From positions 6,278-70,277 of the forward strand of contig JAFSNR010000039.1 of assembly GCA_017443345.1 (NCBI GenBank): DNA of 64,000 nt. The letters run 5' to 3'. Of the stretch, positions 1-64,000 are shown one piece after another. Under the pieces are notes generated by a model that saw only the letters and a list, made by a program, of their open reading frames with translations, ran no database searches and had not been told where the DNA came from. A program made the position numbers and the translations under genes. The stretch comes from Prevotella sp. (GTDB lineage Bacteria > Bacteroidota > Bacteroidia > Bacteroidales > Bacteroidaceae). Positions within the stretch are counted from its first letter, which is position 1, and each line of letters begins with the position of its first letter.

Positions 1-429
1 GAGCGTTCTCTCCTTGTGCCAGCCCTGGATCCCAGCTGCACCAGGGTTAATGTGCAAGAGGTTGAGCGTCCTGTCGTATTTCACCTTCAGGATATGCGAA
101 TGCCCAGCCACAAACAACTGCGGTGGATTGGCAAAGAGCGTGGAGCGAACGCTGGCATCATAGTTGCCTGGATAGCCACCGATATGCTTGATGAGCACAT
201 CCACATCCTCAACCTTAAAACGGTTCAATTCACGATACATCAATCGCAAATCTCCTCCATCGCAATTTCCACACACAGCCCTAAAGGTCCTGAAAGCAGC
301 CAAGCGCTCAGCCACCTCCACACTGCCGATATCGCCTGCATGCCATATCTCGTCGCAGGGTTCGAAGTAGTGGAGATACTTATCGTCCCAATAGCTGTGC
401 GTATCGCTTAAGATTCCTATCCTTTTCAT
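1..429 (-). CDS. YfcE/MJ0936-family metallophosphoesterase (partial, runs off the left edge; not in the ORF track)
   Basis: Manual translation from ATG at 429: MKRIGILSDTHSYW...IWHAGDIG...AVCGNCD...FVAGHSH...HINPG, i.e. the calcineurin-like DxH, GD, GNxD and GHSH motifs. The start overlaps the MATE stop (TGATG). Confidence 0.88.
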   Translation of the reverse strand, partial: MKRIGILSDTHSYWDDKYLHYFEPCDEIWHAGDIGSVEVAERLAAFRTFRAVCGNCDGGDLRLMYRELNRFKVEDVDVLIKHIGGYPGNYDASVRSTLFANPPQLFVAGHSHILKVKYDRTLNLLHINPGAAGIQGWHKERTL

Positions 430-1778
430 CAACTATACTTTAATCTTTTCATATACCATATCAGTATGGGTATGGTCATGGCAAACGAGCCGAAATCACT
501 GGCAGGCATCGAATACCACACTCCGTCGAGATCCCAGAACAAGGGGAAAACATACGCCATCGGCAATAAGAGGAACAACTGACGCGAGAGCGACAGGAAG
601 ATGGATATCTTCACCTTGCCGATGCTCTGGAAGAAGTGGGTGATGGCCGCCTGTGAACCCACCACGAAGAACACCAGCATGTCGAGTTTGATACCCGTTG
701 CTGAAAGATCGAGCAAGGTAGGATCAGTGGTAAAGATACGTGCAATCTGTCGTGGGAAGAACATCGAGAGTGTCCAACCCACCAATAAGATAGCCGTTGC
801 ACAGGCAATCGTCAGCCACAGACAGCGGAACATGCGGTCATATTTCTCTGCACCGTAATTGTAGCCCACAATCGGCTGCATACCCTGATTCATACCCATC
901 ACGAACATGAAGAACACCATCACCACCGAGTTGGCGATCGAATAGGCACCCACAGCCATATCGCCACCATAGTGCACGAACTGGTTGTTCATGAAGATCA
1001 CGATGATGCACGACGTCGCATTCATCAGGAACGGGGAGATGCCGATACTGATGATATTCAGCACCAGCGTCTTTCTCAGCTTGTAGATACCCCTCTTCAG
1101 ATGGAGCAGTTCCTTCTTGTCGGAGAAGATCCACATCTGCCAACAGAGTGCCAGCGATTGTGACGTGATTGTCGCCAATGCCGCCCCTCTGATGCCCCAA
1201 CGGAACCACCAGACGAAGGTCACCACCAGCACGATGTTGCACGCCACCGTAAACAGCGTGGCATACATGGCGTGACGAGGTTTTCCTGCCGCTCGTAGCA
1301 CGGCGTTCATACCAAAATACATGTGCGTCACCATGTTGCCCAACAGGATGACGATCATAAACTCACGGGCATAGGGCAGCGTCGCGTCAGAGGCACCGAA
1401 GAACCTCAGGATCGGATCCAGGAACAACAGACTGACGGCCATAAAAATAAAGCCGACAATCAGGTTCAGCGTCACCGTATTACCTAACAGATTCTCGGCC
1501 GTCTTATAGTCCTGCTGACCCAGTTTCACACTGATACACGCAGAAGAGCCCACGCCCACAGCTGCTCCGAAGGCCGCACTCAAGTTCATGAAGGGAAACG
1601 TGATGCCCAGACCCGCAATGGCCTCAGGACCCACGATCTGACCAATCATGGCACGGTCGATGATATTGTAAAGACTCGACGCCGTCATGGCCACAATAGC
1701 AGGCAGGGCATATTGCCAAAGCAACTGTCCCACAGGCTTTTGTCCCAGTTCCAAAGCGGCTTTTTTATTGTCTGTCAT
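429..1778 (-). CDS. MATE family efflux transporter
   Basis: About 12 hydrophobic segments, with MATE motifs 'LYNIIDRAMIG' and 'QPIVGYNYGA'. Start moved to MTDNKK (1778), downstream of a -7 box. Confidence 0.92.
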   Translation of the reverse strand: MTDNKKAALELGQKPVGQLLWQYALPAIVAMTASSLYNIIDRAMIGQIVGPEAIAGLGITFPFMNLSAAFGAAVGVGSSACISVKLGQQDYKTAENLLGNTVTLNLIVGFIFMAVSLLFLDPILRFFGASDATLPYAREFMIVILLGNMVTHMYFGMNAVLRAAGKPRHAMYATLFTVACNIVLVVTFVWWFRWGIRGAALATITSQSLALCWQMWIFSDKKELLHLKRGIYKLRKTLVLNIISIGISPFLMNATSCIIVIFMNNQFVHYGGDMAVGAYSIANSVVMVFFMFVMGMNQGMQPIVGYNYGAEKYDRMFRCLWLTIACATAILLVGWTLSMFFPRQIARIFTTDPTLLDLSATGIKLDMLVFFVVGSQAAITHFFQSIGKVKISIFLSLSRQLFLLLPMAYVFPLFWDLDGVWYSMPASDFGSFAMTIPILIWYMKRLKYS

Positions 1779-1802
1779 TTCGCGTACGTGATAAAAACGG
1801 TG

Positions 1803-1873
1803 CAAAGATACGAATATTTTTCGAGATAAAACACAATTAAATTTGGTTTTTTACGCACTTATTTGTACCTTTG
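1803..1873. promoter_or_regulatory. Divergent Bacteroidota sigma-A promoters (MATE and S8 peptidase)
   Basis: Plus strand: TTTG (1842-45), N20, TACCTTTG (1866-73). Minus strand: TATCTTTG (1810-1803), with no clear -33 element. Confidence 0.7.
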
Positions 1874-1881
1874 CACCCGTT

Positions 1882-3351
1882 ATGCAGACTGACAACCTTT
1901 ATAAGATATACTTTCTGACTCTACTATTGCTCATCTGCCCCTTGACGATGATAGCAGACAGCAGCCCCAAGATGAAGTACCCTGGGGGTAAATTCTATAT
2001 CTGGCGCTATACCCTGAAGGACAAGCAAGGCACCCCCTACTCCACCGAGCATCCTGGTCGCTGGCTGACGCATAAGTCCATCGAGCGCCGACGCAGACAG
2101 GGACTACCCATCGATTCCACCGATCTGCCTGTCAGTCAGAAGTATATCCGTGCTTTCCAGCGTACCTCAGAGGACGTCACCAGGAAGCATCGTCGTGGTT
2201 CTACGGAGTGGGCCATCATCGGAACCAGCCGATGGAACAATACGATACTCGTTCGTTCTAACGACACCACGCTCTTCCGACGTCTCGACTCCCTCGAGTG
2301 TGTCCGTAAGTCTGAATTGGTCTGGATATCCCCCGACAGCATCAACCGTTTCATCAAGACCAGTGCCCACGACGGTTTCAACCCTTGGGACAGTTTGAAG
2401 ACATCACCCTATGGCAATGGCAAAGAACAGATTGAGATGCTCGCCGGACAGCGACTGCATAACATCGGACTTATGGGAAAAGGCATCACCATCGCCGTCC
2501 TCGACGGTGGTTTCCAGAATTGCGACATCATTCCAGCCTTCACGCGTGCTAACATCGTGGGTACCAGGGATTTCGTCTATCCCAACAGTCAGCATTTCTA
2601 TCAGGAGACCGATCACGGTACGAAGGTCCTCTCCGTCATGGCTACGCGCGAGTCTGAAGTGCTCATCGGCACTGCCCCCGAGGCACGCTACTGGCTTCTG
2701 CGCTGTGAGGACCAGCAGACTGAACAACCCGTGGAAGAAGACTATTGGGCGATGGCCGCTGAGTTTGCCGACTCAGTAGGAGTCGACATTATCAGCAGCA
2801 GTCTCGGCTATAACGACTACGACAATCACCCAGGCTATTATCATCAGCGCGACCTCGACGGCGACAAGGCTTTCATCAGCCGTACTGCCTCGATGCTGGC
2901 TCGTAAGGGCATGATACTCGTCAATTCAGCAGGTAACAGTGGTATGGGGCCGTGGAAGAAGATTGTCTTTCCTGCCGATGCCAAAGACATACTGACGGTT
3001 GGGGCCGTGAATACCAACCAGAAGAATGCGCCCTTCAGTGGTGTGGGACCCACACAGGATGGTCGGGTCAAACCCGATGTCATGGCCCTTGGCAGTCCCG
3101 CCTCCTTGATCTCGGGTCGAGGTACGATTGTCAGGGATATGGGCACCTCGTTCTCCACCCCCATCGTGGCAGGTCTTGTGGCCTGTCTCTGGCAGGCATT
3201 CCCTCAGAAGACAGCCCTCGACATCATCAATCTCGTTCGTCAGACAAGCAACAGCTACGAGACGCCCGATAACATCTACGGCTACGGCCTGCCCAACTTC
3301 TGGAGGGCCTATATGATTGGGAAACTGCCAAATGAGAAAATGAGAGAATGA
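1882..3351 (+). CDS. S8 (subtilisin-like) serine peptidase, probably secreted
   Basis: Catalytic motifs IAVLDGGF (Asp), HGTKV (His), NSAGN (oxyanion Asn) and GTSFSTP (Ser); hydrophobic N-terminus. Start placed downstream of the promoter. Confidence 0.92.
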   Translation: MQTDNLYKIYFLTLLLLICPLTMIADSSPKMKYPGGKFYIWRYTLKDKQGTPYSTEHPGRWLTHKSIERRRRQGLPIDSTDLPVSQKYIRAFQRTSEDVTRKHRRGSTEWAIIGTSRWNNTILVRSNDTTLFRRLDSLECVRKSELVWISPDSINRFIKTSAHDGFNPWDSLKTSPYGNGKEQIEMLAGQRLHNIGLMGKGITIAVLDGGFQNCDIIPAFTRANIVGTRDFVYPNSQHFYQETDHGTKVLSVMATRESEVLIGTAPEARYWLLRCEDQQTEQPVEEDYWAMAAEFADSVGVDIISSSLGYNDYDNHPGYYHQRDLDGDKAFISRTASMLARKGMILVNSAGNSGMGPWKKIVFPADAKDILTVGAVNTNQKNAPFSGVGPTQDGRVKPDVMALGSPASLISGRGTIVRDMGTSFSTPIVAGLVACLWQAFPQKTALDIINLVRQTSNSYETPDNIYGYGLPNFWRAYMIGKLPNEKMRE

Positions 3352-3394
3352 GAAAATGAGAAAATGAGAAAATGAGAGAATGAGGAAATGAGAA
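3331..3394 (+). repeat. 8 x AATGAG(A/G)(A/G) octamer tandem repeat
   Basis: Read directly. It contains the S8 stop (3349-51) and the xseA ATG (3388). Confidence 0.95.
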
Positions 3395-4644
3395 ATGACA
3401 GGCTCTCCCTTCTGGAACTCAACCGCCTCGTACGCGGGGTCATTGAGTGCGAGATGCCCGATGAGTATTGGGTAGAGGCTGAATTGTCGGAATGTCGCGA
3501 GAACCACGGCCACTGCTTCATGTCACTCATTCAGAAAGACGAGCGAGGCTCTACTCCTGTCGCCAAGGCCGATGCCAGATGCTGGGCCTCGAAGTGGATG
3601 CTCATCCGTCCCTATTTCGAACGTACAACGGGGCAACAGCTGCGCCCCGGCATCAAGGTGCTTCTGAAGGTCTATGCCCAGTTTCATGAGGCCTATGGCT
3701 TCTCGTGGATTGTCACTGACATCGACCCCACCTATACCCTCGGCGACATGGCCCGCAAGCGTCAGGAGATTATCCGTCAACTCAAGGAAGAGGGCGTCTT
3801 CGACCTTCAGAAAGAGTTGGACTTACCAGTCTTCTGCCAACGTATCGCCGTGATTTCCAGTGAGACGGCAGCAGGCTATGGCGACTTCTGCCACCAACTC
3901 TCCGACAACCCCTACGGTTTTCAGTTCCACGTTCAACTCTTCCCAGCCATCATGCAGGGCGAGGGTGTCTCCCAGAGCATCATCGCCGCCCTCGAAGAAA
4001 TCTATTCTCAAACCACTCACCCCTCACCACTAACCCCTCATTACGACTGCGTCGTCATCATCCGAGGTGGAGGTGCTACGAGCGACATGAGTGGTTTCGA
4101 CACCTTGGAACTGGCTGAGAACGTCGCCAATTTCCCACTCCCCATCATCACGGGTATCGGACATGATCGCGATGAGTCGATTCTCGATATGGTGAGTCAC
4201 ACCCGTGTGAAGACACCTACAGCAGCTGCGACACTGCTGATAGACCATCTGAAGGCCATACTCGACACCATCGAAGGGGCCCAGAGCCTCATCACCCACT
4301 ACGCCCAACAGAAACTCTCAACTTTCCACGCTCAACTCTCAACGCTCTCCGAGGCCATTCCTCGCCTCTTCAGTATAGTCAAGACCCGTCATGAGGCTCG
4401 TCTCGATACCTACTATCAGCGTATCACTCATCAGGTGGAGCGCCGACTCACTTCCGAGCGCCACAAGCTCGAATTGGTCGATGAGAAGCTCCGTGCCCTC
4501 GACCCTGCCCTACTCCTGAAACGAGGCTATAGCATCACTCTCAAGGATGGCAAGGCTGTCCGAGATGCACAGGCCCTTCAGAAAGGCGACGAGATAGAGA
4601 CCCGCCTCGCCAACGGCACCATCCACTCCACCGTTAATCGTTAA
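3388..4644 (+). CDS. xseA: Exodeoxyribonuclease VII large subunit
   Basis: N-terminal OB fold 'WVEAELSE...GHCF', 'IIRGGG' and 'TGIGHDRD...KTPTAAA', 'LLKRGYSIT'; adjacent to xseB. Confidence 0.95.
   Translation: MRNDRLSLLELNRLVRGVIECEMPDEYWVEAELSECRENHGHCFMSLIQKDERGSTPVAKADARCWASKWMLIRPYFERTTGQQLRPGIKVLLKVYAQFHEAYGFSWIVTDIDPTYTLGDMARKRQEIIRQLKEEGVFDLQKELDLPVFCQRIAVISSETAAGYGDFCHQLSDNPYGFQFHVQLFPAIMQGEGVSQSIIAALEEIYSQTTHPSPLTPHYDCVVIIRGGGATSDMSGFDTLELAENVANFPLPIITGIGHDRDESILDMVSHTRVKTPTAAATLLIDHLKAILDTIEGAQSLITHYAQQKLSTFHAQLSTLSEAIPRLFSIVKTRHEARLDTYYQRITHQVERRLTSERHKLELVDEKLRALDPALLLKRGYSITLKDGKAVRDAQALQKGDEIETRLANGTIHSTVNR
4014..4041 (+). repeat. 4 heptamers (CACTCAC CCCTCAC CACTAAC CCCTCAT) inside xseA
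   Basis: Read directly; encodes part of TTHPSPLTPH. Confidence 0.7.
4314..4348 (+). repeat. 5 heptamers (ACTCTCA-like) inside xseA
   Basis: ACTCTCA ACTTTCC ACGCTCA ACTCTCA ACGCTCT; encodes LSTFHAQLSTL. Confidence 0.65.
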
Positions 4645-4690
4645 TATGTTACTCTGTCAAAAAATACTCTGTCTTAAATAAATAGTTACT

Positions 4691-4882
4691 ATGTCTAAGG
4701 AAATGAAATACGAGGCTGCGCTAGCCGAACTCCAAGCCATTGTCCGTAAAATGGAAAACGATGAGCTCGACATCGATCAGATGTCCGATCAACTGAAACG
4801 TGCACAGGAATTAATCAAACTCTGCAAGGACAAATTGACGAAAACCGACGAGGAAATCAAGAAAATCCTTGCCGAAAAGTAA
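4691..4882 (+). CDS. xseB: Exodeoxyribonuclease VII small subunit
   Basis: 63 aa, 'YEAALAELQAIVRKMEN..LDID', downstream of xseA. Confidence 0.93.
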   Translation: MSKEMKYEAALAELQAIVRKMENDELDIDQMSDQLKRAQELIKLCKDKLTKTDEEIKKILAEK

Positions 4883-4922
4883 GTTTTATGCAGAAAATGT
4901 TGTTCGTTTGACACGAAATGTG

Positions 4923-4930
4923 TACTTTTG
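4923..4930 (+). promoter_or_regulatory. -7 promoter box upstream of ilvE
   Basis: TACTTTTG matches TAnnTTTG, 36 nt before the ATG. Confidence 0.55.
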
Positions 4931-4965
4931 CATGCAGAATTGAAACTTTTAAACGATTAAACAAT

Positions 4966-5982
4966 ATGAAGAATTTGGATTGGGGTAGCCTCTCATTTGG
5001 CTACATGAAGACCGACTACAATGTACGTTGCTACTATCGCGACGGCAAATGGGGCGAGATCGAAGTTTGCTCCGATGAGTATCTGAACCTGCACATGGCA
5101 GCCACCTGTCTGCACTACGGTCAGGAGGCTTTCGAGGGCTTGAAGGCCTATCGTTGCAAGGATGGCAAGGTGCGCGTGTTCCGCATGGAGGAGAATGCAG
5201 CCCGTCTGCAGTCTACCTGCCGTGGCATCATGATGCCCGAGGTCAGCACAGAGCTGTTCTGCGAGATGGTGAAGAAGGTCGTTCGTCTCAACCAGGAGTG
5301 GATCCCCACCTACGAGAGCGGAGCTACACTCTATATCCGTCCGTTGCTCATCGGTACAAGCGCTCAGGTTGGTGTTCACCCCGCTAAGGAGTACTGCTTC
5401 CTGATCTTCGTAACACCAGTAGGCCCATACTTCAAGGGTGGTTTCTCCAGCAATCCTTACGTGATTGTTCGCGACTACGACCGTTCTGCTCCTCTCGGCA
5501 CAGGTAAGTATAAGGTCGGTGGTAACTACGCTGCCTCTCTCTTCGCCAACAACCTGGCTCACGAGAAGGGTTATGCCTGTGAGTTCTACCTCGACGCCAA
5601 GGAGAAGAAGTACATGGACGAGTGCGGTGCAGCCAACTTCTTCGGTATCAAGGACAATACCTACATCACACCGAAGTCAACCTCTATCCTCCCCTCTATC
5701 ACCAACAAGTCTCTGATGCAGGTAGCCGAGGATCTGGGCATGAAGGTAGAGCGCCGTCCTATCCCCGAGGAAGAGCTCGAAACCTTCGAGGAGGCAGGTG
5801 CTTGCGGTACAGCAGCCGTGATCTCTCCTATCTCTTATATCGACGACCTCGACACCGGCAAGCGTTACAGCTTCGGTGACAAGCCAGGCCCATTGTCCAA
5901 GAAGCTCTTCGACACCCTCCGTGGCATCCAGTACGGTGAGATCGAGGACAAGCACGGCTGGACGACCGTAGTGATTGAATAA
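4966..5982 (+). CDS. ilvE: Branched-chain amino acid aminotransferase
   Basis: 'LHYGQEAFEGLKAY', 'YKVGGNYAAS' (PLP lysine), 'ECGAANFF', 'ILPSIT', 'GTAAVISP'. Confidence 0.96.
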   Translation: MKNLDWGSLSFGYMKTDYNVRCYYRDGKWGEIEVCSDEYLNLHMAATCLHYGQEAFEGLKAYRCKDGKVRVFRMEENAARLQSTCRGIMMPEVSTELFCEMVKKVVRLNQEWIPTYESGATLYIRPLLIGTSAQVGVHPAKEYCFLIFVTPVGPYFKGGFSSNPYVIVRDYDRSAPLGTGKYKVGGNYAASLFANNLAHEKGYACEFYLDAKEKKYMDECGAANFFGIKDNTYITPKSTSILPSITNKSLMQVAEDLGMKVERRPIPEEELETFEEAGACGTAAVISPISYIDDLDTGKRYSFGDKPGPLSKKLFDTLRGIQYGEIEDKHGWTTVVIE

Positions 5983-6015
5983 TTGACAATTGATAATTGA
6001 CAATTGACAATTAGC
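5981..6015 (+). repeat. AATTGAC heptamer tandem repeat (4-5 units) at the ilvE-trmB junction
   Basis: AATTGAC AATTGAT AATTGAC AATTGAC AATTAGC. Confidence 0.9.
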
Positions 6016-6020
6016 CATTA

Positions 6021-6788
6021 ATGGGAAAAGGCAAACTGGCGAAATTCGCCGACATGGAAACCTATGAGAACGTGTTCCAGTACCCCTATTCGGTAGTGGA
6101 ACATGTTCCTTTTGAGATGCAGGGCCACTGGCACGAGCAGTATTTCCACAACGATCACCCCATCGTGCTCGAGCTCGGCTGTGGCAAGGGCGAATACACC
6201 GTGGAGCTGGCCAAGCTCTATCCTGAGATGAATTTCATCGGAGTCGACATCAAGGGAGCCCGCATGTGGACTGGTGCCACCCAGGCACTGAACGAAGGTC
6301 TGAAGAATGTGGCCTTCCTCCGTACCAATATCGAGATTATCGACCGTTTCTTCGCTGAAGACGAGGTACAGGAAATCTGGCTCACGTTCTCCGACCCCCA
6401 GATGAAGAACCCTCGCAAACGGCTTACCTCCACCTACTTCATGGAGCGCTATCGCCACTTCCTCGTCGATGGCGGCATCATCCACCTGAAGACCGACTCC
6501 AACTTCCTCTTTACCTATACCCGCTATATGGTAGAGAAGAACGCCCTGCCCGTGGATGAAATGACCGAAGATCTCTATCATTCTAACCTCTCACCCCTCA
6601 CCACTCAACTCCTATCGATCCAAACCTACTACGAATCGATGTGGATAGCCCGTGGACTGAACATCAAGTATCTGAAATGGCACCTGCCCAAGGCTGGTGT
6701 GCTCGAAGAGCCCGACGTGGAGATCGAGCTCGACGACTACCGATCCTATCACCGTTCAAAAAGAAGTTCACTAGATAAAGCAAAATAA
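6021..6788 (+). CDS. trmB: tRNA (guanine-N7)-methyltransferase
   Basis: '[10 protein letters not shown]', 'GVDIK', 'FSDP', 'IHLKTD', 'TYYE'. Confidence 0.95.
6581..6608 (+). repeat. 4 heptamers inside trmB
   Basis: TTCTAAC CTCTCAC CCCTCAC CACTCAA; encodes SNLSPLTTQ. Confidence 0.65.
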
Positions 6789-6801
6789 AAAACGAACAAT
6801 T

Positions 6802-8460
6802 ATGAAAAAGCTAATGATCATCCTCATGGCAGCACTGCCTATGTTTGCCATGGCACAAGACAAAGTGAATGTAAAAGTCGACTCCGTCGGCAAGTTGGCA
6901 ACACAGTTGGGCGACCAGAGGTTCAAGGTCGCTGATCTCACTGTCAGTGGCGCCCTCAATGGCGCAGACCTTAAACTACTCCAGGAAATCGTCACCCGCA
7001 ACAAGGTGAAGAACCCCGATGAGTGTCTGGTAACCGCCCTCGACATCTCTGGCATCACTATCGTTGAGGGAAAGGAAGGCATGAAGACCCAGGCCGACGA
7101 ACTGCCCAAGGGCCTCTTCTCTGGTGCGAAGAATCTGACGAAGGTCGTACTCCCCTCCAGCGTCAAGGCCATCAGCAAAGGTTGCTTCAGCGGCTGTAAC
7201 AGCCTCACCAATGTGTCCATCCCAGCCAATATCACCACCATCGATGTCGAAGCGTTCCAGGACTGCGAGGATCTGACCGCCATCACCCTCCCCGCTGGTC
7301 TGAAGGTCCTGGGTAACGAGGCCTTCGAAGGCTGTAAGAGTCTGACGTCCATCGTGCTCCCCAAGGGCCTCAGCGAGATTGCCCCACAGGCCTTCAGCAA
7401 GTGTAAGAGTCTGAAGACCATCAATATCCCCGATGGCGTGAAGAAGATTGGCGGCAGTGCTTTCAAGAGCTGCGAGAGTCTGACGAACATGGTTCTCCCC
7501 AAGTCCGTCAACGAGATCGAATCCTCTGCCTTCGACGGCTGTTCGTCACTCCAGACCATCGAGATGGCCTCTGTATCCAACGTGGGAGCCAGCGCCTTCA
7601 AAGGATGTAAGAGTCTGAAATCCATCAAGTTCGATAACATCGCCAAACTCGGCCAGATTGCCTTCATGGATTGCACCTCTCTGCAGACCGTCGAGATGAA
7701 GGGCAACCTCGACGACGTCAACACCGCCGCCTTCCAGGGCTGTAGCTCACTCAAGGAAGTCGTCCTGCCCGCTACGGTCAAGGTCATCAGCACCCACGCC
7801 TTCGAGGATTGCAAGTCGCTGGCCACCATCAACTTCCCTTCATCCCTGACCAAGATCAACGACAGCGCCTTCCAGGGTTGCAGCTCACTGACCGACGTCG
7901 AACTCCCCCAGTCGTTCAAGTCGCTGGGCGACGATGCCTTTAAGGACTGTGCCAGTCTGAAGAGCATCGTTATCAACGGCCTCATCGACGAGATTGAGCC
8001 CAACACCTTCCGCAAGTGCGGCAGCCTGCAGCGCATCGTCCTCCCCAACACCGTCAAGCGCATCGGTAGCAACGCCTTCAATGGCTGCTCCATGCTCTCC
8101 GACATCAACTGGTCGCCAGCGCTGAAGACCATCGAGAATGCCGCCTTCGAGAAGTGCGCCTCGCTCCGCGAACTCATCTTCCCCAACGGTCTGAAGTCCA
8201 TCGGTGGCGACGCCTTCAAGGGCTGCAGCCTGCTGACTACGGTCGAGATCCCCGCCACGGTGAAGGAGATTGGCGGTTCAGCCTTCCAGGAGTGCAAAGC
8301 CCTCACCACCGTCACCATCAACAGCGGTACGCCTCCCTCTATCAGCGGCGACACCTTCAAGGGCAGCAACCCCAACATCCTCATCCCCAACGGTTCCATG
8401 GCTGTCTATATGACCAACAAGAAATGGGCCAAGCAGAGGGGCGTGAAGGAAAACAAATAA
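6802..8460 (+). CDS. BspA-like (TpLRR) leucine-rich repeat protein with signal peptide
   Basis: Many 22-23 aa repeats IGxxAFxxCxSLxxIxLP; signal peptide MKKLMIILMAALPMFAMA. Confidence 0.92.
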   Translation: MKKLMIILMAALPMFAMAQDKVNVKVDSVGKLATQLGDQRFKVADLTVSGALNGADLKLLQEIVTRNKVKNPDECLVTALDISGITIVEGKEGMKTQADELPKGLFSGAKNLTKVVLPSSVKAISKGCFSGCNSLTNVSIPANITTIDVEAFQDCEDLTAITLPAGLKVLGNEAFEGCKSLTSIVLPKGLSEIAPQAFSKCKSLKTINIPDGVKKIGGSAFKSCESLTNMVLPKSVNEIESSAFDGCSSLQTIEMASVSNVGASAFKGCKSLKSIKFDNIAKLGQIAFMDCTSLQTVEMKGNLDDVNTAAFQGCSSLKEVVLPATVKVISTHAFEDCKSLATINFPSSLTKINDSAFQGCSSLTDVELPQSFKSLGDDAFKDCASLKSIVINGLIDEIEPNTFRKCGSLQRIVLPNTVKRIGSNAFNGCSMLSDINWSPALKTIENAAFEKCASLRELIFPNGLKSIGGDAFKGCSLLTTVEIPATVKEIGGSAFQECKALTTVTINSGTPPSISGDTFKGSNPNILIPNGSMAVYMTNKKWAKQRGVKENK

Positions 8461-8470
8461 AAGTAACACC

Positions 8471-9589
8471 ATGACATTATACCCGCAACTGATAATGGAT
8501 GCCCTGGCAACGGTCATGTATGCCGGGACGAAGAAGAATATCGTCGAGAGTGGCATGGTCGCCGACACCCCGTCGGTGGCCGCCCCCTCTGCCGAAGGCG
8601 AGCCCTGGAAGGTGAAGGTCGTGCTCGAGTTCCCTCGCGACACCGACCCCTTCCTCAAGTCCACCGTGAAAGCCGCCGAGGCAGCCATCAAGTACCACTG
8701 CGGCCAGGACATCGAGGTCGAGATTGTCACTGAGTTCAAGACCGCTCCCCGTCCCGAGGTCGGCCAGATGCTGCCAGGCGTCAAGAACATCATCGCCGTC
8801 AGCTCAGGCAAGGGAGGCGTCGGCAAGAGCACCGTCTCTGCCAACCTCGCCATCGCCCTCGCCCGTCTCGGCTACAAGATCGGTCTGCTCGATACCGACA
8901 TCTTCGGCCCTTCCATGCCCAAGATGTTCGATGTAGAGGATGAGCGCCCCTATGCCGTCAAGAAAGATGGTCGCGACCTCATCTGCCCCGTCGAGAAATA
9001 CGGTGTCCGTCTGCTCAGTATCGGCTTCTTCGTCTCCCCCACCACGGCCACCCTCTGGCGTGGCGGTATGGCCACCAGCGCCCTGAAGCAGCTCATTGCC
9101 GATGCCGACTGGGGCGAGCTCGACTACTTCATCCTCGACACCCCTCCAGGCACCAGCGACATCCATCTCACGTTGCTGCAGACCCTCCCCATCACCGGAG
9201 CCATCATCGTCTCCACCCCCCAGCAGGTCGCCCTCGCCGATGCCCGCAAGGGCATCGACATGTACCGCAACGAGAAGGTCAACGTGCCCATCCTCGGACT
9301 CATCGAGAACATGGCATGGTTCACCCCAGCCGAACTGCCCGAGAACCGCTATTACATCTTCGGCAAGGAAGGCTGCAAGCAGCTCGCCGAGGAGATGCAG
9401 GTACCCCTGCTCGCCCAGATCCCCCTCGTTCAGAGCATCTGCGACAATGGCGATGCAGGCACCCCCGCAGCCCTCTCGAGCGACACGTCCACCGGCCTCG
9501 CCTTCATCAACCTCGCCCAGGCCGTTGTCACCGTTGTCAACCGCCGCAACAAGGAACAGCCCAAGACGAAAATCGTCGGACAAGGATAA
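8471..9589 (+). CDS. mrp: Mrp/NBP35 (ApbC) Fe-S cluster carrier ATPase
   Basis: 'SSGKGGVGKST', 'DTDIFGPS', 'LWRGGM', 'DTPPGTSD', 'ENMAWF'. Confidence 0.93.
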   Translation: MTLYPQLIMDALATVMYAGTKKNIVESGMVADTPSVAAPSAEGEPWKVKVVLEFPRDTDPFLKSTVKAAEAAIKYHCGQDIEVEIVTEFKTAPRPEVGQMLPGVKNIIAVSSGKGGVGKSTVSANLAIALARLGYKIGLLDTDIFGPSMPKMFDVEDERPYAVKKDGRDLICPVEKYGVRLLSIGFFVSPTTATLWRGGMATSALKQLIADADWGELDYFILDTPPGTSDIHLTLLQTLPITGAIIVSTPQQVALADARKGIDMYRNEKVNVPILGLIENMAWFTPAELPENRYYIFGKEGCKQLAEEMQVPLLAQIPLVQSICDNGDAGTPAALSSDTSTGLAFINLAQAVVTVVNRRNKEQPKTKIVGQG

Positions 9590-9608
9590 ACCCCTTGAGG
9601 CATAACAT

Positions 9609-9643
9609 AGAATAGCCCCCTCCGAAAATGAGGGGGCTATTCT
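9609..9643. terminator. Probable bidirectional intrinsic terminator between convergent transcripts
   Basis: Perfect 14-bp stem AGAATAGCCCCCTC / GAGGGGGCTATTCT with a 7-nt loop; the U-tails are weak. Confidence 0.75.
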
Positions 9644-9704
9644 GTATTGTACCATAGTCGTAGCCGACTAAGCGGGCAATCGTAGCCGACCTGGTCCTTT
9701 GTGT

Positions 9705-9944
9705 CTACTTCTTGATGAGGGAGGCAATCCACAGGATGGCGACGGCACCGATGATGGCTGTGCCAAGCTGGCCCAGGATGCCACCCCACTGAATGCCGAG
9801 CTGACCGAAAAGCCAGCCACCGAGAACACCACCAAAAAGGCCGAGGACCAGATTCATGATGAAACCGAATCCACCACCTTTCATCAACTTGCCAGCACAG
9901 AAGCCAGCCAAACAACCGATAATAATCGAACCAATAATTCCCAT
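9705..9944 (-). CDS. GlsB/YeaQ/YmgE family small membrane protein
   Basis: 79 aa, Gly-rich: 'IGCLAGFCAGKLMKGGGFGFIMNLVLGLFGGVLGGWLF'. Confidence 0.9.
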   Translation of the reverse strand: MGIIGSIIIGCLAGFCAGKLMKGGGFGFIMNLVLGLFGGVLGGWLFGQLGIQWGGILGQLGTAIIGAVAILWIASLIKK

Positions 9945-9987
9945 AATCGTATATTTAAAAAATTCAACTTGTCTGTAAAAGAAACGC

Positions 9988-11115
9988 CTAGAGCTTCAGC
10001 TTATTGGTAACGGGGTTGGCATAAATACCGAGGAAGATGTCCTTGAGGGCATCGACATCGCTATCGAAGCGTTCGAGCTTGGCGAGACGGGTCATGAAAG
10101 CTTCTTTTTCTTCACGGCTGTACTTGTTGGAGAACCTCCGCTGACCATAGAGCAGATCGTGAGCGATGTAGTTATTGGGCCAGAGCTTATAGGCGCTGAG
10201 GATACGCTTGTCAATGAGCTGGGCGACGCGTTTGTGGTACTCGTTGTTGGTGCAGTTATTAAACTCGATCAGATCGCCCTCCGTGATGAGTTCACAAATC
10301 TGGAAATGGACACGGCCCTTGGGCTTGAGAATGCCCGTCAGAATGCTATTGAGGTCCTCGCCTGGCTTCTTGATGTATTTGACATTCTGACTGGCATAGA
10401 GCTCGAGCGCCTTCAGGATGTCGCACGACTCCCACTCATAGGATACGGCAACGGGGGCGATGTTCAGCTCGCTCAGAGCGTCAATCTTATTCTCGGACTT
10501 GCTCATGCAGAACATCTTGATGATGCCCTGGTCTGTCTGGTCATTGCCGTCCTTGGTCCTGCCGTTGCGCTGGGCTATCCAGACGGATTCACGCTCTTCA
10601 TTGATGACGTGGCGGATATAGCTGGACAGGTGCAAGGAGCTCTTGTAGAAGTCCTTGATGCCGCCTCCTGGGCGCTCTACACGGAACATCCTGTTGGACT
10701 TGCCGATATCGACCACCAGCGGGTTCATCATCAGATTGGCACCGAAGGTGATCTGAGTGGTCTCCAAGCCTGCATCGACCAGGGCATTCTGGAGCAAGGA
10801 GGCGTCGAGCATGATGTCACGGTGATTGCTGACAAAGAGATAAGGCGTGCCTTTCTGCAGCTTCTCGGCTCCTTCGAACGTGAACGCCTTGATGCTGTTG
10901 TGAATGATCTGCTCATTCACCTTGTGCATGATGCCATATTGGAACTCCTTGACGGTCTTGAAACTGCGTAACAGGTTCTTCACATCATCCAAGGACTGGT
11001 CGGGACAGACATAGGATGCCAATAGCGGCATGGCAGGACTGTCGGCTATGCGACTCATCGCAGCTGGGATCTCCTCGTCGCGATAAGGACGGATGTCGTC
11101 GAATTCTTCCTTCAT
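9988..11115 (-). CDS. Glycerolipid acyltransferase (PlsC-like, HX4D)
   Basis: 'FVSNHRDIMLD', 'WIAQRNGRTKDG'. Confidence 0.85.
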   Translation of the reverse strand: MKEEFDDIRPYRDEEIPAAMSRIADSPAMPLLASYVCPDQSLDDVKNLLRSFKTVKEFQYGIMHKVNEQIIHNSIKAFTFEGAEKLQKGTPYLFVSNHRDIMLDASLLQNALVDAGLETTQITFGANLMMNPLVVDIGKSNRMFRVERPGGGIKDFYKSSLHLSSYIRHVINEERESVWIAQRNGRTKDGNDQTDQGIIKMFCMSKSENKIDALSELNIAPVAVSYEWESCDILKALELYASQNVKYIKKPGEDLNSILTGILKPKGRVHFQICELITEGDLIEFNNCTNNEYHKRVAQLIDKRILSAYKLWPNNYIAHDLLYGQRRFSNKYSREEKEAFMTRLAKLERFDSDVDALKDIFLGIYANPVTNKLKL

Positions 11116-11118
11116 GAT

Positions 11119-14007
11119 TTATGAGTTTAGGATGTCGTTGAGATTGATCACATTGGGTCTGTTCCCGCCATCTGGCATGTTCACGGCGTTACAGATATGA
11201 AGATTGGCGGGCATGGGCTCACAGGCCTTTGCCAGGTCGTAATCATCAGTTGTATCGGCGTAGGAATAGACTTCTATTTCGGGATGAACGAGTGCGAAGA
11301 GAAGGGAGAACTGACCACGTCCGGCATGGAGCACGGTGACCTCCTTCGCAGCACCATCAGCAGGCTGATAGCGATCGATCCAGGCGCTGAAGTCGTCGAA
11401 CCGCTTGAGCAGCTTCCTGGTCTCGCGCTCAACACCGATGCCCTTATAGGTGTATTTGCCAATGAGGTAATGGTGGTAGTCGTGCGTCGTGCCTGCCTCG
11501 TCAGGATTCCGACGCTTCAGGATCTTGCGCAGGGCCCAGCCGATCGTGATGGGCTCAGGGCGCACGACGCCGTTGCTCTTAACCAGCCACCCGAAGACCA
11601 GCGGTGGAATGACCCATGCCATCAGGACCACCGTGAACATGCCGACGATGGTGACCTCGGCGAGGGAATGGAGGGCAGGATGCTTGGCGACAATCAGCGA
11701 TCCCATGCCGATAAACATGATGAGGGCTGAGATGATGATGCTGTTCTTAAACGAGGGCAGCAGCTTCTTCTTATAGGCAAACTCGTTGATCAGGCCATCG
11801 GTGATAAAGATCGTGTAGTCGTCGCCCTGTCCGAAGATGAAGGTGGCGAGGATGACGTTGACGATATTGAACTGCATGCCCAGCATGCTCATGATGCCCA
11901 GGATCCAGATCCATCCCAAAGCCATGGGGAGGAAGGCCAGCAGACTCAGTTCCAACCTGCCGAAGGAGATCCAGAGGAAGATGAAGACGATGAATCCGCA
12001 GGCGAAACCGATATAGTTGAAGTCGTCGGACAAAGAGCTGGCGACGGCACTGTTCATTCGCATGAAATCAAAAGTATAGCCTGTCTCCCCTAACCTGTCG
12101 TTCAGGGCTTTCTCTATCTGAGCGAAATGGCTGTTGTCGGCATGAATGACATCCACCACCGAACAATTACCGTTACTGGTGCTGAAGGAATTGCTCATCA
12201 GCACGGATCGGATAGGCTCGAACGCTTCAAATGATTGGGGAGAATAGGCAGCAGAGATGATCGATTCGAACCCGCTAAAGGCATCCGTGCTAAACCCGAA
12301 TGACGGGGCCTTCGCTGATAACATGGCCTTGACATCGTCGCGATGCGCATCCCAGAAAGCGTTCCATCGATCAATCCTCTTCTGCTGTTCGTCAGAAGAG
12401 CATAGGAAGGAGGTGACATCTGAATAGCTATCTAAAAGACTCTTATTCTTGAGCGAGTCGAGCAGCGGTGCTATGTCCTGCCGCTTCTGAAGCGCAGCGT
12501 TCCAATCATCGCCCTCAGTCACCAGATAGATATTGGCCGTATCGTTCAGTCCAACAGAGGCCTGCATACTGGACAACAGCCTGGACTGGCGATCAGTCAT
12601 ATAGTTGATGTGATGCATGTTGGTGTCGAATGAGGTATCCAGACTGAAATAGCCGAAGACGACTGTCAGCAGCAGGATGACCCATAGCAGCCACCTATGA
12701 CGCTCGGGCGACATCGAGGACAGCTTGCCAAACGTCAGGCGCTCCTCGGTCTCAATCACCCGCTTCTTGACCAGATGGGGCAGGAAGATCAAGACGAAGA
12801 AGATGGTGCCCACCAGCATAAAGGCCGCAAAGAGACCCAGATCGCGCAAAGCGGGGGCATCGAGAGGTATCAAACTGGCAAAGGCGCCAACGGTCGTGAT
12901 GTTGCCGATCAGAAGTGGGGATATCATCTCCTTCAGCACCTCACGAACGGTTCCACCGTGATCGGTGTGGGCAATGAAATGAAGGGGATAATTGACGGCA
13001 ATACCAATAATGATAGAGCCTATGCCCAGAACAATCAAGGACACGTCGCTGCGAACGACAGCCATGAAGCCCATGGCAAACAGCCATCCGAAGACGATGG
13101 CCACACCTATCAGCAACAGGTTCTTGACCTTCCGGAAGGAGAACACCAATAACGTGAGTATCAGGGTGACCGAAATGGATATCGCCCACTGGCTGTCCTT
13201 CTTGATCTGGGCAGCATTACCGACGGCAATGACGGGTGCTCCGGTCGTCAAGACCTCGACATCAGGAACGGCCTCCATGGTCTGAAGGGCCATGCTGTCG
13301 ACATGCTCTACAAGCCGGCTGTTATTGGCTGACTCCATCGCTCCATAAGGCGAGGTCATCATGGCGATGGCATACTCTTTCCCAGGGGAAAAGATATAGC
13401 CATTATCAAACTCGATCGGTACGATCGACTGACGTGACTGTAACCTGTCCAACACGGGGCTGAAGAGCCCTAAGGGATCCTTGCTGATATTAGACGAGAA
13501 CAGTCCTGGTGCAGGCATCATAATCATCTGCACATCGTTGGCCAACTGCTCGTTGACCAGCTCGGGCGTCGACAAGATGCGCTCCATCCGGACATAGTCG
13601 GAATCACGGAGCATCAACGGCATCTGGTCATAGATGAAATCCGTGATGCCTGATACCTTCTCGAAATCGATCTGGGTGGTGATCTCACTGATCTGACCTC
13701 GCTCACAAGCAGGTTGCATCAGAACAGCGAACGTATCGACGGCATTCGTGAGCGTCTCTTCGTCGCCCTGACTGCCTTCTTTCAGTTTCAGCATCGCAAA
13801 AACCCTCTGACCGCCTGAAATCTCCTGATAGAGATTGATGGCTTTCTGCTCATTGCCACTGACTGGTAAGAAATCATAGATGTTCTCGTTGTATTTCATC
13901 GAGGCCATCATGACCAGCAAGATGCAAACGATGCCCGTCAGCAGCCAAAAGCACAAGGACTTCCGCTTCTGAAAGAGATCAAATATATGTAGGAAAAATT
14001 TTTCCAT
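11119..14007 (-). CDS. MMPL/RND family transporter with a short C-terminal methyltransferase-like tail
   Basis: Two TM bundles, motifs 'GIAVNYPLH' and 'FGQGDDY'; tail 'KYTYKG...LHAGRGQFSLLFALVHP'. Confidence 0.85.
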   Translation of the reverse strand: MEKFFLHIFDLFQKRKSLCFWLLTGIVCILLVMMASMKYNENIYDFLPVSGNEQKAINLYQEISGGQRVFAMLKLKEGSQGDEETLTNAVDTFAVLMQPACERGQISEITTQIDFEKVSGITDFIYDQMPLMLRDSDYVRMERILSTPELVNEQLANDVQMIMMPAPGLFSSNISKDPLGLFSPVLDRLQSRQSIVPIEFDNGYIFSPGKEYAIAMMTSPYGAMESANNSRLVEHVDSMALQTMEAVPDVEVLTTGAPVIAVGNAAQIKKDSQWAISISVTLILTLLVFSFRKVKNLLLIGVAIVFGWLFAMGFMAVVRSDVSLIVLGIGSIIIGIAVNYPLHFIAHTDHGGTVREVLKEMISPLLIGNITTVGAFASLIPLDAPALRDLGLFAAFMLVGTIFFVLIFLPHLVKKRVIETEERLTFGKLSSMSPERHRWLLWVILLLTVVFGYFSLDTSFDTNMHHINYMTDRQSRLLSSMQASVGLNDTANIYLVTEGDDWNAALQKRQDIAPLLDSLKNKSLLDSYSDVTSFLCSSDEQQKRIDRWNAFWDAHRDDVKAMLSAKAPSFGFSTDAFSGFESIISAAYSPQSFEAFEPIRSVLMSNSFSTSNGNCSVVDVIHADNSHFAQIEKALNDRLGETGYTFDFMRMNSAVASSLSDDFNYIGFACGFIVFIFLWISFGRLELSLLAFLPMALGWIWILGIMSMLGMQFNIVNVILATFIFGQGDDYTIFITDGLINEFAYKKKLLPSFKNSIIISALIMFIGMGSLIVAKHPALHSLAEVTIVGMFTVVLMAWVIPPLVFGWLVKSNGVVRPEPITIGWALRKILKRRNPDEAGTTHDYHHYLIGKYTYKGIGVERETRKLLKRFDDFSAWIDRYQPADGAAKEVTVLHAGRGQFSLLFALVHPEIEVYSYADTTDDYDLAKACEPMPANLHICNAVNMPDGGNRPNVINLNDILNS

Positions 14008-14014
14008 GCACTAA

Positions 14015-14839
14015 TCATCTGTAAACCGTATACTGTAAACCGTAAACCAGTCTATCCAACCACTCCAGGAACCTGGACTTCCACTGGATGGCCTCCGTTG
14101 TCGTCTTCTCTGGCGACACCCCGAAGCCATGACCTCCCGTACGGTAATGCTCATACTGGTGAGGAATCTTGTGAACGGTCAAGGCTGAGTCGAGCATCTC
14201 TGCATTGTGATAATGGACGATCGGATCGTCATCACAGTTCATCAGGAAGACTGGCGGACAATTGGCAGGCACATGATGTTCCAACGACAGCGAATCCTTC
14301 ATGGTCTGTGAGGGGTTTTCGCCTAAGAGTCCACGACGGGAACGTTTATGAGTCGTGGGATGAGTCATGGAAACCACAGGATAAAGGGGGGCGACGAAGA
14401 ACGGGCTGGAGGGTGTTCCAGCCAACTGCTCGGCCCCATGCATCACAAGATGGCCTCCCGCAGAAAAACCCATGCAGCCAATGCGATCAGGACGCACCCC
14501 ATAGGAAGATGCCTGGCTGCGCACACTGTCGAGTGCCTGACACAAGTCGTTGAAGCCAGCAGGGAATGAACGGGATTTCATGTGGACGTGAAAGGCGAAG
14601 GAAGCCCAGCCCGCATGACTATACTCTAACACAAACGCGGCAATGCCATGATCGCGAAGCCACTCTGCAACATGGTGGCCTTCGCCCTGCTTATCAAGCC
14701 AACAATAGCTGCCACCAGGACAAACGATGACACCTGTCCCCGTGGGATTCTCCTTGGGTATGTAGGGCGTCAGTTTATAGGCATTGACACCCAATGGACA
14801 AAGGAGAAGGGTAAAAAGAAATAAAAACAGATATTTCAC
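14015..14839 (-). CDS. Alpha/beta hydrolase (esterase-like)
   Basis: 'VCPGGSY', nucleophile elbow 'GFSAGGH', 'DDPIV', 'GGHGFG'; signal peptide. Confidence 0.85.
   Translation of the reverse strand: MKYLFLFLFTLLLCPLGVNAYKLTPYIPKENPTGTGVIVCPGGSYCWLDKQGEGHHVAEWLRDHGIAAFVLEYSHAGWASFAFHVHMKSRSFPAGFNDLCQALDSVRSQASSYGVRPDRIGCMGFSAGGHLVMHGAEQLAGTPSSPFFVAPLYPVVSMTHPTTHKRSRRGLLGENPSQTMKDSLSLEHHVPANCPPVFLMNCDDDPIVHYHNAEMLDSALTVHKIPHQYEHYRTGGHGFGVSPEKTTTEAIQWKSRFLEWLDRLVYGLQYTVYR
14019..14046 (-). repeat. 4 heptamers (mRNA sense TTTACGG/TTTACAG-type) encoding the hydrolase C-terminus
   Basis: Plus strand CTGTAAA CCGTATA CTGTAAA CCGTAAA. Confidence 0.85.
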
Positions 14840-16086
14840 TTCAGAAATGATTTTGAAAAATGGTTAAGTTCGGTAAAAAATACTTTTTCTTTCTCACCAA
14901 TGGTCTTTAATATATCACCTAGTTCATCATAGGTATAGTTTTCGCCTGCACGGTGCTTGACAATCCTGGAGGCTTTATAGGCAAACTCTCGCCACAGATC
15001 GCCGATGTCTGTGATACGGGCTGAATAATCATTGAATTCGGATATACCCGTCTTTTCTGCAGCTTCCTGCAGAAACGCACCATAGATAAAACGGAAGCCA
15101 GCCCCACCAGTCCCAATCTCCTCGAGCATTCTGATGACCTGAGCCAGGTTCTGCTTGGCACGACGAGCGCCCATCTTACTTTCCCAGGTACGTATTCTGC
15201 GGGAAAGATACAAGATGCCATTGGCACCCGCAATGTGGATGAAATCGGGCTGAGACACCATGTTCCAGCACGTCTTCCTAATGGACTTAAGGATCAAGGG
15301 CCTCAAATCGGGCAGTTGCTCAGGTACAGACTTGATCCAGTACATCTGTCCCAGTAATGGATAGGTTCCACCCGTGGCAAAGCGCACTTTCAGGAGATCC
15401 TCACGACTGATCGTCACCTTCTGAGTGGCATTAGAGTCCAACACACAATAATCGCCAGTCTTTTCGTCCTTTCCTGTAATGCAGATGTTATGACCATTAA
15501 AATGGAAACGATACTCTACAGGCAGATAAGGCAGGTTGAACATCCCCACGACGCATCCCACAGGCTTCTTCTGTTCCAAGATGACCTGATCCAGCTGTCG
15601 CATGGCTTTCTCTTTACTGAGATAACGATGGGTCTCAGTCTGGATGCCCAGCAGACTGGTAATGCGCTTAAACAAGACACCAGGGAAGGTCCTGAAGGCC
15701 GTTACTGGCATGCCAGACATTTTGATAAAGGGCAGATGGGTAAAGAACAGGCCACTGGCCAAGCCAAACACCATCGGCTCGGACAACTCAATGCCATAGT
15801 AGCGCAACAATGTCGAGATAGCCCCATTTTCGCAATGGGCTGCAGGCTGATGACTCAAGGGCAACTCGAAACCATGGAAGTCGGTGGTCGCATTCATGGT
15901 CATCTGCGCCCTCACCTCCTTATCCTTATCCTCCTCTAAGGCCAGATCGAGGGCGTCGTTCTTAGGCGTCCACCCGTCGCTCTTGACCATGTGGTATTTA
16001 CCCTCACTGTCAACAGCGTAGGTCTGATCCCTGACAACAGCGTCCTTGCAATATTTCAGGTCCTGAGGAACTTCTTCAATCTTCAA
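14836..16086 (-). CDS. BtrH N-terminal domain (NlpC/P60-like Cys-His) protein with an extra ~60 aa N-terminal segment
   Basis: 'AHCENG...SEPMVFGLASGLFF', 'FNGHNI', 'EEIGTGGAGFRFIYGAFLQEAA'. TTG start; an alternative ATG lies at 15903. Confidence 0.75.
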   Translation of the reverse strand: MKIEEVPQDLKYCKDAVVRDQTYAVDSEGKYHMVKSDGWTPKNDALDLALEEDKDKEVRAQMTMNATTDFHGFELPLSHQPAAHCENGAISTLLRYYGIELSEPMVFGLASGLFFTHLPFIKMSGMPVTAFRTFPGVLFKRITSLLGIQTETHRYLSKEKAMRQLDQVILEQKKPVGCVVGMFNLPYLPVEYRFHFNGHNICITGKDEKTGDYCVLDSNATQKVTISREDLLKVRFATGGTYPLLGQMYWIKSVPEQLPDLRPLILKSIRKTCWNMVSQPDFIHIAGANGILYLSRRIRTWESKMGARRAKQNLAQVIRMLEEIGTGGAGFRFIYGAFLQEAAEKTGISEFNDYSARITDIGDLWREFAYKASRIVKHRAGENYTYDELGDILKTIGEKEKVFFTELNHFSKSFLK

Positions 16087-16114
16087 CTCTAAACTCTAAA
16101 CTATAAACTATAAA
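16087..16114 (-). repeat. 4 heptamers at the darB / BtrH-like junction
   Basis: Plus strand CTCTAAA x2, CTATAAA x2. Confidence 0.9.
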
Positions 16115-16119
16115 CTCTC

Positions 16120-17256
16120 CTAGCAAACCGTCAACATACAATAACTGTATGAGAAGCGTGCACTTTCGGGTATCATCACCATGACCTTCTGACCTTTCTC
16201 CAGTTTGCCGGACCTCATCAGTTCTTCAATCATCGCAAAGGCAGAGGCAGAGCCTATGTTGCCTATCTCGGGCAGATTATAGAACCACTTCTCCTCCGGA
16301 ATAAAGAAGCCCCTGGCCTTCGACTCTTCTAAGATCACGTCCTTAAAGAACATAGACGACATGTGAGGCAGGAGCCAGTCGATATCATCGGGTGTAAAAT
16401 GATATTTCGCACCCAGCTGTTTGAGATACTCAACACCCAGGGGAACGATGTTTTCAGCCAACAAGCGTGTATCCTGCTTCACGGCGAACAAGGATTTCGT
16501 CAGCCAGTCTTTCTGGGGATAAGATGCCCAACCATTCAGATGACCATCAAGGTCCTTGTCTGCTCCTGCGTACATACAGGTCTCTTTCGTATTGGCAAAG
16601 GATGTGATATCTATCCAGTCCACACGAAGCGACAGACCATCAGAGACAGGCTCATGCTGGAGCAACAAGGCGAAGGCACCATCCGACAACATCCAACGCA
16701 GGAAATCCTTCTGGAACGCGAGCATCGGCTGATCCTCCAACAGTGCCAGCTGCTCGGACTCTTCCTGGAAATAGGAGGCCTTCATCCATGGGGACAATCG
16801 CTCAGAAGCGACAGCCACAGCATTTTCAGACATGCCCATACTCACGGCCATAAAAGCATATTTCAAGGCATCGACACCTGTACAACATGAACCTGCAAAC
16901 GACACGACCTCGATGTTCTTCTGTCCCCCCAACTCGCCATGTACCATCACGCCATGGGAGGGTATCAACTGTTCAGGGGAGCCTGTACCACATGCCAGAA
17001 GATCGATGTCATCGATCGTCAGCTTATTATCCAACAGACCACGCACGGCATTAGCGGCCATCTCGACGTTGGTATGCGTCACATGACCTTCTTTGTCGAG
17101 CGCATAATATCTCTGTTTGATGCCGTTTCGTCTGAGGATAATCCGTCGTGCCTTTGAGGGTTTCCCGTCTATCATGCCAAGATACGCCTCCATATCGTCA
17201 TTGCCGACTGGATCGTTTGGCAGAAACCTCGCAGCTCTATTGATATATACATTCAT
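16120..17256 (-). CDS. darB: DarB/StlD-type ketosynthase (KAS III-like)
   Basis: 'ILRRNGIKQRYYA', Cys in 'AGSCCTG', His in 'LPHMSS', Asn in 'GNIGSAS', 'IPESARFSY'; adjacent to a darA-like gene. Confidence 0.82.
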   Translation of the reverse strand: MNVYINRAARFLPNDPVGNDDMEAYLGMIDGKPSKARRIILRRNGIKQRYYALDKEGHVTHTNVEMAANAVRGLLDNKLTIDDIDLLACGTGSPEQLIPSHGVMVHGELGGQKNIEVVSFAGSCCTGVDALKYAFMAVSMGMSENAVAVASERLSPWMKASYFQEESEQLALLEDQPMLAFQKDFLRWMLSDGAFALLLQHEPVSDGLSLRVDWIDITSFANTKETCMYAGADKDLDGHLNGWASYPQKDWLTKSLFAVKQDTRLLAENIVPLGVEYLKQLGAKYHFTPDDIDWLLPHMSSMFFKDVILEESKARGFFIPEEKWFYNLPEIGNIGSASAFAMIEELMRSGKLEKGQKVMVMIPESARFSYSYCMLTVC

Positions 17257-17259
17257 ATA

Positions 17260-17308
17260 CTATAAACTGTAAACTGTAAACCGTAAACTGTAAACTCTAA
17301 ACTCTAAA
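17260..17308 (-). repeat. 7 heptamers at the darA-darB junction
   Basis: Plus strand CTATAAA CTGTAAA CTGTAAA CCGTAAA CTGTAAA CTCTAAA CTCTAAA; contains the darA stop. Confidence 0.95.
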
Positions 17309-18179
17309 CTCTTCTACGAAGAGGATAAGTCAAATAATAAAACAACTGTCCGAAAGGCGATATCAGGAACAGGACAAACAGAAGATAATAGAAGAAGGCA
17401 TTTACCCTCAGGCTCCTCCTCTTATCCCTGAAACCACCTTTACGGCGTATAAACTTGGCCCAGAATCCAAACATACGATGCCCTGTTTTTTCCAGGAACA
17501 GGATGGATGGCTTATAATCGATGGCTCCAGCAGCCAATAATCTATCTTGTAACTGACTGAAATCACCATCTCTGGTTTCATCAAAAATGATCTCCCCAAA
17601 TAGTGAACAGTCAGATAAATCAGCATCCGAAATACCTGCATCGGGCAATAGGAACGATTCCCCCTTCTTGCCATACATGAGCCATCGCACAATGGTCAGG
17701 GCACTCACCAGATTGGCATGCCTATCCTGAAGCACGATCTGGCCAACGAAATGGGCCTGTATGTCGCGCAGATATTCCTGGATCCTACGGCTGGTCATCA
17801 GCCACATATTGCGACAGGCATTGACAAAAAGGACGTTCCTACCCCTTAGATAGTTCCTGACATCAGTATCTTCGAAGAACGACTGAAGAGGGAGGGAGGG
17901 TGACAAGAACCAGGACTGTCCTACAACCATGACCAGATCGGCATCTGCTACGTCAGAACAGTCTATTTTCCGGATTCCGGATGGTGGTATTCCCAAGCGC
18001 GTCTCTGGGAAAGTGTCAAAGAACTCGTATTTGCTCCATGGATAGGGATAATCCTGCACAGGGATAATCTCCTTAAAGACCACGCAACAGCCAACCTTTT
18101 CCAACGGCTCACAGATACTTCTGGCCACGCTTAATGCCTGTCCGCTCTGGGTGTAGTAAAAGACGACGCACTTCTTCAT
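17304..18179 (-). CDS. darA: Dialkylresorcinol biosynthesis protein DarA-like (flavodoxin-like N-terminus)
   Basis: 'VFYYTQSGQ', 'YPYPW..FFDTFPE', 'WFLSPSLP', 'ACRNMWL', 'NLVSALTIVRW'. Confidence 0.8.
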   Translation of the reverse strand: MKKCVVFYYTQSGQALSVARSICEPLEKVGCCVVFKEIIPVQDYPYPWSKYEFFDTFPETRLGIPPSGIRKIDCSDVADADLVMVVGQSWFLSPSLPLQSFFEDTDVRNYLRGRNVLFVNACRNMWLMTSRRIQEYLRDIQAHFVGQIVLQDRHANLVSALTIVRWLMYGKKGESFLLPDAGISDADLSDCSLFGEIIFDETRDGDFSQLQDRLLAAGAIDYKPSILFLEKTGHRMFGFWAKFIRRKGGFRDKRRSLRVNAFFYYLLFVLFLISPFGQLFYYLTYPLRRRV

Positions 18180-18181
18180 AA

Positions 18182-18195
18182 CTGTAAACCGTAAA
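18182..18195 (-). repeat. 2 heptamers at the GT2-darA junction
   Basis: Plus strand CTGTAAA CCGTAAA, directly after the stop. Confidence 0.7.
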
Positions 18196-19608
18196 CTAAA
18201 ACCTCTCCAAATACATCTGTCGGACCTTCTTCGTCATGGCCCTATAATCCGTGCCCCCCATATCCTGACGCTTCATGCGAGGCATCACTTCCAAGGACAT
18301 GTGACCTGGATGCAGATGAAAAGATGTTTTGGGGAGCACCTTACCAAATCCCTTGATGACGACAGGAATGATATCCAGATTCAGTTTCTCGGCCAGATAG
18401 AATGCACCTCGATGAAAACGCTGGATCTTACAGGTAGCAGAGCGTGTACCCTCAGGGAAGATCACGACAGAGTAACCTTCCTTGATCTTCGTAGCCAGGT
18501 CATCCTGCATCTGCTCCGTATCTGACAACGGGAAGAAGTCGGCATAACGGATGATGATGCCGTAGAAGGGATTATGCCACACCCAGTTCTTCGTCAAGAT
18601 AATCAGTTTGGGTGCCAGCATCATGATACCCATCAGATCAAGATGGGACTGGTGATTGCTGACAATCATGGCCGGGGTGGCAAAGGTCTCACCAGAAGGA
18701 TTGATATAGGAATAAGTGGTGCCAGGCACGTGATGGATCACATATCGGGCCACTCTTTGCAGTATCTGATGATATTTTTCCTTATGACTGGGTGTCTTTC
18801 CTCCCAGGGTCAATAGGAAAAAGCCCAGTACGGTCAAATATAAGGCTGCCACCAGGAAGAAGCAGAAGGAAAAGATCGTGTATGCCCACTTCTTGATGAA
18901 AAAGAGGAGTGCCAGCAGACACAATATCGTATTCAGGACACTGATCCTGAAGAAGTCATAAACAGGGCGGAAATGACTCACCCGCTCTTCTGCTGGGGGG
19001 TAATACACCCTGACATTCACCCAGGAGATATCAACACCTGCCCATGCGGCATATACAAGGAATTCCAGTTCTGATTCGTAACGGGATGTGATCAGATTCA
19101 AGCCTTTCAATGAAGAAAGGGTGTAAAGTCTGAAACCACTTTGGGTGTCAGGCAGATTGATGCCTGTCTGCAAGCGGAACCAGAAGTTTGAGAATCGATT
19201 GGCGAAGGTGTTCTGTCGAGGCATGTTCTCCTCAGTCAAGTTCCGACATCCCACAATGATGCCTTCAGGATTCTCTTTCAGACCTTCCAGAAAGCAGGGG
19301 ATATCGTCGGCAAAGTGCTGACCATCAGCATCGATGGTGATGGCATGGGTATAGCCGAGTGCCATCGCTTTCCTGAAGCCTGAGACGAGTGCATAGCCCT
19401 TGCCCCGATTCTTGGAATAAGAGACGACTTCTATGGGTAGAGGACATGACTGGAGAATCGCCGCTGTCTGATCCGTACTGCCATCATTGACGACAATGAT
19501 AGAACGACAGTACTTCTCCACGTCCTCAATCACACGCATGACGGTGGTCGCATTATTGTAGGTTGGAATAATGACGCAGATCTTCTTATCTTCTTCGCGA
19601 CAATTCAT
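18196..19608 (-). CDS. Fusion of GT2 glycosyltransferase and PlsC-type acyltransferase
   Basis: N-terminal 'IIPTYNN...VVNDGSTD...GKGYAL...DADGQH...DTQSGFR'; C-terminal 'SNHQSHLD...FPEGTRS'. Confidence 0.88.
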   Translation of the reverse strand: MNCREEDKKICVIIPTYNNATTVMRVIEDVEKYCRSIIVVNDGSTDQTAAILQSCPLPIEVVSYSKNRGKGYALVSGFRKAMALGYTHAITIDADGQHFADDIPCFLEGLKENPEGIIVGCRNLTEENMPRQNTFANRFSNFWFRLQTGINLPDTQSGFRLYTLSSLKGLNLITSRYESELEFLVYAAWAGVDISWVNVRVYYPPAEERVSHFRPVYDFFRISVLNTILCLLALLFFIKKWAYTIFSFCFFLVAALYLTVLGFFLLTLGGKTPSHKEKYHQILQRVARYVIHHVPGTTYSYINPSGETFATPAMIVSNHQSHLDLMGIMMLAPKLIILTKNWVWHNPFYGIIIRYADFFPLSDTEQMQDDLATKIKEGYSVVIFPEGTRSATCKIQRFHRGAFYLAEKLNLDIIPVVIKGFGKVLPKTSFHLHPGHMSLEVMPRMKRQDMGGTDYRAMTKKVRQMYLERF

Positions 19609-19610
19609 GC

Positions 19611-19976
19611 TTATACAACCTTGAACAATAGAGACATCTTGGTATATTGGGCCTCTTCGTTTTCAACACTGACATTCACCTTGAAAAGATCATCATCTTG
19701 GGCCATATCCGTAAAAATGAAGGACATGACCTCGCCAGGTCTGACGATTTTCTTGAATTTGATACTTTTAAGCAAACTGAGGTCATAGGTATGATGATAT
19801 TCTAATTCCAAGATCTCCGACGCCATCTGAATCAGACAAACGCCTGGGGTGATGGGATTGCCAGGGAAATGGGATTGGTATATCAGGCAGTCAGGATTGA
19901 ACTTCACCTGGTAGGTCAATGCGCCATCAACACTATCCTTACCTATGATTTCATATAACTCATTTAATAGTTTCAT
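19611..19976 (-). CDS. FabA/FabZ-like hotdog dehydratase
   Basis: 'SHFPGNPITPGVCLIQ'. Confidence 0.8.
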   Translation of the reverse strand: MKLLNELYEIIGKDSVDGALTYQVKFNPDCLIYQSHFPGNPITPGVCLIQMASEILELEYHHTYDLSLLKSIKFKKIVRPGEVMSFIFTDMAQDDDLFKVNVSVENEEAQYTKMSLLFKVV

Positions 19977-20398
19977 TGTTCGCTGATCATTGGAGTGAAT
20001 GTATAATAGATCTTATATCGGCTGTTGACGGCCTCGATTTCACCATCCGGTTTAAACTGTATGCTGCGTGACTTCTTCTTAAAGTCCACACCTTGCTCCA
20101 TCTGTGACAGAATAAAAGCCAGATCCTTCCTCAACACCTTACGGATATACCACTTGTCGAGGAACGCCACGATATTCAGTAGCTGGACCTTCTTGTTGTC
20201 GTATATGAAGTCGAAGGCTTTCATGCCAAACTCGTTGACGACCGTTCCCACGATACCATCATCAGCCGACTGGTCCATCATGCAAATACCAGTGAAGTCA
20301 TGGCCTCTGACCTGCATTCGCAGCTGATAATCCTTTGACAGGCATGGTGTCTGAAACAGGAACAGCAACAGGCTAATGAACAGCAAACATCTTTTCAT
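19973..20398 (-). CDS. Exported hypothetical protein of the cluster
   Basis: Signal-like N-terminus, in operon with 4-nt overlap (ATGA); no recognised domain. Confidence 0.6.
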   Translation of the reverse strand: MKRCLLFISLLLFLFQTPCLSKDYQLRMQVRGHDFTGICMMDQSADDGIVGTVVNEFGMKAFDFIYDNKKVQLLNIVAFLDKWYIRKVLRKDLAFILSQMEQGVDFKKKSRSIQFKPDGEIEAVNSRYKIYYTFTPMISEQ

Positions 20399-21005
20399 CG
20401 ACAGCAACGTTTAGCTTGGTGTTGATGAGATTGACACGGGTTTCATCGCCCGTCTTTTCTACCATCCTGACGCTGTTGACCATCGTCAAGGCAGGATCAA
20501 AATAAATCTCTATGACCTGATAGAGTTGTTTAAGCTCTTTCTTCTTAGGGAACAGCTTGGCAAAGTAGCTGTTGTCCTTCTTATAGACCTCCACGTTAAA
20601 GTCGGAAGAGCTCTTCAGACTACCGCCTGTCACACTGTTCAGAATGATATTCGTGATCTGACGGAACATCTTATTCCCCTGGACATCAATATTCTTTGTT
20701 GATTTCGAGGACTTGATCTGGACCTTGTCACCATTCAGGATAAAGGTGTAATCATAGGGGGAAGTGTATTGCCAGCGCAGTTTGTTGGGACGCTTGAAAT
20801 ACATGATGCCCTTGGACTGCATCTCTTTACTTAACAGCTTCATGCTCTTGGTCTGCGTGAACTCACACTGCATCCCTGTCATGGCCGAAGCCGTCTTGTC
20901 TATTTTCTCTATCATCTGTTTCTGCTGTTCTGCAGTCAGTTTCGTTTGCCCCAGTAATGGCAACGAGGACATGAAAGTCAACAGGATCAATAATCGTCGG
21001 ATCAT
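20373..21005 (-). CDS. LolA-like outer-membrane lipoprotein carrier family protein
   Basis: 'FTQTK...SKGIMYFKRPNKLRWQYTSPYDY'; signal peptide. Confidence 0.85.
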   Translation of the reverse strand: MIRRLLILLTFMSSLPLLGQTKLTAEQQKQMIEKIDKTASAMTGMQCEFTQTKSMKLLSKEMQSKGIMYFKRPNKLRWQYTSPYDYTFILNGDKVQIKSSKSTKNIDVQGNKMFRQITNIILNSVTGGSLKSSSDFNVEVYKKDNSYFAKLFPKKKELKQLYQVIEIYFDPALTMVNSVRMVEKTGDETRVNLINTKLNVAVDEKMFAVH

Positions 21006-21014
21006 CTTATATTA

Positions 21015-21371
21015 CTATTTTGCTATTAATACACAACCAGTTAGAATCAGGAACACCCCAAGCCATCTTTCCACAGGCACATGTTCATGAAAGAAGATGA
21101 TGGCAGCAAACATACCCATCACATAGCTCAGACTGACCATCGGATAGGCCATACTGAAAGGGAAATGCTTGATGATATACATCCATAATATGGAACCTGC
21201 ACCGTAACATAATCCACAGCTGATGAACTGCCAATTAAAAAACAGTCGGTGGAAATACTGCCAGGTGAACGAGAAGGCGCCTGCTTTCATCAAGCCATAT
21301 TTCATCAGAACCTGGCCACCAGTAAGAAGCATGCACTGCAACAACGATATGGGCAAAAGCTTTAATATCAT
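21015..21371 (-). CDS. Small 4-TM EamA/SMR (ArnE/F-like) membrane protein
   Basis: 118 aa, 'GQVLMKYG', 'PFSMAYPMVSLSYV', 'FFHEHVPVERWLG'. Confidence 0.78.
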   Translation of the reverse strand: MILKLLPISLLQCMLLTGGQVLMKYGLMKAGAFSFTWQYFHRLFFNWQFISCGLCYGAGSILWMYIIKHFPFSMAYPMVSLSYVMGMFAAIIFFHEHVPVERWLGVFLILTGCVLIAK

Positions 21372-21372
21372 A

Positions 21373-21387
21373 CTAACCCCTAACCCC
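21373..21387 (-). repeat. 2 x GGGTTAG heptamer forming the CLF stop
   Basis: Plus strand CTAACCC CTAACCC C. Confidence 0.55.
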
Positions 21388-22416
21388 TTTCATCAAAACC
21401 AGTGAACAATCGCCACTCTCTACCATATTCAACAGAAGAATGCTGCTAAACTCATTATCGACAGGCAAACTGTCATGATCGTACATCATAGAGGGGATCA
21501 TCTGCTTTTTCAACAGGTGAGCTGCAGCATAGGCGCCTAATGCTGACACCGTGTAATTCTCGCCGAACAAGTGCTTATAACGGAGAAGCGGCTTGTGGGG
21601 GAACAAGTGCTCGATGGTGTCTCTATAGGGCTTGTCATTTCTCGGGTTACCATTGACACCTGTCATCACGGCACTGACATCTGCCAGCGAAACGCCTGCG
21701 GAATCGAGTAACTCGTCGAGCACTCTCCTGAGTTTCTCCATGGAAGGGCGATAACAAAGACGGATGCCTGCCATCTCACATAAGGCATCTGCCGGCTTTT
21801 CTGCATTTAACAGCATGGACATCGAGACCTCGCTGCAGGGAGCCATCCCTTCAAGGCCTACATAGCCGACCTTACGGACCAAGTTGAAATGGGAATCCAC
21901 CATTTCGTCATAGCCTCCAACCAAGGCCGTTTTGATTTTACCCAATCGGAACTGCATCCAGGCATCCAGCAAAGCTGAATCAAAGCTGGCGCCTCCATGA
22001 GAATAGGTGGTATTATAGCCATGGGTCTTTGTGTAAATGCCAAGGGCTGATCCCACGGTGTTATGTGTGGACTGCATGAAATAGGTAGGACTGACCGTTT
22101 CCTCGCCATTCTCAACCAGATCGTCCAGAATCCTTACCGTATAATCCAGACTGCCCAGACACGTACCAGTAATGATGGCATCAGGATGCTCGATCCCCGT
22201 GTCCTTCAACACTTTCAGGGAGGTTACCAAGGCACGTTTCATCAAGTTTCCCATACGACGGGCCTCATTGGGAGCCAGATAGTCACGGAAAGACGGATTC
22301 ACAGCCTTCACCAAAGGCTCCTCATAGGAGATGGGGGCGTTCATCCATTCTTCTGACAGCGGAGTCTGAATGGAAATCTGTTCTGCTGCTTGTATATATA
22401 CCTTTCTGCTTTCCAT
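21373..22416 (-). CDS. Ketosynthase chain-length-factor-like protein
   Basis: 'ARRMG..MKRAL', 'SPTYFMQSTHNTVG', 'SFDSALLDA'; no KS Cys/His motifs. Start moved to MESRK. Confidence 0.82.
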   Translation of the reverse strand: MESRKVYIQAAEQISIQTPLSEEWMNAPISYEEPLVKAVNPSFRDYLAPNEARRMGNLMKRALVTSLKVLKDTGIEHPDAIITGTCLGSLDYTVRILDDLVENGEETVSPTYFMQSTHNTVGSALGIYTKTHGYNTTYSHGGASFDSALLDAWMQFRLGKIKTALVGGYDEMVDSHFNLVRKVGYVGLEGMAPCSEVSMSMLLNAEKPADALCEMAGIRLCYRPSMEKLRRVLDELLDSAGVSLADVSAVMTGVNGNPRNDKPYRDTIEHLFPHKPLLRYKHLFGENYTVSALGAYAAAHLLKKQMIPSMMYDHDSLPVDNEFSSILLLNMVESGDCSLVLMKGVRG

Positions 22417-22417
22417 A

Positions 22418-23614
22418 TCAGCTTCTTGTTTTCGAGATGATGATAGAGGAATCATTGCCTCCAAACCCAAAGGCATTACTCAGGATATTCCTGATTTCAG
22501 ATGGCGGACATGTATCCGTCACAGGGATGATACCGTTATCCATCGGGGTCTGCCAGTTCAGGTTCGGTGGCAGGAACTGGTTCTGAAGAGCCAGGATGCA
22601 GAACACGGCCTCGATACTGCCTGAGGCACTGGTGGTATGACCTGTAAACGACTTCGTCGATGACACAGCGGGGATCTGGTCACCAAACAAACGCCTGATG
22701 GCCTGACTCTCGCTCTCATCGTTATTGGGAGTTCCTGTACCATGGGCATTGATATACTGAATCTCGTCAGGAGTCATTCCTGCGACCTTCAATGCTTCCT
22801 GCATGGCCAGGAATGCGCCTTCGCCATCGGGTGAAGAGGCCGTCTGATGGAAGGCATCACAGGCATTGCCATAACCTCGTAATTCACACAAGGGCGTAAC
22901 GCCTCTCTTTTTGACTGATGCTGCCGTCTCCATGACCAGATAGGCTGCGCCCTCGCCCAGGTTCAGGCCTGCCCTGTCTTTATCAAATGGTCTGCACGGA
23001 CGCTGATCCAATATCATCAGGGCATTAAAACCATTCAGATGGAACTTTGACAAGCATTCCGATCCTCCGACGACAACGATATCCGCTAACCCGCACTGCA
23101 ACATGTTGGCGCCTGTAATCATGGCGTTAGTAGCCGAAGAACAGGCCGTAGACAAGGTTGAAATGGTAGCGAAATCGCCAAATGGCTCAGCTGTCATTTC
23201 CGAACTGTCGGCACAATTATGGTTAGCTATTGCAGCAAAAGCGGCATCGCAATTGGGTTCCTTGGCATGGAACAATTCTCTGCGATCCATACCACCCACC
23301 GTCGTAGCAGAGATGAAAGCGACCTCTTTCAGCATATCGCCCTCTAAAGAGGCTTCTTTTAATGCTTCGCGCAAAGCCAGCCTTCCGATCAGGACTGTCC
23401 TGGGAATCTGAGGTTCGTATGCAACGCCTAATAGCTGCATCATCTCCTCATTGCTGAGTTTTACCTCGCCCACGGGCAATTCCTCGTGGACAGACTGTAA
23501 GTATTTCATCTTGGAAATACCGCTCAGTCCTTCCCGCAGTGAGGTCAGCGTCTCATCTTTACCCACACCAATGGCAGACACGACACCTGCACCTGTTATG
23601 TATATCGGATTCAA
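22418..23614 (-). CDS. Beta-ketoacyl-ACP synthase (KS-alpha type)
   Basis: 'STACSSA' Cys, 'NAHGTGTPNND', 'KSFTGHT', 'NAFGFGG'; TTG start. Confidence 0.92.
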   Translation of the reverse strand: MNPIYITGAGVVSAIGVGKDETLTSLREGLSGISKMKYLQSVHEELPVGEVKLSNEEMMQLLGVAYEPQIPRTVLIGRLALREALKEASLEGDMLKEVAFISATTVGGMDRRELFHAKEPNCDAAFAAIANHNCADSSEMTAEPFGDFATISTLSTACSSATNAMITGANMLQCGLADIVVVGGSECLSKFHLNGFNALMILDQRPCRPFDKDRAGLNLGEGAAYLVMETAASVKKRGVTPLCELRGYGNACDAFHQTASSPDGEGAFLAMQEALKVAGMTPDEIQYINAHGTGTPNNDESESQAIRRLFGDQIPAVSSTKSFTGHTTSASGSIEAVFCILALQNQFLPPNLNWQTPMDNGIIPVTDTCPPSEIRNILSNAFGFGGNDSSIIISKTRS

Positions 23615-23626
23615 AGCGGAAGTGGT

Positions 23627-23884
23627 TTATTTGGTTCTGTTCTTGGTGATGAAATCAGCCATCACATTTACAGACTGAAACACTTCCTTGCCTTTCTGGG
23701 GATCTTTCAGCTTAATGCCATACTTCTTCTCCATCAAAACGATGAGTTCGAGAGCATCAATGGAGTCCAGTCCAAGACCACTGCCAAACAAAGGGGCATC
23801 GGCATCGATATTCTCGGGCTTGACATCTTCAAGATTCAATGCTTCAATAATACTCTCTTTCAACTCTAATACTAAATCTTCCAT
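23627..23884 (-). CDS. Acyl carrier protein
   Basis: 'GLGLDSIDALEL' phosphopantetheine serine motif; 85 aa, acidic. Confidence 0.93.
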   Translation of the reverse strand: MEDLVLELKESIIEALNLEDVKPENIDADAPLFGSGLGLDSIDALELIVLMEKKYGIKLKDPQKGKEVFQSVNVMADFITKNRTK

Positions 23885-23892
23885 AATCTATT

Positions 23893-24465
23893 CTATTTTG
23901 TTATTATTTTCATTCTTGCTTCAAAATGACTACTGTCATAGTAGTCTACCCAGCCTGTCAACATGCTCTGCGTATCGTCATCCATGAAACTGACATCGAT
24001 GATCTTCTGAATCGTCTCTTCATCTTCATGATCCAACACATAGAAGGAGGTCTCTCCAAGATACTTGTTCCGAATGGAGATTTCTCCCGTGATGATATTA
24101 GGAAGCGTGTAGACAAATACAGACGGACTGGGGAAATAATTGTCTGCGTCGTTGATCGTTGACTGATAATGACGGTCGGCATCCAAAGAACCACTACGGT
24201 TAAACAGGATGACGGCACGGTCTTCGCGAGGCTGGGATCTGTCTTCTCCAAGCGAGGCAATCATCAACTCTGAGGCGATAAAACCCAGTTTACACAAGCC
24301 ATCCATCTTGAAGAACTTCGGATAGTCGTTGATGAAACTGCGATAGGCCTCGTTGAGCATAGACAGACCTGTCCCTGCTACTGACAACTCTGCTCCATTT
24401 AAACTGATACGTTCTGGAGTGATCTCGATCTCAGCGATGGAATGATGTTTTAAATCGGGCATCAT
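23893..24465 (-). CDS. Ketosynthase N-terminal-like / CLF-like partner protein
   Basis: 'YPKFFKMDGLCKLG', 'FPSPSVFVYTLPNI'; no catalytic Cys. Confidence 0.75.
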   Translation of the reverse strand: MMPDLKHHSIAEIEITPERISLNGAELSVAGTGLSMLNEAYRSFINDYPKFFKMDGLCKLGFIASELMIASLGEDRSQPREDRAVILFNRSGSLDADRHYQSTINDADNYFPSPSVFVYTLPNIITGEISIRNKYLGETSFYVLDHEDEETIQKIIDVSFMDDDTQSMLTGWVDYYDSSHFEARMKIITK

Positions 24466-24466
24466 G

Positions 24467-25618
24467 TCAAACTCTCTTGAACAGCATGGCAGCGTTACAT
24501 CCACCAAAACCTGACATCAATTTAATAAATGAACGTTTGTCGGTCTCTATCATCTCTGAGGTAACCATGATCTTTCTGCTGACGCCAAGGTTCTCAAAAC
24601 CTCTGGTAGGCAGGATCATCCCATCATTAAGCGCACAGATGGATATGATGGTTTCCAATACCCCCGCAGCACCCATCGTATGACCGAAATAACCTTTCAG
24701 ACTGTTGACTGGCAAGGTGTTCAATCCTGCTCTGTCGATAGCAACAGACTCCATCTCGTCATTAAACAAGGTGGCTGTGCCATGTGCATTCAGGAAAGCG
24801 ATGTCATCAAGATTCTGGTTCTGAAGGACACGTCGGAGCGCCCTATAACAGCCTTCACCCTTATTGGAGGGACTGGAGATATGGAACGCGTCATTCCGGA
24901 TGGCACCTGCCTCCAAATACCAATCACCATGCTTCAGAGCCTGCTTCTCCACACCTTTGTAGATGACCGTAGCTGCAGCATCTCCAAGGTTGATGCCTGT
25001 CCTGTCATCATCAAACGGACGGCATGGTTGATCAGTAAGCGCCTTCAACGATTGGAATCCAGAAACAATAAACGGCGTCAGGACATCAACACCACAGACG
25101 ATCACGTGGTCGTAATAGCCAGCTTCCAGGAAACGGGCAGCCACGATCTGACCACTGGCACCTGAGATGCAGGCATTGGATATCACAACGGGCTGATTGG
25201 GATTGCCCAGATTCGCAGCAATAGCCTTTGCAGCCTCTCCCAGCATCACTTGATCTTCGGCTATATCATCAGGGCGATGACTTAACAAGTCGACATTTCC
25301 CTTTGTCGATGACAGGATGATCAAGGTCTTCTCGGATGTCACATCCACCTCACACTGACTCAATGCCTGACGAATAGAAAGAATGGCCATCTTCTCGAAG
25401 AAAGTTTCATGGCCCGATATGCCTGCTGCTTCGCACGCAGCAAGCACTTCGTCATGACGAATCAGCGCTGCCATAAAAGGATCACCTCCCCCCCACTCTT
25501 CGCCATAGCGAGAGAGGCAGGAACGGCCATTCTTCACAGCGTCATAATTAGCTGACGTATGAAAGCCAAGTGGAGAGATGATATTATCTGCAATGAGAGC
25601 AGCTACTCTTTCAGCCAT
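24467..25618 (-). CDS. Beta-ketoacyl-ACP synthase
   Basis: 'ISNACISG' Cys, 'NAHGTATLFND', 'GYFGHTMGAAG', 'SGFGGCNAA'. Confidence 0.92.
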   Translation of the reverse strand: MAERVAALIADNIISPLGFHTSANYDAVKNGRSCLSRYGEEWGGGDPFMAALIRHDEVLAACEAAGISGHETFFEKMAILSIRQALSQCEVDVTSEKTLIILSSTKGNVDLLSHRPDDIAEDQVMLGEAAKAIAANLGNPNQPVVISNACISGASGQIVAARFLEAGYYDHVIVCGVDVLTPFIVSGFQSLKALTDQPCRPFDDDRTGINLGDAAATVIYKGVEKQALKHGDWYLEAGAIRNDAFHISSPSNKGEGCYRALRRVLQNQNLDDIAFLNAHGTATLFNDEMESVAIDRAGLNTLPVNSLKGYFGHTMGAAGVLETIISICALNDGMILPTRGFENLGVSRKIMVTSEMIETDKRSFIKLMSGFGGCNAAMLFKRV

Positions 25619-26022
25619 TTGTTCTTCCAGTCTTCGTAAAAAGGAGGATTAATCCACATCAGCTCATAATTGAAATCCATGAAGACCTGGACGGACGTGG
25701 CGGTAGCCATGATTTCCTGACTCTCCGCATCACGAATCTCATAATCAAAGATGATCTTGGCAGCCTCCGTATAACGGTAATGGATGGTTATCTCGGGCTG
25801 CATGCCGTATCTCAATGGTCTTTTATACTGAATGGATAAGTCGACAATGGGTGCAAACACCTTGTTTTCCTCAAAGACATCATATCCCAACTCGTAAACA
25901 CTGCCAAAATACTCTCGCGCATCTTCGAAATACTTAGCATACGCTCCATGCCAAACGACTCGCATGGCATCGATTTCACTGAAGCGTATCTTGATCTTGA
26001 TTGTGGCTGAAAGCGTCTTCAT
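25603..26022 (-). CDS. Acyl-CoA/ACP thioesterase (4HBT family)
   Basis: 'RFSEIDAMRVVWHGAYAKYFEDARE'. Confidence 0.9.
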   Translation of the reverse strand: MKTLSATIKIKIRFSEIDAMRVVWHGAYAKYFEDAREYFGSVYELGYDVFEENKVFAPIVDLSIQYKRPLRYGMQPEITIHYRYTEAAKIIFDYEIRDAESQEIMATATSVQVFMDFNYELMWINPPFYEDWKNKWLKE

Positions 26023-26026
26023 CTTT

Positions 26027-26479
26027 TCAGTTTTCCGGCTGTGCCTGATTTGTTGCTGCCATATCAGTCAATGCGATCTTGATACGAGCCGTTGATATGA
26101 CTTCATCATCAATCTTCACCGTGACGCTGGCCAGGGTCAGATTGAAGATGTCCTCTATGATATTCACATAAGTGGTCAACTTCTCGTGGCACTTGGGGCG
26201 TCGCAGAATCTGGCAGTTACGAATATCACCGATAAAACCCAGTTTCACCGATTCTTTCTCCTGCATATTGATACACCCCATTCTGGCAGCACATGATTGA
26301 GCGATGTTTTCTATAATACCTGTCGGTGCCAGCGTCATATCATCGAGGAAGATATTATCCTCGCGTACGACAAACTCCGTAACAGCGTCTGTCATGTCAC
26401 AGCTGAGCACCCTGTCCACCATCACAAACGGTGGACGCTGCGGTATCAGGTTGGTTATAGGAATATCCTTTAATTCCAT
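26027..26479 (-). CDS. Hotdog-fold 3-hydroxyacyl-ACP dehydratase-like protein
   Basis: 'LIPQRPPFVMVD', 'GIIENIAQSCAA', 'GFIG'. Confidence 0.82.
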   Translation of the reverse strand: MELKDIPITNLIPQRPPFVMVDRVLSCDMTDAVTEFVVREDNIFLDDMTLAPTGIIENIAQSCAARMGCINMQEKESVKLGFIGDIRNCQILRRPKCHEKLTTYVNIIEDIFNLTLASVTVKIDDEVISTARIKIALTDMAATNQAQPEN

Positions 26480-26487
26480 AAAAGCGA

Positions 26488-26730
26488 TTAAGCCACCTTT
26501 GACTCTATGTAGTCATAGAATTGGGAAAGTGTCTTAACGGTTGACATCTCCTGAGGTTTGATCTTGAAACCGAAGTTCTTTTCCACAATAACTACAATAT
26601 CTACATAGTCGAGGCTGTCAATACCCATATCTTCTTTCAATTTAGCCTCCGGAAAAATGTTTTCCTCATCTATTTCAAGGTCATCAATCAGGAATGCCTT
26701 TACTTTCTCTTCAATTTCTTCTCTTGACAT
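26488..26730 (-). CDS. Acyl carrier protein
   Basis: 'MGIDSLDYVD' motif; 80 aa. Confidence 0.93.
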   Translation of the reverse strand: MSREEIEEKVKAFLIDDLEIDEENIFPEAKLKEDMGIDSLDYVDIVVIVEKNFGFKIKPQEMSTVKTLSQFYDYIESKVA

Positions 26731-26767
26731 AATATAACTGTTTTAATTGATTAATAATGATCCTCTC

Positions 26768-27667
26768 TTACTGTGCCCAGAAATCAAAGTAATTGTACCA
26801 TTGAGTGGGATAAAGTCGGATAATCCGCTCCAACTCTTTGATATAATTTCCGGACAGCTCCTTAATTTGCTCTGCACGAGATGCATTCTTATCATAATGC
26901 AACGGCGTCACGAATATTTTGTAACTTTTGGTTGATTTCTTGACAACATGAACTGCAAGTGCCTCTACGCCACGTATCGCTACCACCTGAAATGGTCCGA
27001 GCGGCAGATGGGCTTCCTTCCCCAGGAATGTCTGGGAAACATATTTGTGAGAGCCCCAGATACGGTCGGCAGGGATGCTGACGGTCTCACCATCAGCCAA
27101 GGCTCTGTTGATCTCAAACAAGTGACTCATATCTGATTTCATGGCTATCATGTGGATATTGGCACCCATAAAGAGTTTCTGCCTGTTATTCATGACCTCC
27201 TTCTTTTCCCCATCATAGACCAACGCATTAAAAGGCTTTTTATCGGCTACAAGGGTATAACCTGCTATTTCATAATTCCCGATATGAGAACTCAACTGGA
27301 CAAATCCTTCTGGCATATCGGCTAATTTCAGATAATTATCATACCCTTCAAGCTCGACATCAAATCGCTTGCCTCCATACATGGCAAACTTATCCAAGAC
27401 TGCCTGGGCGAACAGACAGTGGTTTTTGATGGTCATTAAGAAGGAACGCCATTTCGAATATCCTAATCGCTCATGCAAGAAACGATATGCATGCTTAAAA
27501 CCTGGTCTGAGAAAGCAAGGTGGAACCACAAAGATATAAGCTATGGCGTAAAAGAAACGAATGTCAACAGCCTGTAGCATCCTGATGAGTCCACGATGCA
27601 TAAAGCTGGTGCCAAAGGTCGTCCCTTCCCACTGCTTATCTGTCAGATTCTTATTCTCCACCATCAC
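26768..27667 (-). CDS. LpxL-like (lipid A / aryl-polyene type) acyltransferase 1
   Basis: 'LSSHIGNYEIAG', 'PADR', 'PTQWYNY'. Confidence 0.82.
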   Translation of the reverse strand: MMVENKNLTDKQWEGTTFGTSFMHRGLIRMLQAVDIRFFYAIAYIFVVPPCFLRPGFKHAYRFLHERLGYSKWRSFLMTIKNHCLFAQAVLDKFAMYGGKRFDVELEGYDNYLKLADMPEGFVQLSSHIGNYEIAGYTLVADKKPFNALVYDGEKKEVMNNRQKLFMGANIHMIAMKSDMSHLFEINRALADGETVSIPADRIWGSHKYVSQTFLGKEAHLPLGPFQVVAIRGVEALAVHVVKKSTKSYKIFVTPLHYDKNASRAEQIKELSGNYIKELERIIRLYPTQWYNYFDFWAQ

Positions 27668-27684
27668 TTCTCACTTTTCACTAC
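27664..27684 (-). repeat. 3 x NNAGTGA heptamer forming the methyltransferase C-terminus and stop
   Basis: mRNA GTAGTGA AAAGTGA GAAGTGA. Confidence 0.6.
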
Positions 27685-28770
27685 TAGAATAGAGTGTCCT
27701 TGTCCCAGGTGGTCATGGATCTGCTCGATCTCCAGACCAGCCTCACGGATACAAGCCTCCATATCCTCAGTGTTGTACATCTTCGAATTGCCATTGGCTA
27801 TGGCCGTGAAATACAGGCTTGTCATCGTCAGGCAGAAAGCCGCTGGTTCGAAGCGCTGACGATCCCACAACGTTTCCATGATGTAGATACGTGTATCCTT
27901 GGTCATCGCCTCTTTGGCACGCTTCAGGATACCCACGATCTCCTCCATCGAGAAACAGTCGAGGAACTGACTCATCCAGATGGCGTCCAATCCCCCTTCA
28001 CGTTTGGGGAAGAATGCCTGAGGATCGAGCAGGTTAATGCCATAGCCACTGATGCGCTCTGCGCCTGGCTTAGCCTTGACGTTCTCTTGCATCATACCAA
28101 TCTGCTGGGGCAGGTCGAGGATGGTGACCTCTACCTCGTCATTATAGCCCACGCATTGCAGGGCCCATTTACCTGTATTGCCGCCAACGTCGTAGAGTGA
28201 CTTGACATGGTGCTCGTCGAAGATGATTTTCAGGGCCTCGGGGAAGGATGAGTCGCTGTAGAAATGGTCGAAACCAAACCAGCTCTTCTGTACCTGTGGG
28301 GGCAGACTTGACAGTCCTTCGTACACCGTAGGCCAGGGGCCGAAGTGCTTCAGTCCCTCAGGCTTGCCATTTTTCAACGCCTCCTCCAGATGGAACCATC
28401 CTTCATAGTTCACATCGTGGTTGAAGTCGATGTTAACTCGCGTGGCTGGATCGTTCAACAAGAACCAGCCTGTCTTTGACAGGGTGTAACGGTCGGTCTC
28501 CGTATCAGCCAAGATGGTGCCGATGCAGAGCGAAGCCTCCAACAGACACTTGACCGCATAGTCGGAGAGGCCTGTCTTTTCGCAGATCTCCTGGCGCGTC
28601 AGTCCATCGTCGGCATCGCGCAGCATGTCGAGGATGCCCCATTTCACCATCAGTCTTGACGCCTGAAAGACCACTGGTCCCCAGGCAATGAACTCTGCCA
28701 GCCTCTGAGCATCGCGGGCTGAAAGCTGTTCATCTGTATATTTTTTCTTGAGTGCGGGTGATAAATTCAT
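27664..28770 (-). CDS. Class I SAM-dependent (O/C-)methyltransferase with N-terminal winged helix
   Basis: 'YDVGGNTGKWA', 'LDLP', 'SQFLDCF'. Confidence 0.88.
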   Translation of the reverse strand: MNLSPALKKKYTDEQLSARDAQRLAEFIAWGPVVFQASRLMVKWGILDMLRDADDGLTRQEICEKTGLSDYAVKCLLEASLCIGTILADTETDRYTLSKTGWFLLNDPATRVNIDFNHDVNYEGWFHLEEALKNGKPEGLKHFGPWPTVYEGLSSLPPQVQKSWFGFDHFYSDSSFPEALKIIFDEHHVKSLYDVGGNTGKWALQCVGYNDEVEVTILDLPQQIGMMQENVKAKPGAERISGYGINLLDPQAFFPKREGGLDAIWMSQFLDCFSMEEIVGILKRAKEAMTKDTRIYIMETLWDRQRFEPAAFCLTMTSLYFTAIANGNSKMYNTEDMEACIREAGLEIEQIHDHLGQGHSILVVKSEK

Positions 28771-28778
28771 GATCGTTC

Positions 28779-29381
28779 TTACTTCTTGATGTCCTCCAGA
28801 AGGTCCTTGGCCAGACTCTTGTGGAACATCTTCATACGACGGGTAAAGTTAGGCACCTTGAAGTCCATGGTTCTTGATGATGCACCTCTGTAATCGATGA
28901 GATAAACCTTGCAGACGGTCTTGCCGCTGGCATCCAGGATGGTGAGGTCGCCGCTGATGATGATACCACCATCACGCTTGCTCATACTCCAGTAGGCTGC
29001 TCCGGAATTACCCGTGCTGAACTTTGATGCCTTGATAATGATGCGGTAGTCAGCCTGGTCACCATCAACCACCTTCAGGTTCTTTTTCTTCTCCTCGTTC
29101 CAACGCTTTGTAAAGAATTCCTTGGCATCTGCCATGTGGGAATCCCACTTATCGAATTCCTTCGGATCTTCTTCCTGCAGCCATTTCTTCAGGGTTCTGC
29201 CACTCTTCTCCTTGTCCTGGATGGTGGCATCCAGATAGTCAAACTCCACAGTAGCAGTCTTACCAGGTTGGCGAACCACATCAACGAAGCTGCCTTCTAC
29301 TACCTTAAACTCATCGTCGTCTGCGAACGCAGCCGTTACTGCAAACACGGCCATCATGGCCATCATTAACATTCTCTTCAT
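28779..29381 (-). CDS. Exported hypothetical protein
   Basis: Signal peptide MKRMLMMAMMAVFAVTAAFA; 200 aa ORF within the operon. Confidence 0.7.
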   Translation of the reverse strand: MKRMLMMAMMAVFAVTAAFADDDEFKVVEGSFVDVVRQPGKTATVEFDYLDATIQDKEKSGRTLKKWLQEEDPKEFDKWDSHMADAKEFFTKRWNEEKKKNLKVVDGDQADYRIIIKASKFSTGNSGAAYWSMSKRDGGIIISGDLTILDASGKTVCKVYLIDYRGASSRTMDFKVPNFTRRMKMFHKSLAKDLLEDIKK

Positions 29382-29409
29382 AACTGTTTCGTCTTTTGTG
29401 TTAAACTTA

Positions 29410-30291
29410 TCATTCTTCAGTGTCGTCTATCCAAAGATTGGCATAATTAAACCACTGCAGTGGATAAAGATCCAGAAGTCTTTCTATCTCTTTGGTATAA
29501 GCATCTGCCAGTTGTTGCCTTTGCTGGCTTTTTGGCAAAGACTTATCATAATATAAGGGTGTGAAATAAGCGCTATAGACATCATCGCTTTCTTTCATCG
29601 CACTGACCATAAACACAAAAGTCCCTTTCGTCACAGCCAAGGAGAAGGGGCCTCGTGCCAGATTGACTTTTTTCCCATGGATCGTGGAAATCACCACCTT
29701 ATTAATATTAAAGAGTCTGTCAGCAAAGGCACTGACAATCTCTCCATGGTCCAAAGCTTCAACGATTTTCTCGCTATCAGTCGTTCCGGAGCCCACGGAA
29801 ATCATCTGAATATTCATGGCTCCAAATGAGGATTTACGATAATCCATCAGATTCTGTTTCTCGCCACCATAGACAAGCACATTACAGGGCTTGGATAATG
29901 GAAGAGAATATCCCAGGATCTCACTACATCCTATATGGGCATTCAGCTGAAAGAAAGATTCCGGACTTGCCATTTTCTCCTGATAGAGCTCCAGACCGTG
30001 ATAATGGATGACGAATTTATGTCCTGCATACATGGCAAACTTATCTATGACAGTCTGACCAAATAGACAATGGTTCAAATAGGTATCCTTGATGGATTTG
30101 AATCTGCCATATCCTCTTTTCTCGCGGAAATAATGATAGGTCAGACGTGCCCCTGGACTCAGAACCAGCGTCACAGGGATCACAAAGATATACATAAAAA
30201 CATAGAAGAACTTGAAGCTGATATGCTTCAGCAAGTATATCAGCAACCTATGCATGCCTGCACTTCCGTATGTTCTCCCTAGATAGCCCAT
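29410..30291 (-). CDS. LpxL-like acyltransferase 2
   Basis: 'NHCLFGQTVIDKFAMYAG' (shared with paralog 1), 'NAHIGCSEILG', 'FADR', 'PLQWFNY'. Confidence 0.8.
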   Translation of the reverse strand: MGYLGRTYGSAGMHRLLIYLLKHISFKFFYVFMYIFVIPVTLVLSPGARLTYHYFREKRGYGRFKSIKDTYLNHCLFGQTVIDKFAMYAGHKFVIHYHGLELYQEKMASPESFFQLNAHIGCSEILGYSLPLSKPCNVLVYGGEKQNLMDYRKSSFGAMNIQMISVGSGTTDSEKIVEALDHGEIVSAFADRLFNINKVVISTIHGKKVNLARGPFSLAVTKGTFVFMVSAMKESDDVYSAYFTPLYYDKSLPKSQQRQQLADAYTKEIERLLDLYPLQWFNYANLWIDDTEE

Positions 30292-31502
30292 TTCTTAAGC
30301 ACCAATGCCGAATTTGTGCCGCCAAAGCCGAATGAGTTGCTTAATACGACATTTACCTCGGTCTCAACAGTCTTAGCAGTTATATTTAAAGGCTCTGAAT
30401 ATTCATCGGGGTTCTCAAAGTTGATATTCGGGGCCACAAAATTATTCTGCATCATAATCATACTATAGACAGCCTCTGAGGCACCTGCCATCCAACATTC
30501 ATGTCCAGTCATGGACTTGGTGCTGGAGATCAAGGCGCGTTGGCCTCTGAGCAACCTGTCGAGTGCCTTGGCTTCATACATATCACCCTGATGGGTTGAA
30601 GTGGCATGAGCATTGACATAATCAATGTCCTTGATATCAATACCGGCATCCTTGATGGCCCTTGACATGGCTATAAAGCTTCCTTCGTCACTTGGCTCGG
30701 AGATGCCACCTCCGTTGCTGGAGAAGCCATAGCCACATACTTCGGCAAAGATGGTTGCTCCCCTCTTCATGGCATGATCATAATCCTCGAGAATCAAGGC
30801 GGCAGCTCCACCACTGGGCACTAAACCGTCACGGTCGCAATCGAAGGGGCGCGATGCTTTTGTGGGTTCGTCCATACGGATAGAGAATGCATTCAGGGCA
30901 TCAAAAGATGACATGGAAAACTTATTGACCTCCTGAGCACCACCACAAAGGATCATATCTTGTAAACCTTGTTTGATCAGCAAATAGCCAAGACCTATGG
31001 AGTGAGAACCACTTGCACAGGCTGAACTGACAGTGAAATTCACGCCACGAAGATGGAATATGGTATTCATATTCATGTTAACCGTGGAATTCATGCCCTG
31101 GAAGATCAAACCAGAACCGATCATCGCGGAATCATGCTTCTCGCTCATGATGTTGGCAGTCTCGACAACAGCACTGGCAGAGGAGTCATTTCCAAAAATC
31201 ACACCAACTTCATTCGCTAACAGATAAGCATCATCAACACCCGCCATCTGGAATGCGTCTTTACTGGCCATGAAAGCATATTCTGCCTCTTCAGACAGTC
31301 CCATGCGCGTACGACGATCCAAGACGCCCTTCAACTGCGGACGTTTGACCATACCCGTCAAACCAGAACGGAAGCCATAATCCAACCTGTCTTGGTCTAA
31401 ACCTATTCCAGAGATTCCATGATAGAGTGAATTCTTAACTTCTTCAACACTTGTTCCGAGGCATGACCAAATGCCTATACCCGTAATAACAACTCTTCCC
31501 AT
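30279..31502 (-). CDS. fabF: Beta-ketoacyl-ACP synthase II (FabF-like, cluster copy)
   Basis: 'SSACASGSHSIG', 'NAHATST', 'KSMTGHECWMAG', 'SNSFGFGG'. Confidence 0.9.
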   Translation of the reverse strand: MGRVVITGIGIWSCLGTSVEEVKNSLYHGISGIGLDQDRLDYGFRSGLTGMVKRPQLKGVLDRRTRMGLSEEAEYAFMASKDAFQMAGVDDAYLLANEVGVIFGNDSSASAVVETANIMSEKHDSAMIGSGLIFQGMNSTVNMNMNTIFHLRGVNFTVSSACASGSHSIGLGYLLIKQGLQDMILCGGAQEVNKFSMSSFDALNAFSIRMDEPTKASRPFDCDRDGLVPSGGAAALILEDYDHAMKRGATIFAEVCGYGFSSNGGGISEPSDEGSFIAMSRAIKDAGIDIKDIDYVNAHATSTHQGDMYEAKALDRLLRGQRALISSTKSMTGHECWMAGASEAVYSMIMMQNNFVAPNINFENPDEYSEPLNITAKTVETEVNVVLSNSFGFGGTNSALVLKKWAI

Positions 31503-31506
31503 AATA

Positions 31507-31548
31507 CTCTAACCTCTAACCACTAACTACTAACCACTAACCACTAAG
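31507..31548 (-). repeat. 6 heptamers (mRNA GTTAG(T/A)G) at the fabG-fabF junction
   Basis: Plus strand CTCTAAC x2, CACTAAC, TACTAAC, CACTAAC, CACTAAG. Confidence 0.92.
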
Positions 31549-32275
31549 TATAAAGTCCTCCATTGATGGAGATAACCTCTCCTGTGATATACGATGCTGC
31601 ATCTGAGAGGAGGAACTTCACTAATGCAGCAACCTCCTCAGGCTTACCAAAACGTTTCATCGGGATCATCTGCTTCAACTCATCCTGAGGAAGTTCCTTT
31701 GTCATGTCCGTATCGATGAAACCAGGCGCAACGGCATTAACCGTGACATTCCTGGCTGCCACCTCCAGTGCGAGTGCTTTGGTGGCGCCTATAAGTGCAG
31801 CCTTGGCAGCGCTATAGTTCACCTGTCCCTGCATGCCTTTTAATCCTGACAGTGAGGCCATGTTGACGATATGTCCGCCATGCTTACGCTTCATCATGTT
31901 GGGTAACAATTTCCGTGTAACGTAGAAAAAGCCATCCAATGAAGTGTTTATGACAGAATGCCAATCAGCATCGGGCATCATGAACATGACATTGTCACGA
32001 CGGATGCCGGCATTATTGACAAGGTAGGCGATATAGTCATCAAGATGACTCTCCTCCCATGCTTCAAGGGCATTTTCAACTTCACTTTGGTTGCTGACAT
32101 CAAATTTCATGAGTTCAGCATGTCCACCATTTGCTTCAATAGCGGCTTTGACTTCTTCCGCTGCAGTCTCATTAGACTGGAAATTGATGATAACGGGGAT
32201 TCCCATGCCGGCTATTTCAAGACAAACAGCCTTTCCTAATCCACGGGATCCTCCTGTAACAAGAGCATATTTCAT
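31544..32275 (-). CDS. fabG: 3-oxoacyl-ACP reductase (cluster copy)
   Basis: 'TGGSRGLG', 'VNNAG', 'NYSAAK', 'VAPGFIDTDM'. Confidence 0.93.
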   Translation of the reverse strand: MKYALVTGGSRGLGKAVCLEIAGMGIPVIINFQSNETAAEEVKAAIEANGGHAELMKFDVSNQSEVENALEAWEESHLDDYIAYLVNNAGIRRDNVMFMMPDADWHSVINTSLDGFFYVTRKLLPNMMKRKHGGHIVNMASLSGLKGMQGQVNYSAAKAALIGATKALALEVAARNVTVNAVAPGFIDTDMTKELPQDELKQMIPMKRFGKPEEVAALVKFLLSDAASYITGEVISINGGLYT

Positions 32276-32278
32276 AAA

Positions 32279-32306
32279 CTATAAACTGTAAACCGTAAAC
32301 TATAAT
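32279..32306 (-). repeat. 4 heptamers at the upxY-fabG junction
   Basis: Plus strand CTATAAA CTGTAAA CCGTAAA CTATAAT. Confidence 0.9.
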
Positions 32307-32307
32307 C

Positions 32308-32976
32308 TCATATTTTTTCTATAAATGCTGAAGGTATATAGGCGGTTGATATCAACCCAAATTGCGAGAGAGTGATAATGACTCTTTGCTGTCCTGATAC
32401 CCTGGCTACCTTACCCTTCACTCCTGTAAACGGACCGTCAACGACCTGAACCTCCTCACCGCTTTTGTAATGACACTGGGAGGGCTTTACAAAAAACAGA
32501 TGCTCATTCCTGGTGATGGTTGCACGGATAAAGTTTTCCATCTCTGAACAGGCGATAGTTAACGGAGGGTTCTTTTGCTGGTCATCCTGTTCGAAATGAT
32601 TATAATAATAAGAGAGGTAATTGAGAGCGGGTGTACGCTTGATATAGCCCTCAGCTTTCTCTGGTGTCGTATAGGCGAATAAGATATTTGGTATCAATGC
32701 CTTCAACATCCTCCTTCTTTTCCCGTTAACTATCCGATTTGTATACCGCTTAGCGATATACACGAACGTACCATCGTTGATCAGGAAGTCGGAAGCCTTG
32801 TCGACTCGCCCATAGGAGGCTCGGAAGACATACCATTTCTTGTTTTCGTCATGAACGTATCTTACCGACACCCCGGTTTGAACGTTCTTCGCCTCGGGGA
32901 CGATGTCAAGGGTAAACTTGACACTGGAAGGATCTAACTCTCCTCCTGGAGTTTCCACATTAGACAATGTGCTCAT
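32308..32976 (-). CDS. upxY: UpxY-family (NusG paralog) transcription antiterminator
   Basis: NGN domain 'WYVFRASYGR...LIPNILFAY...PPLTI...MENFI'; KOW 'GEEVQVVDGPFTGVKG'. Confidence 0.87.
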   Translation of the reverse strand: MSTLSNVETPGGELDPSSVKFTLDIVPEAKNVQTGVSVRYVHDENKKWYVFRASYGRVDKASDFLINDGTFVYIAKRYTNRIVNGKRRRMLKALIPNILFAYTTPEKAEGYIKRTPALNYLSYYYNHFEQDDQQKNPPLTIACSEMENFIRATITRNEHLFFVKPSQCHYKSGEEVQVVDGPFTGVKGKVARVSGQQRVIITLSQFGLISTAYIPSAFIEKI

Positions 32977-33025
32977 ATTAGCTCAAATGCACACCACATG
33001 GGTGGTTGTCATCGAGAATCGGGCG

Positions 33026-33104
33026 CAAAATTACTAATTTTATGCGAGACTAAAAAATTTGTAATAAGAAAAGTGCAAAAAATGGAAGAAAGTTCGTACC
33101 TTTG
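33026..33104. promoter_or_regulatory. Divergent -7 boxes for the long minus-strand operon and the ACP-ligase unit
   Basis: Minus strand TAATTTTG (33033-26); plus strand TACCTTTG (33097-104). No exact -33 TTTG was found for either. Confidence 0.6.
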
Positions 33105-33134
33105 CAGCCGTTTATTATATATAAGGTACGTACA

Positions 33135-33359
33135 ATGAAGGAAAAAATAAGGACCATGCTGGAGGATGCGCTGCCATTGGTGGATTTCGACTCGGACTTT
33201 CTGTTCAGCGAACTCGACTCCCTGGGGGTGACGACCATCCTGATGATGCTGTCCGACGAATTTGGTATCAAACTGGAGGCGCAGGACGCCACACCCAAGA
33301 ACCTGAAGACGCTGGATAGTATCGTGAACATGGTGGAACAGAAACTTAACCAGAAGTAA
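33135..33359 (+). CDS. Acyl/aminoacyl carrier protein
   Basis: 'SELDSLG' serine motif, 74 aa; stop overlaps the ligase start (TAATG). Confidence 0.85.
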   Translation: MKEKIRTMLEDALPLVDFDSDFLFSELDSLGVTTILMMLSDEFGIKLEAQDATPKNLKTLDSIVNMVEQKLNQK

Positions 33360-34678
33360 TGATGATCCTCGAGGACTATCTGGAGAGAAACGCCAGACTA
33401 TATCCACAGAAGACGGCTGTTGTCTGTGGGGAGAAGGTGTGTACCTACGAGGCACTCTACGAACAGGTGCTCGCAAGGACCGAGGTGCTGAAGGACCAGT
33501 ATCCTGTGGGACAGATTGTCTGTCTGAGGGCCTACCCGACCATCGACTATCTCGTGGAGTACTTTGCACTGCACCGGGCTGGCTGCGTGGCAGCACCACT
33601 GGAGCGCGACATGCCTGAGATGACCTTCCAGAAGATTGCCAGGCGACTGGGGGCTCACTCCACGCCTGAGGGTACGGCGGATATCCTCTATACCACAGGC
33701 ACGACGGGACAGTCGAAGGGAGTGATGATCAGTCATCGCACCATCATAGCTGATGCGGAGAACCTCATCGACGGTCAGGGTTTCACCCACGAGCTGGCTT
33801 TCGTGGTTAACGGCCCGTTAAACCATATCGGCAGTCTGTCGAAGATCTACCCCGTCATCATGCTAGGGGCCACACTCATCATCGTCGACGGCATGAAGGA
33901 TCTGAACAGGTTCTTCGCGGCCTTCGACTATCCGGCTGAGAAGATGGCGACCTTCCTCGTGCCTGCCAGCATCAGGATGCTGATACAGTTCAGCAGCGAG
34001 CAACTGGCGAAGATGGCCGACAAGATGGATTTTATTGAGACAGGTGCAGCTGCCATTGCACAGGCCGACATGGAGAAGCTGTGCGAGCTGCTGCCGAAGA
34101 CAAGGCTCTATAACACCTACGCCTCGACGGAGACGGGCATCATCGCCACGTATAACTACAACAACGGCAAGTGTGTGGCTGGTTGTCTGGGCAGACCGAT
34201 GAAGCACTCGAGACTCCTCATCACCGAGGGGGGACTGATTGCCTGTCAGGGGGATACGCTGATGAGTGGTTACGTGGGCGATCCTGAGCGCACGGCTACC
34301 ATCCTGAGGGACCACACGGTGTACACCTCGGACATCGGTATCGTCGATGAGGAAGGTCAGCTACACCTGAAGGGGCGCGAGGACGACGTGATCAACGTGG
34401 GCGGCTTCAAAGTGGCTCCAACGGAAGTGGAGGATGCGGCCATGGCCTACCCCATGCTAAAGGACTGCATCTGCATCGCCACCGAACATCCCATCACCGG
34501 ACGTGCCTTAAAGTTGCTCGTGGTGATGAACGACGGAGAAACGCTGAACAAACGTCAACTGGCCCTACACCTGAAGGAGCGGCTGGAGCCCTATAAGGTG
34601 CCCATGCTCTACGAACAGGTAGAGAAGGTGGCACGAACGTTCAATGGCAAGCTGAACAGGAAGCATTATAAAAGGTAA
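33359..34678 (+). CDS. Class I adenylate-forming enzyme (acyl-AMP/CoA ligase)
   Basis: 'YTTGTTGQSKG', 'YASTETG', 'TSDIG', 'GREDDVINVGG', C-terminal 'NGKL'. Confidence 0.92.
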   Translation: MMILEDYLERNARLYPQKTAVVCGEKVCTYEALYEQVLARTEVLKDQYPVGQIVCLRAYPTIDYLVEYFALHRAGCVAAPLERDMPEMTFQKIARRLGAHSTPEGTADILYTTGTTGQSKGVMISHRTIIADAENLIDGQGFTHELAFVVNGPLNHIGSLSKIYPVIMLGATLIIVDGMKDLNRFFAAFDYPAEKMATFLVPASIRMLIQFSSEQLAKMADKMDFIETGAAAIAQADMEKLCELLPKTRLYNTYASTETGIIATYNYNNGKCVAGCLGRPMKHSRLLITEGGLIACQGDTLMSGYVGDPERTATILRDHTVYTSDIGIVDEEGQLHLKGREDDVINVGGFKVAPTEVEDAAMAYPMLKDCICIATEHPITGRALKLLVVMNDGETLNKRQLALHLKERLEPYKVPMLYEQVEKVARTFNGKLNRKHYKR

Positions 34679-34681
34679 AAA

Positions 34682-36043
34682 GTGGAGGTTTCGGACTACA
34701 ATTCTTGGAGATACCGACTCATGAAGAACTATCTGAAGTTCATGCATGAGCAGTTGCTAGTGCGCCGGCGCTACACGACGGGCATGGAGAAGCTGCCCAA
34801 GAAAGGAGAACGGTACTTCATTGTCTGCAACCATCAGAACACGGCCAACGATCCGCTGAACATCGTGTTCTCACTGCCACAACGACAGCATGTCTGCGCA
34901 CTGGCAAGGGCGAACGTGTTCACCGTGAACCCTGTGTTCACACGGTTTCTCTACTGGATCGGTCTGCTGCCTGCCTTCCGCTTCGGATGGGAGGGTGCTG
35001 AAGGTCTGGAGAACAACTTCGAATCGTTCGATATCGTGGCCGAACGTATCAATGCGGGGTTTCCCGTCATCGTGTTCCCTGAGGCAGGACATACACAAGG
35101 TCACTATCTGGACCGGTTTACGACAGGTACCGTGCGCATGGCCTTCCACGCTGCCAAGAGCAACGGCTGGCAGGAGGACGTGAAGATCGTACCGACCGCC
35201 CACCATTACAGCGACTATTTCGACGTCCGTACCGATTTCCTCTGGAGCATCAGCGACCCCATATCCCTGAAGCCTTATTACAAGGAGTATCAGGAGCATC
35301 CCAACAGTGTCATGCGTAACCTGACCCAGGAAATGAGAGACTGCATCCAGCACATGATGCTCGACGAGGGTTGCGACGACTATGAGGAGAAGGATTACCT
35401 GAGACGTTCGGCCCTGAACCCCGCAACCTTGAAGCAACTGCCACTCCCAGAGCATCTGGAGGCAGACAGACAGTTCATCAGCCAACTGAACGAGAACCCC
35501 GAAAAAGCGACAATCCTCCAGTTGACGGCCAAGCTCAGGAAACTGGAGCAGAAAGCAGGTATCGACGATAGCACCGTCGCTCAAAGACCAGGATGGCTGA
35601 AGACCGGCCTCTGGATGATCCTGCTCCTGGTATTGTTGCCTTGTTGGGTGGTGAGCCTTTGGCCACATGCCATCTGCTACAGTTTGCCACCAAGACTGAT
35701 CCACGAGGATAGGATGTTTACGAACTCCTATCGTTATGTCATGTCTGTACTCCTGCTCTACCCGCTCTTCGCCCTCCTCACCCTACTGGCGATGGGTATC
35801 GGCTGGGGACTGTGGTGGCAGGCACTGGTGTGGATCCTGCTGTGGATACCATCGGGTAAATATGCCTGGTGGTATTACCAACGGCTCAGACAGACGAAAC
35901 GAGCACTTTGCTATCTCCTGAAGCCGGACTGCATCAAGGACATAGAGGGCATACGCAGGGAGATTTTGTTGAGAGTTGAGAGTTTAGAGTTTATAGACAA
36001 TAATGAAATCAAGAGAGGAATTTATCAAAGACATAACCCCTAA
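34682..36043 (+). CDS. PlsC-family acyltransferase with C-terminal TM hairpin
   Basis: 'CNHQNTAND' (HX4D), 'VFPEAGH'; GTG start. Confidence 0.85.
   Translation: MEVSDYNSWRYRLMKNYLKFMHEQLLVRRRYTTGMEKLPKKGERYFIVCNHQNTANDPLNIVFSLPQRQHVCALARANVFTVNPVFTRFLYWIGLLPAFRFGWEGAEGLENNFESFDIVAERINAGFPVIVFPEAGHTQGHYLDRFTTGTVRMAFHAAKSNGWQEDVKIVPTAHHYSDYFDVRTDFLWSISDPISLKPYYKEYQEHPNSVMRNLTQEMRDCIQHMMLDEGCDDYEEKDYLRRSALNPATLKQLPLPEHLEADRQFISQLNENPEKATILQLTAKLRKLEQKAGIDDSTVAQRPGWLKTGLWMILLLVLLPCWVVSLWPHAICYSLPPRLIHEDRMFTNSYRYVMSVLLLYPLFALLTLLAMGIGWGLWWQALVWILLWIPSGKYAWWYYQRLRQTKRALCYLLKPDCIKDIEGIRREILLRVESLEFIDNNEIKRGIYQRHNP
35969..35996 (+). repeat. 4 heptamers (TTGAGAG x2, TTTAGAG, TTTATAG) before the next ATG
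   Basis: Same mRNA-sense orientation as the minus-strand junction repeats. Confidence 0.88.
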
Positions 36044-36278
36044 GATAGCCAAGGAGTTTGAGATCGAAGAGGAGGCTATCACTGAGGATGCCAATATCTT
36101 CGAGACACTGGAACTCGACAGCATCAGTCTCATCGACCTGATGAGTCTGGTACACGTCAACTATGGCATCAAGATTGCCAAGGAGGAAATCCCGCAGATC
36201 AAGACTTTTGGAGATCTGTATGACTATGTCGCTGCTTTAGTTGTTGACGGATCTCACGCTTGCGACGCAGATAAATAA
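36003..36278 (+). CDS. Acyl carrier protein
   Basis: 'LELDSISLIDL' motif; acidic. Confidence 0.82.
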   Translation: MKSREEFIKDITPKIAKEFEIEEEAITEDANIFETLELDSISLIDLMSLVHVNYGIKIAKEEIPQIKTFGDLYDYVAALVVDGSHACDADK

Positions 36279-37479
36279 GGCGTTCCTGAGCATGTCTGCG
36301 CGAGAGTCGTAACTGGTGACCATACACCAGACAGGCAGCTCCGAAGTAGGCTGCCACCTGAATCCACAGGCAACGTATCTCGGGCAGTACGTCGCTGATC
36401 GTTCCACCTAAGGTATTCATCCGCACAAAGGCACGGATGCCAAAAGTACTGGGGAAGAGCCACGAGATGCCCTGCCACGCACCCGGGATGCTCGACTGGG
36501 GCCATGACACACCACTGAGGAACAGCAGGGGAACGGAGACGAACACCATGATCAACATAACATTCTCACGATAACGGACCAGACACGATACCGTCATGCC
36601 GAAGAACACACAAGCCAACAGATAGGGAACCATCAGCGTCAGCAGATCCTGCCAATGGATCAGCGTCAGGAAGGAGAATATTCTCGGGACGATGATGGTA
36701 AGCCATGCAGCCATGAAGATATAGATCATCAGGTAGCACATGGCCTTGCCGCCCACGATGCGGTAGACACCCCCATAACACTTATGGATAGGCACCAGAT
36801 CCTCGAAGCGGTTGCGCTCACGAGCCGTTCCTGCAGCCAGACCGATACCCAGGACCAGCGTCTGCTGGAGAATCAGCATGAGTACAGCGGGGATGATGAA
36901 GTTGCCATAGCCCCCGGCAGGATTGAAGATGGGCACATCTTCGAAGTTAAGAGGCCGCGTCGTGATCATATCCTCACGGTCGGTATAGTTGCCCGACACT
37001 TTCTTCTGAATCTCAGCTCCCATTGCCTGGGTCACGACGACAGAGGTCTGGTAGATGGCTTTATAGGTGAGCATCAGCGACATATCGCAGTAAACACTGA
37101 TCACGCCCTGTTCCATGCGGTTGATATGGGTGGCGAAATCAGAAGGTATGAGATAGATGCCCTTCGCTTCCTGACGGCTGACGACCGACTTCGCCTCTTC
37201 GAGATTGCCGGCATAGGAAACAATCTTCACATCGGGTGAGGCGTCGCACATACGGATAAACTGACGACTCAGCTGACTGTGCGACTGATCAACGACGACA
37301 ACAGGAACCTCATGGATCACCTCGTTGTTATAGATCCACGAGTAGAGCAACGGATAGACGATGGGCACGATGACACAGAAGATCAGTACACCCTCATCCT
37401 TCAACACCTGCTTCAGTTCCTGACGCCAGATGAAAGCTGCATCCTGCAGCGCCTCGTATAGTTTATGGAATATAGACAT
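36199..37479 (-). CDS. ABC-2 type transporter permease
   Basis: 'PVVVVDQSHSQLSRQF', 'FNPAGGYGNFIIPAVL', 'LFLSGVSWP'. Confidence 0.9.
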   Translation of the reverse strand: MSIFHKLYEALQDAAFIWRQELKQVLKDEGVLIFCVIVPIVYPLLYSWIYNNEVIHEVPVVVVDQSHSQLSRQFIRMCDASPDVKIVSYAGNLEEAKSVVSRQEAKGIYLIPSDFATHINRMEQGVISVYCDMSLMLTYKAIYQTSVVVTQAMGAEIQKKVSGNYTDREDMITTRPLNFEDVPIFNPAGGYGNFIIPAVLMLILQQTLVLGIGLAAGTARERNRFEDLVPIHKCYGGVYRIVGGKAMCYLMIYIFMAAWLTIIVPRIFSFLTLIHWQDLLTLMVPYLLACVFFGMTVSCLVRYRENVMLIMVFVSVPLLFLSGVSWPQSSIPGAWQGISWLFPSTFGIRAFVRMNTLGGTISDVLPEIRCLWIQVAAYFGAACLVYGHQLRLSRRHAQERLIYLRRKREIRQQLKQRHSHTDLQKS

Positions 37480-38632
37480 AGGTGAGCATTGCATTTTTTA
37501 TCTTCGACAGCACCAGCCACGGCAGCAGCATGAAAGCCAGCATGGCCGCGATGTGGAGCCAGGCATTAATGACCGGGAAACCATTGAACACGGTAATCTG
37601 GTACACCATATAATAATGGCGCAGGGGGAAGAGCCATGAGAGCGACTGGATAGGGCCGTCCATTCCCATCACAGGGAAGGCGGAGCCAGCCAGCGAGAAA
37701 CTGAGCACAGCCCACAGGGAGCAGATACTCATCGACATGCGCAGAGAGGGCATCAGTCCAAAGGCAAAAATTCCGAATCCGATGGAGGCAAACACCTCGA
37801 GGAGTCCCAGTAGGATGATATCCCACACATCGCCCAGATAGGGGAACTTAAGATAGCCGAAGAGATAGAACTCGTAGACAAAGATCAGCGTCAGCCAGAT
37901 CACAGCCTGCGGGAGATATTTTCCCAAGATAGCTACCACCATATTGCCGTCGGCTTCCTTGAGCCACTCTTTTCCACGTCCGAACTTCAGTTCCATTCCT
38001 ATGGAATAGGCCGAAATCAGGAACATGAACAACATCATGATACCTGTAACCAGCACTGTTGAGAGATAGGCGTTATAGTTCGTCCAAGGGTTTGCAATCT
38101 GGTGCAGATCGATACGGATAGGCTGCAGGAACGCCATGATCTGCCCCTGCGTGTAGCCCTGGGCACGCATCTTCGCCTGTCCCACTGCCGCCGATCCGAG
38201 GTTGGAGATGGTCTTCAGATCCTTCATCAGCAGCGAACCCGACATCACCGAGCCCATATTATAATAATAGGATATCTTGGGGCGACGAGCAGAGAGCAAT
38301 GCGTCGGCAGTGCCCTTCGGGATATAGAGGAAAGCGTAGATCTGGTTTTCCTGAATAGCGCGCCTTGCCTCAGCCACCGAGGGATAGTGAGCAACGACTT
38401 TGGAACTCTGGAAAGCGTCGAGGCGACGGATCAGTCCACGTGACGTGGACGTATTGTCGAGATCGACCACACCCACAGGCATATCCTCTGGCAGTCCCTC
38501 GTCCATCAGTGACGTGAAGAAAATCATCGCCAACAGCGGGAAGACGACCATACAGATCAGGTAAATGCGATTCACAAGGAGAATCTTACATTCACGCTTC
38601 GCAACCTGCCATATATCAAAGATGTATTTCAA
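37463..38632 (-). CDS. ABC-2 type transporter permease
   Basis: 'PVGVVDLDNTSTSR', 'NPWTNYNAYL', 'GSAFP'; TTG start. Confidence 0.9.
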   Translation of the reverse strand: MKYIFDIWQVAKRECKILLVNRIYLICMVVFPLLAMIFFTSLMDEGLPEDMPVGVVDLDNTSTSRGLIRRLDAFQSSKVVAHYPSVAEARRAIQENQIYAFLYIPKGTADALLSARRPKISYYYNMGSVMSGSLLMKDLKTISNLGSAAVGQAKMRAQGYTQGQIMAFLQPIRIDLHQIANPWTNYNAYLSTVLVTGIMMLFMFLISAYSIGMELKFGRGKEWLKEADGNMVVAILGKYLPQAVIWLTLIFVYEFYLFGYLKFPYLGDVWDIILLGLLEVFASIGFGIFAFGLMPSLRMSMSICSLWAVLSFSLAGSAFPVMGMDGPIQSLSWLFPLRHYYMVYQITVFNGFPVINAWLHIAAMLAFMLLPWLVLSKIKNAMLTYVYIP

Positions 38633-38635
38633 CTC

Positions 38636-39622
38636 TTAATTCTTAATTATCAACGACATGCCCGGACGCAGACCGTCGAGCTTCTCCACAGGACGAGCCT
38701 TCACCTCAAAGGTCTTCAGGTCGTACTGACCGTTAGCCTTCGTAGCCTTCCATACAGCATACGAACCCTGGTCCTTCAGATAGTACACCTTCAGTTTGAT
38801 ATCCTTGTTGAAGGCTGGCACGAAAGCCGTGATCTCAGAGCCCATCTGCATGCCGTTGAGCTGGTCCTCGCGCACGTTGAACGTACCCCACATGTCCTGC
38901 ATCACGGCAATCGACATGATGGGCGAACCAGTGCCGACGAGCTCACCTACCTTCGGATAGACATCGCTGACCTCACCCTCCATCTGGGCCGTTTGTACGG
39001 TCTCATGGATATAGGAGTTCACTTCCTGAACGGCACCCTTGGCACGTCCCACCTGAGCAGTAGCGGCCATCTTGTCTTCCATACGGGCACCATTGACAGC
39101 CATATCGTACTGGCTCTGGGCGGCTTTCATCTGAGCCTCCATCGCCTTGTAGTTGGCATAGACCTCATCGCGCTTCTGGGCACTCATCACACCCTCGTCG
39201 TAGAGACGCTGGATGCGGGCATACGACTTCTCGGCAATCTCGAAGCCGGCCTTAGCCTGCTGCAGTACACTGTAGGCACCCTGGATCTGCTCCTTACGGG
39301 CACCGTTCTGTGCCTTCAACTCCATGGCAGCTGCTGCACTCTGGGCACTCTGGGCCTGTTCCATCTTCGCACGTACCTCAGGGGCATCGAGGATGGCCAG
39401 CGTGTCGCCCACCTTCACATAGTCGCCCTCCTTGACGCGCAGTTCCAGAATACGTCCTGGCACCTTGCTTGACACACGGTACTCCGACACTTCCACCTGT
39501 CCCTGAATCACATCCGGATCACGATCGAAGGCAAAGAATCCAATCACTGCTACAATAATCACTACTGCCACGAAACCTGCGATGGCAAGCAGAATGTTAT
39601 GATGTTGACTTTTTGCTGACAT
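38636..39622 (-). CDS. HlyD family secretion / membrane fusion protein
   Basis: TM anchor, lipoyl-like 'VSSKVPGRILELRVKEGDYVKVGD', coiled coil, 'LRPGMS'. Confidence 0.92.
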   Translation of the reverse strand: MSAKSQHHNILLAIAGFVAVVIIVAVIGFFAFDRDPDVIQGQVEVSEYRVSSKVPGRILELRVKEGDYVKVGDTLAILDAPEVRAKMEQAQSAQSAAAAMELKAQNGARKEQIQGAYSVLQQAKAGFEIAEKSYARIQRLYDEGVMSAQKRDEVYANYKAMEAQMKAAQSQYDMAVNGARMEDKMAATAQVGRAKGAVQEVNSYIHETVQTAQMEGEVSDVYPKVGELVGTGSPIMSIAVMQDMWGTFNVREDQLNGMQMGSEITAFVPAFNKDIKLKVYYLKDQGSYAVWKATKANGQYDLKTFEVKARPVEKLDGLRPGMSLIIKN

Positions 39623-39627
39623 ATTAT

Positions 39628-39669
39628 CTATAAACTATAAACTTTAAACTGTAAACCGTAAACTATAAA
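39628..39669 (-). repeat. 6 heptamers filling the tolC-hlyD spacer
   Basis: Plus strand CTATAAA CTATAAA CTTTAAA CTGTAAA CCGTAAA CTATAAA. Confidence 0.95.
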
Positions 39670-41160
39670 CTACTCCAACGTTCCCATTGCCTTCTGGAGA
39701 TCAACCTGCGAGAGCCGGACATCGATCTCTGCATCGATCTTCTGCGACTGTGCCTGCAGCCAGGCAGTCTGCGCCTCCATCACCGTGGCAGGTGTGATCA
39801 CACCCTCTCGGAACCCAAGGTTCGCCATGCGCAGGTTCTCATCCGCGCGCTGGATATTGGTCTGAGCCATCGTGAGCTTCTTGTTGGCCTCGTCAACCTT
39901 GAAGGTGTTCTGGTTCACCTGCAGCTCTATCAGTTCACGGGCCTCCTCAAGTTCAAGACGGGCAATGTTTGTAGCACCCTTCGAGGCACGAATCTTATAC
40001 ATCACGTCGCCCCAGTTCCAGATGGGCACACGCATCATGACTCCTACGTGCCAGAAGCCACGGAACTTATTCTCAAAGCCATTGAAGAGACTGGGATTGC
40101 TCACTGCGTAGCCTCCCGTCAGGAGCACCTGAGGCAGGTTACCTGCACGGATCACGTTCGTCGCCTGCTTTGAGAGGTCGACGGTGTTCTGGAGCATCTT
40201 CAGTTCGGGACGGTTCTCCACGGCCCTCTCCACATCGAGTTCTGGAGTGAGCTCTACGACAGCTATCTGCTCTGCCAGCTCGTCGACGAGTGTCACCGAC
40301 TCGTCAAGTGGCAGTCCGCAGAGCTGGTTCAGCAGCATGCGCGAGAGCACCAGTCCGTCGTTGACCTTCGCCAATGTCATCTCGGCCTCGTTCACCTTCA
40401 CGTCGACACTCAGACCGTCGCTCTTCGTAGCCACGCCCTCGTCGATCATCTTATGGACATCGCCACTGAGCTTCTGCACGAGGTCGCGATAGCTTTCAGC
40501 CAGTTTCTTCTTATGATAGAGAGATACCACCTGCCAGTAAGCCTGGTCGATGCGATAGAGTGTCGCCTGACGACGGGCATCCATCGAGTGGCTGGCCATC
40601 TCCTCCTGAATGCTGGCCATCTTGTTGAGAGCGATGATGCTACCACCCATAAAGAGGGGCTGACTCAGCATGATGGATCCGGCAAAGATGTTTCGGGTAT
40701 CAGTCTCGAATGCATCTACGATCTTCTGCCCCAGACCATTCAACGCAGTCTCCATCGTCGGTCCCAGCTTTCCCATCACGGCAGCCAGTTTTGAATCCTG
40801 TTTCATCATAGGACCAAGACTCTGTGTGAGTCCGGTTCCTAATGCCGTGCCAAGGCCACTGAACTCAGCCTTCTGGGTCTCGCTCAACAGTGAGATTGCC
40901 TCACTCGTATACTCGTAAGTACCGATGGCACTCACATGAGGCAGGTACTTGGTGCGTGCCGACTTGCGGAGGTTGGCTGCCATTTCCTGCTTCTGTTTGG
41001 AGATGCCCAGTTGCTTGTTGTTGCGCAAGGCCATCTGCCGGCAACTGTCGAGCGAAAGAACCCGCTGTGCAACTGAGTTGAAAGGTAAAAAGGCAAAAAG
41101 GTAAAAAGGTAAAAACCATTTTACCCAACCTTTTACCATTCTTAATCCTTTTTTATTCAT
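39670..41160 (-). CDS. TolC family outer membrane efflux protein
   Basis: 'LSLDSCRQMALRNN', 'QPLFMGG', helical repeats, 'EAQTAW'. Confidence 0.9.
   Translation of the reverse strand: MNKKGLRMVKGWVKWFLPFYLFAFLPFNSVAQRVLSLDSCRQMALRNNKQLGISKQKQEMAANLRKSARTKYLPHVSAIGTYEYTSEAISLLSETQKAEFSGLGTALGTGLTQSLGPMMKQDSKLAAVMGKLGPTMETALNGLGQKIVDAFETDTRNIFAGSIMLSQPLFMGGSIIALNKMASIQEEMASHSMDARRQATLYRIDQAYWQVVSLYHKKKLAESYRDLVQKLSGDVHKMIDEGVATKSDGLSVDVKVNEAEMTLAKVNDGLVLSRMLLNQLCGLPLDESVTLVDELAEQIAVVELTPELDVERAVENRPELKMLQNTVDLSKQATNVIRAGNLPQVLLTGGYAVSNPSLFNGFENKFRGFWHVGVMMRVPIWNWGDVMYKIRASKGATNIARLELEEARELIELQVNQNTFKVDEANKKLTMAQTNIQRADENLRMANLGFREGVITPATVMEAQTAWLQAQSQKIDAEIDVRLSQVDLQKAMGTLE
41081..41112 (-). 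repeat. 4 x AAAGG(T/C)AA octamer inside the TolC signal peptide
   Basis: Encodes FLPFYLFAFLPF on the minus strand. Confidence 0.9.
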
Positions 41161-41165
41161 ATCAT

Positions 41166-41193
41166 CTATAAACTATAAACTTTAAACTCTAAA
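41166..41193 (-). repeat. 4 heptamers upstream of tolC
   Basis: Plus strand CTATAAA CTATAAA CTTTAAA CTCTAAA. Confidence 0.92.
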
Positions 41194-42066
41194 CTATTTA
41201 AAAGAGAACGTTCTCGAACCAATCATATTTCCGTCGGCAAAGACGCTCACCCGGTAGTCACCGGCCTCAAGCATCTGCGACACGTTCCAATAGACCGTCA
41301 CGGGCGTTTCTTCACCCGTATATTCAATCGTCTTCTTCGCAGAGGCCTCAAGCTGACGGTTCTCATACGGGAAAGTACCGCCACCGCCAAGCACGTTGCC
41401 ACCAGGATTCTGGATGCGCACATACACCGTTCGGTTACCGTTGGAGGCCGTCACATTCTTCGTAATCACGAAACTGGTCCTCATCTGGGTACAGTCCTTC
41501 AGCTTTTTGGCCTCCTTGCCACGCTTGTTCAGCAACTGCAGACTGATGTTCGTCGCGTCGAGCTGGGCAGCAATGGCCACCTTCTGCGAGAGCGAGGCCT
41601 TCTCACTGCTCAGACCGGCCACCTGCTGGTTGCGCTGCTCGAGTTCGGCCTTCACGGTGGTATTCTCCTGCTTTAGGCTTTCATTCAGACGGTTCAGCGA
41701 GTCGATCTGCATCACGTAGTCGCGCAGCACGGCACGCACCGTGGCGAGTTCCTTCTTCAGACGGGCTATCTCACGGGCATCCGAGGCCTTCACACGCTTA
41801 AGCTCCTCGAGCAACTGCTGGGTCTTCATCTGCTCTTCCGTCAGCTGCTGGATGATCGAGTCGTTATTGATCTGGGTCTTCATCTCACTGTACTGCAGGG
41901 CGAATCGCTCATATTCGTTCTCCATCTCCTGCTTGTCGAGCTCTGCCAGTTCCTGCATGTCCTGATTGACCTGCTTTTGTTCCTGAAGACTCATGAACAG
42001 CCAGGCCGAACCTGCCAGCAAGGCAAGGATGACCAGTATCAATGGGATTAATATTTTCTTATTCAT
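41194..42066 (-). CDS. Membrane-anchored coiled-coil hypothetical protein
   Basis: N-terminal TM, long Q/E/L heptad region, C-terminal beta-rich domain. Confidence 0.8.
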   Translation of the reverse strand: MNKKILIPLILVILALLAGSAWLFMSLQEQKQVNQDMQELAELDKQEMENEYERFALQYSEMKTQINNDSIIQQLTEEQMKTQQLLEELKRVKASDAREIARLKKELATVRAVLRDYVMQIDSLNRLNESLKQENTTVKAELEQRNQQVAGLSSEKASLSQKVAIAAQLDATNISLQLLNKRGKEAKKLKDCTQMRTSFVITKNVTASNGNRTVYVRIQNPGGNVLGGGGTFPYENRQLEASAKKTIEYTGEETPVTVYWNVSQMLEAGDYRVSVFADGNMIGSRTFSFK

Positions 42067-42092
42067 CTTAAACAATTCTTAAAAATCGGTTG

Positions 42093-42183
42093 CAAAATTA
42101 GGCAAATAATATGAAAAAACAAAAGATTTTTGCAGTTTTATACCTTATTTGTTTGGAAGTTAAAAATAAATAACGTATATTTG
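42093..42183. promoter_or_regulatory. Divergent sigma-A promoters (coiled-coil/tolC operon and cyd operon)
   Basis: Minus: TTTG (42123-20), N19, TAATTTTG (42100-093). Plus: TTTG (42152-55), N20, TATATTTG (42176-83). Confidence 0.8.
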
Positions 42184-42203
42184 CAAAATAAAAACCTAAG
42201 AAG

Positions 42204-42422
42204 ATGCGAAAGGACAGTTTTATATATAAGGTATATGACCTCTACAGCGACGGGTTCCGTCACATGCGCCTTGGCCGTACGCTGTGGGCGATTATCCTCA
42301 TCAAGCTGTTCATCATCTTCGCGATACTGAAAGTTTTCTTCTTCCCTGATTTCCTGAAACGGCATGCTCAGGGCGACGAAGCAAACTATGTGGCGACGGA
42401 ACTCGTTGACCGTTCCCAATAA
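42204..42422 (+). CDS. DUF4492-like small membrane protein preceding cydA
   Basis: 'YDLYSDGFRHMRLGRTLWAIILIKLFIIFAILKVFFFP'; position upstream of cydA. Confidence 0.8.
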   Translation: MRKDSFIYKVYDLYSDGFRHMRLGRTLWAIILIKLFIIFAILKVFFFPDFLKRHAQGDEANYVATELVDRSQ

Positions 42423-42461
42423 TTTCTAAACTCAAGACAATAACCTCTAAACAAAATATTT

Positions 42462-43994
42462 ATGTTCAACAACCTATTCTTAGACATTGATGCCGGCACC
42501 ATCGACTGGTCGAGAGCGCAATTCGCCCTCACGGCAATCTATCACTGGCTCTTTGTGCCCCTGACGCTGGGACTGGCGGTCATCATGGGCATCGCTGAGA
42601 CCAAGTACTATCGGACATCAGATCCGTTCTGGAAAGAGGCTGCCCAGTTCTGGCAGAAGCTTTTCGGTGTGAATTTCGCTATGGGTGTTGCCACTGGTAT
42701 CATCCTCGAGTTCGAGTTCGGAACCAACTGGAGCAACTACTCCTGGTTCGTAGGCGATATCTTCGGAGCCCCGTTGGCTGTCGAGGGTATCGTGGCCTTC
42801 TTCATGGAGTCGACCTTCGTCGCCGTCATGTTCTTCGGCTGGAAGAAGGTATCGCCGGGCTTCCATCTTGCCTCTACCTGGCTCACCGGTCTGGGTGCGA
42901 CGATCTCTGCCTGGTGGATCCTCGTGGCCAATGCCTGGATGCAGTATCCCGTGGGCTGTGAGTTCAATCCCGACACCATGCGCAACGAGATGGTATCCTT
43001 CGCCGAAGTGGCCCTCTCACCCTTCGCTGTCAGCAAGTTCTGTCACACCGTTACCTCTTCCTGGATCATCGGAGCCGTATTCTGTGTGGGTGTCTGCTGC
43101 TGGTATCTCATGAAGAAGCGCAACACGAAACTGGCCATCGAGAGCATGAAGATCGGTGCTGGTGTAGGTCTCGTAGCCGCCTTGTTGGCTGGTGCCACTG
43201 GTCATAAGTCGGGTATGGATGTCGCTGAGGTCCAGCCCATGAAGCTCGCTGCGATGGAGGCGCTCTACGATGGTGGAACCGAACAGGGACTGAAGATCAT
43301 CGAGGGCATCGAGGTGCCCTATGCCCTGTCGATCATGGCCACCAACGATCCTCAGGGATTCGTGCCAGGCATCAACGATCTTCTGAATGGCTACACCACG
43401 CCAGACGGGAAGGTGGAACTCTCTGTCGACGAGAAGATCGAACGCGGCAAGAAGGCCATCGAGGCTCTCGCCGCCTATCGCCAGGCGAAGTTCGCCTCCA
43501 GCGACGACGGCACAACAACAGCCTACCAGCTGTCTGTTCTCAAGGAGAACATGCCTTATTTCGGCTATGGCTACATCAAGGACAAGAACGACGTGGTACC
43601 CCCTGTGGCTGTCAATTTCTGGTCCTTCCGCATCATGGTGGGCTTCGGCTGTCTGTTCATCCTTTTCTTCGCTGTAGTACTGGCAGGTCTCTACGGATTC
43701 CCGAAGGCACTGTGGCAGAAGCGTTCTATCGAGAACCTGCCCGACTGGCATTATTGGATAGCCATTGCACTCATCCCGCTGGCTTATATCGCCTCTGAGT
43801 GCGGCTGGCTCGTCGCAGAGTTCGGACGTCAGCCCTGGACCATCCAGGACATGCTGCCCACATGGGCTGCTGTCAGCGACCTCCAGTCATCGAGCGTCAT
43901 CATCACGTTCTTCCTCTTCCTGATTCTTTTCTCCACGATGCTTGCCGTCGAGATCAACATCCTGCTCAAACAGATTAAAAACTATCAGTCATGA
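42462..43994 (+). CDS. cydA: Cytochrome bd ubiquinol oxidase subunit I
   Basis: 'SRAQFALTAIYHWLF', 'EFEFGTNW', 'QPMKLAAME', 'AEFGRQPW'. Confidence 0.97.
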   Translation: MFNNLFLDIDAGTIDWSRAQFALTAIYHWLFVPLTLGLAVIMGIAETKYYRTSDPFWKEAAQFWQKLFGVNFAMGVATGIILEFEFGTNWSNYSWFVGDIFGAPLAVEGIVAFFMESTFVAVMFFGWKKVSPGFHLASTWLTGLGATISAWWILVANAWMQYPVGCEFNPDTMRNEMVSFAEVALSPFAVSKFCHTVTSSWIIGAVFCVGVCCWYLMKKRNTKLAIESMKIGAGVGLVAALLAGATGHKSGMDVAEVQPMKLAAMEALYDGGTEQGLKIIEGIEVPYALSIMATNDPQGFVPGINDLLNGYTTPDGKVELSVDEKIERGKKAIEALAAYRQAKFASSDDGTTTAYQLSVLKENMPYFGYGYIKDKNDVVPPVAVNFWSFRIMVGFGCLFILFFAVVLAGLYGFPKALWQKRSIENLPDWHYWIAIALIPLAYIASECGWLVAEFGRQPWTIQDMLPTWAAVSDLQSSSVIITFFLFLILFSTMLAVEINILLKQIKNYQS

Positions 43995-45136
43995 CATACG
44001 AATTCTTACAGCACTACTGGTGTTTCATCGTGTCACTGCTTGGTGCACTATTAGTATTCCTGCTCTTCGTTCAGGGAGCCAACTCCGTAGCCCGTTCACT
44101 GGGACAGACGGAAGAAGGGCGTCGTCTCGTCTACAACTCCACAGGCCGTAAGTGGGAGTTCACCTTCACCACGCTCGTCACCTTCGGAGGCGCTTTCTTC
44201 GCCTCGTTCCCCCTTTTCTACTCCACTTCGTTCGGTGGGGCCTACTGGCTCTGGATGATCATCCTCTTCACGTTCGTGCTTCAGGCCGTCAGCTACGAGT
44301 TCCAGAATAAGATCGGCAATTTCCTCGGTCCGAAGACCTTCCAGTTCTTCCTCACCCTCAACGGCATCGTGGGGCCGCTGCTCCTGGGCGGCGCCGTCGC
44401 CACCTTCTTCGAGGGTTCGAACTTCATCGTTGAGAAGAACAATCTCATCGACCCGACTGCCCTCACACCGATCATTTCACGTTGGGCTAATGCCTCACAT
44501 GGCCTCGATGCCCTACTGAATCCCTGGGTGCTCGTATTGGGCTTCGCTGTGGTCTTCCTCGCCCGAGTGCTGGGCATCCTCTACGTGATCAACAACGTCA
44601 ACGACGAAGATATCCGCTCACGTGGCAGTGTGCGACTGATAGGTGCTGCCGTACCTTTCTTGGTGCTCTTTGTGGCCTATCTCATCCACGTGCTGCTGAA
44701 GGATGGCTTCGCAGTCGATGACCTCGGACGCATCTATATGGAACCTTATAAATATCTCAACAACTTCATCGATATGTGGTATCTGACCATCGTGCTGCTC
44801 ATCGGTGTGGTGCTCGTGCTCTTCGGCATCGGCAAGACCATTCTCTCGAAGACATATATCGGAGGCATCTGGCCTGCTGGTATCGGCACCGTTCTCACCG
44901 TCCTCACGCTGCTGCTCTGCAGTGCCTGGAATAATACGGCATACTATCCGTCGACCGCCGATCTCCAGTCATCACTGACGCTCCAGAACTCCTGCTCGAG
45001 TGAATTCACGCTGACCACGATGTTCTACGTCTCGCTGCTGGTGCCCTTCGTACTCGCCTACATCGTCTACGCCTGGCGCGCCATCGATGCCAAAAAGCTA
45101 GACAAAGAAGAACTCAAAACCGATCACGCATACTAA
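43991..45136 (+). CDS. cydB: Cytochrome bd ubiquinol oxidase subunit II
   Basis: 'GRKWEFTFTTLVTFGGAFFASFPLFY'; follows cydA. Confidence 0.95.
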   Translation: MTYEFLQHYWCFIVSLLGALLVFLLFVQGANSVARSLGQTEEGRRLVYNSTGRKWEFTFTTLVTFGGAFFASFPLFYSTSFGGAYWLWMIILFTFVLQAVSYEFQNKIGNFLGPKTFQFFLTLNGIVGPLLLGGAVATFFEGSNFIVEKNNLIDPTALTPIISRWANASHGLDALLNPWVLVLGFAVVFLARVLGILYVINNVNDEDIRSRGSVRLIGAAVPFLVLFVAYLIHVLLKDGFAVDDLGRIYMEPYKYLNNFIDMWYLTIVLLIGVVLVLFGIGKTILSKTYIGGIWPAGIGTVLTVLTLLLCSAWNNTAYYPSTADLQSSLTLQNSCSSEFTLTTMFYVSLLVPFVLAYIVYAWRAIDAKKLDKEELKTDHAY

Positions 45137-45141
45137 TTCGT

Positions 45142-45184
45142 AAAAAAATCCCCTGCCGCTCTGAACGTGCAGGGGATCTTTTTC
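45142..45184. terminator. Intrinsic terminator after cydB (A- and T-tracts on both sides)
   Basis: ATCCCCTGC (45148-56) / GCAGGGGAT (45169-77) stem followed by CTTTTTT. Confidence 0.82.
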
Positions 45185-45211
45185 TGTAAACCGTCCGTAA
45201 ACCATACGCTC

Positions 45212-45265
45212 GGCCTTGCCTATGCCAGAAATGGCTCCGATGATAATTATAGATTTCTTGTTCAT
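45212..45265 (-). pseudogene. Truncated 5' end of an SDR oxidoreductase-like gene
   Basis: ATG at 45265 reads MNKKSIIIIGAISGIGKA (Rossmann GxxxGIG); similarity ends after about 18 codons. Confidence 0.5.
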
Positions 45266-45308
45266 TAAAATATTTTCTGTTTAGAATGATTATTTAAAAT
45301 TATTTTCG

Positions 45309-45316
45309 TATCTTTG
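45309..45316 (+). promoter_or_regulatory. -7 box of the TA operon
   Basis: TATCTTTG, 27 nt before the ATG. Confidence 0.6.
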
Positions 45317-45342
45317 CCGCCGAGAACAAAAAGATTACGATT

Positions 45343-45600
45343 ATGACAGCAATAGAATTAAACGCAGAGTTATACCGTGCTATGGGCGAAATTGCCGACG
45401 ATGAGACCTTGTTGGCGAAAGTGCTTAAATACGTGAAGAGTCTTGCTCCTAATAAAAAAAAGCGTATGACTGCCGATGAAAGACTGGACGCTGCACTTGC
45501 CAAGTTTAGTGGTGACTTTGGTGGCAACAAAGATGCAATGGAGATAGCCCAGGAGATGCGGCAGGGGGCAGATATGGTTCGCGAAGTAGAAACATGGTAA
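45343..45600 (+). CDS. Putative antitoxin of a VapBC-type pair
   Basis: 85 aa gene overlapping the start of a PIN-domain gene. Confidence 0.7.
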   Translation: MTAIELNAELYRAMGEIADDETLLAKVLKYVKSLAPNKKKRMTADERLDAALAKFSGDFGGNKDAMEIAQEMRQGADMVREVETW

Positions 45601-46007
45601 CTATGGAGACTCACGGAACTTATCTGCTGGATACTTGTATCTGCATCGCCCTGATAAAGAAGATGCCCAGTGTTGTGGCACATATTCGTCGTGTGGGGGC
45701 TAACGAGTGCAAAATTTCCGAGATTACGTTGGCCGAGTTGTATTTTGGTGCCTTTAAGTCGGGGCGTAAAAAGCACTTTGACGATGTGGAGGAGATTAAA
45801 GGACTTTTTGAACAATATGCCATTACTGATAGTCTGAAAGAGTATGGTGATATTCGTTATCAATTGGAACGTATAGGCAAGAAGATTGGCGACATGGATA
45901 TGTTCATTGCAGCCACAGCTCTGCATGAAAATCTCATTGTTGTGACTGGCAATACCGACCACTTTGAGCGTATACCAGGTTTGAAGATTGAGAATTGGAT
46001 GGAGTAA
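45594..46007 (+). CDS. vapC: PIN-domain toxin (VapC family)
   Basis: 'YLLDTCICI', 'ITLAELYFG', 'IGDMDMFIAATAL', 'VTGNTDHF'. Confidence 0.9.
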   Translation: MVTMETHGTYLLDTCICIALIKKMPSVVAHIRRVGANECKISEITLAELYFGAFKSGRKKHFDDVEEIKGLFEQYAITDSLKEYGDIRYQLERIGKKIGDMDMFIAATALHENLIVVTGNTDHFERIPGLKIENWME

Positions 46008-46106
46008 TACGCTTACATTCGATACCAACACCATCACTTTCCCCCACATCGGTGAGAGGGATGTTTCGTTTTGGCGATATGATGTCAGATATTTCATTTC
46101 AGTTTT

Positions 46107-46181
46107 TTATGCGAGGGCGAGCAATGCGGTGATGATGGTTCTTTGCAGAACAAAGCGGCAAAGTCGAGCGTTCTTGTTCAT
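46107..46181 (-). pseudogene. 24-codon remnant of a signal-peptide gene paralogous to 48501..50468
   Basis: 24 nt (46113-36) identical to 50430-53, and 14 nt (46171-84) identical to 50458-71. Confidence 0.7.
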
Positions 46182-46183
46182 AA

Positions 46184-47398
46184 TCATTTCTGCGCTTTCT
46201 CTATTTCATTCTTGATGGTGTCTAAGCCAGGGAAACCGATGCTCTTGTAGGACTGCTCGCCCTTGGTGTTGTAGATGGCGTATGTGGGAATACCGGGAGC
46301 CTCGTACTTGTCGAGGATGTAATTGTATTGTTCCTCCGTCAGGTAGTAGTGGTCGCCGTCGATGTCCTTGATCATTTCCTGCCAAGTGGTTGGAGGCGAC
46401 GAGGGTGGGGTGATGTAGACAAACTGGATGTTGCAGCCTTTGGCCTTTGGCCGAGCCTGCTCACGCTCGGCAGAGTCCAAGCCAGCTTGACTCTGCTCTC
46501 GCTCACTCGCAGTCTTCATTTCCTCTTTTATCGATGCCATTGCCTTGTGCCCAGCGCGGCAGGGACCACACCATGTGGCCCAGAGGTCGATGAGCACGGC
46601 CATCCCTTTATACTTGTCAAGGATAGTTTGCAGTATGTTTTCTGGGGCAACGTCATCATATTTCTTGAAGAATACGTTCTCATTATTGGCCAATTCCTCG
46701 GCTATCTGCTGCTCATCCTTCGCATAGACATAGGAATGGATCTCTGCCAGCTGGTCTTCAAATCCTTTTGGCGCACGGGCGGCGATAGTCTTTTCCACAT
46801 CTTTCAACTGTTCCATGTATGGGAAGTCTTTTCTTTCCCTTGTCACTATCATTGCCCATTCGGATATGTGCATTAATGAACGGATTGTAGCGGCATCCAC
46901 TGGCAATGATGGCAGGATATCCATTTGTTGCTTCATCCATATCATCGTAACGGAGTTTCGTTTTTCCCTAGGTGCATGAGTCAAGTCCATCTGCATACTT
47001 TCTGTCAGCACGTCGCGACAATGCTCCGTTATACGGCTTTGTGTCTGCTGTTCAGGTATTGGACTCTCCACTTTCCATAAGGGGACTAAAAGGTCAGTAC
47101 CTGTTACTTTCACAGTTACATCAGGCTTCAGAAAGATGTTTATGTGCCGATTGGGGCAGCCTTCGCCATAGAAAGAGAGGTTACTCTCAGTAAATCCCTC
47201 AACGGGCAGGGTGTAGGCGAATCGTCCGTTTTGGACGGTATCTACAACAGTTCCCGAACTACCAGTACCAGCAAGCACCAATGTACCATCTTTCAACGCG
47301 GGTGAATAACCTGTGACAGTTGCTGTCTTTGTTGACTGTGCCCAGCCTGTCAGTGCGACGAGGGCGAGCAGTACGGTGATAATAATAGGCTTGTTCAT
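46184..47398 (-). CDS. TlpA-family thioredoxin-like exported protein (CxxC)
   Basis: 'LIDLWATWCGPC', 'GIPTY'; signal peptide. Confidence 0.88.
   Translation of the reverse strand: MNKPIIITVLLALVALTGWAQSTKTATVTGYSPALKDGTLVLAGTGSSGTVVDTVQNGRFAYTLPVEGFTESNLSFYGEGCPNRHINIFLKPDVTVKVTGTDLLVPLWKVESPIPEQQTQSRITEHCRDVLTESMQMDLTHAPREKRNSVTMIWMKQQMDILPSLPVDAATIRSLMHISEWAMIVTRERKDFPYMEQLKDVEKTIAARAPKGFEDQLAEIHSYVYAKDEQQIAEELANNENVFFKKYDDVAPENILQTILDKYKGMAVLIDLWATWCGPCRAGHKAMASIKEEMKTASEREQSQAGLDSAEREQARPKAKGCNIQFVYITPPSSPPTTWQEMIKDIDGDHYYLTEEQYNYILDKYEAPGIPTYAIYNTKGEQSYKSIGFPGLDTIKNEIEKAQK
46433..46513 (-). repeat. In-frame palindromic element inside the TlpA-like gene
   Basis: Two overlapping hairpins (46470-96 and 46450-71); encodes TASEREQSQAGLDSAEREQARPKAKGC. 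Confidence 0.7.
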
Positions 47399-48504
47399 GT
47401 TCTTTGCTTTTGTTGTGATAGTTTTCTGCTCAAGTCAAATGACTTTATCCAGTCCTCGGCACTCTTGATCATCTGATTGAGTTTCTCTGTTGGCTTCTCC
47501 TCCTTGCGAGCGAGGTCCAGGAACTGGCGATAATATGATTCAGCCTGCTCACCATCTTTAAGGAGATAAGCATAGGCATTGGCGATATTATAATAGGTGG
47601 CGATGGAGGTCGGGTTATAGGCGAGATGTTCCTTCCACGCCGTGACGGCCTCTTGATAGTGTTCCGTCAAGTAATAACCCTCGCCCTGCGAGAGTGTAAT
47701 GGCCTTCATGATGGTGGTGTCGGGTTGCATCAGCTGTCTGGCGAGATCGAGATAGCCAAGCCCTTCGGGATAGCGCTTCGTGTCGATGCAAACCACACCG
47801 AGACGGTAGGCACAGCCATAGTGCTGCATGCCACTCATCAGAAAAGCCAACTGCAGATAATGATAGGCACGCTCGAGATCTTCTATCTGTGAGTAGCACA
47901 TGCCTGCTGAATACAAATTGTTGAAGGTAGAGTCACCCTGCTCCAACAGTCGATCGTATAACTTGCCAGCCGCTGTGAAATCACGATTCATGAACCATGC
48001 ATCGGCCAGCGCCCTGTTCACAAGGATGTTCGTGGAATCCCTCTGGCTGTATATCATGCCATGGATAATACCATTTTGCGGTTGCTGGGTTTTGACATGT
48101 GCGAGTATGAGATTCGCGACCACCTCGCCATCCATAGGATAATAGTAAGTCAACTGACTTGCCCAGAAGACAAAGGAGTCGTTGTCACCCTGTTTCTGAT
48201 AGCTGAAGCATAGCTGGCGGAAGGCATCGTGGGAGAGGCTGTCCTCGGGCACCAGTTTCAGGAGGTCAGCTGTCTCGCGATAGTTGCCACGCTTATAATA
48301 GCAGTCGGCCAGTTTGGTGCGCACCTCGTAGGTATCGGCCATGTTGAAGGCTTGCTGGTAATACTTCAGCGCCTCAAAGGTGTTGTACCGTTGCATGCAA
48401 CTATCACCAGCCTGTACAAATAACTGCAATGAATCCTTTGTCTGTGCCTGCCCCGTCATAGTGACGAGGGCAAGCAGCATTATAATGATAGCTTTCATAT
48501 TCAT
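47395..48504 (-). CDS. Exported TPR-repeat protein
   Basis: Helical TPR patterns 'ALKYYQQAF', 'LADCYYKRGNYRETADLL', 'YYNIANAYAY'. Confidence 0.85.
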   Translation of the reverse strand: MNMKAIIIMLLALVTMTGQAQTKDSLQLFVQAGDSCMQRYNTFEALKYYQQAFNMADTYEVRTKLADCYYKRGNYRETADLLKLVPEDSLSHDAFRQLCFSYQKQGDNDSFVFWASQLTYYYPMDGEVVANLILAHVKTQQPQNGIIHGMIYSQRDSTNILVNRALADAWFMNRDFTAAGKLYDRLLEQGDSTFNNLYSAGMCYSQIEDLERAYHYLQLAFLMSGMQHYGCAYRLGVVCIDTKRYPEGLGYLDLARQLMQPDTTIMKAITLSQGEGYYLTEHYQEAVTAWKEHLAYNPTSIATYYNIANAYAYLLKDGEQAESYYRQFLDLARKEEKPTEKLNQMIKSAEDWIKSFDLSRKLSQQKQRT

Positions 48505-50468
48505 TTTTTTAGTCTTTCTTTTAGGGCCTGCAGTTCCATTTCGATGTTGAAAAGACTTTGAATCTTGACATCTTCACGTACACGTAGACCATCGGGAGTG
48601 AAAGTTTCTGAGTGAGGGATGGCACTAAACAGCAAAAGTTCTTGTAAATGACGGAAATCGTTGAGACTGACACAGACGGTCTCTTCGTCAGCAAGCCATT
48701 CAGTCACATATTTCTTATAGGCATCGCTACCACCGGGTGTGCGTTCGCCAGCAATGAAGACGATTTTCACGTCGTCGCGCTTGCCCATCTCAGCACGTAT
48801 ACCCTTACTGTTCTGAATTTCAATGCGACAACCTCCGCACCCCATTCCCCAGAAGTCGAGCACGAGGTATCGCCCAGGATATTTGGCCATGATATTGCTG
48901 ATGATTTCTGCCCCCGGGCCTTCAGGCAACGGAGATGTAATGCTCTTTTGCGACATTTTCGCCTGATAGAATTCCTCGGCTTTCTGGCGGACATAGGGAT
49001 GCGTTAATTTCGAGAGATATTCCTCCATGATGGAGGGAAGTGTTTCTTCATTCTGCCGCCAGGAGTTGAAATGATCCAGTATTTCCTGAAGAATACCGAG
49101 CTGTGCCGTCAGATTATCATGCTTACCCGTCAACTCGTGTAGCATGGCAATGCCATTATCCAGAGAAGCCTGTTTGGCTTCACGTACGGGTGGGGCTTTA
49201 TAAACACGGTTGAGGGTAAAGAAATAATCATCGCTGACCATCAGCAGGGGATTGTCAAAGTCGATACGATCTAATGCCTTGTAGTTGTTTATATCGGCAA
49301 AGGTTTTTATTTCAACACTGTCGATCAATGTCCGTGTCCAGCTGCCATCCTCTAATTGTTGAAAGGGCATGAGCCTGAATTCACTATTCATGGCATAGTC
49401 TATCAGGGCCATTGCATAAGCAGACTGCATTTCGCCTAATGCCAGGTTTACCTCCATGGGTGTAAAGTGATCTCGACGACTGATCATGTCGATGCGTGCC
49501 AGCATGTTCTGCCAGACCTGATCGGCTATGGGGTTGACTTCGCTGAATTTCCCTTTGAAAGATGAGAGAGGCCTGGCCATCTGTGTTAGTCGCAAGTCTG
49601 ATTTCAGCAATCGCTCCACTTCATGGCTGCTGCCGCTGTCGTAGAAACATTCCCATTGTCCATCCTTATTAGGGTGAATGACGATGTTGATAGTCTCACC
49701 AGGACGAGCAAAGAAGGGCATTTTAGTGAAATCTGTATTGGAGTCGTTATTGGTGACTTTTACATAGAATGCCGATTTCATGGGATAGCTGAGCTGCATG
49801 GTCTTTTCGAACGAGCCGTTGGGTTCTATCTCTATCAGTTGAGTACCATGATCACCGACCATCACATCATACACGTAAGCTTCCATCGAGGTAAAACCCA
49901 TCCGCTCAGCGTCATAGTCCTCAATACGGCCACGAATGGTGACACTGCCCGACGTCAGCCAGTCGGTAGGGAGCGTAAAAGGATTGCGGGCATAAAGTTC
50001 CTGTATCGAAGGTGCTTTAATGATCGTTCCCTTCTCATGAATACCAAGAATATTGACTTCCCAAAGTGCATCAGCCTCGATGAAGTCAAAGAGCTGAACG
50101 TGCTGGGGCATTGGGTCGAAATGAACTTTGAATTCAGTGGTGCCAGGTGATTCGATCCATGCGTCAAGAGCAATGCCCTCGGCCGAACGCAACGGGTAGT
50201 GATGACCATCCTCGTCGACGAGGTAACTATTGCGAACGAAGCGGAAGGTTTCGCCTTGGGGGCAAACCATAGTAAACTGGAGTGTGGTGGCCGTATCGGT
50301 CATTATGACTTCGTCGATCTTTAATTCGCCGATGATCACATCTGCATTGACCATCGCCTCTGGGACCTTGATGGAACGACTGGTGTTTATCGACGTCTTA
50401 TTAACTTTTGCCAGCCCCGTCACACATAAGAGGGCGAGCAATGCGGTGATGATAGTTTTCTTGTTCAT
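48501..50468 (-). CDS. Large exported protein with C-terminal thioredoxin-like domain (CGGC)
   Basis: 'LVLDFWGMGCGGC', 'FSAIPH'; signal peptide. Confidence 0.8.
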   Translation of the reverse strand: MNKKTIITALLALLCVTGLAKVNKTSINTSRSIKVPEAMVNADVIIGELKIDEVIMTDTATTLQFTMVCPQGETFRFVRNSYLVDEDGHHYPLRSAEGIALDAWIESPGTTEFKVHFDPMPQHVQLFDFIEADALWEVNILGIHEKGTIIKAPSIQELYARNPFTLPTDWLTSGSVTIRGRIEDYDAERMGFTSMEAYVYDVMVGDHGTQLIEIEPNGSFEKTMQLSYPMKSAFYVKVTNNDSNTDFTKMPFFARPGETINIVIHPNKDGQWECFYDSGSSHEVERLLKSDLRLTQMARPLSSFKGKFSEVNPIADQVWQNMLARIDMISRRDHFTPMEVNLALGEMQSAYAMALIDYAMNSEFRLMPFQQLEDGSWTRTLIDSVEIKTFADINNYKALDRIDFDNPLLMVSDDYFFTLNRVYKAPPVREAKQASLDNGIAMLHELTGKHDNLTAQLGILQEILDHFNSWRQNEETLPSIMEEYLSKLTHPYVRQKAEEFYQAKMSQKSITSPLPEGPGAEIISNIMAKYPGRYLVLDFWGMGCGGCRIEIQNSKGIRAEMGKRDDVKIVFIAGERTPGGSDAYKKYVTEWLADEETVCVSLNDFRHLQELLLFSAIPHSETFTPDGLRVREDVKIQSLFNIEMELQALKERLKK

Positions 50469-50499
50469 AATGATAGTTATTTGGGATTTAAATCGCCGG

Positions 50500-50507
50500 C
50501 AAAGTTA
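50500..50507 (-). promoter_or_regulatory. -7 box of the TlpA/TPR operon
   Basis: TAACTTTG on the minus strand, followed by the palindrome GATTTAAATC (50485-94). Confidence 0.55.
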
Positions 50508-50696
50508 TGATGAATAAGCGAACCGCACAAGGATTTAAACGGGAAATTGCCGTCGGGGGTGTTGCAGGCATTTTTGAGTTAAAAACTTGACAATGTGAAA
50601 GATACCACAAAACATCCATTAAAAAAAGTAGCTGAGAGAAACGGGCTGAGAGCGAGAAAAGAAGCAGAAAGCCTTGCAAGTTTGGCGAAAAGGCCG

Positions 50697-50704
50697 TAAT
50701 TTTG
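50697..50704 (+). promoter_or_regulatory. -7 box of the TPR-HTH regulator
   Basis: TAATTTTG, with CTTG 20 nt upstream. Confidence 0.55.
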
Positions 50705-50723
50705 CACCAAAATAATCATCGAT

Positions 50724-52301
50724 ATGAAGAAAGTATTCATCTTACTGGCAGTCATGGCTATCATGATAGGATGCACTGAGCGGCAGCACCCCCTGTTCAG
50801 GCAGGCTTGGCAACTAATTGAAGACAGACCTGACTCGGCAAGAAGCATTTTGGAAAAAGTAAGCGAGATTGATCTGACTGAGAGCGGACGGGCAGAATAT
50901 GGGTTACTGAAGACTATAGTAGACTATAAGACTTTTGGAACGATAAAAAACGACTCGCTCATATCCGCCAGCATGGCCTATTACGACCGACACGGCGACG
51001 ACTGGCACCGTGGTCGGGCCCATCTATACCGCGGTGCTGTTAGAATGTATAGAACCCACGATATTCCTAATGTCATCTTAGACACCATCGTAATAAATCA
51101 TGATACACTCGTGGTAGGAAAGGTTCCACCAGAATACCATCAGGAAGCCATCAAGGACCTCAAAATGGCAGAGACCATAGCAGAAGATGCTGACGACGAG
51201 AAACTGAAGAACCACGCCTACGAACTGATGGCCTATACCAACATTTCATTTAGGGATCACCCGCGTGTTTTGAAGTATTCGCATAAGTGGTTGGATAGCA
51301 GTATCAAGCTAAACGACAGTGTAAAGATTCTCAGAGGCCTATTTATGTGTGCCACCATTCATAATCGCATGGGGCAAACTGACAGTGCTATTGTATATAC
51401 GAAGAAAGGACTGGAATTGTCAAAACATGCTGACGCGTGGATGCCAGCCTACGAAGAATATTTTGAGAAGGCTGAAATATATCTGACGTTGGGGATCATC
51501 AAGAATGCCGAGGACAGTCTGAAGGCATGGGAGGAGATTGTAGGCTACCAAACCAGAGCAAAGGCTCTGAAAGAACAAGGCAAGTATGAGGAGGCTATCA
51601 AGCTGGCAAAGCTGGGCATAGAACATAGCGACCAGCTGAATTGTTTGAGGTGCTGGGAAATCCTCTATGAAATCTATAAGCTGACGGGCGATAAAGAGCA
51701 GGCGTCGTTTGCAAAAATTAAGAGTTATAACAATATGTCGGATTTGGGTCGTATGAATACACAGATGGAAGACTTGCAAAAGAATCTGGACGAAGAACGA
51801 AAAACAAAGGATTTAAGCCATCGCCTATCAGGAATGCAGGAGCTGATAATCGCCTTGTCTGTGATAGTGACTATTGCCATCGTTGCAGGCATGTGGTGGC
51901 ATCGCAGAAAGGTACGTAGACTGAGTACGAAACTGGACGAGGACGCACGTAACACAAGCGAACTGAACTCGAAGGTAGGACAACTGGAGAGTCGTATGGA
52001 ACACATATCGAACACACTGCTGATTGGTACGCAGATGTATAATCAACTCCAGCAGCGTCAGTGCATCGCTGAGGCCACTTCCAAGGAGCAACAGAGCCTG
52101 GTGGACTACTTCGCCCAGCTGCGCCCCAAGCGCTGGCAGGAGTGGCAGCGGAAGTACAAGGATCTATCAACGGCACAATACGTATTCCTCATCATGCAGG
52201 ATGACCTTCGCTACGACGACGAGGCCATCGCCAACGCCCTCAACGTAAAGCGTCCCTCCGTCCGCAGCATGCGTTCAAGAATCAAAGGACGGGAGAGGTA
52301 A
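50724..52301 (+). CDS. Lipoprotein-like TPR sensor with TM segment and C-terminal LuxR-like HTH
   Basis: Lipobox 'MIGC', TPR helices, TM 'LIIALSVIVTIAIVAGMWW', terminal 'EAIANALNVKRPSVRSMRSRIK'. Confidence 0.75.
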   Translation: MKKVFILLAVMAIMIGCTERQHPLFRQAWQLIEDRPDSARSILEKVSEIDLTESGRAEYGLLKTIVDYKTFGTIKNDSLISASMAYYDRHGDDWHRGRAHLYRGAVRMYRTHDIPNVILDTIVINHDTLVVGKVPPEYHQEAIKDLKMAETIAEDADDEKLKNHAYELMAYTNISFRDHPRVLKYSHKWLDSSIKLNDSVKILRGLFMCATIHNRMGQTDSAIVYTKKGLELSKHADAWMPAYEEYFEKAEIYLTLGIIKNAEDSLKAWEEIVGYQTRAKALKEQGKYEEAIKLAKLGIEHSDQLNCLRCWEILYEIYKLTGDKEQASFAKIKSYNNMSDLGRMNTQMEDLQKNLDEERKTKDLSHRLSGMQELIIALSVIVTIAIVAGMWWHRRKVRRLSTKLDEDARNTSELNSKVGQLESRMEHISNTLLIGTQMYNQLQQRQCIAEATSKEQQSLVDYFAQLRPKRWQEWQRKYKDLSTAQYVFLIMQDDLRYDDEAIANALNVKRPSVRSMRSRIKGRER

Positions 52302-52327
52302 CATCTTCTTCCCCATTTTCATATAGT

Positions 52328-54025
52328 TTACTTTTTCTTTGTCTTCGGCAGGTCGCCTATGCGGGTGAGGGTGAAGTCGGTGGCGGAGAACCATTTGGCG
52401 CGGCAGGTCTTGCCAGTGAATGCAGGGTCGCTGGCCATGCCGTAAGCAATGGTGTCGCCTGTCACGATGATATTTTCTATGGTGGCTATTGACCAGCTGT
52501 CAAGATTGCTGTCATGATTCCTGACGGCATCGGCAGCCACTTCCAGATTCAGGTTCTGATGCTGCAGTCGGACTGTTTGCTGAAGGCTGTCTGTCAGTTC
52601 CTTCTGAAGGGCTTCATAGAGTCCTGCAGGTTTGTTGTCGTAGGCGGGAATCTCAATCAGTTTTTTATTGTCGGCTACGGCATAGACGAATGCACCCGGT
52701 CCCTCGGCTCTCACAAGACAGTCCAGACGATAGATGCCTGGCACGACCTGCTGCTTTCGTTCCACCTGAAATATGGCTTCGCAGAAGTCGTTATAGGTGT
52801 CGAGATAACGTACCCTGCTGTCGCCAGTGGGATATTGTCCGCTCCACGTGTAGTGGTCGCAGTTCTCTGCCTTCAGGATGTTCCAACTGCCGCGTCGCAG
52901 GAAGTCGGCATCCTCCTCATTCATCTCCACGTCCTGATAGAAGTGCTGATGCCTGTCGCGATAGAGCCTGCTCTCATGTTCCTGACTATAGTTCGCCATC
53001 GTGATGCCACAGGGCACAATGCAGCAGAGAGCGGCAATCCAGAGCACTATCCATACGATGCGCTGCACGATGCCCATCGGCTGAACCTTATTAGATAGCG
53101 ACATCACCATGTGGATGATGGCATAGATGGGTATCAGCAGCATCATAAAGAGTGCTATGACGAACAGGATGAGCACCATCGGATTGGTCTGATAGAGTTC
53201 TGCCAGTCCCATTGTCTCCAAACTGAACGGCATGTTGCTTGAGATTGGGAACACCAGTGCCGACACCAGTACGACGAGGGCAAAAAGGAACCCGCAGCAT
53301 AGCGCCACACAGACAATCATGGCGATGGCGACGGAGAACCCGAACAGGATTTTCAGGAGAATAGAGAACAGGCTGCGTAGCAGGTTGGGACGCTCCACCG
53401 TCTGCTTATCCTTCTCAACTACCACATCCGCCAGATTCTGAGGTGTCACGTCCTTTCCCTCCATCTGCAGGAGTTGCTCAGGCGTTTTGGCTTCAGGCAG
53501 TACGATGGCCAGCACGATATAGGCTATCAGACCGATGCCATAGCATGCCGTGAACACGATGGTGCCCAGGCGCCAGATGGCAGGATCGGTATCGGTGTAG
53601 GTAGCAAAACCCGAGAGCACGCCAGCCAGCATCTTGTCCTTGGGATTGCGGAAGAGCTTCTTGCCTGCCGTCCTTGCGCGAATCTCTTCGCGGAAGCCTT
53701 CTGCTGCCGACTGGAACGAGTCAAAGCGATGGTTTTCCTTTTCCTCGCTTTTACCTTCTTCCTCGTCCGTCAGTTGTTCAGGCTCTCCGATGCGGGTGAT
53801 GATTTCCTTCACGTGTTCGATGGTGATGGCCTCCGTGCCGTTCTGACGGAGTTCGTCAAAGAGTTCTGCAATACGACTCTCTATGTCATCGACAATTTCT
53901 TCGCCTCCATCCTGCCGACCAAACGATGAATGGAGTGACTCGATATAGTGCTGTAGCATCTCGTAGGCATCTTCGTCTATCTGGAAGAGGCGGCCACAGA
54001 GGTTGATGGTGATATTCTTCTTCAT
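52328..54025 (-). CDS. PspC domain-containing membrane protein
   Basis: 'MKKNITINLCG..F.IDEDAY', 'KLFRNPKDKMLAGVLSG', 'YIVLAIVLP'. Confidence 0.88.
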   Translation of the reverse strand: MKKNITINLCGRLFQIDEDAYEMLQHYIESLHSSFGRQDGGEEIVDDIESRIAELFDELRQNGTEAITIEHVKEIITRIGEPEQLTDEEEGKSEEKENHRFDSFQSAAEGFREEIRARTAGKKLFRNPKDKMLAGVLSGFATYTDTDPAIWRLGTIVFTACYGIGLIAYIVLAIVLPEAKTPEQLLQMEGKDVTPQNLADVVVEKDKQTVERPNLLRSLFSILLKILFGFSVAIAMIVCVALCCGFLFALVVLVSALVFPISSNMPFSLETMGLAELYQTNPMVLILFVIALFMMLLIPIYAIIHMVMSLSNKVQPMGIVQRIVWIVLWIAALCCIVPCGITMANYSQEHESRLYRDRHQHFYQDVEMNEEDADFLRRGSWNILKAENCDHYTWSGQYPTGDSRVRYLDTYNDFCEAIFQVERKQQVVPGIYRLDCLVRAEGPGAFVYAVADNKKLIEIPAYDNKPAGLYEALQKELTDSLQQTVRLQHQNLNLEVAADAVRNHDSNLDSWSIATIENIIVTGDTIAYGMASDPAFTGKTCRAKWFSATDFTLTRIGDLPKTKKK

Positions 54026-54375
54026 TTTGCTTCAATATTATTAATAAGGTGGATATTCTTGAGATGGTTCACTGTGTTTGAGAGTTCCGTCCAGGCTCCG
54101 TCGAGTCCTTCAAGGAAGCGTTCGCCATCAGGGCTGAGGGCATAGTACTTGCGGGGTGGTCCCTGCGTCGACTCCTGCCATTCGTAGGAGAGCAGCCCGT
54201 CATTCTTCAGACGGGTAAGCAGCGGGTAGATCGTTCCCTCCACCACAAGCAGCTCGGCGTTCTTCAGTTGCTGGATGATGTCGCTGGCGTAGGATGGACG
54301 GTGCTTCAACAACAGCAGCACACAGTACTCCAACATGCCCTTGCGCATCTGTGACTTTGCATTTTCGATGTTCAT
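54022..54375 (-). CDS. PadR family transcriptional regulator
   Basis: 'SQMRKGMLEYCVL', 'EGTIYPLLTRL', 'GPPRKYY'. Confidence 0.93.
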   Translation of the reverse strand: MNIENAKSQMRKGMLEYCVLLLLKHRPSYASDIIQQLKNAELLVVEGTIYPLLTRLKNDGLLSYEWQESTQGPPRKYYALSPDGERFLEGLDGAWTELSNTVNHLKNIHLINNIEAK

Positions 54376-54404
54376 ACCTTTACAGTTTAAATGACTTACG
54401 GCTG

Positions 54405-54444
54405 CAAAGGTAAGCAAAAACTAAGTACCTTGCAATACAAAGTA
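54405..54444 (-). promoter_or_regulatory. padR promoter -7 box and an adjacent imperfect palindrome (possible operator)
   Basis: TACCTTTG (54412-05); TACCTTG-N5-CAAAGTA at 54426-44. Confidence 0.5.
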
Positions 54445-54512
54445 TTAAGTTTTTGCCAAGAATTATGTATCTTTAACAAAAAGACTATAAAACGAAAGCG
54501 AAAGTATGCTTT

Positions 54513-54664
54513 TAACCTGAGTTCGGGATCAATAGCGAGTGTGGATTACTGGGCTTGCGCGGGAGGATATATGTCTCTCCGGCAGGGACTCAGGTTACGT
54601 AAGTCGAAGGCGACGAGGTACGTAGCTCGAAGGTATCGAGCTACGTAAGCATGCTACTCGATAC
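54513..54664. other. Highly structured intergenic element (candidate ncRNA or MITE)
   Basis: TAACCTGAGT / ACTCAGGTTA inverted repeat; perfect 12-bp hairpin at 54619-47; 23-nt periodic repeats. Confidence 0.45.
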
Positions 54665-54702
54665 AAAGACAAAGATACTCTTAAATAGAAGTCAAAAATG
54701 AT

Positions 54703-55018
54703 GTTCACATTCACTAATCGTATTATTCACTGAAATACAATTGGTTACACGCGTGAATGTGGTTATTTCACATTCACTAATTTGGCCATTTTTAGGTAGT
54801 TTCAGCGGAAAAGTTTGCATTTCGACTGAATTTTTAGTATCTATGCAGGACAAAAAACACACTTTAAATATGAAGATAACGGTTGTCAACAGCAGAACAA
54901 AGGGGCAATAGGATAAAGGAGATATAGCTTGCTGATGGTAAGTGAATGTGAATGAAGCACCATCACTTTAGTTAAACTCCTGTATTACAAAAGATTAAGA
55001 GCAATAGTGAATGTGAAC
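54703..55018. repeat. Two direct plus two inverted copies of TTCACATTCACT
   Basis: Forward copies start at 54704 and 54767; reverse copies at 54941-52 and 55006-17. Confidence 0.9.
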
Positions 55019-55043
55019 CATGAAAAGTCTCCTACTATATATG

Positions 55044-56657
55044 TTACTCCCTTTGTAGTATCCAGATACTATAGCCTCGGTTAGGGGCTTTGATTGTGGC
55101 GCAGCCATCAGAAGATACAATGGCTGTCTCGTCAGGATTCAGGATGTTGACGAGGGTCTGGCCGGACCAGTCGGTGAAGCTATCACAGTTGACAGAAAGG
55201 GTGACGGAGAGCGTATCGGTATCGTGATTGTTGAGCATGATGATGGCACCGTCTTTTATACCATTTCCCTGACGGCGGGCGACATAGGCACGACGGGTAA
55301 TGTCGGCTGGCTCTGGTTGGCCCGTCTCAGTTAGGACGGTCAGCGTGCCGCCGAGATACTGACGGCGGATGTCAATCAGTTGGCGGATGGCCTGCTGAAG
55401 GTCTGCAGGTGCCGTGACTTCGATCGACTTGTCGTCCACGTCGTGCTGGGTGACGGCATAGTAGTGTGGATAGAAAACGCAGGGTGTCCCCTCATGGGTG
55501 AGAATATAGGCGTAAGCCATGGCAAAATCCTTAACCAGCCATTTGTCGTGCTCCTTGCCAGTGTCGTGGTTATCGACGAAAGTCACGACGTTTCCGGCAG
55601 GCAGGGCAAAGCCATCGCTGTTACGTATCATCCCCGCATGAGCCAGCTGCGACATGTCGAACTCATCGCCCGACTTGTTGCACATATCGGTGAGCGTGAA
55701 CTTCAGAGGGAAGTCGAAGGCATGGACGTCGGCACCGCCAGCCGCCACGCTGTCCACCCACTCACGGATATACTGCCCGTCGGCAGCCCAATACTCGCCG
55801 ACGATGAACGGCTGCTTGCCGTCGTGCAAGGGCAACCCCTTCACCCATCGGCTGACAAACTCTGGCTGCAAGCCGCGCACGAAATCGAGACGGAAACCAT
55901 CGAATCCGACAGTCCCCTTCAACCACTTACCCCAATCGCAGAGCCGCTGCTGCACCTCCTCATTGTAGGTATCGAGGTCGTTGCCGAAGAACTTGGTCCT
56001 GGGACGCAGCACATCGTCGGTGAAGTCGGTCAGCGAGTCACTGTCCGTCGACGGATGGAAGTGCTGATAGTGCCATTCATAGTTAGGCTCACCCTCACCC
56101 GTGTGCTTGGGAAAGAAAAGGTTTGTGCGGGTGTATGCCACGGAGTCCACCCAGCGGATGTCGCTCTCGGGATATGGTTCTCCCTTACCTGCCTTGACAT
56201 AATTTGTAACGACGGGATTCGCCTCCAGATTCTCATCACCTCCATAGAGGTGGTTCAGCACCACGTCGGAATAGACGCTGATGCCCGCCTCGTGCATCGC
56301 ACAAATCAACTGTTCCAACTCCGCCCTGCTGCCATAGCGGGTCTCAACGCTGCCTTTCTGGTCGTAGTTGCCCAGGTCATAGTGGTCGTAGATGCCGTAG
56401 CCGCTATCCACGATACCCCAGTTGCCCTTGGCGGGAATGGGGGTCCACAGGCTGCTGATGCCAGCGGCTTTCAGTTCGGGGGCCTTCTCGCGCAGATGAT
56501 TCCACCACGAACCATCCTTAGCTTGTTCATCCACTGGCACATCCCAATAGAACGCCTGCATCATCACATCGTTAAGCAGAGCAGGTTGCTCGTCCTTTAC
56601 GGATGAGCAACCTGCGAAAACAACTATACTAACTACATATAAACCAATCCTCTTCAT
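55044..56657 (-). CDS. GH13 alpha-amylase, lipoprotein
   Basis: Lipobox 'FAGC'; conserved regions 'DVVLNH', 'GFRLDFV', 'VGEYW', 'FVDNHD'. Confidence 0.92.
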   Translation of the reverse strand: MKRIGLYVVSIVVFAGCSSVKDEQPALLNDVMMQAFYWDVPVDEQAKDGSWWNHLREKAPELKAAGISSLWTPIPAKGNWGIVDSGYGIYDHYDLGNYDQKGSVETRYGSRAELEQLICAMHEAGISVYSDVVLNHLYGGDENLEANPVVTNYVKAGKGEPYPESDIRWVDSVAYTRTNLFFPKHTGEGEPNYEWHYQHFHPSTDSDSLTDFTDDVLRPRTKFFGNDLDTYNEEVQQRLCDWGKWLKGTVGFDGFRLDFVRGLQPEFVSRWVKGLPLHDGKQPFIVGEYWAADGQYIREWVDSVAAGGADVHAFDFPLKFTLTDMCNKSGDEFDMSQLAHAGMIRNSDGFALPAGNVVTFVDNHDTGKEHDKWLVKDFAMAYAYILTHEGTPCVFYPHYYAVTQHDVDDKSIEVTAPADLQQAIRQLIDIRRQYLGGTLTVLTETGQPEPADITRRAYVARRQGNGIKDGAIIMLNNHDTDTLSVTLSVNCDSFTDWSGQTLVNILNPDETAIVSSDGCATIKAPNRGYSIWILQRE

Positions 56658-58246
56658 ACGCTTGTAATGTTAGCCGTATTATTATTGGCATTCAGAACAA
56701 TCTTATATGTACCAGCACTGATGTGGATATTCGGGCCGTCCTGCGTCAAGGCGTTCAAGTCGCCTCCTAGGTTGATTGCCCATGAGGCATCCCAGCGGAA
56801 CTTGATATCACCGTCGCTGACGGTAATCGTTGTTGACCATGTATCTGTCTCTGGGTCATAGTCCATCACCTGTCCTTTGTCCCAGCCGCCAGCCGTGGCG
56901 TCACCGATAACCTCCCAGGCCGTCTTTGAAAGTGAGGCCACCATCTTCTTCGTGTCAGCCGTAATCTTATAGTAGGCACTCTCAGGTATCACGATGTTTG
57001 CACCGTCACCCATCACGAAGTCGGCCTTGGTATGGGCATCGTTCCAAGTAAAGTCACCCACAATGCCAATCCACGAGCCGCTGTCATAGAACTTGAATTC
57101 AGTTCCTTCGGCGAAGTAGTAAGCACCCGTGTACTTGAAGTCACGAGCCTCCGATACCACCTTATACACATTGTCAGCCTCAGGTCCCCAGCCCTGATAA
57201 CTGCCAGGCAGTGTCATGAAGGCGCTGGAGAGTTCGATGGTGGTTTTCTCCATCGCATAGGTATATTTACCCGCTGTGGTCAGGTCGAGAGTAATGATGT
57301 AGGCTGCATCAGCAGGCACTTTGATATTGGCTCCATTGCGGGCCAGCCCATTCTCCGTCACACCGTCGCCACCGTAGTTGATAGTCCAGTCGCTGTTGGC
57401 ACGGAACTTGAACTCATTGGCCGTCATTGACGTGATGACTGTCCAGAGGCGGGTGTCGGCATCGTACTCCATCTTTGTGTCATCGCTCCAACCGCCTGAG
57501 GTGGCATCACCGATGACGCCCCATGTATTGCACGCCCACGATTGGCTCACGGTGCCGTCGGCCTCCAGTGTTACCTCCACAAACCCCTGGCCTTTTTCTT
57601 CTACTTCCACGCCCTGTGCCAAGACCTTTGTAATATTCTTGCCATCAAGTATGGCAAACGTAGAATCATTATCAAATTGCACATAACCCTGGTAGACACC
57701 ATCCCCGTCGGGGTCACCAATCAGATAGGCTTTCGTATAATCCCAATCGGGATAGCCCACAGCCACATATGCATAGGGCCAATCGATATTGTCCACATTC
57801 GGATCGTAGGGTGTAGCCTTGAATGTGACTGTATTCGTGGCTTCGTTCTGATACACGTCGAAAGCTGTTGATTTCAACGATACAGTGAAGTCGTAGGCCT
57901 GTCCGGGATAGGCACCGATACTGGCCAGAATAGTGTTCATCTCAGCATTGGTCAATGAGAGTTTTGTGTCGCCCGTCTCACCGATGACAATGCTCTTCTG
58001 ATTACTATTGTTGGTCAGCGTTACAGCGTAGTTGACCACTGCGCCTGTGCCGTAATTGGCCTTCTCCCATGTAATGTCTGGGAACAGTGCCGTGCTGTTG
58101 TCCTTCGTGATGGAAATTTCGGCAGGCGTGACGGCATTCAGCGTAGCAGCCTGACGCAACTCCAGTACGGGATCAGTGGTGTCCTCTGCGCATGATGCAA
58201 GTGCAAGGACTCCTGCCGAAAGGAAAAATATCTTCTTGAATTTCAT
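56654..58246 (-). CDS. SusE/SusF-like starch-binding outer-membrane lipoprotein
   Basis: Lipobox 'LASC'; SusE N-terminal 'ITWEKANYG'; repeated 'WGVIGDATSGGW...FKFR' modules. Confidence 0.88.
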   Translation of the reverse strand: MKFKKIFFLSAGVLALASCAEDTTDPVLELRQAATLNAVTPAEISITKDNSTALFPDITWEKANYGTGAVVNYAVTLTNNSNQKSIVIGETGDTKLSLTNAEMNTILASIGAYPGQAYDFTVSLKSTAFDVYQNEATNTVTFKATPYDPNVDNIDWPYAYVAVGYPDWDYTKAYLIGDPDGDGVYQGYVQFDNDSTFAILDGKNITKVLAQGVEVEEKGQGFVEVTLEADGTVSQSWACNTWGVIGDATSGGWSDDTKMEYDADTRLWTVITSMTANEFKFRANSDWTINYGGDGVTENGLARNGANIKVPADAAYIITLDLTTAGKYTYAMEKTTIELSSAFMTLPGSYQGWGPEADNVYKVVSEARDFKYTGAYYFAEGTEFKFYDSGSWIGIVGDFTWNDAHTKADFVMGDGANIVIPESAYYKITADTKKMVASLSKTAWEVIGDATAGGWDKGQVMDYDPETDTWSTTITVSDGDIKFRWDASWAINLGGDLNALTQDGPNIHISAGTYKIVLNANNNTANITSV

Positions 58247-58267
58247 AATTCTTTTGTTGCTTTAAGT

Positions 58268-59887
58268 TTAATAACCTTCGTTCTGTCTAAGATTCTCGTT
58301 AGATCCGATGTCGTCTGAGGGAATGGGATAGACGGCATAGAAACTATCTACAGCTTTGCCTTCTGCCACGCCACCCTTCCAGGGCCAAACATAGTCACCG
58401 CTTGTGTACTTACCGAAACGTACGAGGTCGGTACGACGCTGTGCCTCGTAGAACATCTCGCGTCCACGCTCGTCGAGCATGAAGTTCAGGTTGAAGTCGC
58501 TATCAGAGATCGGTGCAGCCAACTTATCGGTATAGGCACGTTTGCGCAGGTCGTTCAAGTAACCAAGTGCCTCGGCCTTTGTCGCACCCTGTCCGCCACG
58601 AAGCACAGCCTCGGCTAAGTTCAGGTAAATCTCACCCAAGCGGAACAAGGGGAAGTCCGTCCATGCCTCCGAGGAAGCAGGTTTTGAACCATCCTTATAG
58701 ACATTATAGAACTTGGTGACGGGGATGCCATTGTTCACGAAATTAGCCTCGTTGGTAATCTCGAAGCTGGTGGTGGCATCGGTACGAAGCATCTGCCGAC
58801 GGCTGTCCTTGTCCATGTCGTTCTCACGGGTAAAGATGTTGTAAAGTGATGACTTGGCACGTACCCCCTGCCAGGCACCCTTAGCGTTGGTCTCTTCCTG
58901 GAACTCACTACTGCCCCAGCACAACAGAGCCGTCATACCTCCCCACGTCATGGTTTCCTCACCCTCGTAGCGGCAAGGCATAATCATCTCCTTCGAGTGG
59001 TCATTGTCTGCCTTGAACATATCGCCGTAGTTCTCTTCCAACTGGTAGCCTGCACTGATGACCTTCTTCGAGTAGGTGATGCAGTCGGTGTAGCGGTTCT
59101 CGCCCACGTAGGTCTCGGCATTCAAGTAAAGACGACTGAGTGCTGCCCACATACAAGCCTTATTGACGTGACCGTAACTGTCGCTCCACCCCACTACAGG
59201 ATTGGCGAGGTCGCTTTCACAGGCCAGCATCTCACTCTCGATATACTTGAACAGGTCTGCCGCATTAATCTGTTGGGGACGGTCACTGCCCACGGTGCTG
59301 TTCTCATCGACAAACGGCACATTACGATAGAGATCAAGGGCATACTGGTACATCAAAGCACGCATAAAACGGGCTTCGGCACGATACTGCGTCACCTTTG
59401 CCTTCATTTGTTCAGAACAGCCGCGATCAGAAAGTTTTCCGTCTGAAGCCTCACGCAAGAAAGCATTACAAAGATTAATCTGATAGAATAGACGATAATA
59501 TGAGCCTTTCACCCAAGGAGAGGATGCAGCCCAAGAGATATGATTGAAGTCGGGAATACCGGGGTCGTTCCAACAACAGTGAGCCATATCGGAAGCCAGT
59601 TCCTGCATATTCCACAATACACGGATGAACGATGCCTGTGAACCGCCGTCGATGCCGACCACGTCCTGCTCGTCATCACCGCCTTTGTTACCGCCTATCA
59701 CCAGTCCGGCATATATCTTTGCCAGACTCTCCTCGTAGGCGCCAATTTCGTTTCCGAAAACCACTTCGGAAACAAGGTCATCCTTATCAATGGGCACGGT
59801 GTCAAGGTCGCCCGTGCATGATGTCGTGCCCAGCATTGTTCCAACGAGGGCAGCAGACAGGATATATTTGTATTTCATTGTTTTCAT
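58268..59887 (-). CDS. susD: SusD/RagB family lipoprotein
   Basis: Lipobox 'TTSC', 'AEARFMRA', 'LFRLGEIYLNLAEA', 'ERGREMFYEAQRRTDLVRFG', 'YPIP'. Confidence 0.95.
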   Translation of the reverse strand: MKTMKYKYILSAALVGTMLGTTSCTGDLDTVPIDKDDLVSEVVFGNEIGAYEESLAKIYAGLVIGGNKGGDDEQDVVGIDGGSQASFIRVLWNMQELASDMAHCCWNDPGIPDFNHISWAASSPWVKGSYYRLFYQINLCNAFLREASDGKLSDRGCSEQMKAKVTQYRAEARFMRALMYQYALDLYRNVPFVDENSTVGSDRPQQINAADLFKYIESEMLACESDLANPVVGWSDSYGHVNKACMWAALSRLYLNAETYVGENRYTDCITYSKKVISAGYQLEENYGDMFKADNDHSKEMIMPCRYEGEETMTWGGMTALLCWGSSEFQEETNAKGAWQGVRAKSSLYNIFTRENDMDKDSRRQMLRTDATTSFEITNEANFVNNGIPVTKFYNVYKDGSKPASSEAWTDFPLFRLGEIYLNLAEAVLRGGQGATKAEALGYLNDLRKRAYTDKLAAPISDSDFNLNFMLDERGREMFYEAQRRTDLVRFGKYTSGDYVWPWKGGVAEGKAVDSFYAVYPIPSDDIGSNENLRQNEGY

Positions 59888-59902
59888 CTTTACTTATTTG
59901 TT

Positions 59903-62902
59903 TTAGAAATTCAGGTTTACGCCTAACATGAACGAGCGGGGACGAGGATAGATTTCCTTGTCGATGCCCTCACCACTGATTTCAGGGTCAAGTCCGCTAT
60001 ACTTCGTGATAACAAACGGATTCTGCACAGTGAAATAAACTCTTGCGCTCTGCTTGTCGTTGAAGAGTTTCGGGAAAGTATATCCCAGCGTGATATTATC
60101 CATACGGAAGAACGAAGCGTTCTGGATATAATAACTGCTACGGTACTGCCCAGCTTTGAAGTCGTGATCCCATGCAGATTCCAGACGGTTCTTCAGGAAA
60201 CCGCTCTGGTCGTACATCTGTGAGCCATCCCATGCCTCACGGTTTGACTGTACATTATTATATACGTAGTTGCCGAAACTTGCACGGACGGCAAACGACA
60301 AGTCCCAGTTCTTATAGGAAATCTGGTTGCTCAATCCCATATATACATCTGGAGCCGACTTCTTATAAGCAATCAGGTCTTCCTCGTCGATCTTGTTGTC
60401 GCTGTTCTGGTCAACGTATGCACCCTCGATGGGCTTGCCGTTGGTATCATACATCTGCTCGAACACATAGAAGGAATTATAGGGATTGTTCACGGCATTG
60501 ATCTGAATCTTATAGCCTGTGGCTCCGTCGATGTCACCGTGAATCACACCTTTATACGAAGGATCGTCGTTGAAGGTCAGTTTGGTAATCTCGTTTTTGT
60601 TGTATGAGACATTGTAACTCACTGTCCAGTGCCAGTCCTTCGTATCAACGGGATGGGCTGTCAACGACAGTTCAATACCCTTGTTCTCCAATGTTCCCAC
60701 GTTTGTCAGCAGTTCGTTGCTGAAGTTCGTACCTGCAGGTGCGGTTACGGTGTTCAGCAGATTATCGGTCTTGCGGTAATAGTAATCCAATGTTCCCGTA
60801 ATCTTATTGTTCAGGAATCCGAAGTCCAGACCGACATTATAGGTCGTGGTCTCTTCCCATTTCAGATTCTCGTCGTAAGCCTGTGGGGCTATCAGTCGGT
60901 ATTTCGTGTTGCCGAAATAGTAGTTGGCACCAGCCTTTGAGTAAGAGTAACGGGCCAGATAGGGATAGTCGCCGTTATTCAGATTCTGCTGGCCCGTGAT
61001 TCCATAGCCCAAGCGGAGTTTCAAGTCTGAGATGGCCTTTACTTCCCTCAAGAATGGCTCATCGTTGATACGCCATGCCAGAGCGACAGATGGGAAGAGT
61101 CCCCAACGGTTTTCCTTGCTGAAGCGTGAAGAACCGTCGTCACGCAGGGTGAATGTAAAGAGATAACGGTCAAGCAGTGTGTAGTTCAAGCGTCCGAAGA
61201 AAGATACAAGATAGTTCTCAGTCTTGTTCTCCTCCATATCTTTATAGTACTCAGTGCCTTTCTCTTTGGCGAATTTCTCTGAATAAGGATACTTTGTCCA
61301 GTCTGATTTGTAGAAATGCTGCCAAGAATAACCGGCCATTACATCGATGGCGTGTGCACCAAAGGTGTTGGCATAGTCCAGATAGAATTCCAGAAGCGTA
61401 TTACGTTTCAACTGCCAGTAGCTGGTGTTTTCACCGAAGCCAGCTTTGTAGTTGCCTGCGCTCCATGTCATTGGGGAGTTGTCAGCAATCACCACGTCGC
61501 CTTCACCTTTCGACACGTCGTAACCAAGATTCAGGTTGACACGCAGTTCGGGCAGGAAGTGGAACTTGTAATCAAGCTGTGCGTTGCCGATGCTGCGATA
61601 GACGGTCGACTTGTCGCTCTTCGAGTCGAGCATCGAGACGGGATTGGTCAGACCGATATCCACGGGCAGTCCGTTCACGGGGTTAAGATACATGAAATAG
61701 CCGTTGCCATACTCCGAGCCAGTCATATAGACAGGTTGAGTCGGATCGTACTGCGTAGCCAGATTCACAGCACCCATGTCAGGGAAGCGATTTGTGGTGT
61801 AGATGCCCTTCGCGTTCAACTGAATATTCAGATGTTTGTCAAAGAGTTGTGGATTGAGGCTGATGGCACCCGTCAGACGATCCATATTTGAAGTCTTGAT
61901 GATACCGTTTTCGTTGGTATAGCCAACGGACACGCGGTAAGGCATATTGTGCAAGGCTCCCGACACATTGACGTTGTGGTCAGTACTGACGGCAGTACGG
62001 TAAATCTCCTTCTGCCAGTCAGTACTGTTTGTCCCGATGGCGGCTACCTGTGGACTGCCTGCACCAAACCTTGCAGTAACAAACTGCTTGAAGCTCTCAG
62101 CTGACATCACATCCACGTCATTGGCGCGGGTGCTGATTTTCACGTTGCCGCTATAGCCCACTTTCACCTTTCCAGCCTGACCCTTCTTCGTGGTGATGAT
62201 AATCACACCGTTAGAGGCACGGCTTCCATAGATAGCAGTGGCAGAGGCATCCTTCAGAATCGTAAAGGTCTCGATGTCATTAGGATGGACGGTGGCCAAG
62301 GGGTTGCGCATACCGCTGATGTCGCCGTCATCCACTGGTACGCCGTCAATCACAACGAGTGGATTATTCGAGGCTGACATTGACGAACCGCCACGAATAC
62401 GGATAGTGGCACCACCACCAGGAGCACCGCCATCTGTAATCACACTGACACCTGCAGCCTGGCCGACGAGCATATCGGTTGCCGAAGTAACGGCACCCTT
62501 CACTAACTTGTCAGCACCGAGAGCAGTAACTGAACCCGTCAGGTCGTTTTTCTTCACACGACCATAGCCGATGACCACCACTTCTTCCAGTGCTTCCGTG
62601 TCATCTTCCATGCGGATGGTAACAATGGGAGCAGCCAGAGCCGTAGCATCCTTGTAACCCACATACGAGACGGTCAGACGATCACCCTGATTCGCCTGCA
62701 GGATAAAGTTTCCGTCGAAGTCGGTCACCGTTCCGCCACTTCCGTTTACTCGGACAGTAGCACCGATTACGCCTTCTCCGGTAGCATCCACTACATGCCC
62801 CTTGACCGTAATCTGCTGGCCAAAGGCACTCGCTGAAAGGATCAAGCCGAACAATACGGCCATCATCCTCAGAGGCATTTTGAAATGTACCTGTTTCATC
62901 AT
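59903..62902 (-). CDS. susC: SusC/RagA TonB-dependent transporter
   Basis: 'LEEVVVIGYG', 'LKDASATAIYGSRASNGVIIITTK', 'WEETTTYNVG', 'YPRPRSFMLGVNLNF'. Confidence 0.97.
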   Translation of the reverse strand: MMKQVHFKMPLRMMAVLFGLILSASAFGQQITVKGHVVDATGEGVIGATVRVNGSGGTVTDFDGNFILQANQGDRLTVSYVGYKDATALAAPIVTIRMEDDTEALEEVVVIGYGRVKKNDLTGSVTALGADKLVKGAVTSATDMLVGQAAGVSVITDGGAPGGGATIRIRGGSSMSASNNPLVVIDGVPVDDGDISGMRNPLATVHPNDIETFTILKDASATAIYGSRASNGVIIITTKKGQAGKVKVGYSGNVKISTRANDVDVMSAESFKQFVTARFGAGSPQVAAIGTNSTDWQKEIYRTAVSTDHNVNVSGALHNMPYRVSVGYTNENGIIKTSNMDRLTGAISLNPQLFDKHLNIQLNAKGIYTTNRFPDMGAVNLATQYDPTQPVYMTGSEYGNGYFMYLNPVNGLPVDIGLTNPVSMLDSKSDKSTVYRSIGNAQLDYKFHFLPELRVNLNLGYDVSKGEGDVVIADNSPMTWSAGNYKAGFGENTSYWQLKRNTLLEFYLDYANTFGAHAIDVMAGYSWQHFYKSDWTKYPYSEKFAKEKGTEYYKDMEENKTENYLVSFFGRLNYTLLDRYLFTFTLRDDGSSRFSKENRWGLFPSVALAWRINDEPFLREVKAISDLKLRLGYGITGQQNLNNGDYPYLARYSYSKAGANYYFGNTKYRLIAPQAYDENLKWEETTTYNVGLDFGFLNNKITGTLDYYYRKTDNLLNTVTAPAGTNFSNELLTNVGTLENKGIELSLTAHPVDTKDWHWTVSYNVSYNKNEITKLTFNDDPSYKGVIHGDIDGATGYKIQINAVNNPYNSFYVFEQMYDTNGKPIEGAYVDQNSDNKIDEEDLIAYKKSAPDVYMGLSNQISYKNWDLSFAVRASFGNYVYNNVQSNREAWDGSQMYDQSGFLKNRLESAWDHDFKAGQYRSSYYIQNASFFRMDNITLGYTFPKLFNDKQSARVYFTVQNPFVITKYSGLDPEISGEGIDKEIYPRPRSFMLGVNLNF

Positions 62903-62954
62903 TTTACTGTTTAAGTTATTGTTAATTGTTATACAAAAGAGGTTTCTTCGTAAA

Positions 62955-63036
62955 GTGCCGATTCCGATTCACCATCCTCCGTGCTTGTGTAATGATGAAG
63001 CAGGTATAGAGCTTATCTGGCTATCGAAAACGGCAC
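62955..63036. promoter_or_regulatory. Inverted repeat in the susC 5' leader
   Basis: GTGCCGATTCCGAT (62955-68) versus ATCGAAAACGGCAC (63023-36), 12/14 complementary. Confidence 0.5.
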
Positions 63037-63085
63037 AAGGCTTTCTGATTCACATCGGTAATTGATGCCTCAAATTAACTCGATG

Positions 63086-63116
63086 CAAAGATAAGAAGAA
63101 ATGAAAAACGGACAAA
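63086..63116 (-). promoter_or_regulatory. susC promoter
   Basis: TTTG (63116-13), N19, TATCTTTG (63093-86). Confidence 0.8.
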
Positions 63117-63142
63117 TGGCGAGTAGAAAGATTGTAGAAACG

Positions 63143-63184
63143 AAAAAGGCGCAAATCCTTTTCTTACAAGAGCTTGCGCTTTCT
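63143..63184 (-). terminator. Possible terminator after the susR-like gene
   Basis: GCGCAA / TTGCGC stem followed by CTTTTT on the minus strand; the loop is long. Confidence 0.4.
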
Positions 63185-63215
63185 GATAGGAGTTGAATTT
63201 GTAGTTGTCGTGTAA

Positions 63216-64000
63216 CTAAATCCGCATGACATCCTGCTCGAAAGTTTCACGGTTGATGGCCTTATTACGCATATTAGTTCGATAGTTGTAAACCGTCGAG
63301 GATGAACAACGAAGGAACTCCTGTACTTTTTGACTATCGGATATGCCAAGTTTTAGCAGAGCATAGATGCGTAGTTCCGTGTTCAACCTTTCTCCCTTTT
63401 TGGGATTAATTTGAGCTTCCGGACGCAATAGAGCATTAAAGTTTTTCAGGAAATTCGGGTATATGTGGAGGAATGCTTCATCGAAATTGTTATAGAAATC
63501 ATTTACTTCCTGATTGATGTAGCGGGTGGACTTAACCGCCTCATATAGATCTTTGAAATTGTGCTTGTTGGCTATCTTATTTAATTGACTCCGGTAATGC
63601 TCCATTTTATATATGTATTCCATACAAAGATTCATAAAGCGGGTTACATATTCCTCCTTCACCTTATTTGCCGCGACAACCTGTTCATTAGCCTCCTTCA
63701 GTTGCTTGTTGGCCATCAGCAACTGCACATTCGTGTTTGTCACCTGATTGTTTACTTTCATTAGTTCCTTCTCAGACTTTCGTAGCAAGTTCATCTTCCT
63801 GTGGAGTACTATAAGCGTGACAACTAACAATATCAATAACATGCTGATTACGGCAGCGGTGGCGATAAGTGCGTTTCTTGTATCTTGTTTCTGCTTTACT
63901 ACGGCAGAGTCAATGACAGACAAGAAAGATGATGTCTCGACCATCCTCATTCGAGCATTACAAGCTTTCGCATCGTCAATACAGCGGTGAATATAGGTAT
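63216..64000 (-). CDS. susR: SusR-like (DUF6377) membrane-spanning transcriptional regulator, partial
   Basis: The frame stays open to the window edge (TYIHRCIDDAKACNARMR); TM segment; 'EEYVTRFM', 'FDEAFLHIYPNF', 'LNTELRIYALLKLGI', 'TVYNYR'. Confidence 0.85.
   Translation of the reverse strand, partial: TYIHRCIDDAKACNARMRMVETSSFLSVIDSAVVKQKQDTRNALIATAAVISMLLILLVVTLIVLHRKMNLLRKSEKELMKVNNQVTNTNVQLLMANKQLKEANEQVVAANKVKEEYVTRFMNLCMEYIYKMEHYRSQLNKIANKHNFKDLYEAVKSTRYINQEVNDFYNNFDEAFLHIYPNFLKNFNALLRPEAQINPKKGERLNTELRIYALLKLGISDSQKVQEFLRCSSSTVYNYRTNMRNKAINRETFEQDVMRI

Follow-up and report, generated by a model that had tools for sequence, protein, structure and literature searches.

The 64,000-nt stretch of Prevotella DNA analyzed here (the window) carries a 23-kb block of co-oriented genes that raises a simple question: does its gene content specify a new kind of outer-membrane lipid or a variant of a known one? 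An earlier note had recognized an aryl-polyene/flexirubin-like cluster with a non-canonical gene set, and proposed that its gene order, fusions, and omissions point to a distinct, possibly uncharacterized product. We annotated the genes by Pfam and NCBIfam profile searches, using the curated cut-offs of NCBIfam. The locus is very probably a flexirubin-family operon that combines a type II pathway to a conjugated aryl-polyene acid with a dialkylresorcinol module and with genes for lipid anchoring and export. The proposed match to Bacteroidota flexirubin and aryl-polyene clusters is well founded, since five flexirubin/dialkylresorcinol NCBIfam models exceed their curated cut-offs within the cluster. 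The host is indeed an anaerobe, a rumen Prevotella whose genome is 92% complete.

Twenty-seven consecutive ORFs, all on the minus strand, run from 32976 down to 9705 (ORF list and gap table). All 27 frames are open, and the junctions are tight or overlapping, with gaps between −59 and +47 nt. Thus, the genes do share one strand as first described, but the gap limit of <45 nt is exceeded by the widest interval, the 47 nt from DarA to DarB. The first gene (32308–32976) heads this long operon and encodes an NGN + KOW protein that passes the UpxY model cut-off (NF033644, 106.8 versus 100), which places it in the UpxY family of NusG-like antiterminators. In L038, a fragment 67% identical to it precedes FlxB, and the G189 cluster contains a NusG-NGN ORF. 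UpxY may keep RNA polymerase running across the 23 kb. Intrinsic-terminator-like sites inside the operon number 18, compared with 14.8 ± 4.1 in shuffles; since this is no excess, it provides no argument for or against antitermination. The last co-oriented gene (9705–9944) encodes a GlsB/YeaQ-like small membrane protein (Transgly_assoc, PF04226); it was not seen beside the cluster in the compared relatives, and its membership in the operon is doubtful. The closing hairpin proposed at 9609–9643 is real. It is GC-rich (AATAGCCCCCTC-ATTTTC-GGAGGGGGCTATT), sits between convergent genes, and is likely a bidirectional terminator.

The polyene-chain genes constitute a type II KS/CLF/ACP/KR/DH set in flx gene order. 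The FabG of the earlier note is the FlxB ketoreductase, an SDR protein (31544–32275; NF053542, 390.8 against a cut-off of 340). The three Cys-His-His ketosynthases are KS1, which is FabB/ApeR-like (30279–31502; Pfam ketoacyl-synt N and C domains); KS2, which is ApeO-like (24467–25618; matches to 6qsp_A and 7f28_B); and KS3 (22418–23614; Pfam). Alignment confirms that Cys/His/His is kept in all three proteins (KS1, 407 aa; KS2, 383 aa; KS3, 398 aa). Both CLF-like partners were also recovered, by different routes. The 367-aa, ApeC-like partner of KS3 (21373–22476; PF13723) was identified by sequence: it has lost the Cys and both His in the alignment, and it matches the ApeC chains 6qsp_B and 7f28_A. 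The 204-aa ORF that follows KS2 (23893–24507) had no match in a sequence search against the PDB. Its AlphaFold model (pLDDT 85) matches KS/CLF chains such as 6kxd_B and 1tqy_B in Foldseek, and it is predicted, by fold search only, to be a truncated second CLF-like partner with a thiolase-half fold. The same 204-aa domain is fused to KS2 in three relatives (G006, G007, and G077), and the 367-aa domain is fused to KS3 in two of them (G007 and G077). Two ACPs lie within 9705–32976, as claimed, namely ACP1 (26488–26730) and ACP2 (23627–23884; both PF00550), but the locus total rises to four when the divergent unit at 33135–36278 is included. The two hotdog dehydratases, FabZ/ApeP-like (26027–26479) and ApeI-like (19611–19976; PF22818), and the ApeK-like 4HBT thioesterase (25603–26022; PF13279) were likewise confirmed by profile matches.

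By analogy with the Ape and Flx systems, KS1 would prime the chain. The KS2:CLF (204 aa) and KS3:CLF (367 aa) heterodimers, whose pairing is observed and whose chemistry is predicted, would then extend it on ACP1 and ACP2, while FlxB would reduce every keto group and dehydration would fall to the two hotdog proteins. The set contains no enoyl reductase, which argues for a polyene product. The methyltransferase of the earlier note is FlxJ (27664–28770; NF053543, 606.8 versus 560), and its equivalog-level homology suggests that it methylates the aryl ring.

The remaining lipid and transport functions listed earlier (LolA-like, MMPL, GT2, and several acyltransferases) were all confirmed by profile searches. 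A lipid A-type, ApeD-like acyltransferase (26768–27667; PF03279) keeps its position in all compared clusters. Its paralog, an LPLAT-type acyltransferase (29410–30291; 41% identity, weak PRK07920 match), occurs, among those clusters, only in Prevotella-type relatives. The 470-aa GT2-PlsC fusion (18196–19608), whose GT2 part is of the polyprenyl-phosphate-sugar-synthase type, has ApeJ architecture; in relatives, the PlsC domain is borne by the MMPL protein and not by GT2. A further PlsC-type acyltransferase (9988–11115; PF01553) is conserved in clusters of the Prevotella family whether or not they carry Dar genes. By analogy with APEL, the ApeD-like acyltransferases and the ApeJ-like GT2-PlsC protein may build or decorate a glycerophospho-sugar lipid (for this architecture and the ApeD/ApeJ roles, see bioRxiv 10.1101/2020.12.19.423268; for flx gene roles, PMC3992019). 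Transport to the outer membrane would fall to an EamA/ArnE-F-like small membrane protein that is a putative flippase half (21015–21371; profile searches), an ApeM-like MMPL/RND exporter (11119–14007; profile searches), the flexirubin-type periplasmic carrier LolA2 (20373–21005; NF053544 [LolA2_flexi], 212 against 125), and a LolB2-like lipoprotein whose position is conserved and whose match is weak (19973–20407; NF053540, 34.9, below the cut-off of 60). The EamA gene fills the slot held by a CE4 deacetylase in clusters of the tyrosine ammonia-lyase (TAL) type, and no CE4 deacetylase was found in this cluster. A secreted alpha/beta hydrolase of carbohydrate-esterase type (14015–14839; signal peptide; BD-FAE, Peptidase_S9, and PaeX/AxeA1-like, with PDB matches 6a6o and 7dwc) may trim an ester at the outer membrane. 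Finally, a secreted 200-aa protein (28779–29381; signal peptide) is an orphan, with no family match and no homolog in any compared locus or elsewhere in the genome; its single-sequence AlphaFold model, at pLDDT 39, is unusable.

The DarA/DarB/BtrH-like genes of the earlier note form a compact cassette. DarB, a StlD/DarB ketosynthase (16120–17256; NF053539, 556.8 against 550), and DarH, a BtrH-type acyltransferase (14836–16086; NF053550, 368.5 against 300), exceed their cut-offs. DarA (17304–18179), the resorcinol-forming aromatase partner of DarB, matched no Pfam or NCBIfam family model and is identified by conserved adjacency: it adjoins DarB in every lineage examined, Chitinophagaceae included, at 30–72% identity, and the DarA-DarB-DarH adjacency is kept from Prevotella to Chitinophagaceae. 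The N-terminal 61 residues or so of the DarH protein correspond to DarG, whose models match below their cut-offs; in a Tannerellaceae MAG, DarG is a separate gene. DarB and DarA would make a 2,5-dialkylresorcinol, onto which the DarG-DarH fusion may move the ACP-bound polyene, giving a flexirubin-type ester.

Immediately upstream of darA, the locus bears the trace of a lost gene. In 27 related loci, a CrtI-like FAD oxidoreductase occupies the position between GT2-PlsC and darA. Here, a deletion scar (18162–18195, minus strand) leaves 16 nt between the two genes, and darA opens with 18 nt that once began the deleted gene. The deletion is exactly in frame, and darA reuses the lost gene's start codon. 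An assembly artifact was considered and rejected because at least 23 contigs, from independent samples, share the identical chimeric DarA and 16-nt GT2-PlsC/DarA junction, with the cluster intact. The oxidoreductase was lost recently, by an in-frame deletion, and its absence does not reflect a long-standing alternative design. The normal product may depend on this flavoprotein. The lineage has lost it, yet every other reading frame is intact.

The other marked departure concerns the starter unit. An ACP (ACP3, 33135–33359, plus strand; PF00550) and an AMP-forming ligase (33359–34678, plus strand; PF00501 and PF13193) lie outside 9705–32976, divergent from the 27-gene run. In at least 13 relatives, the same pair, with ACP3 preceding the ligase, lies inside the operon, and the ligase stands at the 3′ end of the cluster. 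The orientation of the relocated pair fits an inversion of the 23-kb block. The ligase's nearest solved relatives are an NRPS A-domain, a feruloyl-CoA synthetase, a malonyl-CoA synthetase, and 4CL, and all matches from a large protein search were close Prevotella relatives annotated as "acyl-CoA ligase." The ligase is proposed to adenylate an aromatic carboxylic acid and load it on ACP3, its dedicated carrier protein.

TAL itself (FlxA), the supplier of 4-coumarate in flexirubin clusters, was not found by NF053541 or PF00221 in this genome, whose 92% completeness means that the absence is not absolute, nor in ne3005, G005, or G189, the last a 99%-complete congener. Among 30 FlxJ-positive genomes of the family, seven have TAL, 11 have this ligase, and none has both; two further ligase-positive genomes from other families also lack TAL. 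The lack of TAL, seen in 23 of the 30, is the rule in this family. A PaaK-like ligase is carried by TAL-type clusters and by clusters with neither TAL nor the AMP-ligase; we equate it with FlxY, a 4-coumarate-CoA ligase, from its position beside TAL and not from comparison with Cpin_1877. The present cluster contains no ortholog of the PaaK-like ligase that adjoins TAL in G003 and G008; elsewhere in the genome, that ligase has only paralogs of 26–28% identity. In this locus, the ACP + AMP-ligase pair takes the place of the PaaK-like ligase of TAL-type clusters. UbiC had no match in the 92%-complete genome, nor did FkbO/XanB2-type chorismatase (PF21168, for which the control matched in Bacteroides thetaiotaomicron). 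With no TAL, UbiC, or FkbO/XanB2 found, the starter acid would come from some other route or from the rumen. We tentatively suggest, as one possibility among several, that the Prevotella-type ACP-loading adenylase, in replacing TAL and the PaaK-like CoA ligase, captures a rumen aromatic acid, such as plant-derived 4-coumarate, ferulate, or 4-hydroxybenzoate.

Two other candidates for a part in starter supply were rejected. The secreted BD-FAE-like esterase could have substituted for TAL by releasing hydroxycinnamates, but among 201 family genomes its orthologs occur in four of the eight that are TAL-positive, so the argument from correlation fails. Orthologs are present, inside clusters, in 23 of the 201 genomes, and the esterase simply belongs to the core genes of these clusters in the family rather than supplying the starter. 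Abutting the ligase is a 453-aa membrane PlsC-type acyltransferase (34682–36043, plus strand; PF01553), paired with ACP4 (36003–36278, plus strand; PF00550). Homologs of the acyltransferase in G077 and G049 lie away from aryl-polyene clusters, in an AT-KS-ACP module, and an ACP4-like ORF occurs in the same module of G077. The region 34682–36278 is therefore probably a separate small lipid module that neighbors the ligase.

How firmly do these data point to an aryl-polyene–resorcinol ester? One could suppose that the ligase loads an aliphatic acid and that a plain conjugated polyenoic acid, comparable to the conjugated C26:5 acyl chain of APEL, ends up in a resorcinol ester or a glycerolipid. 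The failure to find TAL, UbiC, or FkbO/XanB2 in the genome would suit such a product, the nearest solved relatives of the ligase leave its specificity undecided, and similar KS machinery builds a non-aryl conjugated fatty acyl chain in Xenorhabdus (bioRxiv 10.1101/2020.12.19.423268). However, FlxJ-type enzymes methylate the phenol ring in flexirubin and APE systems (PMC3992019; bioRxiv 10.1101/2020.12.19.423268), and this locus, like 29 of the 30 FlxJ-positive family genomes, retains a FlxJ that scores at equivalog level. All KS/CLF genes, moreover, correspond one-to-one to those of TAL-type clusters. We consider a non-aryl chain unlikely. Somewhat more plausible, although still improbable, is that the locus makes two separate products: free dialkylresorcinols or cyclohexanediones with a signaling or antimicrobial role, like those of Photorhabdus and Pseudomonas, and an aryl-polyene lipid that is not esterified to the resorcinol. 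DarB is missing in 27 of the 30 FlxJ-positive genomes, so that DarA-DarB-DarH acts as a cassette that can be inserted between GT2-PlsC and the esterase, and the locus has the complete ApeD/ApeJ-type lipid tool kit. Against this separation, a BtrH-type DarH accompanies DarAB in polyene clusters from Prevotella to Flavobacteriales, and the cassette is translationally packed into the operon.

The losses and rearrangements might instead signal a cluster that is decaying and silent, a rearranged remnant deprived of its starter enzymes and flavoprotein. The deleted oxidoreductase, the relocated ligase pair with its inversion-compatible orientation, and the lack of TAL could all be read in this way. 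We regard decay as very improbable: it is at odds with the 27 open frames and their tight or overlapping junctions, with the precision of a deletion that reuses a start codon, and with the spread of the same DarA and junction over at least 23 contigs from many samples. Expression of rumen Prevotella aryl-polyene clusters has also been reported (10.1101/2020.05.19.105130). The flexirubin-family operon thus remains our preferred reading.

Novelty must be placed more narrowly than was proposed. The order FlxB-KS1-...-ACP-DH-TE-KS2-CLF-ACP-KS3-CLF-...-LolA2-DH-GT2 is collinear with that of TAL-containing clusters in a Flavobacteriales MAG, a Tannerellaceae MAG, and one same-family genome, so gene order is no argument for a new lipid. 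In the fusions, the same domains are re-partitioned. The omissions are real but of mixed weight, the lack of TAL being common in the family and the FAD oxidoreductase recently deleted. The "non-canonical gene set" therefore shrinks to a swapped starter module and a few accessory genes. Gene-for-gene grouping with a characterized cluster, which the earlier note held would count against novelty, goes about two-thirds of the way: a canonical-type cluster contains counterparts of 19–20 of the 27 genes. The suggestion of an uncharacterized product does hold, as our literature search found no product characterized for such clusters from Prevotella or other anaerobic Bacteroidales. The class itself is known, antiSMASH surveys having flagged it widely in rumen Prevotella, and this cluster appears to be a variant with swapped starter enzymes.

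These results may be relevant beyond a single locus. Aryl-polyene/resorcinol clusters are among the most often predicted biosynthetic gene clusters of rumen and gut Bacteroidales; a survey of 8,160 rumen genomes found 2,800 of them. For the Prevotella family, our comparison provides a map of the standard and variable cluster parts. It shows variation in the starter module (TAL, PaaK-like ligase, or ACP + AMP-ligase), the Dar cassette, the flavoprotein, the deacetylase or esterase, and a radical-SAM module with a small partner, which has no homolog in this genome. The same cluster type occurs in a cultured strain, Prevotella sp. ne3005, so its chemistry and the starter question can be tested directly. 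Should the starter be scavenged from feed, the membrane pigment chemistry of a dominant rumen genus would depend on diet, and the head group of its outer-membrane pigment lipid could vary with what the host eats.

It is useful to compare the locus with three known systems. The first comprises the flexirubin clusters of Chitinophaga pinensis (flxA-flxY plus darAB) and Flavobacterium johnsoniae (Fjoh_1073-1110; Schoner et al. 2014, PMC3992019), with which the comparison was indirect, by way of the NCBIfam models and the Flavobacteriales MAG. Shared with them are five KS-family proteins, FlxB, two dehydratases, a thioesterase, FlxJ, ACPs, LolA2, a GT, an RND exporter, acyltransferases, DarA, and DarB. 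Unlike them, the Prevotella locus lacks the FlxA TAL and has an ACP + AMP-ligase in place of the PaaK-like ligase; it has EamA and an alpha/beta esterase but no CE4 polysaccharide deacetylase; its FAD oxidoreductase is deleted; its Dar genes lie inside the operon, with DarG-DarH and GT2-PlsC fused; and an UpxY antiterminator heads the operon, in an anaerobic host. The proteobacterial APE/APEL cluster, apeA-R of Escherichia coli CFT073 and Xenorhabdus doucetiae (Grammbitter et al., bioRxiv 10.1101/2020.12.19.423268), shares the KS:CLF pairs (matches to the ApeO:ApeC structure 6qsp), ApeI/ApeP-like dehydratases, two ACPs, an ApeJ-type GT2-acyltransferase fusion, an ApeD-like acyltransferase, a LolA-like carrier, and an MMPL exporter. 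TAL is absent in both. In the Ape system, the starter acid is adenylated and placed on an ACP, and the conserved ACP3-ligase pair may do the same in Prevotella. By contrast, only the Prevotella locus has DarAB/DarH, its proteins score as Flx and not Ape equivalogs, DUF3261 (ApeN) was not found in it, and UbiC is absent. Finally, arcuflavin, the xanthomonadin–dialkylresorcinol hybrid of Azoarcus sp. BH72 (PMC3949708), comes from a proteobacterium whose genes are split over several loci and include a XanB2-type chorismatase for the starter, of which the Prevotella genome has none. Nevertheless, a BtrH-like gene adjoins darB in both organisms, and the product predicted for Prevotella resembles arcuflavin, in which an AMP-ligase activates a benzoic acid to begin the polyene and the polyene is esterified to a resorcinol from DarAB.

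The cluster occupies window positions 32976 down to 9705 on the minus strand as an uninterrupted run of 27 ORFs spaced −59 to +47 nt apart (ORF listing), most of which matched the Pfam and NCBIfam profiles used to name them. Its source genome is 4.16 Mb and 92% complete; rumen Prevotella MAGs and one isolate, Prevotella sp. ne3005, carry the nearest relatives of its DarB gene, at 70–90% identity. At the head of the operon stands an UpxY-type antiterminator gene (Pfam/NCBIfam), followed by FlxB reductase, ketosynthase KS1, an LPLAT-type acyltransferase, a secreted 200-aa orphan, FlxJ methyltransferase, a lipid-A-type acyltransferase, carrier protein ACP1, a FabZ/ApeP-like hotdog protein and a 4HBT thioesterase. 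Next come KS2 and a 204-aa ORF (by fold match its CLF-like partner), carrier protein ACP2, KS3, a catalytically dead KS-like protein, an EamA/ArnE-F-like membrane protein, LolA2, a weakly matched LolB2-like lipoprotein, an ApeI-like hotdog protein and a GT2–PlsC fusion. The run closes with DarA (a 291-aa ORF, named from its position beside DarB), DarB, a fusion of the DarG N-terminus to DarH, a secreted alpha/beta esterase, an MMPL exporter, a PlsC acyltransferase and a GlsB-like small protein. FlxB, FlxJ, LolA2, DarB and DarH passed the NCBI curated flexirubin/dialkylresorcinol cut-offs. The orphan has no homolog in any compared locus or elsewhere in the genome.

The hairpin proposed at the distal end (9609–9643) is real and lies between convergent genes. 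At the other end, CAAAATTA at 33026–33033, when reverse-complemented, matches the Bacteroidetes −7 promoter motif TAnnTTTG; this candidate promoter element lies inside a 158-nt divergent intergenic region, ~50 nt ahead of the upxY start. A fragment 67% identical to the window UpxY precedes FlxB at one comparison locus (L038), and the cluster of congener G189 has a divergent NusG-NGN gene. Prevotella aryl-polyene clusters of the rumen are reported as expressed in a rumen survey (10.1101/2020.05.19.105130).

The earlier note had counted three ketosynthases and two CLF-like partners, and this count is right. Aligning the four KS-family proteins shows Cys-His-His kept in those of 407, 398 and 383 aa; in the 367-aa protein the Cys and both His are gone. 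The latter matched the ApeC chain-length-factor chains 6qsp_B and 7f28_A, and KS2 matched ApeO. A PDB sequence search returned no relatives of the 204-aa ORF; its structure model, built from 18 homologs (pLDDT 85), is half a thiolase fold, with ketosynthases and CLF chains as the top Foldseek matches. Moreover, KS2 and the 204-aa ORF form a single fused protein of 566–596 aa in three genomes, and KS3 is fused to its dead partner in two.

The same note took gene order as a pointer to a distinct lipid, a reading that comparison does not bear out. We compared the window cluster with those of three MAGs, from Flavobacteriales (G002), Tannerellaceae (G003) and Paludibacteraceae (G004), and of a same-family genome (G008), in all four of which TAL is above cut-off, and also with those of ne3005 and five more genomes of the family. 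The TAL-type order runs TAL, FlxB, KS1, ACP, acyltransferase, (FlxJ), DH, TE, KS2, 204-aa partner, ACP, KS3, CLF, CE4 deacetylase, LolA2, DH, GT2, MMPL. The window cluster is collinear with it, and 19–20 of its 27 genes have counterparts there; thus, gene order indicates no different product. Isolate ne3005 has the window's cluster type (contig NZ_FOCK01000009); in it (L085/L086, C17:1-2900), the cluster begins at the LPLAT gene, with no FlxB or KS1 upstream on the contig and two DarG–DarH paralogs in tandem.

The starter module does differ. Profile searches of the window's genome found no FlxA TAL, aromatic ammonia-lyase, UbiC or FkbO/XanB2 chorismatase, and TAL was likewise not found in ne3005, a Hadza Prevotella MAG or the 99%-complete G189. 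A PaaK-like ligase adjoins TAL in TAL-type clusters, and further clusters (G006 and G031, for example) have one too. It is missing from the window's cluster type, which instead has a 439-aa AMP-forming ligase preceded by a 74-aa carrier protein. At least 13 relatives have this pair at the end of the operon, after PlsC/MMPL; the window has it in divergent orientation, upstream of upxY (33135–34678; ACP3 33135–33359, ligase 33359–34678, both plus strand), a layout consistent with one inversion of the 23-kb block. Among the 30 of 201 sampled family genomes that carry FlxJ, seven have TAL, 11 the ligase, none both and 12 neither. This zero overlap has a chance of ~0.025 given the margins, a figure that is descriptive only, as the genomes are related. 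In other families of the same order, two more ligase-positive genomes likewise gave no TAL. We also considered whether the esterase might stand in for TAL by freeing hydroxycinnamates from plant material; support for this fell away, since esterase orthologs occur in four of eight TAL-positive genomes.

We take the 291-aa ORF to be DarA because it adjoins DarB in every lineage examined, from Prevotella to Chitinophagaceae. Since DarAB is rare in the family (7/201 genomes; 3/30 of those with FlxJ), DarA-DarB-DarGH behaves as a cassette inserted between GT2–PlsC and the esterase. A CrtI/amine-oxidase-like FAD oxidoreductase separates GT2–PlsC from DarA in 27 related DarB loci and also occurs in Dar-less clusters; the window cluster has lost it and shows a scar region at 18162–18195. 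Here the first 18 nt of darA, ATGAAGAAGTGCGTCGTC (six codons), are identical to the start of the oxidoreductase gene in comparison locus L008, and a CGTCGT microhomology marks the switch to darA proper, at about codon 6. An assembly error is ruled out by recurrence: at least 23 contigs from independent metagenome assemblies carry the exact chimeric DarA with GT2–PlsC 16 nt upstream. Judged from these sequences, the loss is a clean, in-frame, microhomology-mediated deletion fixed in many metagenomes, and not an ancient design.

Gene content, partner relations and conservation are observed; from them we infer every chemical step of the proposed pathway by homology with the Flx (PMC3992019) and Ape (bioRxiv 10.1101/2020.12.19.423268) systems. 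The ligase would charge ACP3 with an aromatic acid, KS1 and both KS:CLF pairs would elongate it, FlxB and two dehydratases would convert it to a polyene, and FlxJ would methylate the ring. Because FlxJ is retained at equivalog score in the window and in 29/30 FlxJ-positive family genomes, the head group is argued to be still a phenol. DarB and DarA would make a dialkylresorcinol, onto which the BtrH-type DarG–DarH would move the polyene from its ACP. ApeD/ApeJ-type enzymes would assemble a glycerophospho-sugar lipid, and the GT2 domain, being of the polyprenyl-phosphate-sugar synthase type, fits a sugar-phosphate linkage like that of APELs. Export of the products would fall to EamA, MMPL, LolA2 and the LolB2-like protein.

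Beyond the ligase lie a 453-aa membrane acyltransferase and ACP4 (34682–36278, plus strand), which we treat as likely neighbors outside the system because their homologs in G077 form an AT-KS-ACP module elsewhere in the genome. They resemble an acyltransferase-KS-ACP-secreted-protein module (L108 6481-9285), which may be an undescribed small lipid module; in G077, it and the aryl-polyene cluster are on different contigs. An ABC-2/HlyD/OEP exporter set (36199–41160) is convergent to ACP4 and is followed by cytochrome bd oxidase genes (42462–45136); the exporter gene at 36199–37494 has no homolog near the cluster in the relatives compared. A second lipid locus lies outside the window on contig C14 of the same genome (~41.5–47.4 kb) and includes a KS1 paralog at 56% identity, an MMPL protein at 28%, a CrtI-like FAD oxidoreductase at 29% and a FabZ-like dehydratase. 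Finally, the Dar-less clusters of G031 and G077 (L106/L107, L097/L098) include a B12-type radical-SAM gene of 431 aa, 85% identical between genera, and a 120-aa partner; neither has a homolog in the window's genome.

We found no description of mutually exclusive starter modules, of an in-operon Dar cassette in an anaerobe or of the scarred flavoprotein deletion. The cluster class itself is already known, and in rumen, pig and oral Prevotella it is routinely labelled arylpolyene/resorcinol; the window's version has DarAB inside the operon and is without TAL and the radical-SAM module. Where TAL-type clusters have a CE4 deacetylase (NodB-type, motifs TFDDG and HSxxH), the window has the EamA protein, and a secreted carbohydrate-esterase-type hydrolase comes after DarH. 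The GT2–PlsC fusion is a re-partitioning of domains: in G002 and G006, GT2 is unfused and PlsC forms part of the MMPL protein (1160–1272 aa). The fused protein has the same architecture as ApeJ, the glycosyl/acyltransferase that joins sugar and aryl-polyene in Xenorhabdus APELs (bioRxiv 10.1101/2020.12.19.423268).

Follow-up and report, generated by a model that had tools for sequence, protein, structure and literature searches.

Specialised NusG paralogs give RNA polymerase a route through operons that are long, costly and often horizontally acquired. Within the Bacteroidota, to our knowledge, studies of them have been confined to the capsule loci of gut Bacteroides. The window analyzed here, a 64,000-nucleotide stretch of a rumen Prevotella sp. 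genome, raises the question of what a gene of this kind does at the head of a pigment cluster: does it serve the operon behind it, or was it left there by another locus? The gene in question is the following.

32308 to 32976, minus strand: upxY coding sequence, 222 amino acids, characterized by profile HMMs, an AF2 fold and dN/dS

This open reading frame encodes a UpxY-family NusG paralog. It scored 106.8 bits over residues 48-219 with the NCBIfam model NF033644 ("UpxY family transcription antiterminator"; cut-off, 100 bits), and Pfam placed an NGN domain at residues 46-116 and a KOW domain at 173-201. Models of related families scored far below their cut-offs, with 31.1 and 30.1 bits for RfaH (TIGR01955 and NF006534; cut-offs, 144.5 and 124), 30.2 bits for LoaP (NF033641; cut-off, 125) and 28.4 bits for housekeeping NusG (TIGR00922; cut-off, 135.7). 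The AF2 model (pLDDT 86.9, pTM 0.81) consisted of an NGN domain and an all-beta, beta-barrel KOW domain, and its top 20 Foldseek matches in the PDB were all NusG or RfaH, with RfaH-ops complexes among the best. The NGN and KOW domains and the UpxY type assigned by the first-pass annotation are thus borne out by profile, fold and PDB matches. Overall, the protein comprises a disordered N terminus (residues 1-23), a clade-specific extension up to about residue 45, the NGN domain (47-163) and the all-beta KOW domain (169-221). Furthermore, it harbors a basic beta-hairpin, NGKRRRMLKALIP, like the YKRR[R/K]RVEVP hairpin of class 1 UpxY proteins, which touches upstream DNA (PMC11685472).

We then analyzed what lies behind the gene.

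9988 to 32275, minus strand: 25 genes downstream of upxY, a flexirubin-type cluster by profile searches

As the first-pass annotation had proposed, upxY heads a 23-kb run, in which 26 co-directional genes extend from 32976 to 9988 with upxY in first place; the count includes ACP genes located in two apparent gaps of 280 nt. The gene upstream of upxY is divergent, FlxB starts 32 nt downstream of it, and within the operon genes either overlap or are separated by no more than 47 nt. The downstream genes encode FlxB, KS, acyltransferases, FlxJ, ACPs, dehydratases, a thioesterase, KS/CLF and LolA2/LolB2, as well as a GT2-acyltransferase, a DarA-like protein, DarB, DarG/H, an esterase, MMPL/RND proteins and one unknown. 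FlxB (390.8 bits; cut-off, 340), FlxJ (606.8; 560), DarB (556.8; 550), DarH (368.5; 300) and LolA2_flexi (212.2; 125) all exceeded their equivalog cut-offs, narrowing the lipid/polyketide operon proposed earlier to a flexirubin-type aryl-polyene/dialkylresorcinol pigment cluster. The GT2-acyltransferase fusion and an ArnE/F-like small membrane protein, both typical of flexirubin-type clusters, are also part of the run. The tyrosine/histidine ammonia-lyase FlxA (PF00221), which supplies the aryl starter, had no match in the genome, whose assembly is 92% complete, while controls were matched. The starter unit may thus be something other than 4-coumarate, and the product something other than classical flexirubin. 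In L038, a related cluster from Prevotella, an ammonia-lyase gene is present upstream of FlxB.

The earlier statements that the locus lacks upxZ and capsule genes hold as well. The gene following upxY is FlxB, a search of the entire genome (92% complete) for UpxZ (PF06603) gave no match although it recovered the B. thetaiotaomicron control, and the 26-gene run lacks Wzx, Wzy and Wza genes as well as genes for sugar nucleotides. UpxZ-mediated cross-talk is thus unsupported. Terminator-like hairpins were not enriched in the operon (20 found versus 15 ± 3.9 in shuffled sequences), which speaks against intrinsic terminators as the target of antitermination.

An upxY gene in front of a pigment operon could be a stranded remnant, left together with its promoter from a polysaccharide locus whose genes recombined with the pigment cluster or gave way to it; the promoter might drive the operon while UpxY hitch-hikes. 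Homologs with 43 to 69% identity indeed head polysaccharide, T6SS or LRR/fimbrial loci, and beyond the sister species the nearest ones head polysaccharide loci. In addition, upxY genes derived from glycan loci were left heading resistance operons, where they often degenerate (PMC8748976), and in our own data set UpxY is disrupted or truncated in two cases (G058 and L085). The gene studied here behaves differently. Between the window and a 90% identical sister locus (L004), codons 46 to 222 of upxY gave a dN/dS of 0.04 at a dS of 1.16, and the dN/dS of the neighboring enzyme FlxB was likewise 0.04. Thus upxY is being kept under strong purifying selection in its position rather than decaying as a remnant; a gene without use would not have been preserved in this way over a dS of about 1.2. 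The reading frame, the fold, the promoter box and the cis-element described below are all intact as well.

The distribution of the arrangement speaks on both sides. UpxY was linked to the cluster in 5 of 48 other FlxB-positive Prevotella genomes sampled and was near FlxB in none of the 80 FlxB-positive genomes sampled across the rest of the order, which rules out a general Bacteroidales trait. Our own UpxY HMM, applied within 1.5 kb of FlxB, added nothing further in 28 of 30 Prevotella loci. As about 43 of 48 Prevotella clusters and 80 of 80 sampled across the order lack UpxY, the factor is not required for such operons, and the general view of flexirubin clusters is unchanged because most have no cassette. 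This sporadic linkage is what a remnant would predict. However, the link arose at least three times, with two UpxY types at the head of the cluster and one insertion between FlxB and KS1. The order UpxY-FlxB-KS1 is found in the window, in the sister locus and in G063, and the order FlxB-UpxY-KS1 in G034 and G096, with a -7 box and a leader belonging to the inserted UpxY itself in G034. In G039 the cluster is headed by a UpxY of an unrelated type, and in G058 a fourth type precedes a FlxB fragment. In agreement with this, a single clade of all pigment-linked UpxY proteins was rejected by the AU test (P = 0.0045), whereas the five clade A members as one clade were only marginally rejected (P = 0.041), and in the FlxB tree the UpxY-linked clusters fell into two separate lineages. 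At least three independent joinings favor use over accident, and we consider the remnant explanation unlikely. The arrangement is rare, repeatedly evolved and selectively maintained, but not general to such clusters. The first-pass annotation had proposed a UpxY co-opted for a secondary-lipid cluster in Bacteroidota, with sporadic adjacency of homologs taken as the mark of a remnant. This is supported in part: a bona fide UpxY does head a non-capsule cluster here, but the arrangement is not general among the pigment clusters of Bacteroidota. The adjacency is sporadic by numbers, yet it comes with purifying selection and recurrence.

To define what might have moved together with the gene, we examined the sequence upstream of its start codon.

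33026 to 33033, minus strand: predicted -7 promoter box TAATTTTG of the Bacteroidota type (TAnnTTTG), lying 49 nt before the start codon (ATG) of upxY
32977 to 33025, minus strand: short 5' leader beginning with CGCCCGATTCTCGA, a stretch seen again directly behind the -7 box of related cassettes

Most members of the UpxY clade have a TAnnTTTG box at a comparably short distance (-19 to -69), and TAATTTTG is the sole intergenic match on the minus strand between 9900 and 33140, suggesting a promoter function. Ten further matches lie inside genes; hence, internal promoters may exist. The leader is nearly identical in L004, and stretches resembling sCCGaTTCTCGA were found in L005, L006, L008, G063 and G034. 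No inverted repeats flank the promoter, the only palindrome being one of 11 nt at 33092-33133, and a phase-variable, invertible promoter is thus ruled out. A hairpin followed by a GG...TG motif in the 5' untranslated region (33006-32993) was considered as an ops site and dropped, as it is kept in the sister locus L004 alone. Because it is not clade-wide, we preferred an element located inside the open reading frame. Its features are as follows.

32956 to 32971, minus strand: hairpin 1, CACATT-GTCT-AATGTG, codons 2 to 7, 96.5% paired among 19 sequences
32926 to 32946, minus strand: hairpin 2, GGAGG...CCTTCC, 98.7% paired, with compensatory changes (in L005, and in L013 versus L016)
32903 to 32924, minus strand: hairpin 3, GTGTCAAG-TTTACC-CTTGACAT, 8 bp, identified by covariation
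32891 to 32900, minus strand: conserved block TCCCCGAGGC (consensus TCCCCGAAGC) in the alignment of the clade
32863 to 32874, minus strand: GGGGTGTCGGTA box, candidate ops-like pause/loading site

In these comparisons, members of this UpxY clade carry a covarying three-hairpin RNA and an invariant GGGGTGTC box within the first 115 coding nucleotides, an element that is new here and sits in the open reading frame rather than in the 5' untranslated region. Pooled over the three hairpins, 96.8% of cells were paired, compared to 37 to 47% when the partners were slid, and two-sided changes were observed at 12 of 18 pairs, a score reached by none of 500 shuffles. Hairpin 1 shows compensatory changes in L010 (CTCATT/AATGAG) and in the L019/G058 type (ACATC/GATGT), and its pairing is held by G-U wobble in G034 and G096. 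Hairpin 3 has two-sided changes at seven of its eight pairs, with G-U the commonest pair at one position, indicating that the structure forms in RNA. The evidence for structure is comparative: the window's 5' RNA alone folded no better than shuffled sequences (z = -0.86). Rfam assigned the element to no family and, at E ≤ 10, returned just two chance-level matches.

Selection on the element is also apparent at the codon level. Third-position conservation was 0.95 in codons 1 to 8, 0.69 in codons 13 to 45 and 0.49 to 0.52 in the gene body, and dS was 0.12 in codons 2 to 45 compared to 1.16 in the body. The GGGTGTC of the GGGGTGTCGGTA box did not vary in any of the 19 to 20 sequences, third codon positions included, and codons 35 to 37 (GGG GTG TCG) were constant although dS exceeds 1 elsewhere in upxY. 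We read this box as a candidate fit to the consensus of elemental pauses (G-11 G-10 ... Y-1 R+1); a pause site is placed there by analogy and is thus putative. The extension is not a noncoding leader, as the frame is open through indels in 20 of 20 homologs, and AF2 confidently modeled its residues 24 to 46. The region is thus coding and RNA structured at once.

Alternatively, the element could be an autoregulatory or translational structure or a substrate for recombination, with UpxY recruited elsewhere or nonspecifically. The hairpins lie over the start codon region, hairpin 1 covering codons 2 to 7, which is a typical spot for translational control, and cassettes of different operons are nearly identical over their first 24 nt, which could aid homologous exchange. 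Nevertheless, the compensatory changes and the G-U pairs are evidence that RNA pairing is selected for, an outcome not expected from gene conversion alone, and G096 retains the element in spite of having lost its promoter, leader and ATG. Moreover, recruitment of UpxY in B. fragilis uses pause hairpins together with extended DNA contacts. We therefore regard a role other than loading as quite unlikely, bearing in mind that such roles can coexist.

We next asked whether the element occurs anywhere else in the genome. R1, a covariance model of the element, matched once, at upxY, with no other match at E ≤ 1, in keeping with an element dedicated to the pigment operon. This bears on the possibility that UpxY mainly serves capsule, exopolysaccharide or T6SS loci in an RfaH-like manner, its position at the pigment cluster being incidental. 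RfaH sets a precedent for unlinked targets, and elsewhere the 5' element is found without a UpxY body directly in front of a KAS III gene (L091) and a ClpV gene (L084), sites that would need a factor acting in trans. In the present genome, however, no second copy of the element was found even at that relaxed threshold, in an assembly that is only 92% complete and may lack a target. Nor was a UpxZ found, and the other two of its three UpxY genes belong to other types and have either a locus of their own or no locus. A trans regulator is accordingly the explanation that we find very improbable, and the same results count against the cross-regulation with capsule loci suggested in the first-pass annotation.

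Our preferred explanation, which we hold to be probable, is that a self-contained cassette comprising a promoter, a structured RNA with an ops-like signal and upxY recombined onto the 5' edge of the pigment operon and antiterminates it. RNA polymerase would start at the cassette promoter (-7 box, 33033-33026) and transcribe the first approximately 115 nt of upxY, including the three hairpins and the GGGGTGTC box. It would pause at the box, where UpxY would board via its NGN domain and replace housekeeping NusG, on the model of UpxY at opsX in B. fragilis. The modified polymerase would then resist pausing and Rho- or polarity-type termination over 26 genes and 23 kb. Remnant and co-option are then not true alternatives, as what moved is a self-contained promoter, cis-signal and upxY cassette.

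With the signal inside the gene for the factor itself, such a cassette would act on whatever follows, which would explain why the same promoter-signal-gene cassette in Prevotella fronts polysaccharide, T6SS, resistance-gene and pigment operons. For instance, Erm- and Tet(Q)-type genes stand behind a cassette of the same clade in G058. More tentatively, and with somewhat less than even confidence, we propose that Prevotellaceae possess plug-in processivity cassettes, each consisting of a promoter and a upxY gene with the boarding site in its own first 115 nt or so. As the factor and its loading site would be inseparable, recombination could place them ahead of or within any long array of genes, which would thereby become antiterminated. 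The arrays encountered here are polysaccharide, T6SS, fimbrial/LRR, resistance-gene and pigment clusters, the present pigment cluster representing one such capture. If so, the elements lacking a UpxY body (L084 and L091) would be sites served in trans and a step towards an RfaH-like regulon.

The data indicate that a secondary-metabolite pigment-lipid cluster captured a member of the UpxY family and keeps it under selection, much as LoaP and TaA serve such clusters in other phyla. If the loading signal lies within the coding sequence of the factor, as is likely, the whole unit would be portable. The hypothesis points to a compact genetic part with which long heterologous operons could be driven in Bacteroidota, and it may explain the strong expression of T6SS, resistance genes and biosynthetic clusters after transfer in rumen and gut Prevotella. 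Within the collection of literature searched, there was no paper tying UpxY to flexirubin, NusG to aryl polyenes or, in a relevant manner, flexirubin to antitermination.

The system most closely related by family is UpxY/opsX/UpxZ of B. fragilis (Chatzidaki-Livanis et al. 2009, 2010; Saba et al. 2024, PMC11685472). There, recruitment of UpxY takes place at leader pause sites and involves RNA pause hairpins as well as multipartite DNA contacts that span roughly 40 bp (PMC11685472). Both systems share the family (NF033644), the position as first gene of the long operon expected to be served, a Bacteroidota-type -7 promoter box just upstream, conserved early RNA hairpins with a conserved DNA box and a basic NGN beta-hairpin. 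They differ in cargo, polysaccharide there and a flexirubin-type pigment here, and the present genome has no UpxZ, no inverted repeats at the promoter and only three UpxY genes. Furthermore, the ops sites of B. fragilis lie in the 5' untranslated region, upstream of the start codon and outside the open reading frame (PMC11685472), whereas the candidate element described here lies inside it, in the clade-specific extension of about 45 residues. Similarly, in the upxY-led resistance operons of gut Bacteroidales (Yan et al. 2022, PMC8748976), upxY from glycan loci is the first gene of a nonglycan operon. In those operons, however, it stands behind an invertible promoter, is often degenerating and is interpreted as a leftover, while here it is under strong purifying selection, with no such promoter and a 23-kb biosynthetic operon as cargo.

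RfaH with its ops element in E. coli is likewise a specialised NusG paralog that uses a short early pause element and serves long, horizontally acquired operons. The factor studied here has its element in cis and as a single copy in the genome, whereas RfaH serves several operons in trans; the KOW domain of RfaH is alpha-helical and autoinhibited, and ours is predicted to be all beta. TaA of Myxococcus xanthus (TA/myxovirescin; Paitan et al. 1999, via PMC7593976) is a NusG-like antiterminator encoded within the polyketide cluster it serves; it presumably belongs to an unrelated lineage of NusG paralogs and is not known to have an embedded RNA element. The closest functional analogy to the UpxY of the pigment operon is LoaP of Bacillus velezensis (dfn and mln; Goodson et al. 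2017; PMC12691694). LoaP belongs to another NusG subfamily and another phylum, its leader places a terminator and a hairpin ahead of the genes, and co-transcription of loaP as the first gene does not take place in the way seen for upxY-type loci. Nevertheless, it too is a NusG paralog that serves long polyketide operons by means of a leader element.

The upxY open reading frame lies on the minus strand of the window (32308-32976) and encodes 222 amino acids. Its product scored 106.8 bits over residues 48-219 against NF033644, the NCBIfam UpxY model (cut-off 100 bits), and just 28-31 bits against the models for RfaH, LoaP and housekeeping NusG, which have cut-offs of 124-145 bits. Pfam placed an NGN domain at residues 46-116 and a KOW motif at 173-201. 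The AlphaFold2 model, based on 17 homologs, was confident (pLDDT 86.9, pTM 0.81), with a disordered N-terminus (1-23), an NGN domain (47-163) and an all-beta KOW domain (169-221), and the best 20 among the most similar solved structures were all NusG or RfaH. Taken together, these analyses bear out both the gene call and the family assignment: the protein is a UpxY family member by sequence, fold and operon position.

From 32275 to 9988, all genes are on the same strand as upxY and overlap or are spaced by at most 47 nt. Two ACP genes (23627-23884 and 26488-26730) fill two apparent 280-nt gaps, and the run therefore comprises 26 genes. Equivalog models detected FlxB (390.8 bits), FlxJ (606.8 bits), DarB (556.8 bits), DarH with a fused DarG-like N-terminus (368.5 bits) and LolA2_flexi (212.2 bits). 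Additionally, the run encodes several type II ketosynthases, a chain-length-factor-like protein, FabZ-like dehydratases, a thioesterase, LpxL-type acyltransferases, a GT2-acyltransferase fusion and an MMPL/RND transporter. None of the 26 genes encodes Wzx, Wzy, Wza or sugar-nucleotide enzymes. FlxB, not upxZ, directly follows upxY, and the UpxZ Pfam model had no match across the whole 4.16-Mb, 92%-complete genome, while the B. thetaiotaomicron control was positive. The first-pass annotation had proposed a UpxY heading a lipid/polyketide operon without upxZ or capsule genes. This holds, and the cargo can be named more narrowly as a flexirubin-type aryl-polyene/dialkylresorcinol pigment cluster. 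Since no aromatic ammonia-lyase (PF00221) was detected in this genome, the polyene starter unit may differ from that of classical flexirubin and is perhaps not tyrosine-derived. Housekeeping nusG (TIGR00922) was likewise not found and probably falls in a gap of the assembly. About four tandem 7-nt RGTTTAY units (TAGTTTAC GGTTTAC AGTTTAT AGTTTAT) make up the 32 nt that separate the stop codon of upxY from the start of FlxB (32276-32307, minus strand).

The UpxY clade of the window gene (clade A) carries a conserved N-terminal extension of about 45 residues, with the conservation residing in the nucleotide sequence. At third codon positions, the majority frequency was 0.95 in codons 1-8, 0.69 in codons 13-45 and 0.49-0.52 in the rest of upxY, despite similar amino acid conservation in both parts. 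Between the window and its sister locus L004, from a rumen Prevotella metagenome-assembled genome, dS was 0.12 for codons 2-45 versus 1.16 for the body. An alignment of 19 sequences (-12 to about +125) revealed the same order of features: hairpin H1 (CACATT-GTCT-AATGTG), hairpin H2 (GGAGG...CCTCC), an 8-bp hairpin H3, a TCCCCGAAGC block and a GGGGTGTCGGT box, whose GGGTGTC core is invariant in every aligned sequence. In the window, the features are as follows.

Promoter and 5' element of upxY in the window
33033-33026, minus strand, -7 promoter box
32976, minus strand, ATG start codon
32971-32956, minus strand, hairpin H1
32946-32926, minus strand, hairpin H2
32924-32903, minus strand, hairpin H3
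32900-32891, minus strand, TCCCCGAGGC
32874-32863, minus strand, GGGGTGTCGGTA

RNAalifold predicted all three hairpins. In the alignment, 96.8% of the hairpin cells were paired, versus 37-47% with the partners slid, both sides had changed at 12 of the 18 pairs (41 cells), and none of 500 shuffles matched the observed pairing values. At one position G-U is the commonest pair, which shows that the structure forms in RNA. No Rfam family matches the element. Indels close the reading frame in none of the homologs, and the structural model is confident for residues 24-46; this region is coding and RNA-structured at once. In genome G096, where promoter, leader and ATG are lost, the element is kept 12 nt after the FlxB stop codon.

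In B. fragilis, RNA polymerase pauses at an ops-like site soon after transcription begins, and UpxY is recruited there with the help of RNA pause hairpins and of contacts to non-template and upstream duplex DNA over about 40 bp (Saba et al. 2024, PMC11685472). By analogy, polymerase would start at the cassette promoter (the 23 kb has no other intergenic TAnnTTTG on this strand than its TAATTTTG box), transcribe the three hairpins and pause around the GGGGTGTCGGT box, which we read as a match to the elemental pause consensus G-11 G-10 ... Y-1 R+1. UpxY would then board the paused polymerase, which would read through the 26 genes. Intrinsic terminators are not enriched inside the operon, so the benefit would be against Rho-dependent polarity and pausing. 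No inverted repeats flank the upxY promoter, and phase variation is therefore not indicated. Between this promoter and the divergent ACP-ligase unit lies an 11-nt inverted repeat (33092-33133; GTTCGTACCTT ... AAGGTACGTAC, 20 nt apart), a candidate operator common to the two divergent promoters.

A covariance model of the element had a single match in the window's genome, at upxY (131.8 bits), and no second one up to E = 1; this cassette type is thus dedicated to the pigment operon there. The two other UpxY genes of this genome are of different types, one heading a Wzx/GT2 polysaccharide locus and one an orphan. The orphan (G000:C75:50867-51367; L023:12466-13446, minus strand) is a 326-aa frame with no same-strand operon behind it and is convergent with a Wza-like gene for polysaccharide export. 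Across 150 Prevotella species genomes the model gave 75 matches in 46 genomes; of 30 loci that were fetched, 27 had the element overlapping the 5' end of a UpxY frame. The first genes behind these cassettes are very diverse (FlxB or KS1, the ketosynthase that follows FlxB; Wzx flippase; Wza-like and YjbH-like export proteins; ClpV-like ATPases; Erm-type rRNA methyltransferase; WD40 protein; C39-like peptidase). The 5' element thereby appears to mark a portable cassette.

At three loci the element stays but UpxY has lost part or all of its body: it lies directly before a FabH/KAS III-like gene (L091, G134:C3:91035-91161; second copy 82110-82217), directly before a ClpV-like gene (L084, G100:C6:73660-73799) and 5' of a UpxY that a stop codon cuts short (L085, G027:C24:13135-13289). 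These could be loading sites served in trans, or relics. In Prevotellaceae, same-clade UpxYs also stand directly before type VI secretion loci (L011:10001-19031, L015:9992-19948, L018:3772-14420; L066, L079) with genes for a ClpV-like AAA+ ATPase, TssC, Hcp/TssD and VgrG. Two cassettes (L071:2233-2445, L081:638-907) precede small ORFs of 71-90 aa with a twin-arginine-like signal (RREFFKRAAKGALPILA) and Cys-rich tails, which may be precursor peptides.

The nearest locus is L004, with a 90% identical UpxY and the same synteny on both sides. Thirteen further species-level homologs, 43-69% identical, all come from Prevotellaceae (Segatella copri among them) and had no pigment genes within 10 kb; they head polysaccharide, type VI secretion (ClpV, TssC, Hcp, VgrG) or BspA-LRR/fimbrillin loci. 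FlxB was above cut-off in 48 of the 150 sampled Prevotella genomes and, with all UpxY-family genes mapped, UpxY adjoined it in just five (G039, G063, G034, G096 and G058, the last with a FlxB fragment). In the remainder, UpxY genes were hundreds of kilobases off or on other contigs. The genes 5' of FlxB elsewhere are unrelated between genomes (tyrosine ammonia-lyase, IS30 transposase, ECF sigma factor and topoisomerase, for example). Order-wide, FlxB was present in 114 of 400 sampled genomes, and none of the 80 mapped had UpxY nearby. On these counts, the linkage is rare and limited to some Prevotella. Numerically, UpxY is thus only sporadically next to such clusters, a pattern that the first-pass annotation had set against its own proposal, as a sign of a stranded remnant.

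A remnant is countered, however, by selection and by the variety of junctions. Codons 46-222 (NGN-KOW) gave dN 0.047 and dS 1.16 between the window and L004 (dN/dS 0.04), the same ratio as the neighbouring enzyme FlxB.

Arrangements of UpxY and FlxB
UpxY-FlxB-KS1, headed by a clade-A UpxY: window, L004, G063
FlxB-UpxY-KS1: G034, G096; in G034 a -7 box and a leader came with the inserted UpxY
UpxY-FlxB-KS1, headed by an unrelated UpxY (about 31% identical): G039
FlxB, later cut by a composite transposon, preceded by a fourth UpxY type: G058

In the UpxY tree, pigment-linked genes are scattered among polysaccharide-linked ones, with G039 far outside. Grouping all six pigment-linked UpxYs as one clade was rejected (AU p = 0.0045), and grouping the five of clade A was borderline (AU p = 0.041). 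In the FlxB tree, window, L004, G063 and G039 form one cluster lineage (support 100/100) with differing UpxY types, while G034 and G096 fall in another lineage, whose other members have no UpxY. The junction types and both trees together require no fewer than three captures or swaps. Given the purifying-type dN/dS, the recurrent independent junctions and the trees, upxY is not a dead remnant.

The G034 UpxY, between FlxB and KS1, has a TTG start with its own -7 box and hairpin upstream (L056:6147-6244). Its G096 counterpart has neither leader nor ATG (L057:6445-6457); its start is probably a TTG that lies 12 nt past the FlxB stop. In the complete genome G058 (L058, C1:318000-337900), FlxB is cut at about residue 196 by the transposon, in which two identical 408-aa transposase genes surround a 641-aa Tet(Q)/Tet(M)-type ribosomal-protection gene; L058 has a duplicate at C1:3315188-3316518. 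Another cassette of this genome (L072, C1:1073223-1076360) precedes an Erm-type rRNA adenine methyltransferase.

The Bacteroides paradigm combines polysaccharide cargo with a UpxZ partner, and the window UpxY has neither; its candidate ops site also lies in an unusual place, inside its own coding sequence. Resistance genes behind upxY are a published non-glycan cargo, where such upxY genes were read as degenerating leftovers (Yan et al. 2022, PMC8748976), and UpxYs without UpxZ have been noted (Wang et al. 2020, PMC7593976). We found no paper tying UpxY or NusG paralogs to flexirubin or aryl-polyene clusters. The finding itself is of moderate interest, which would be higher if the model of a portable, self-loading cassette were true. 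LoaP and TaA serve polyketide operons; the window UpxY belongs to neither subfamily but parallels both functionally.
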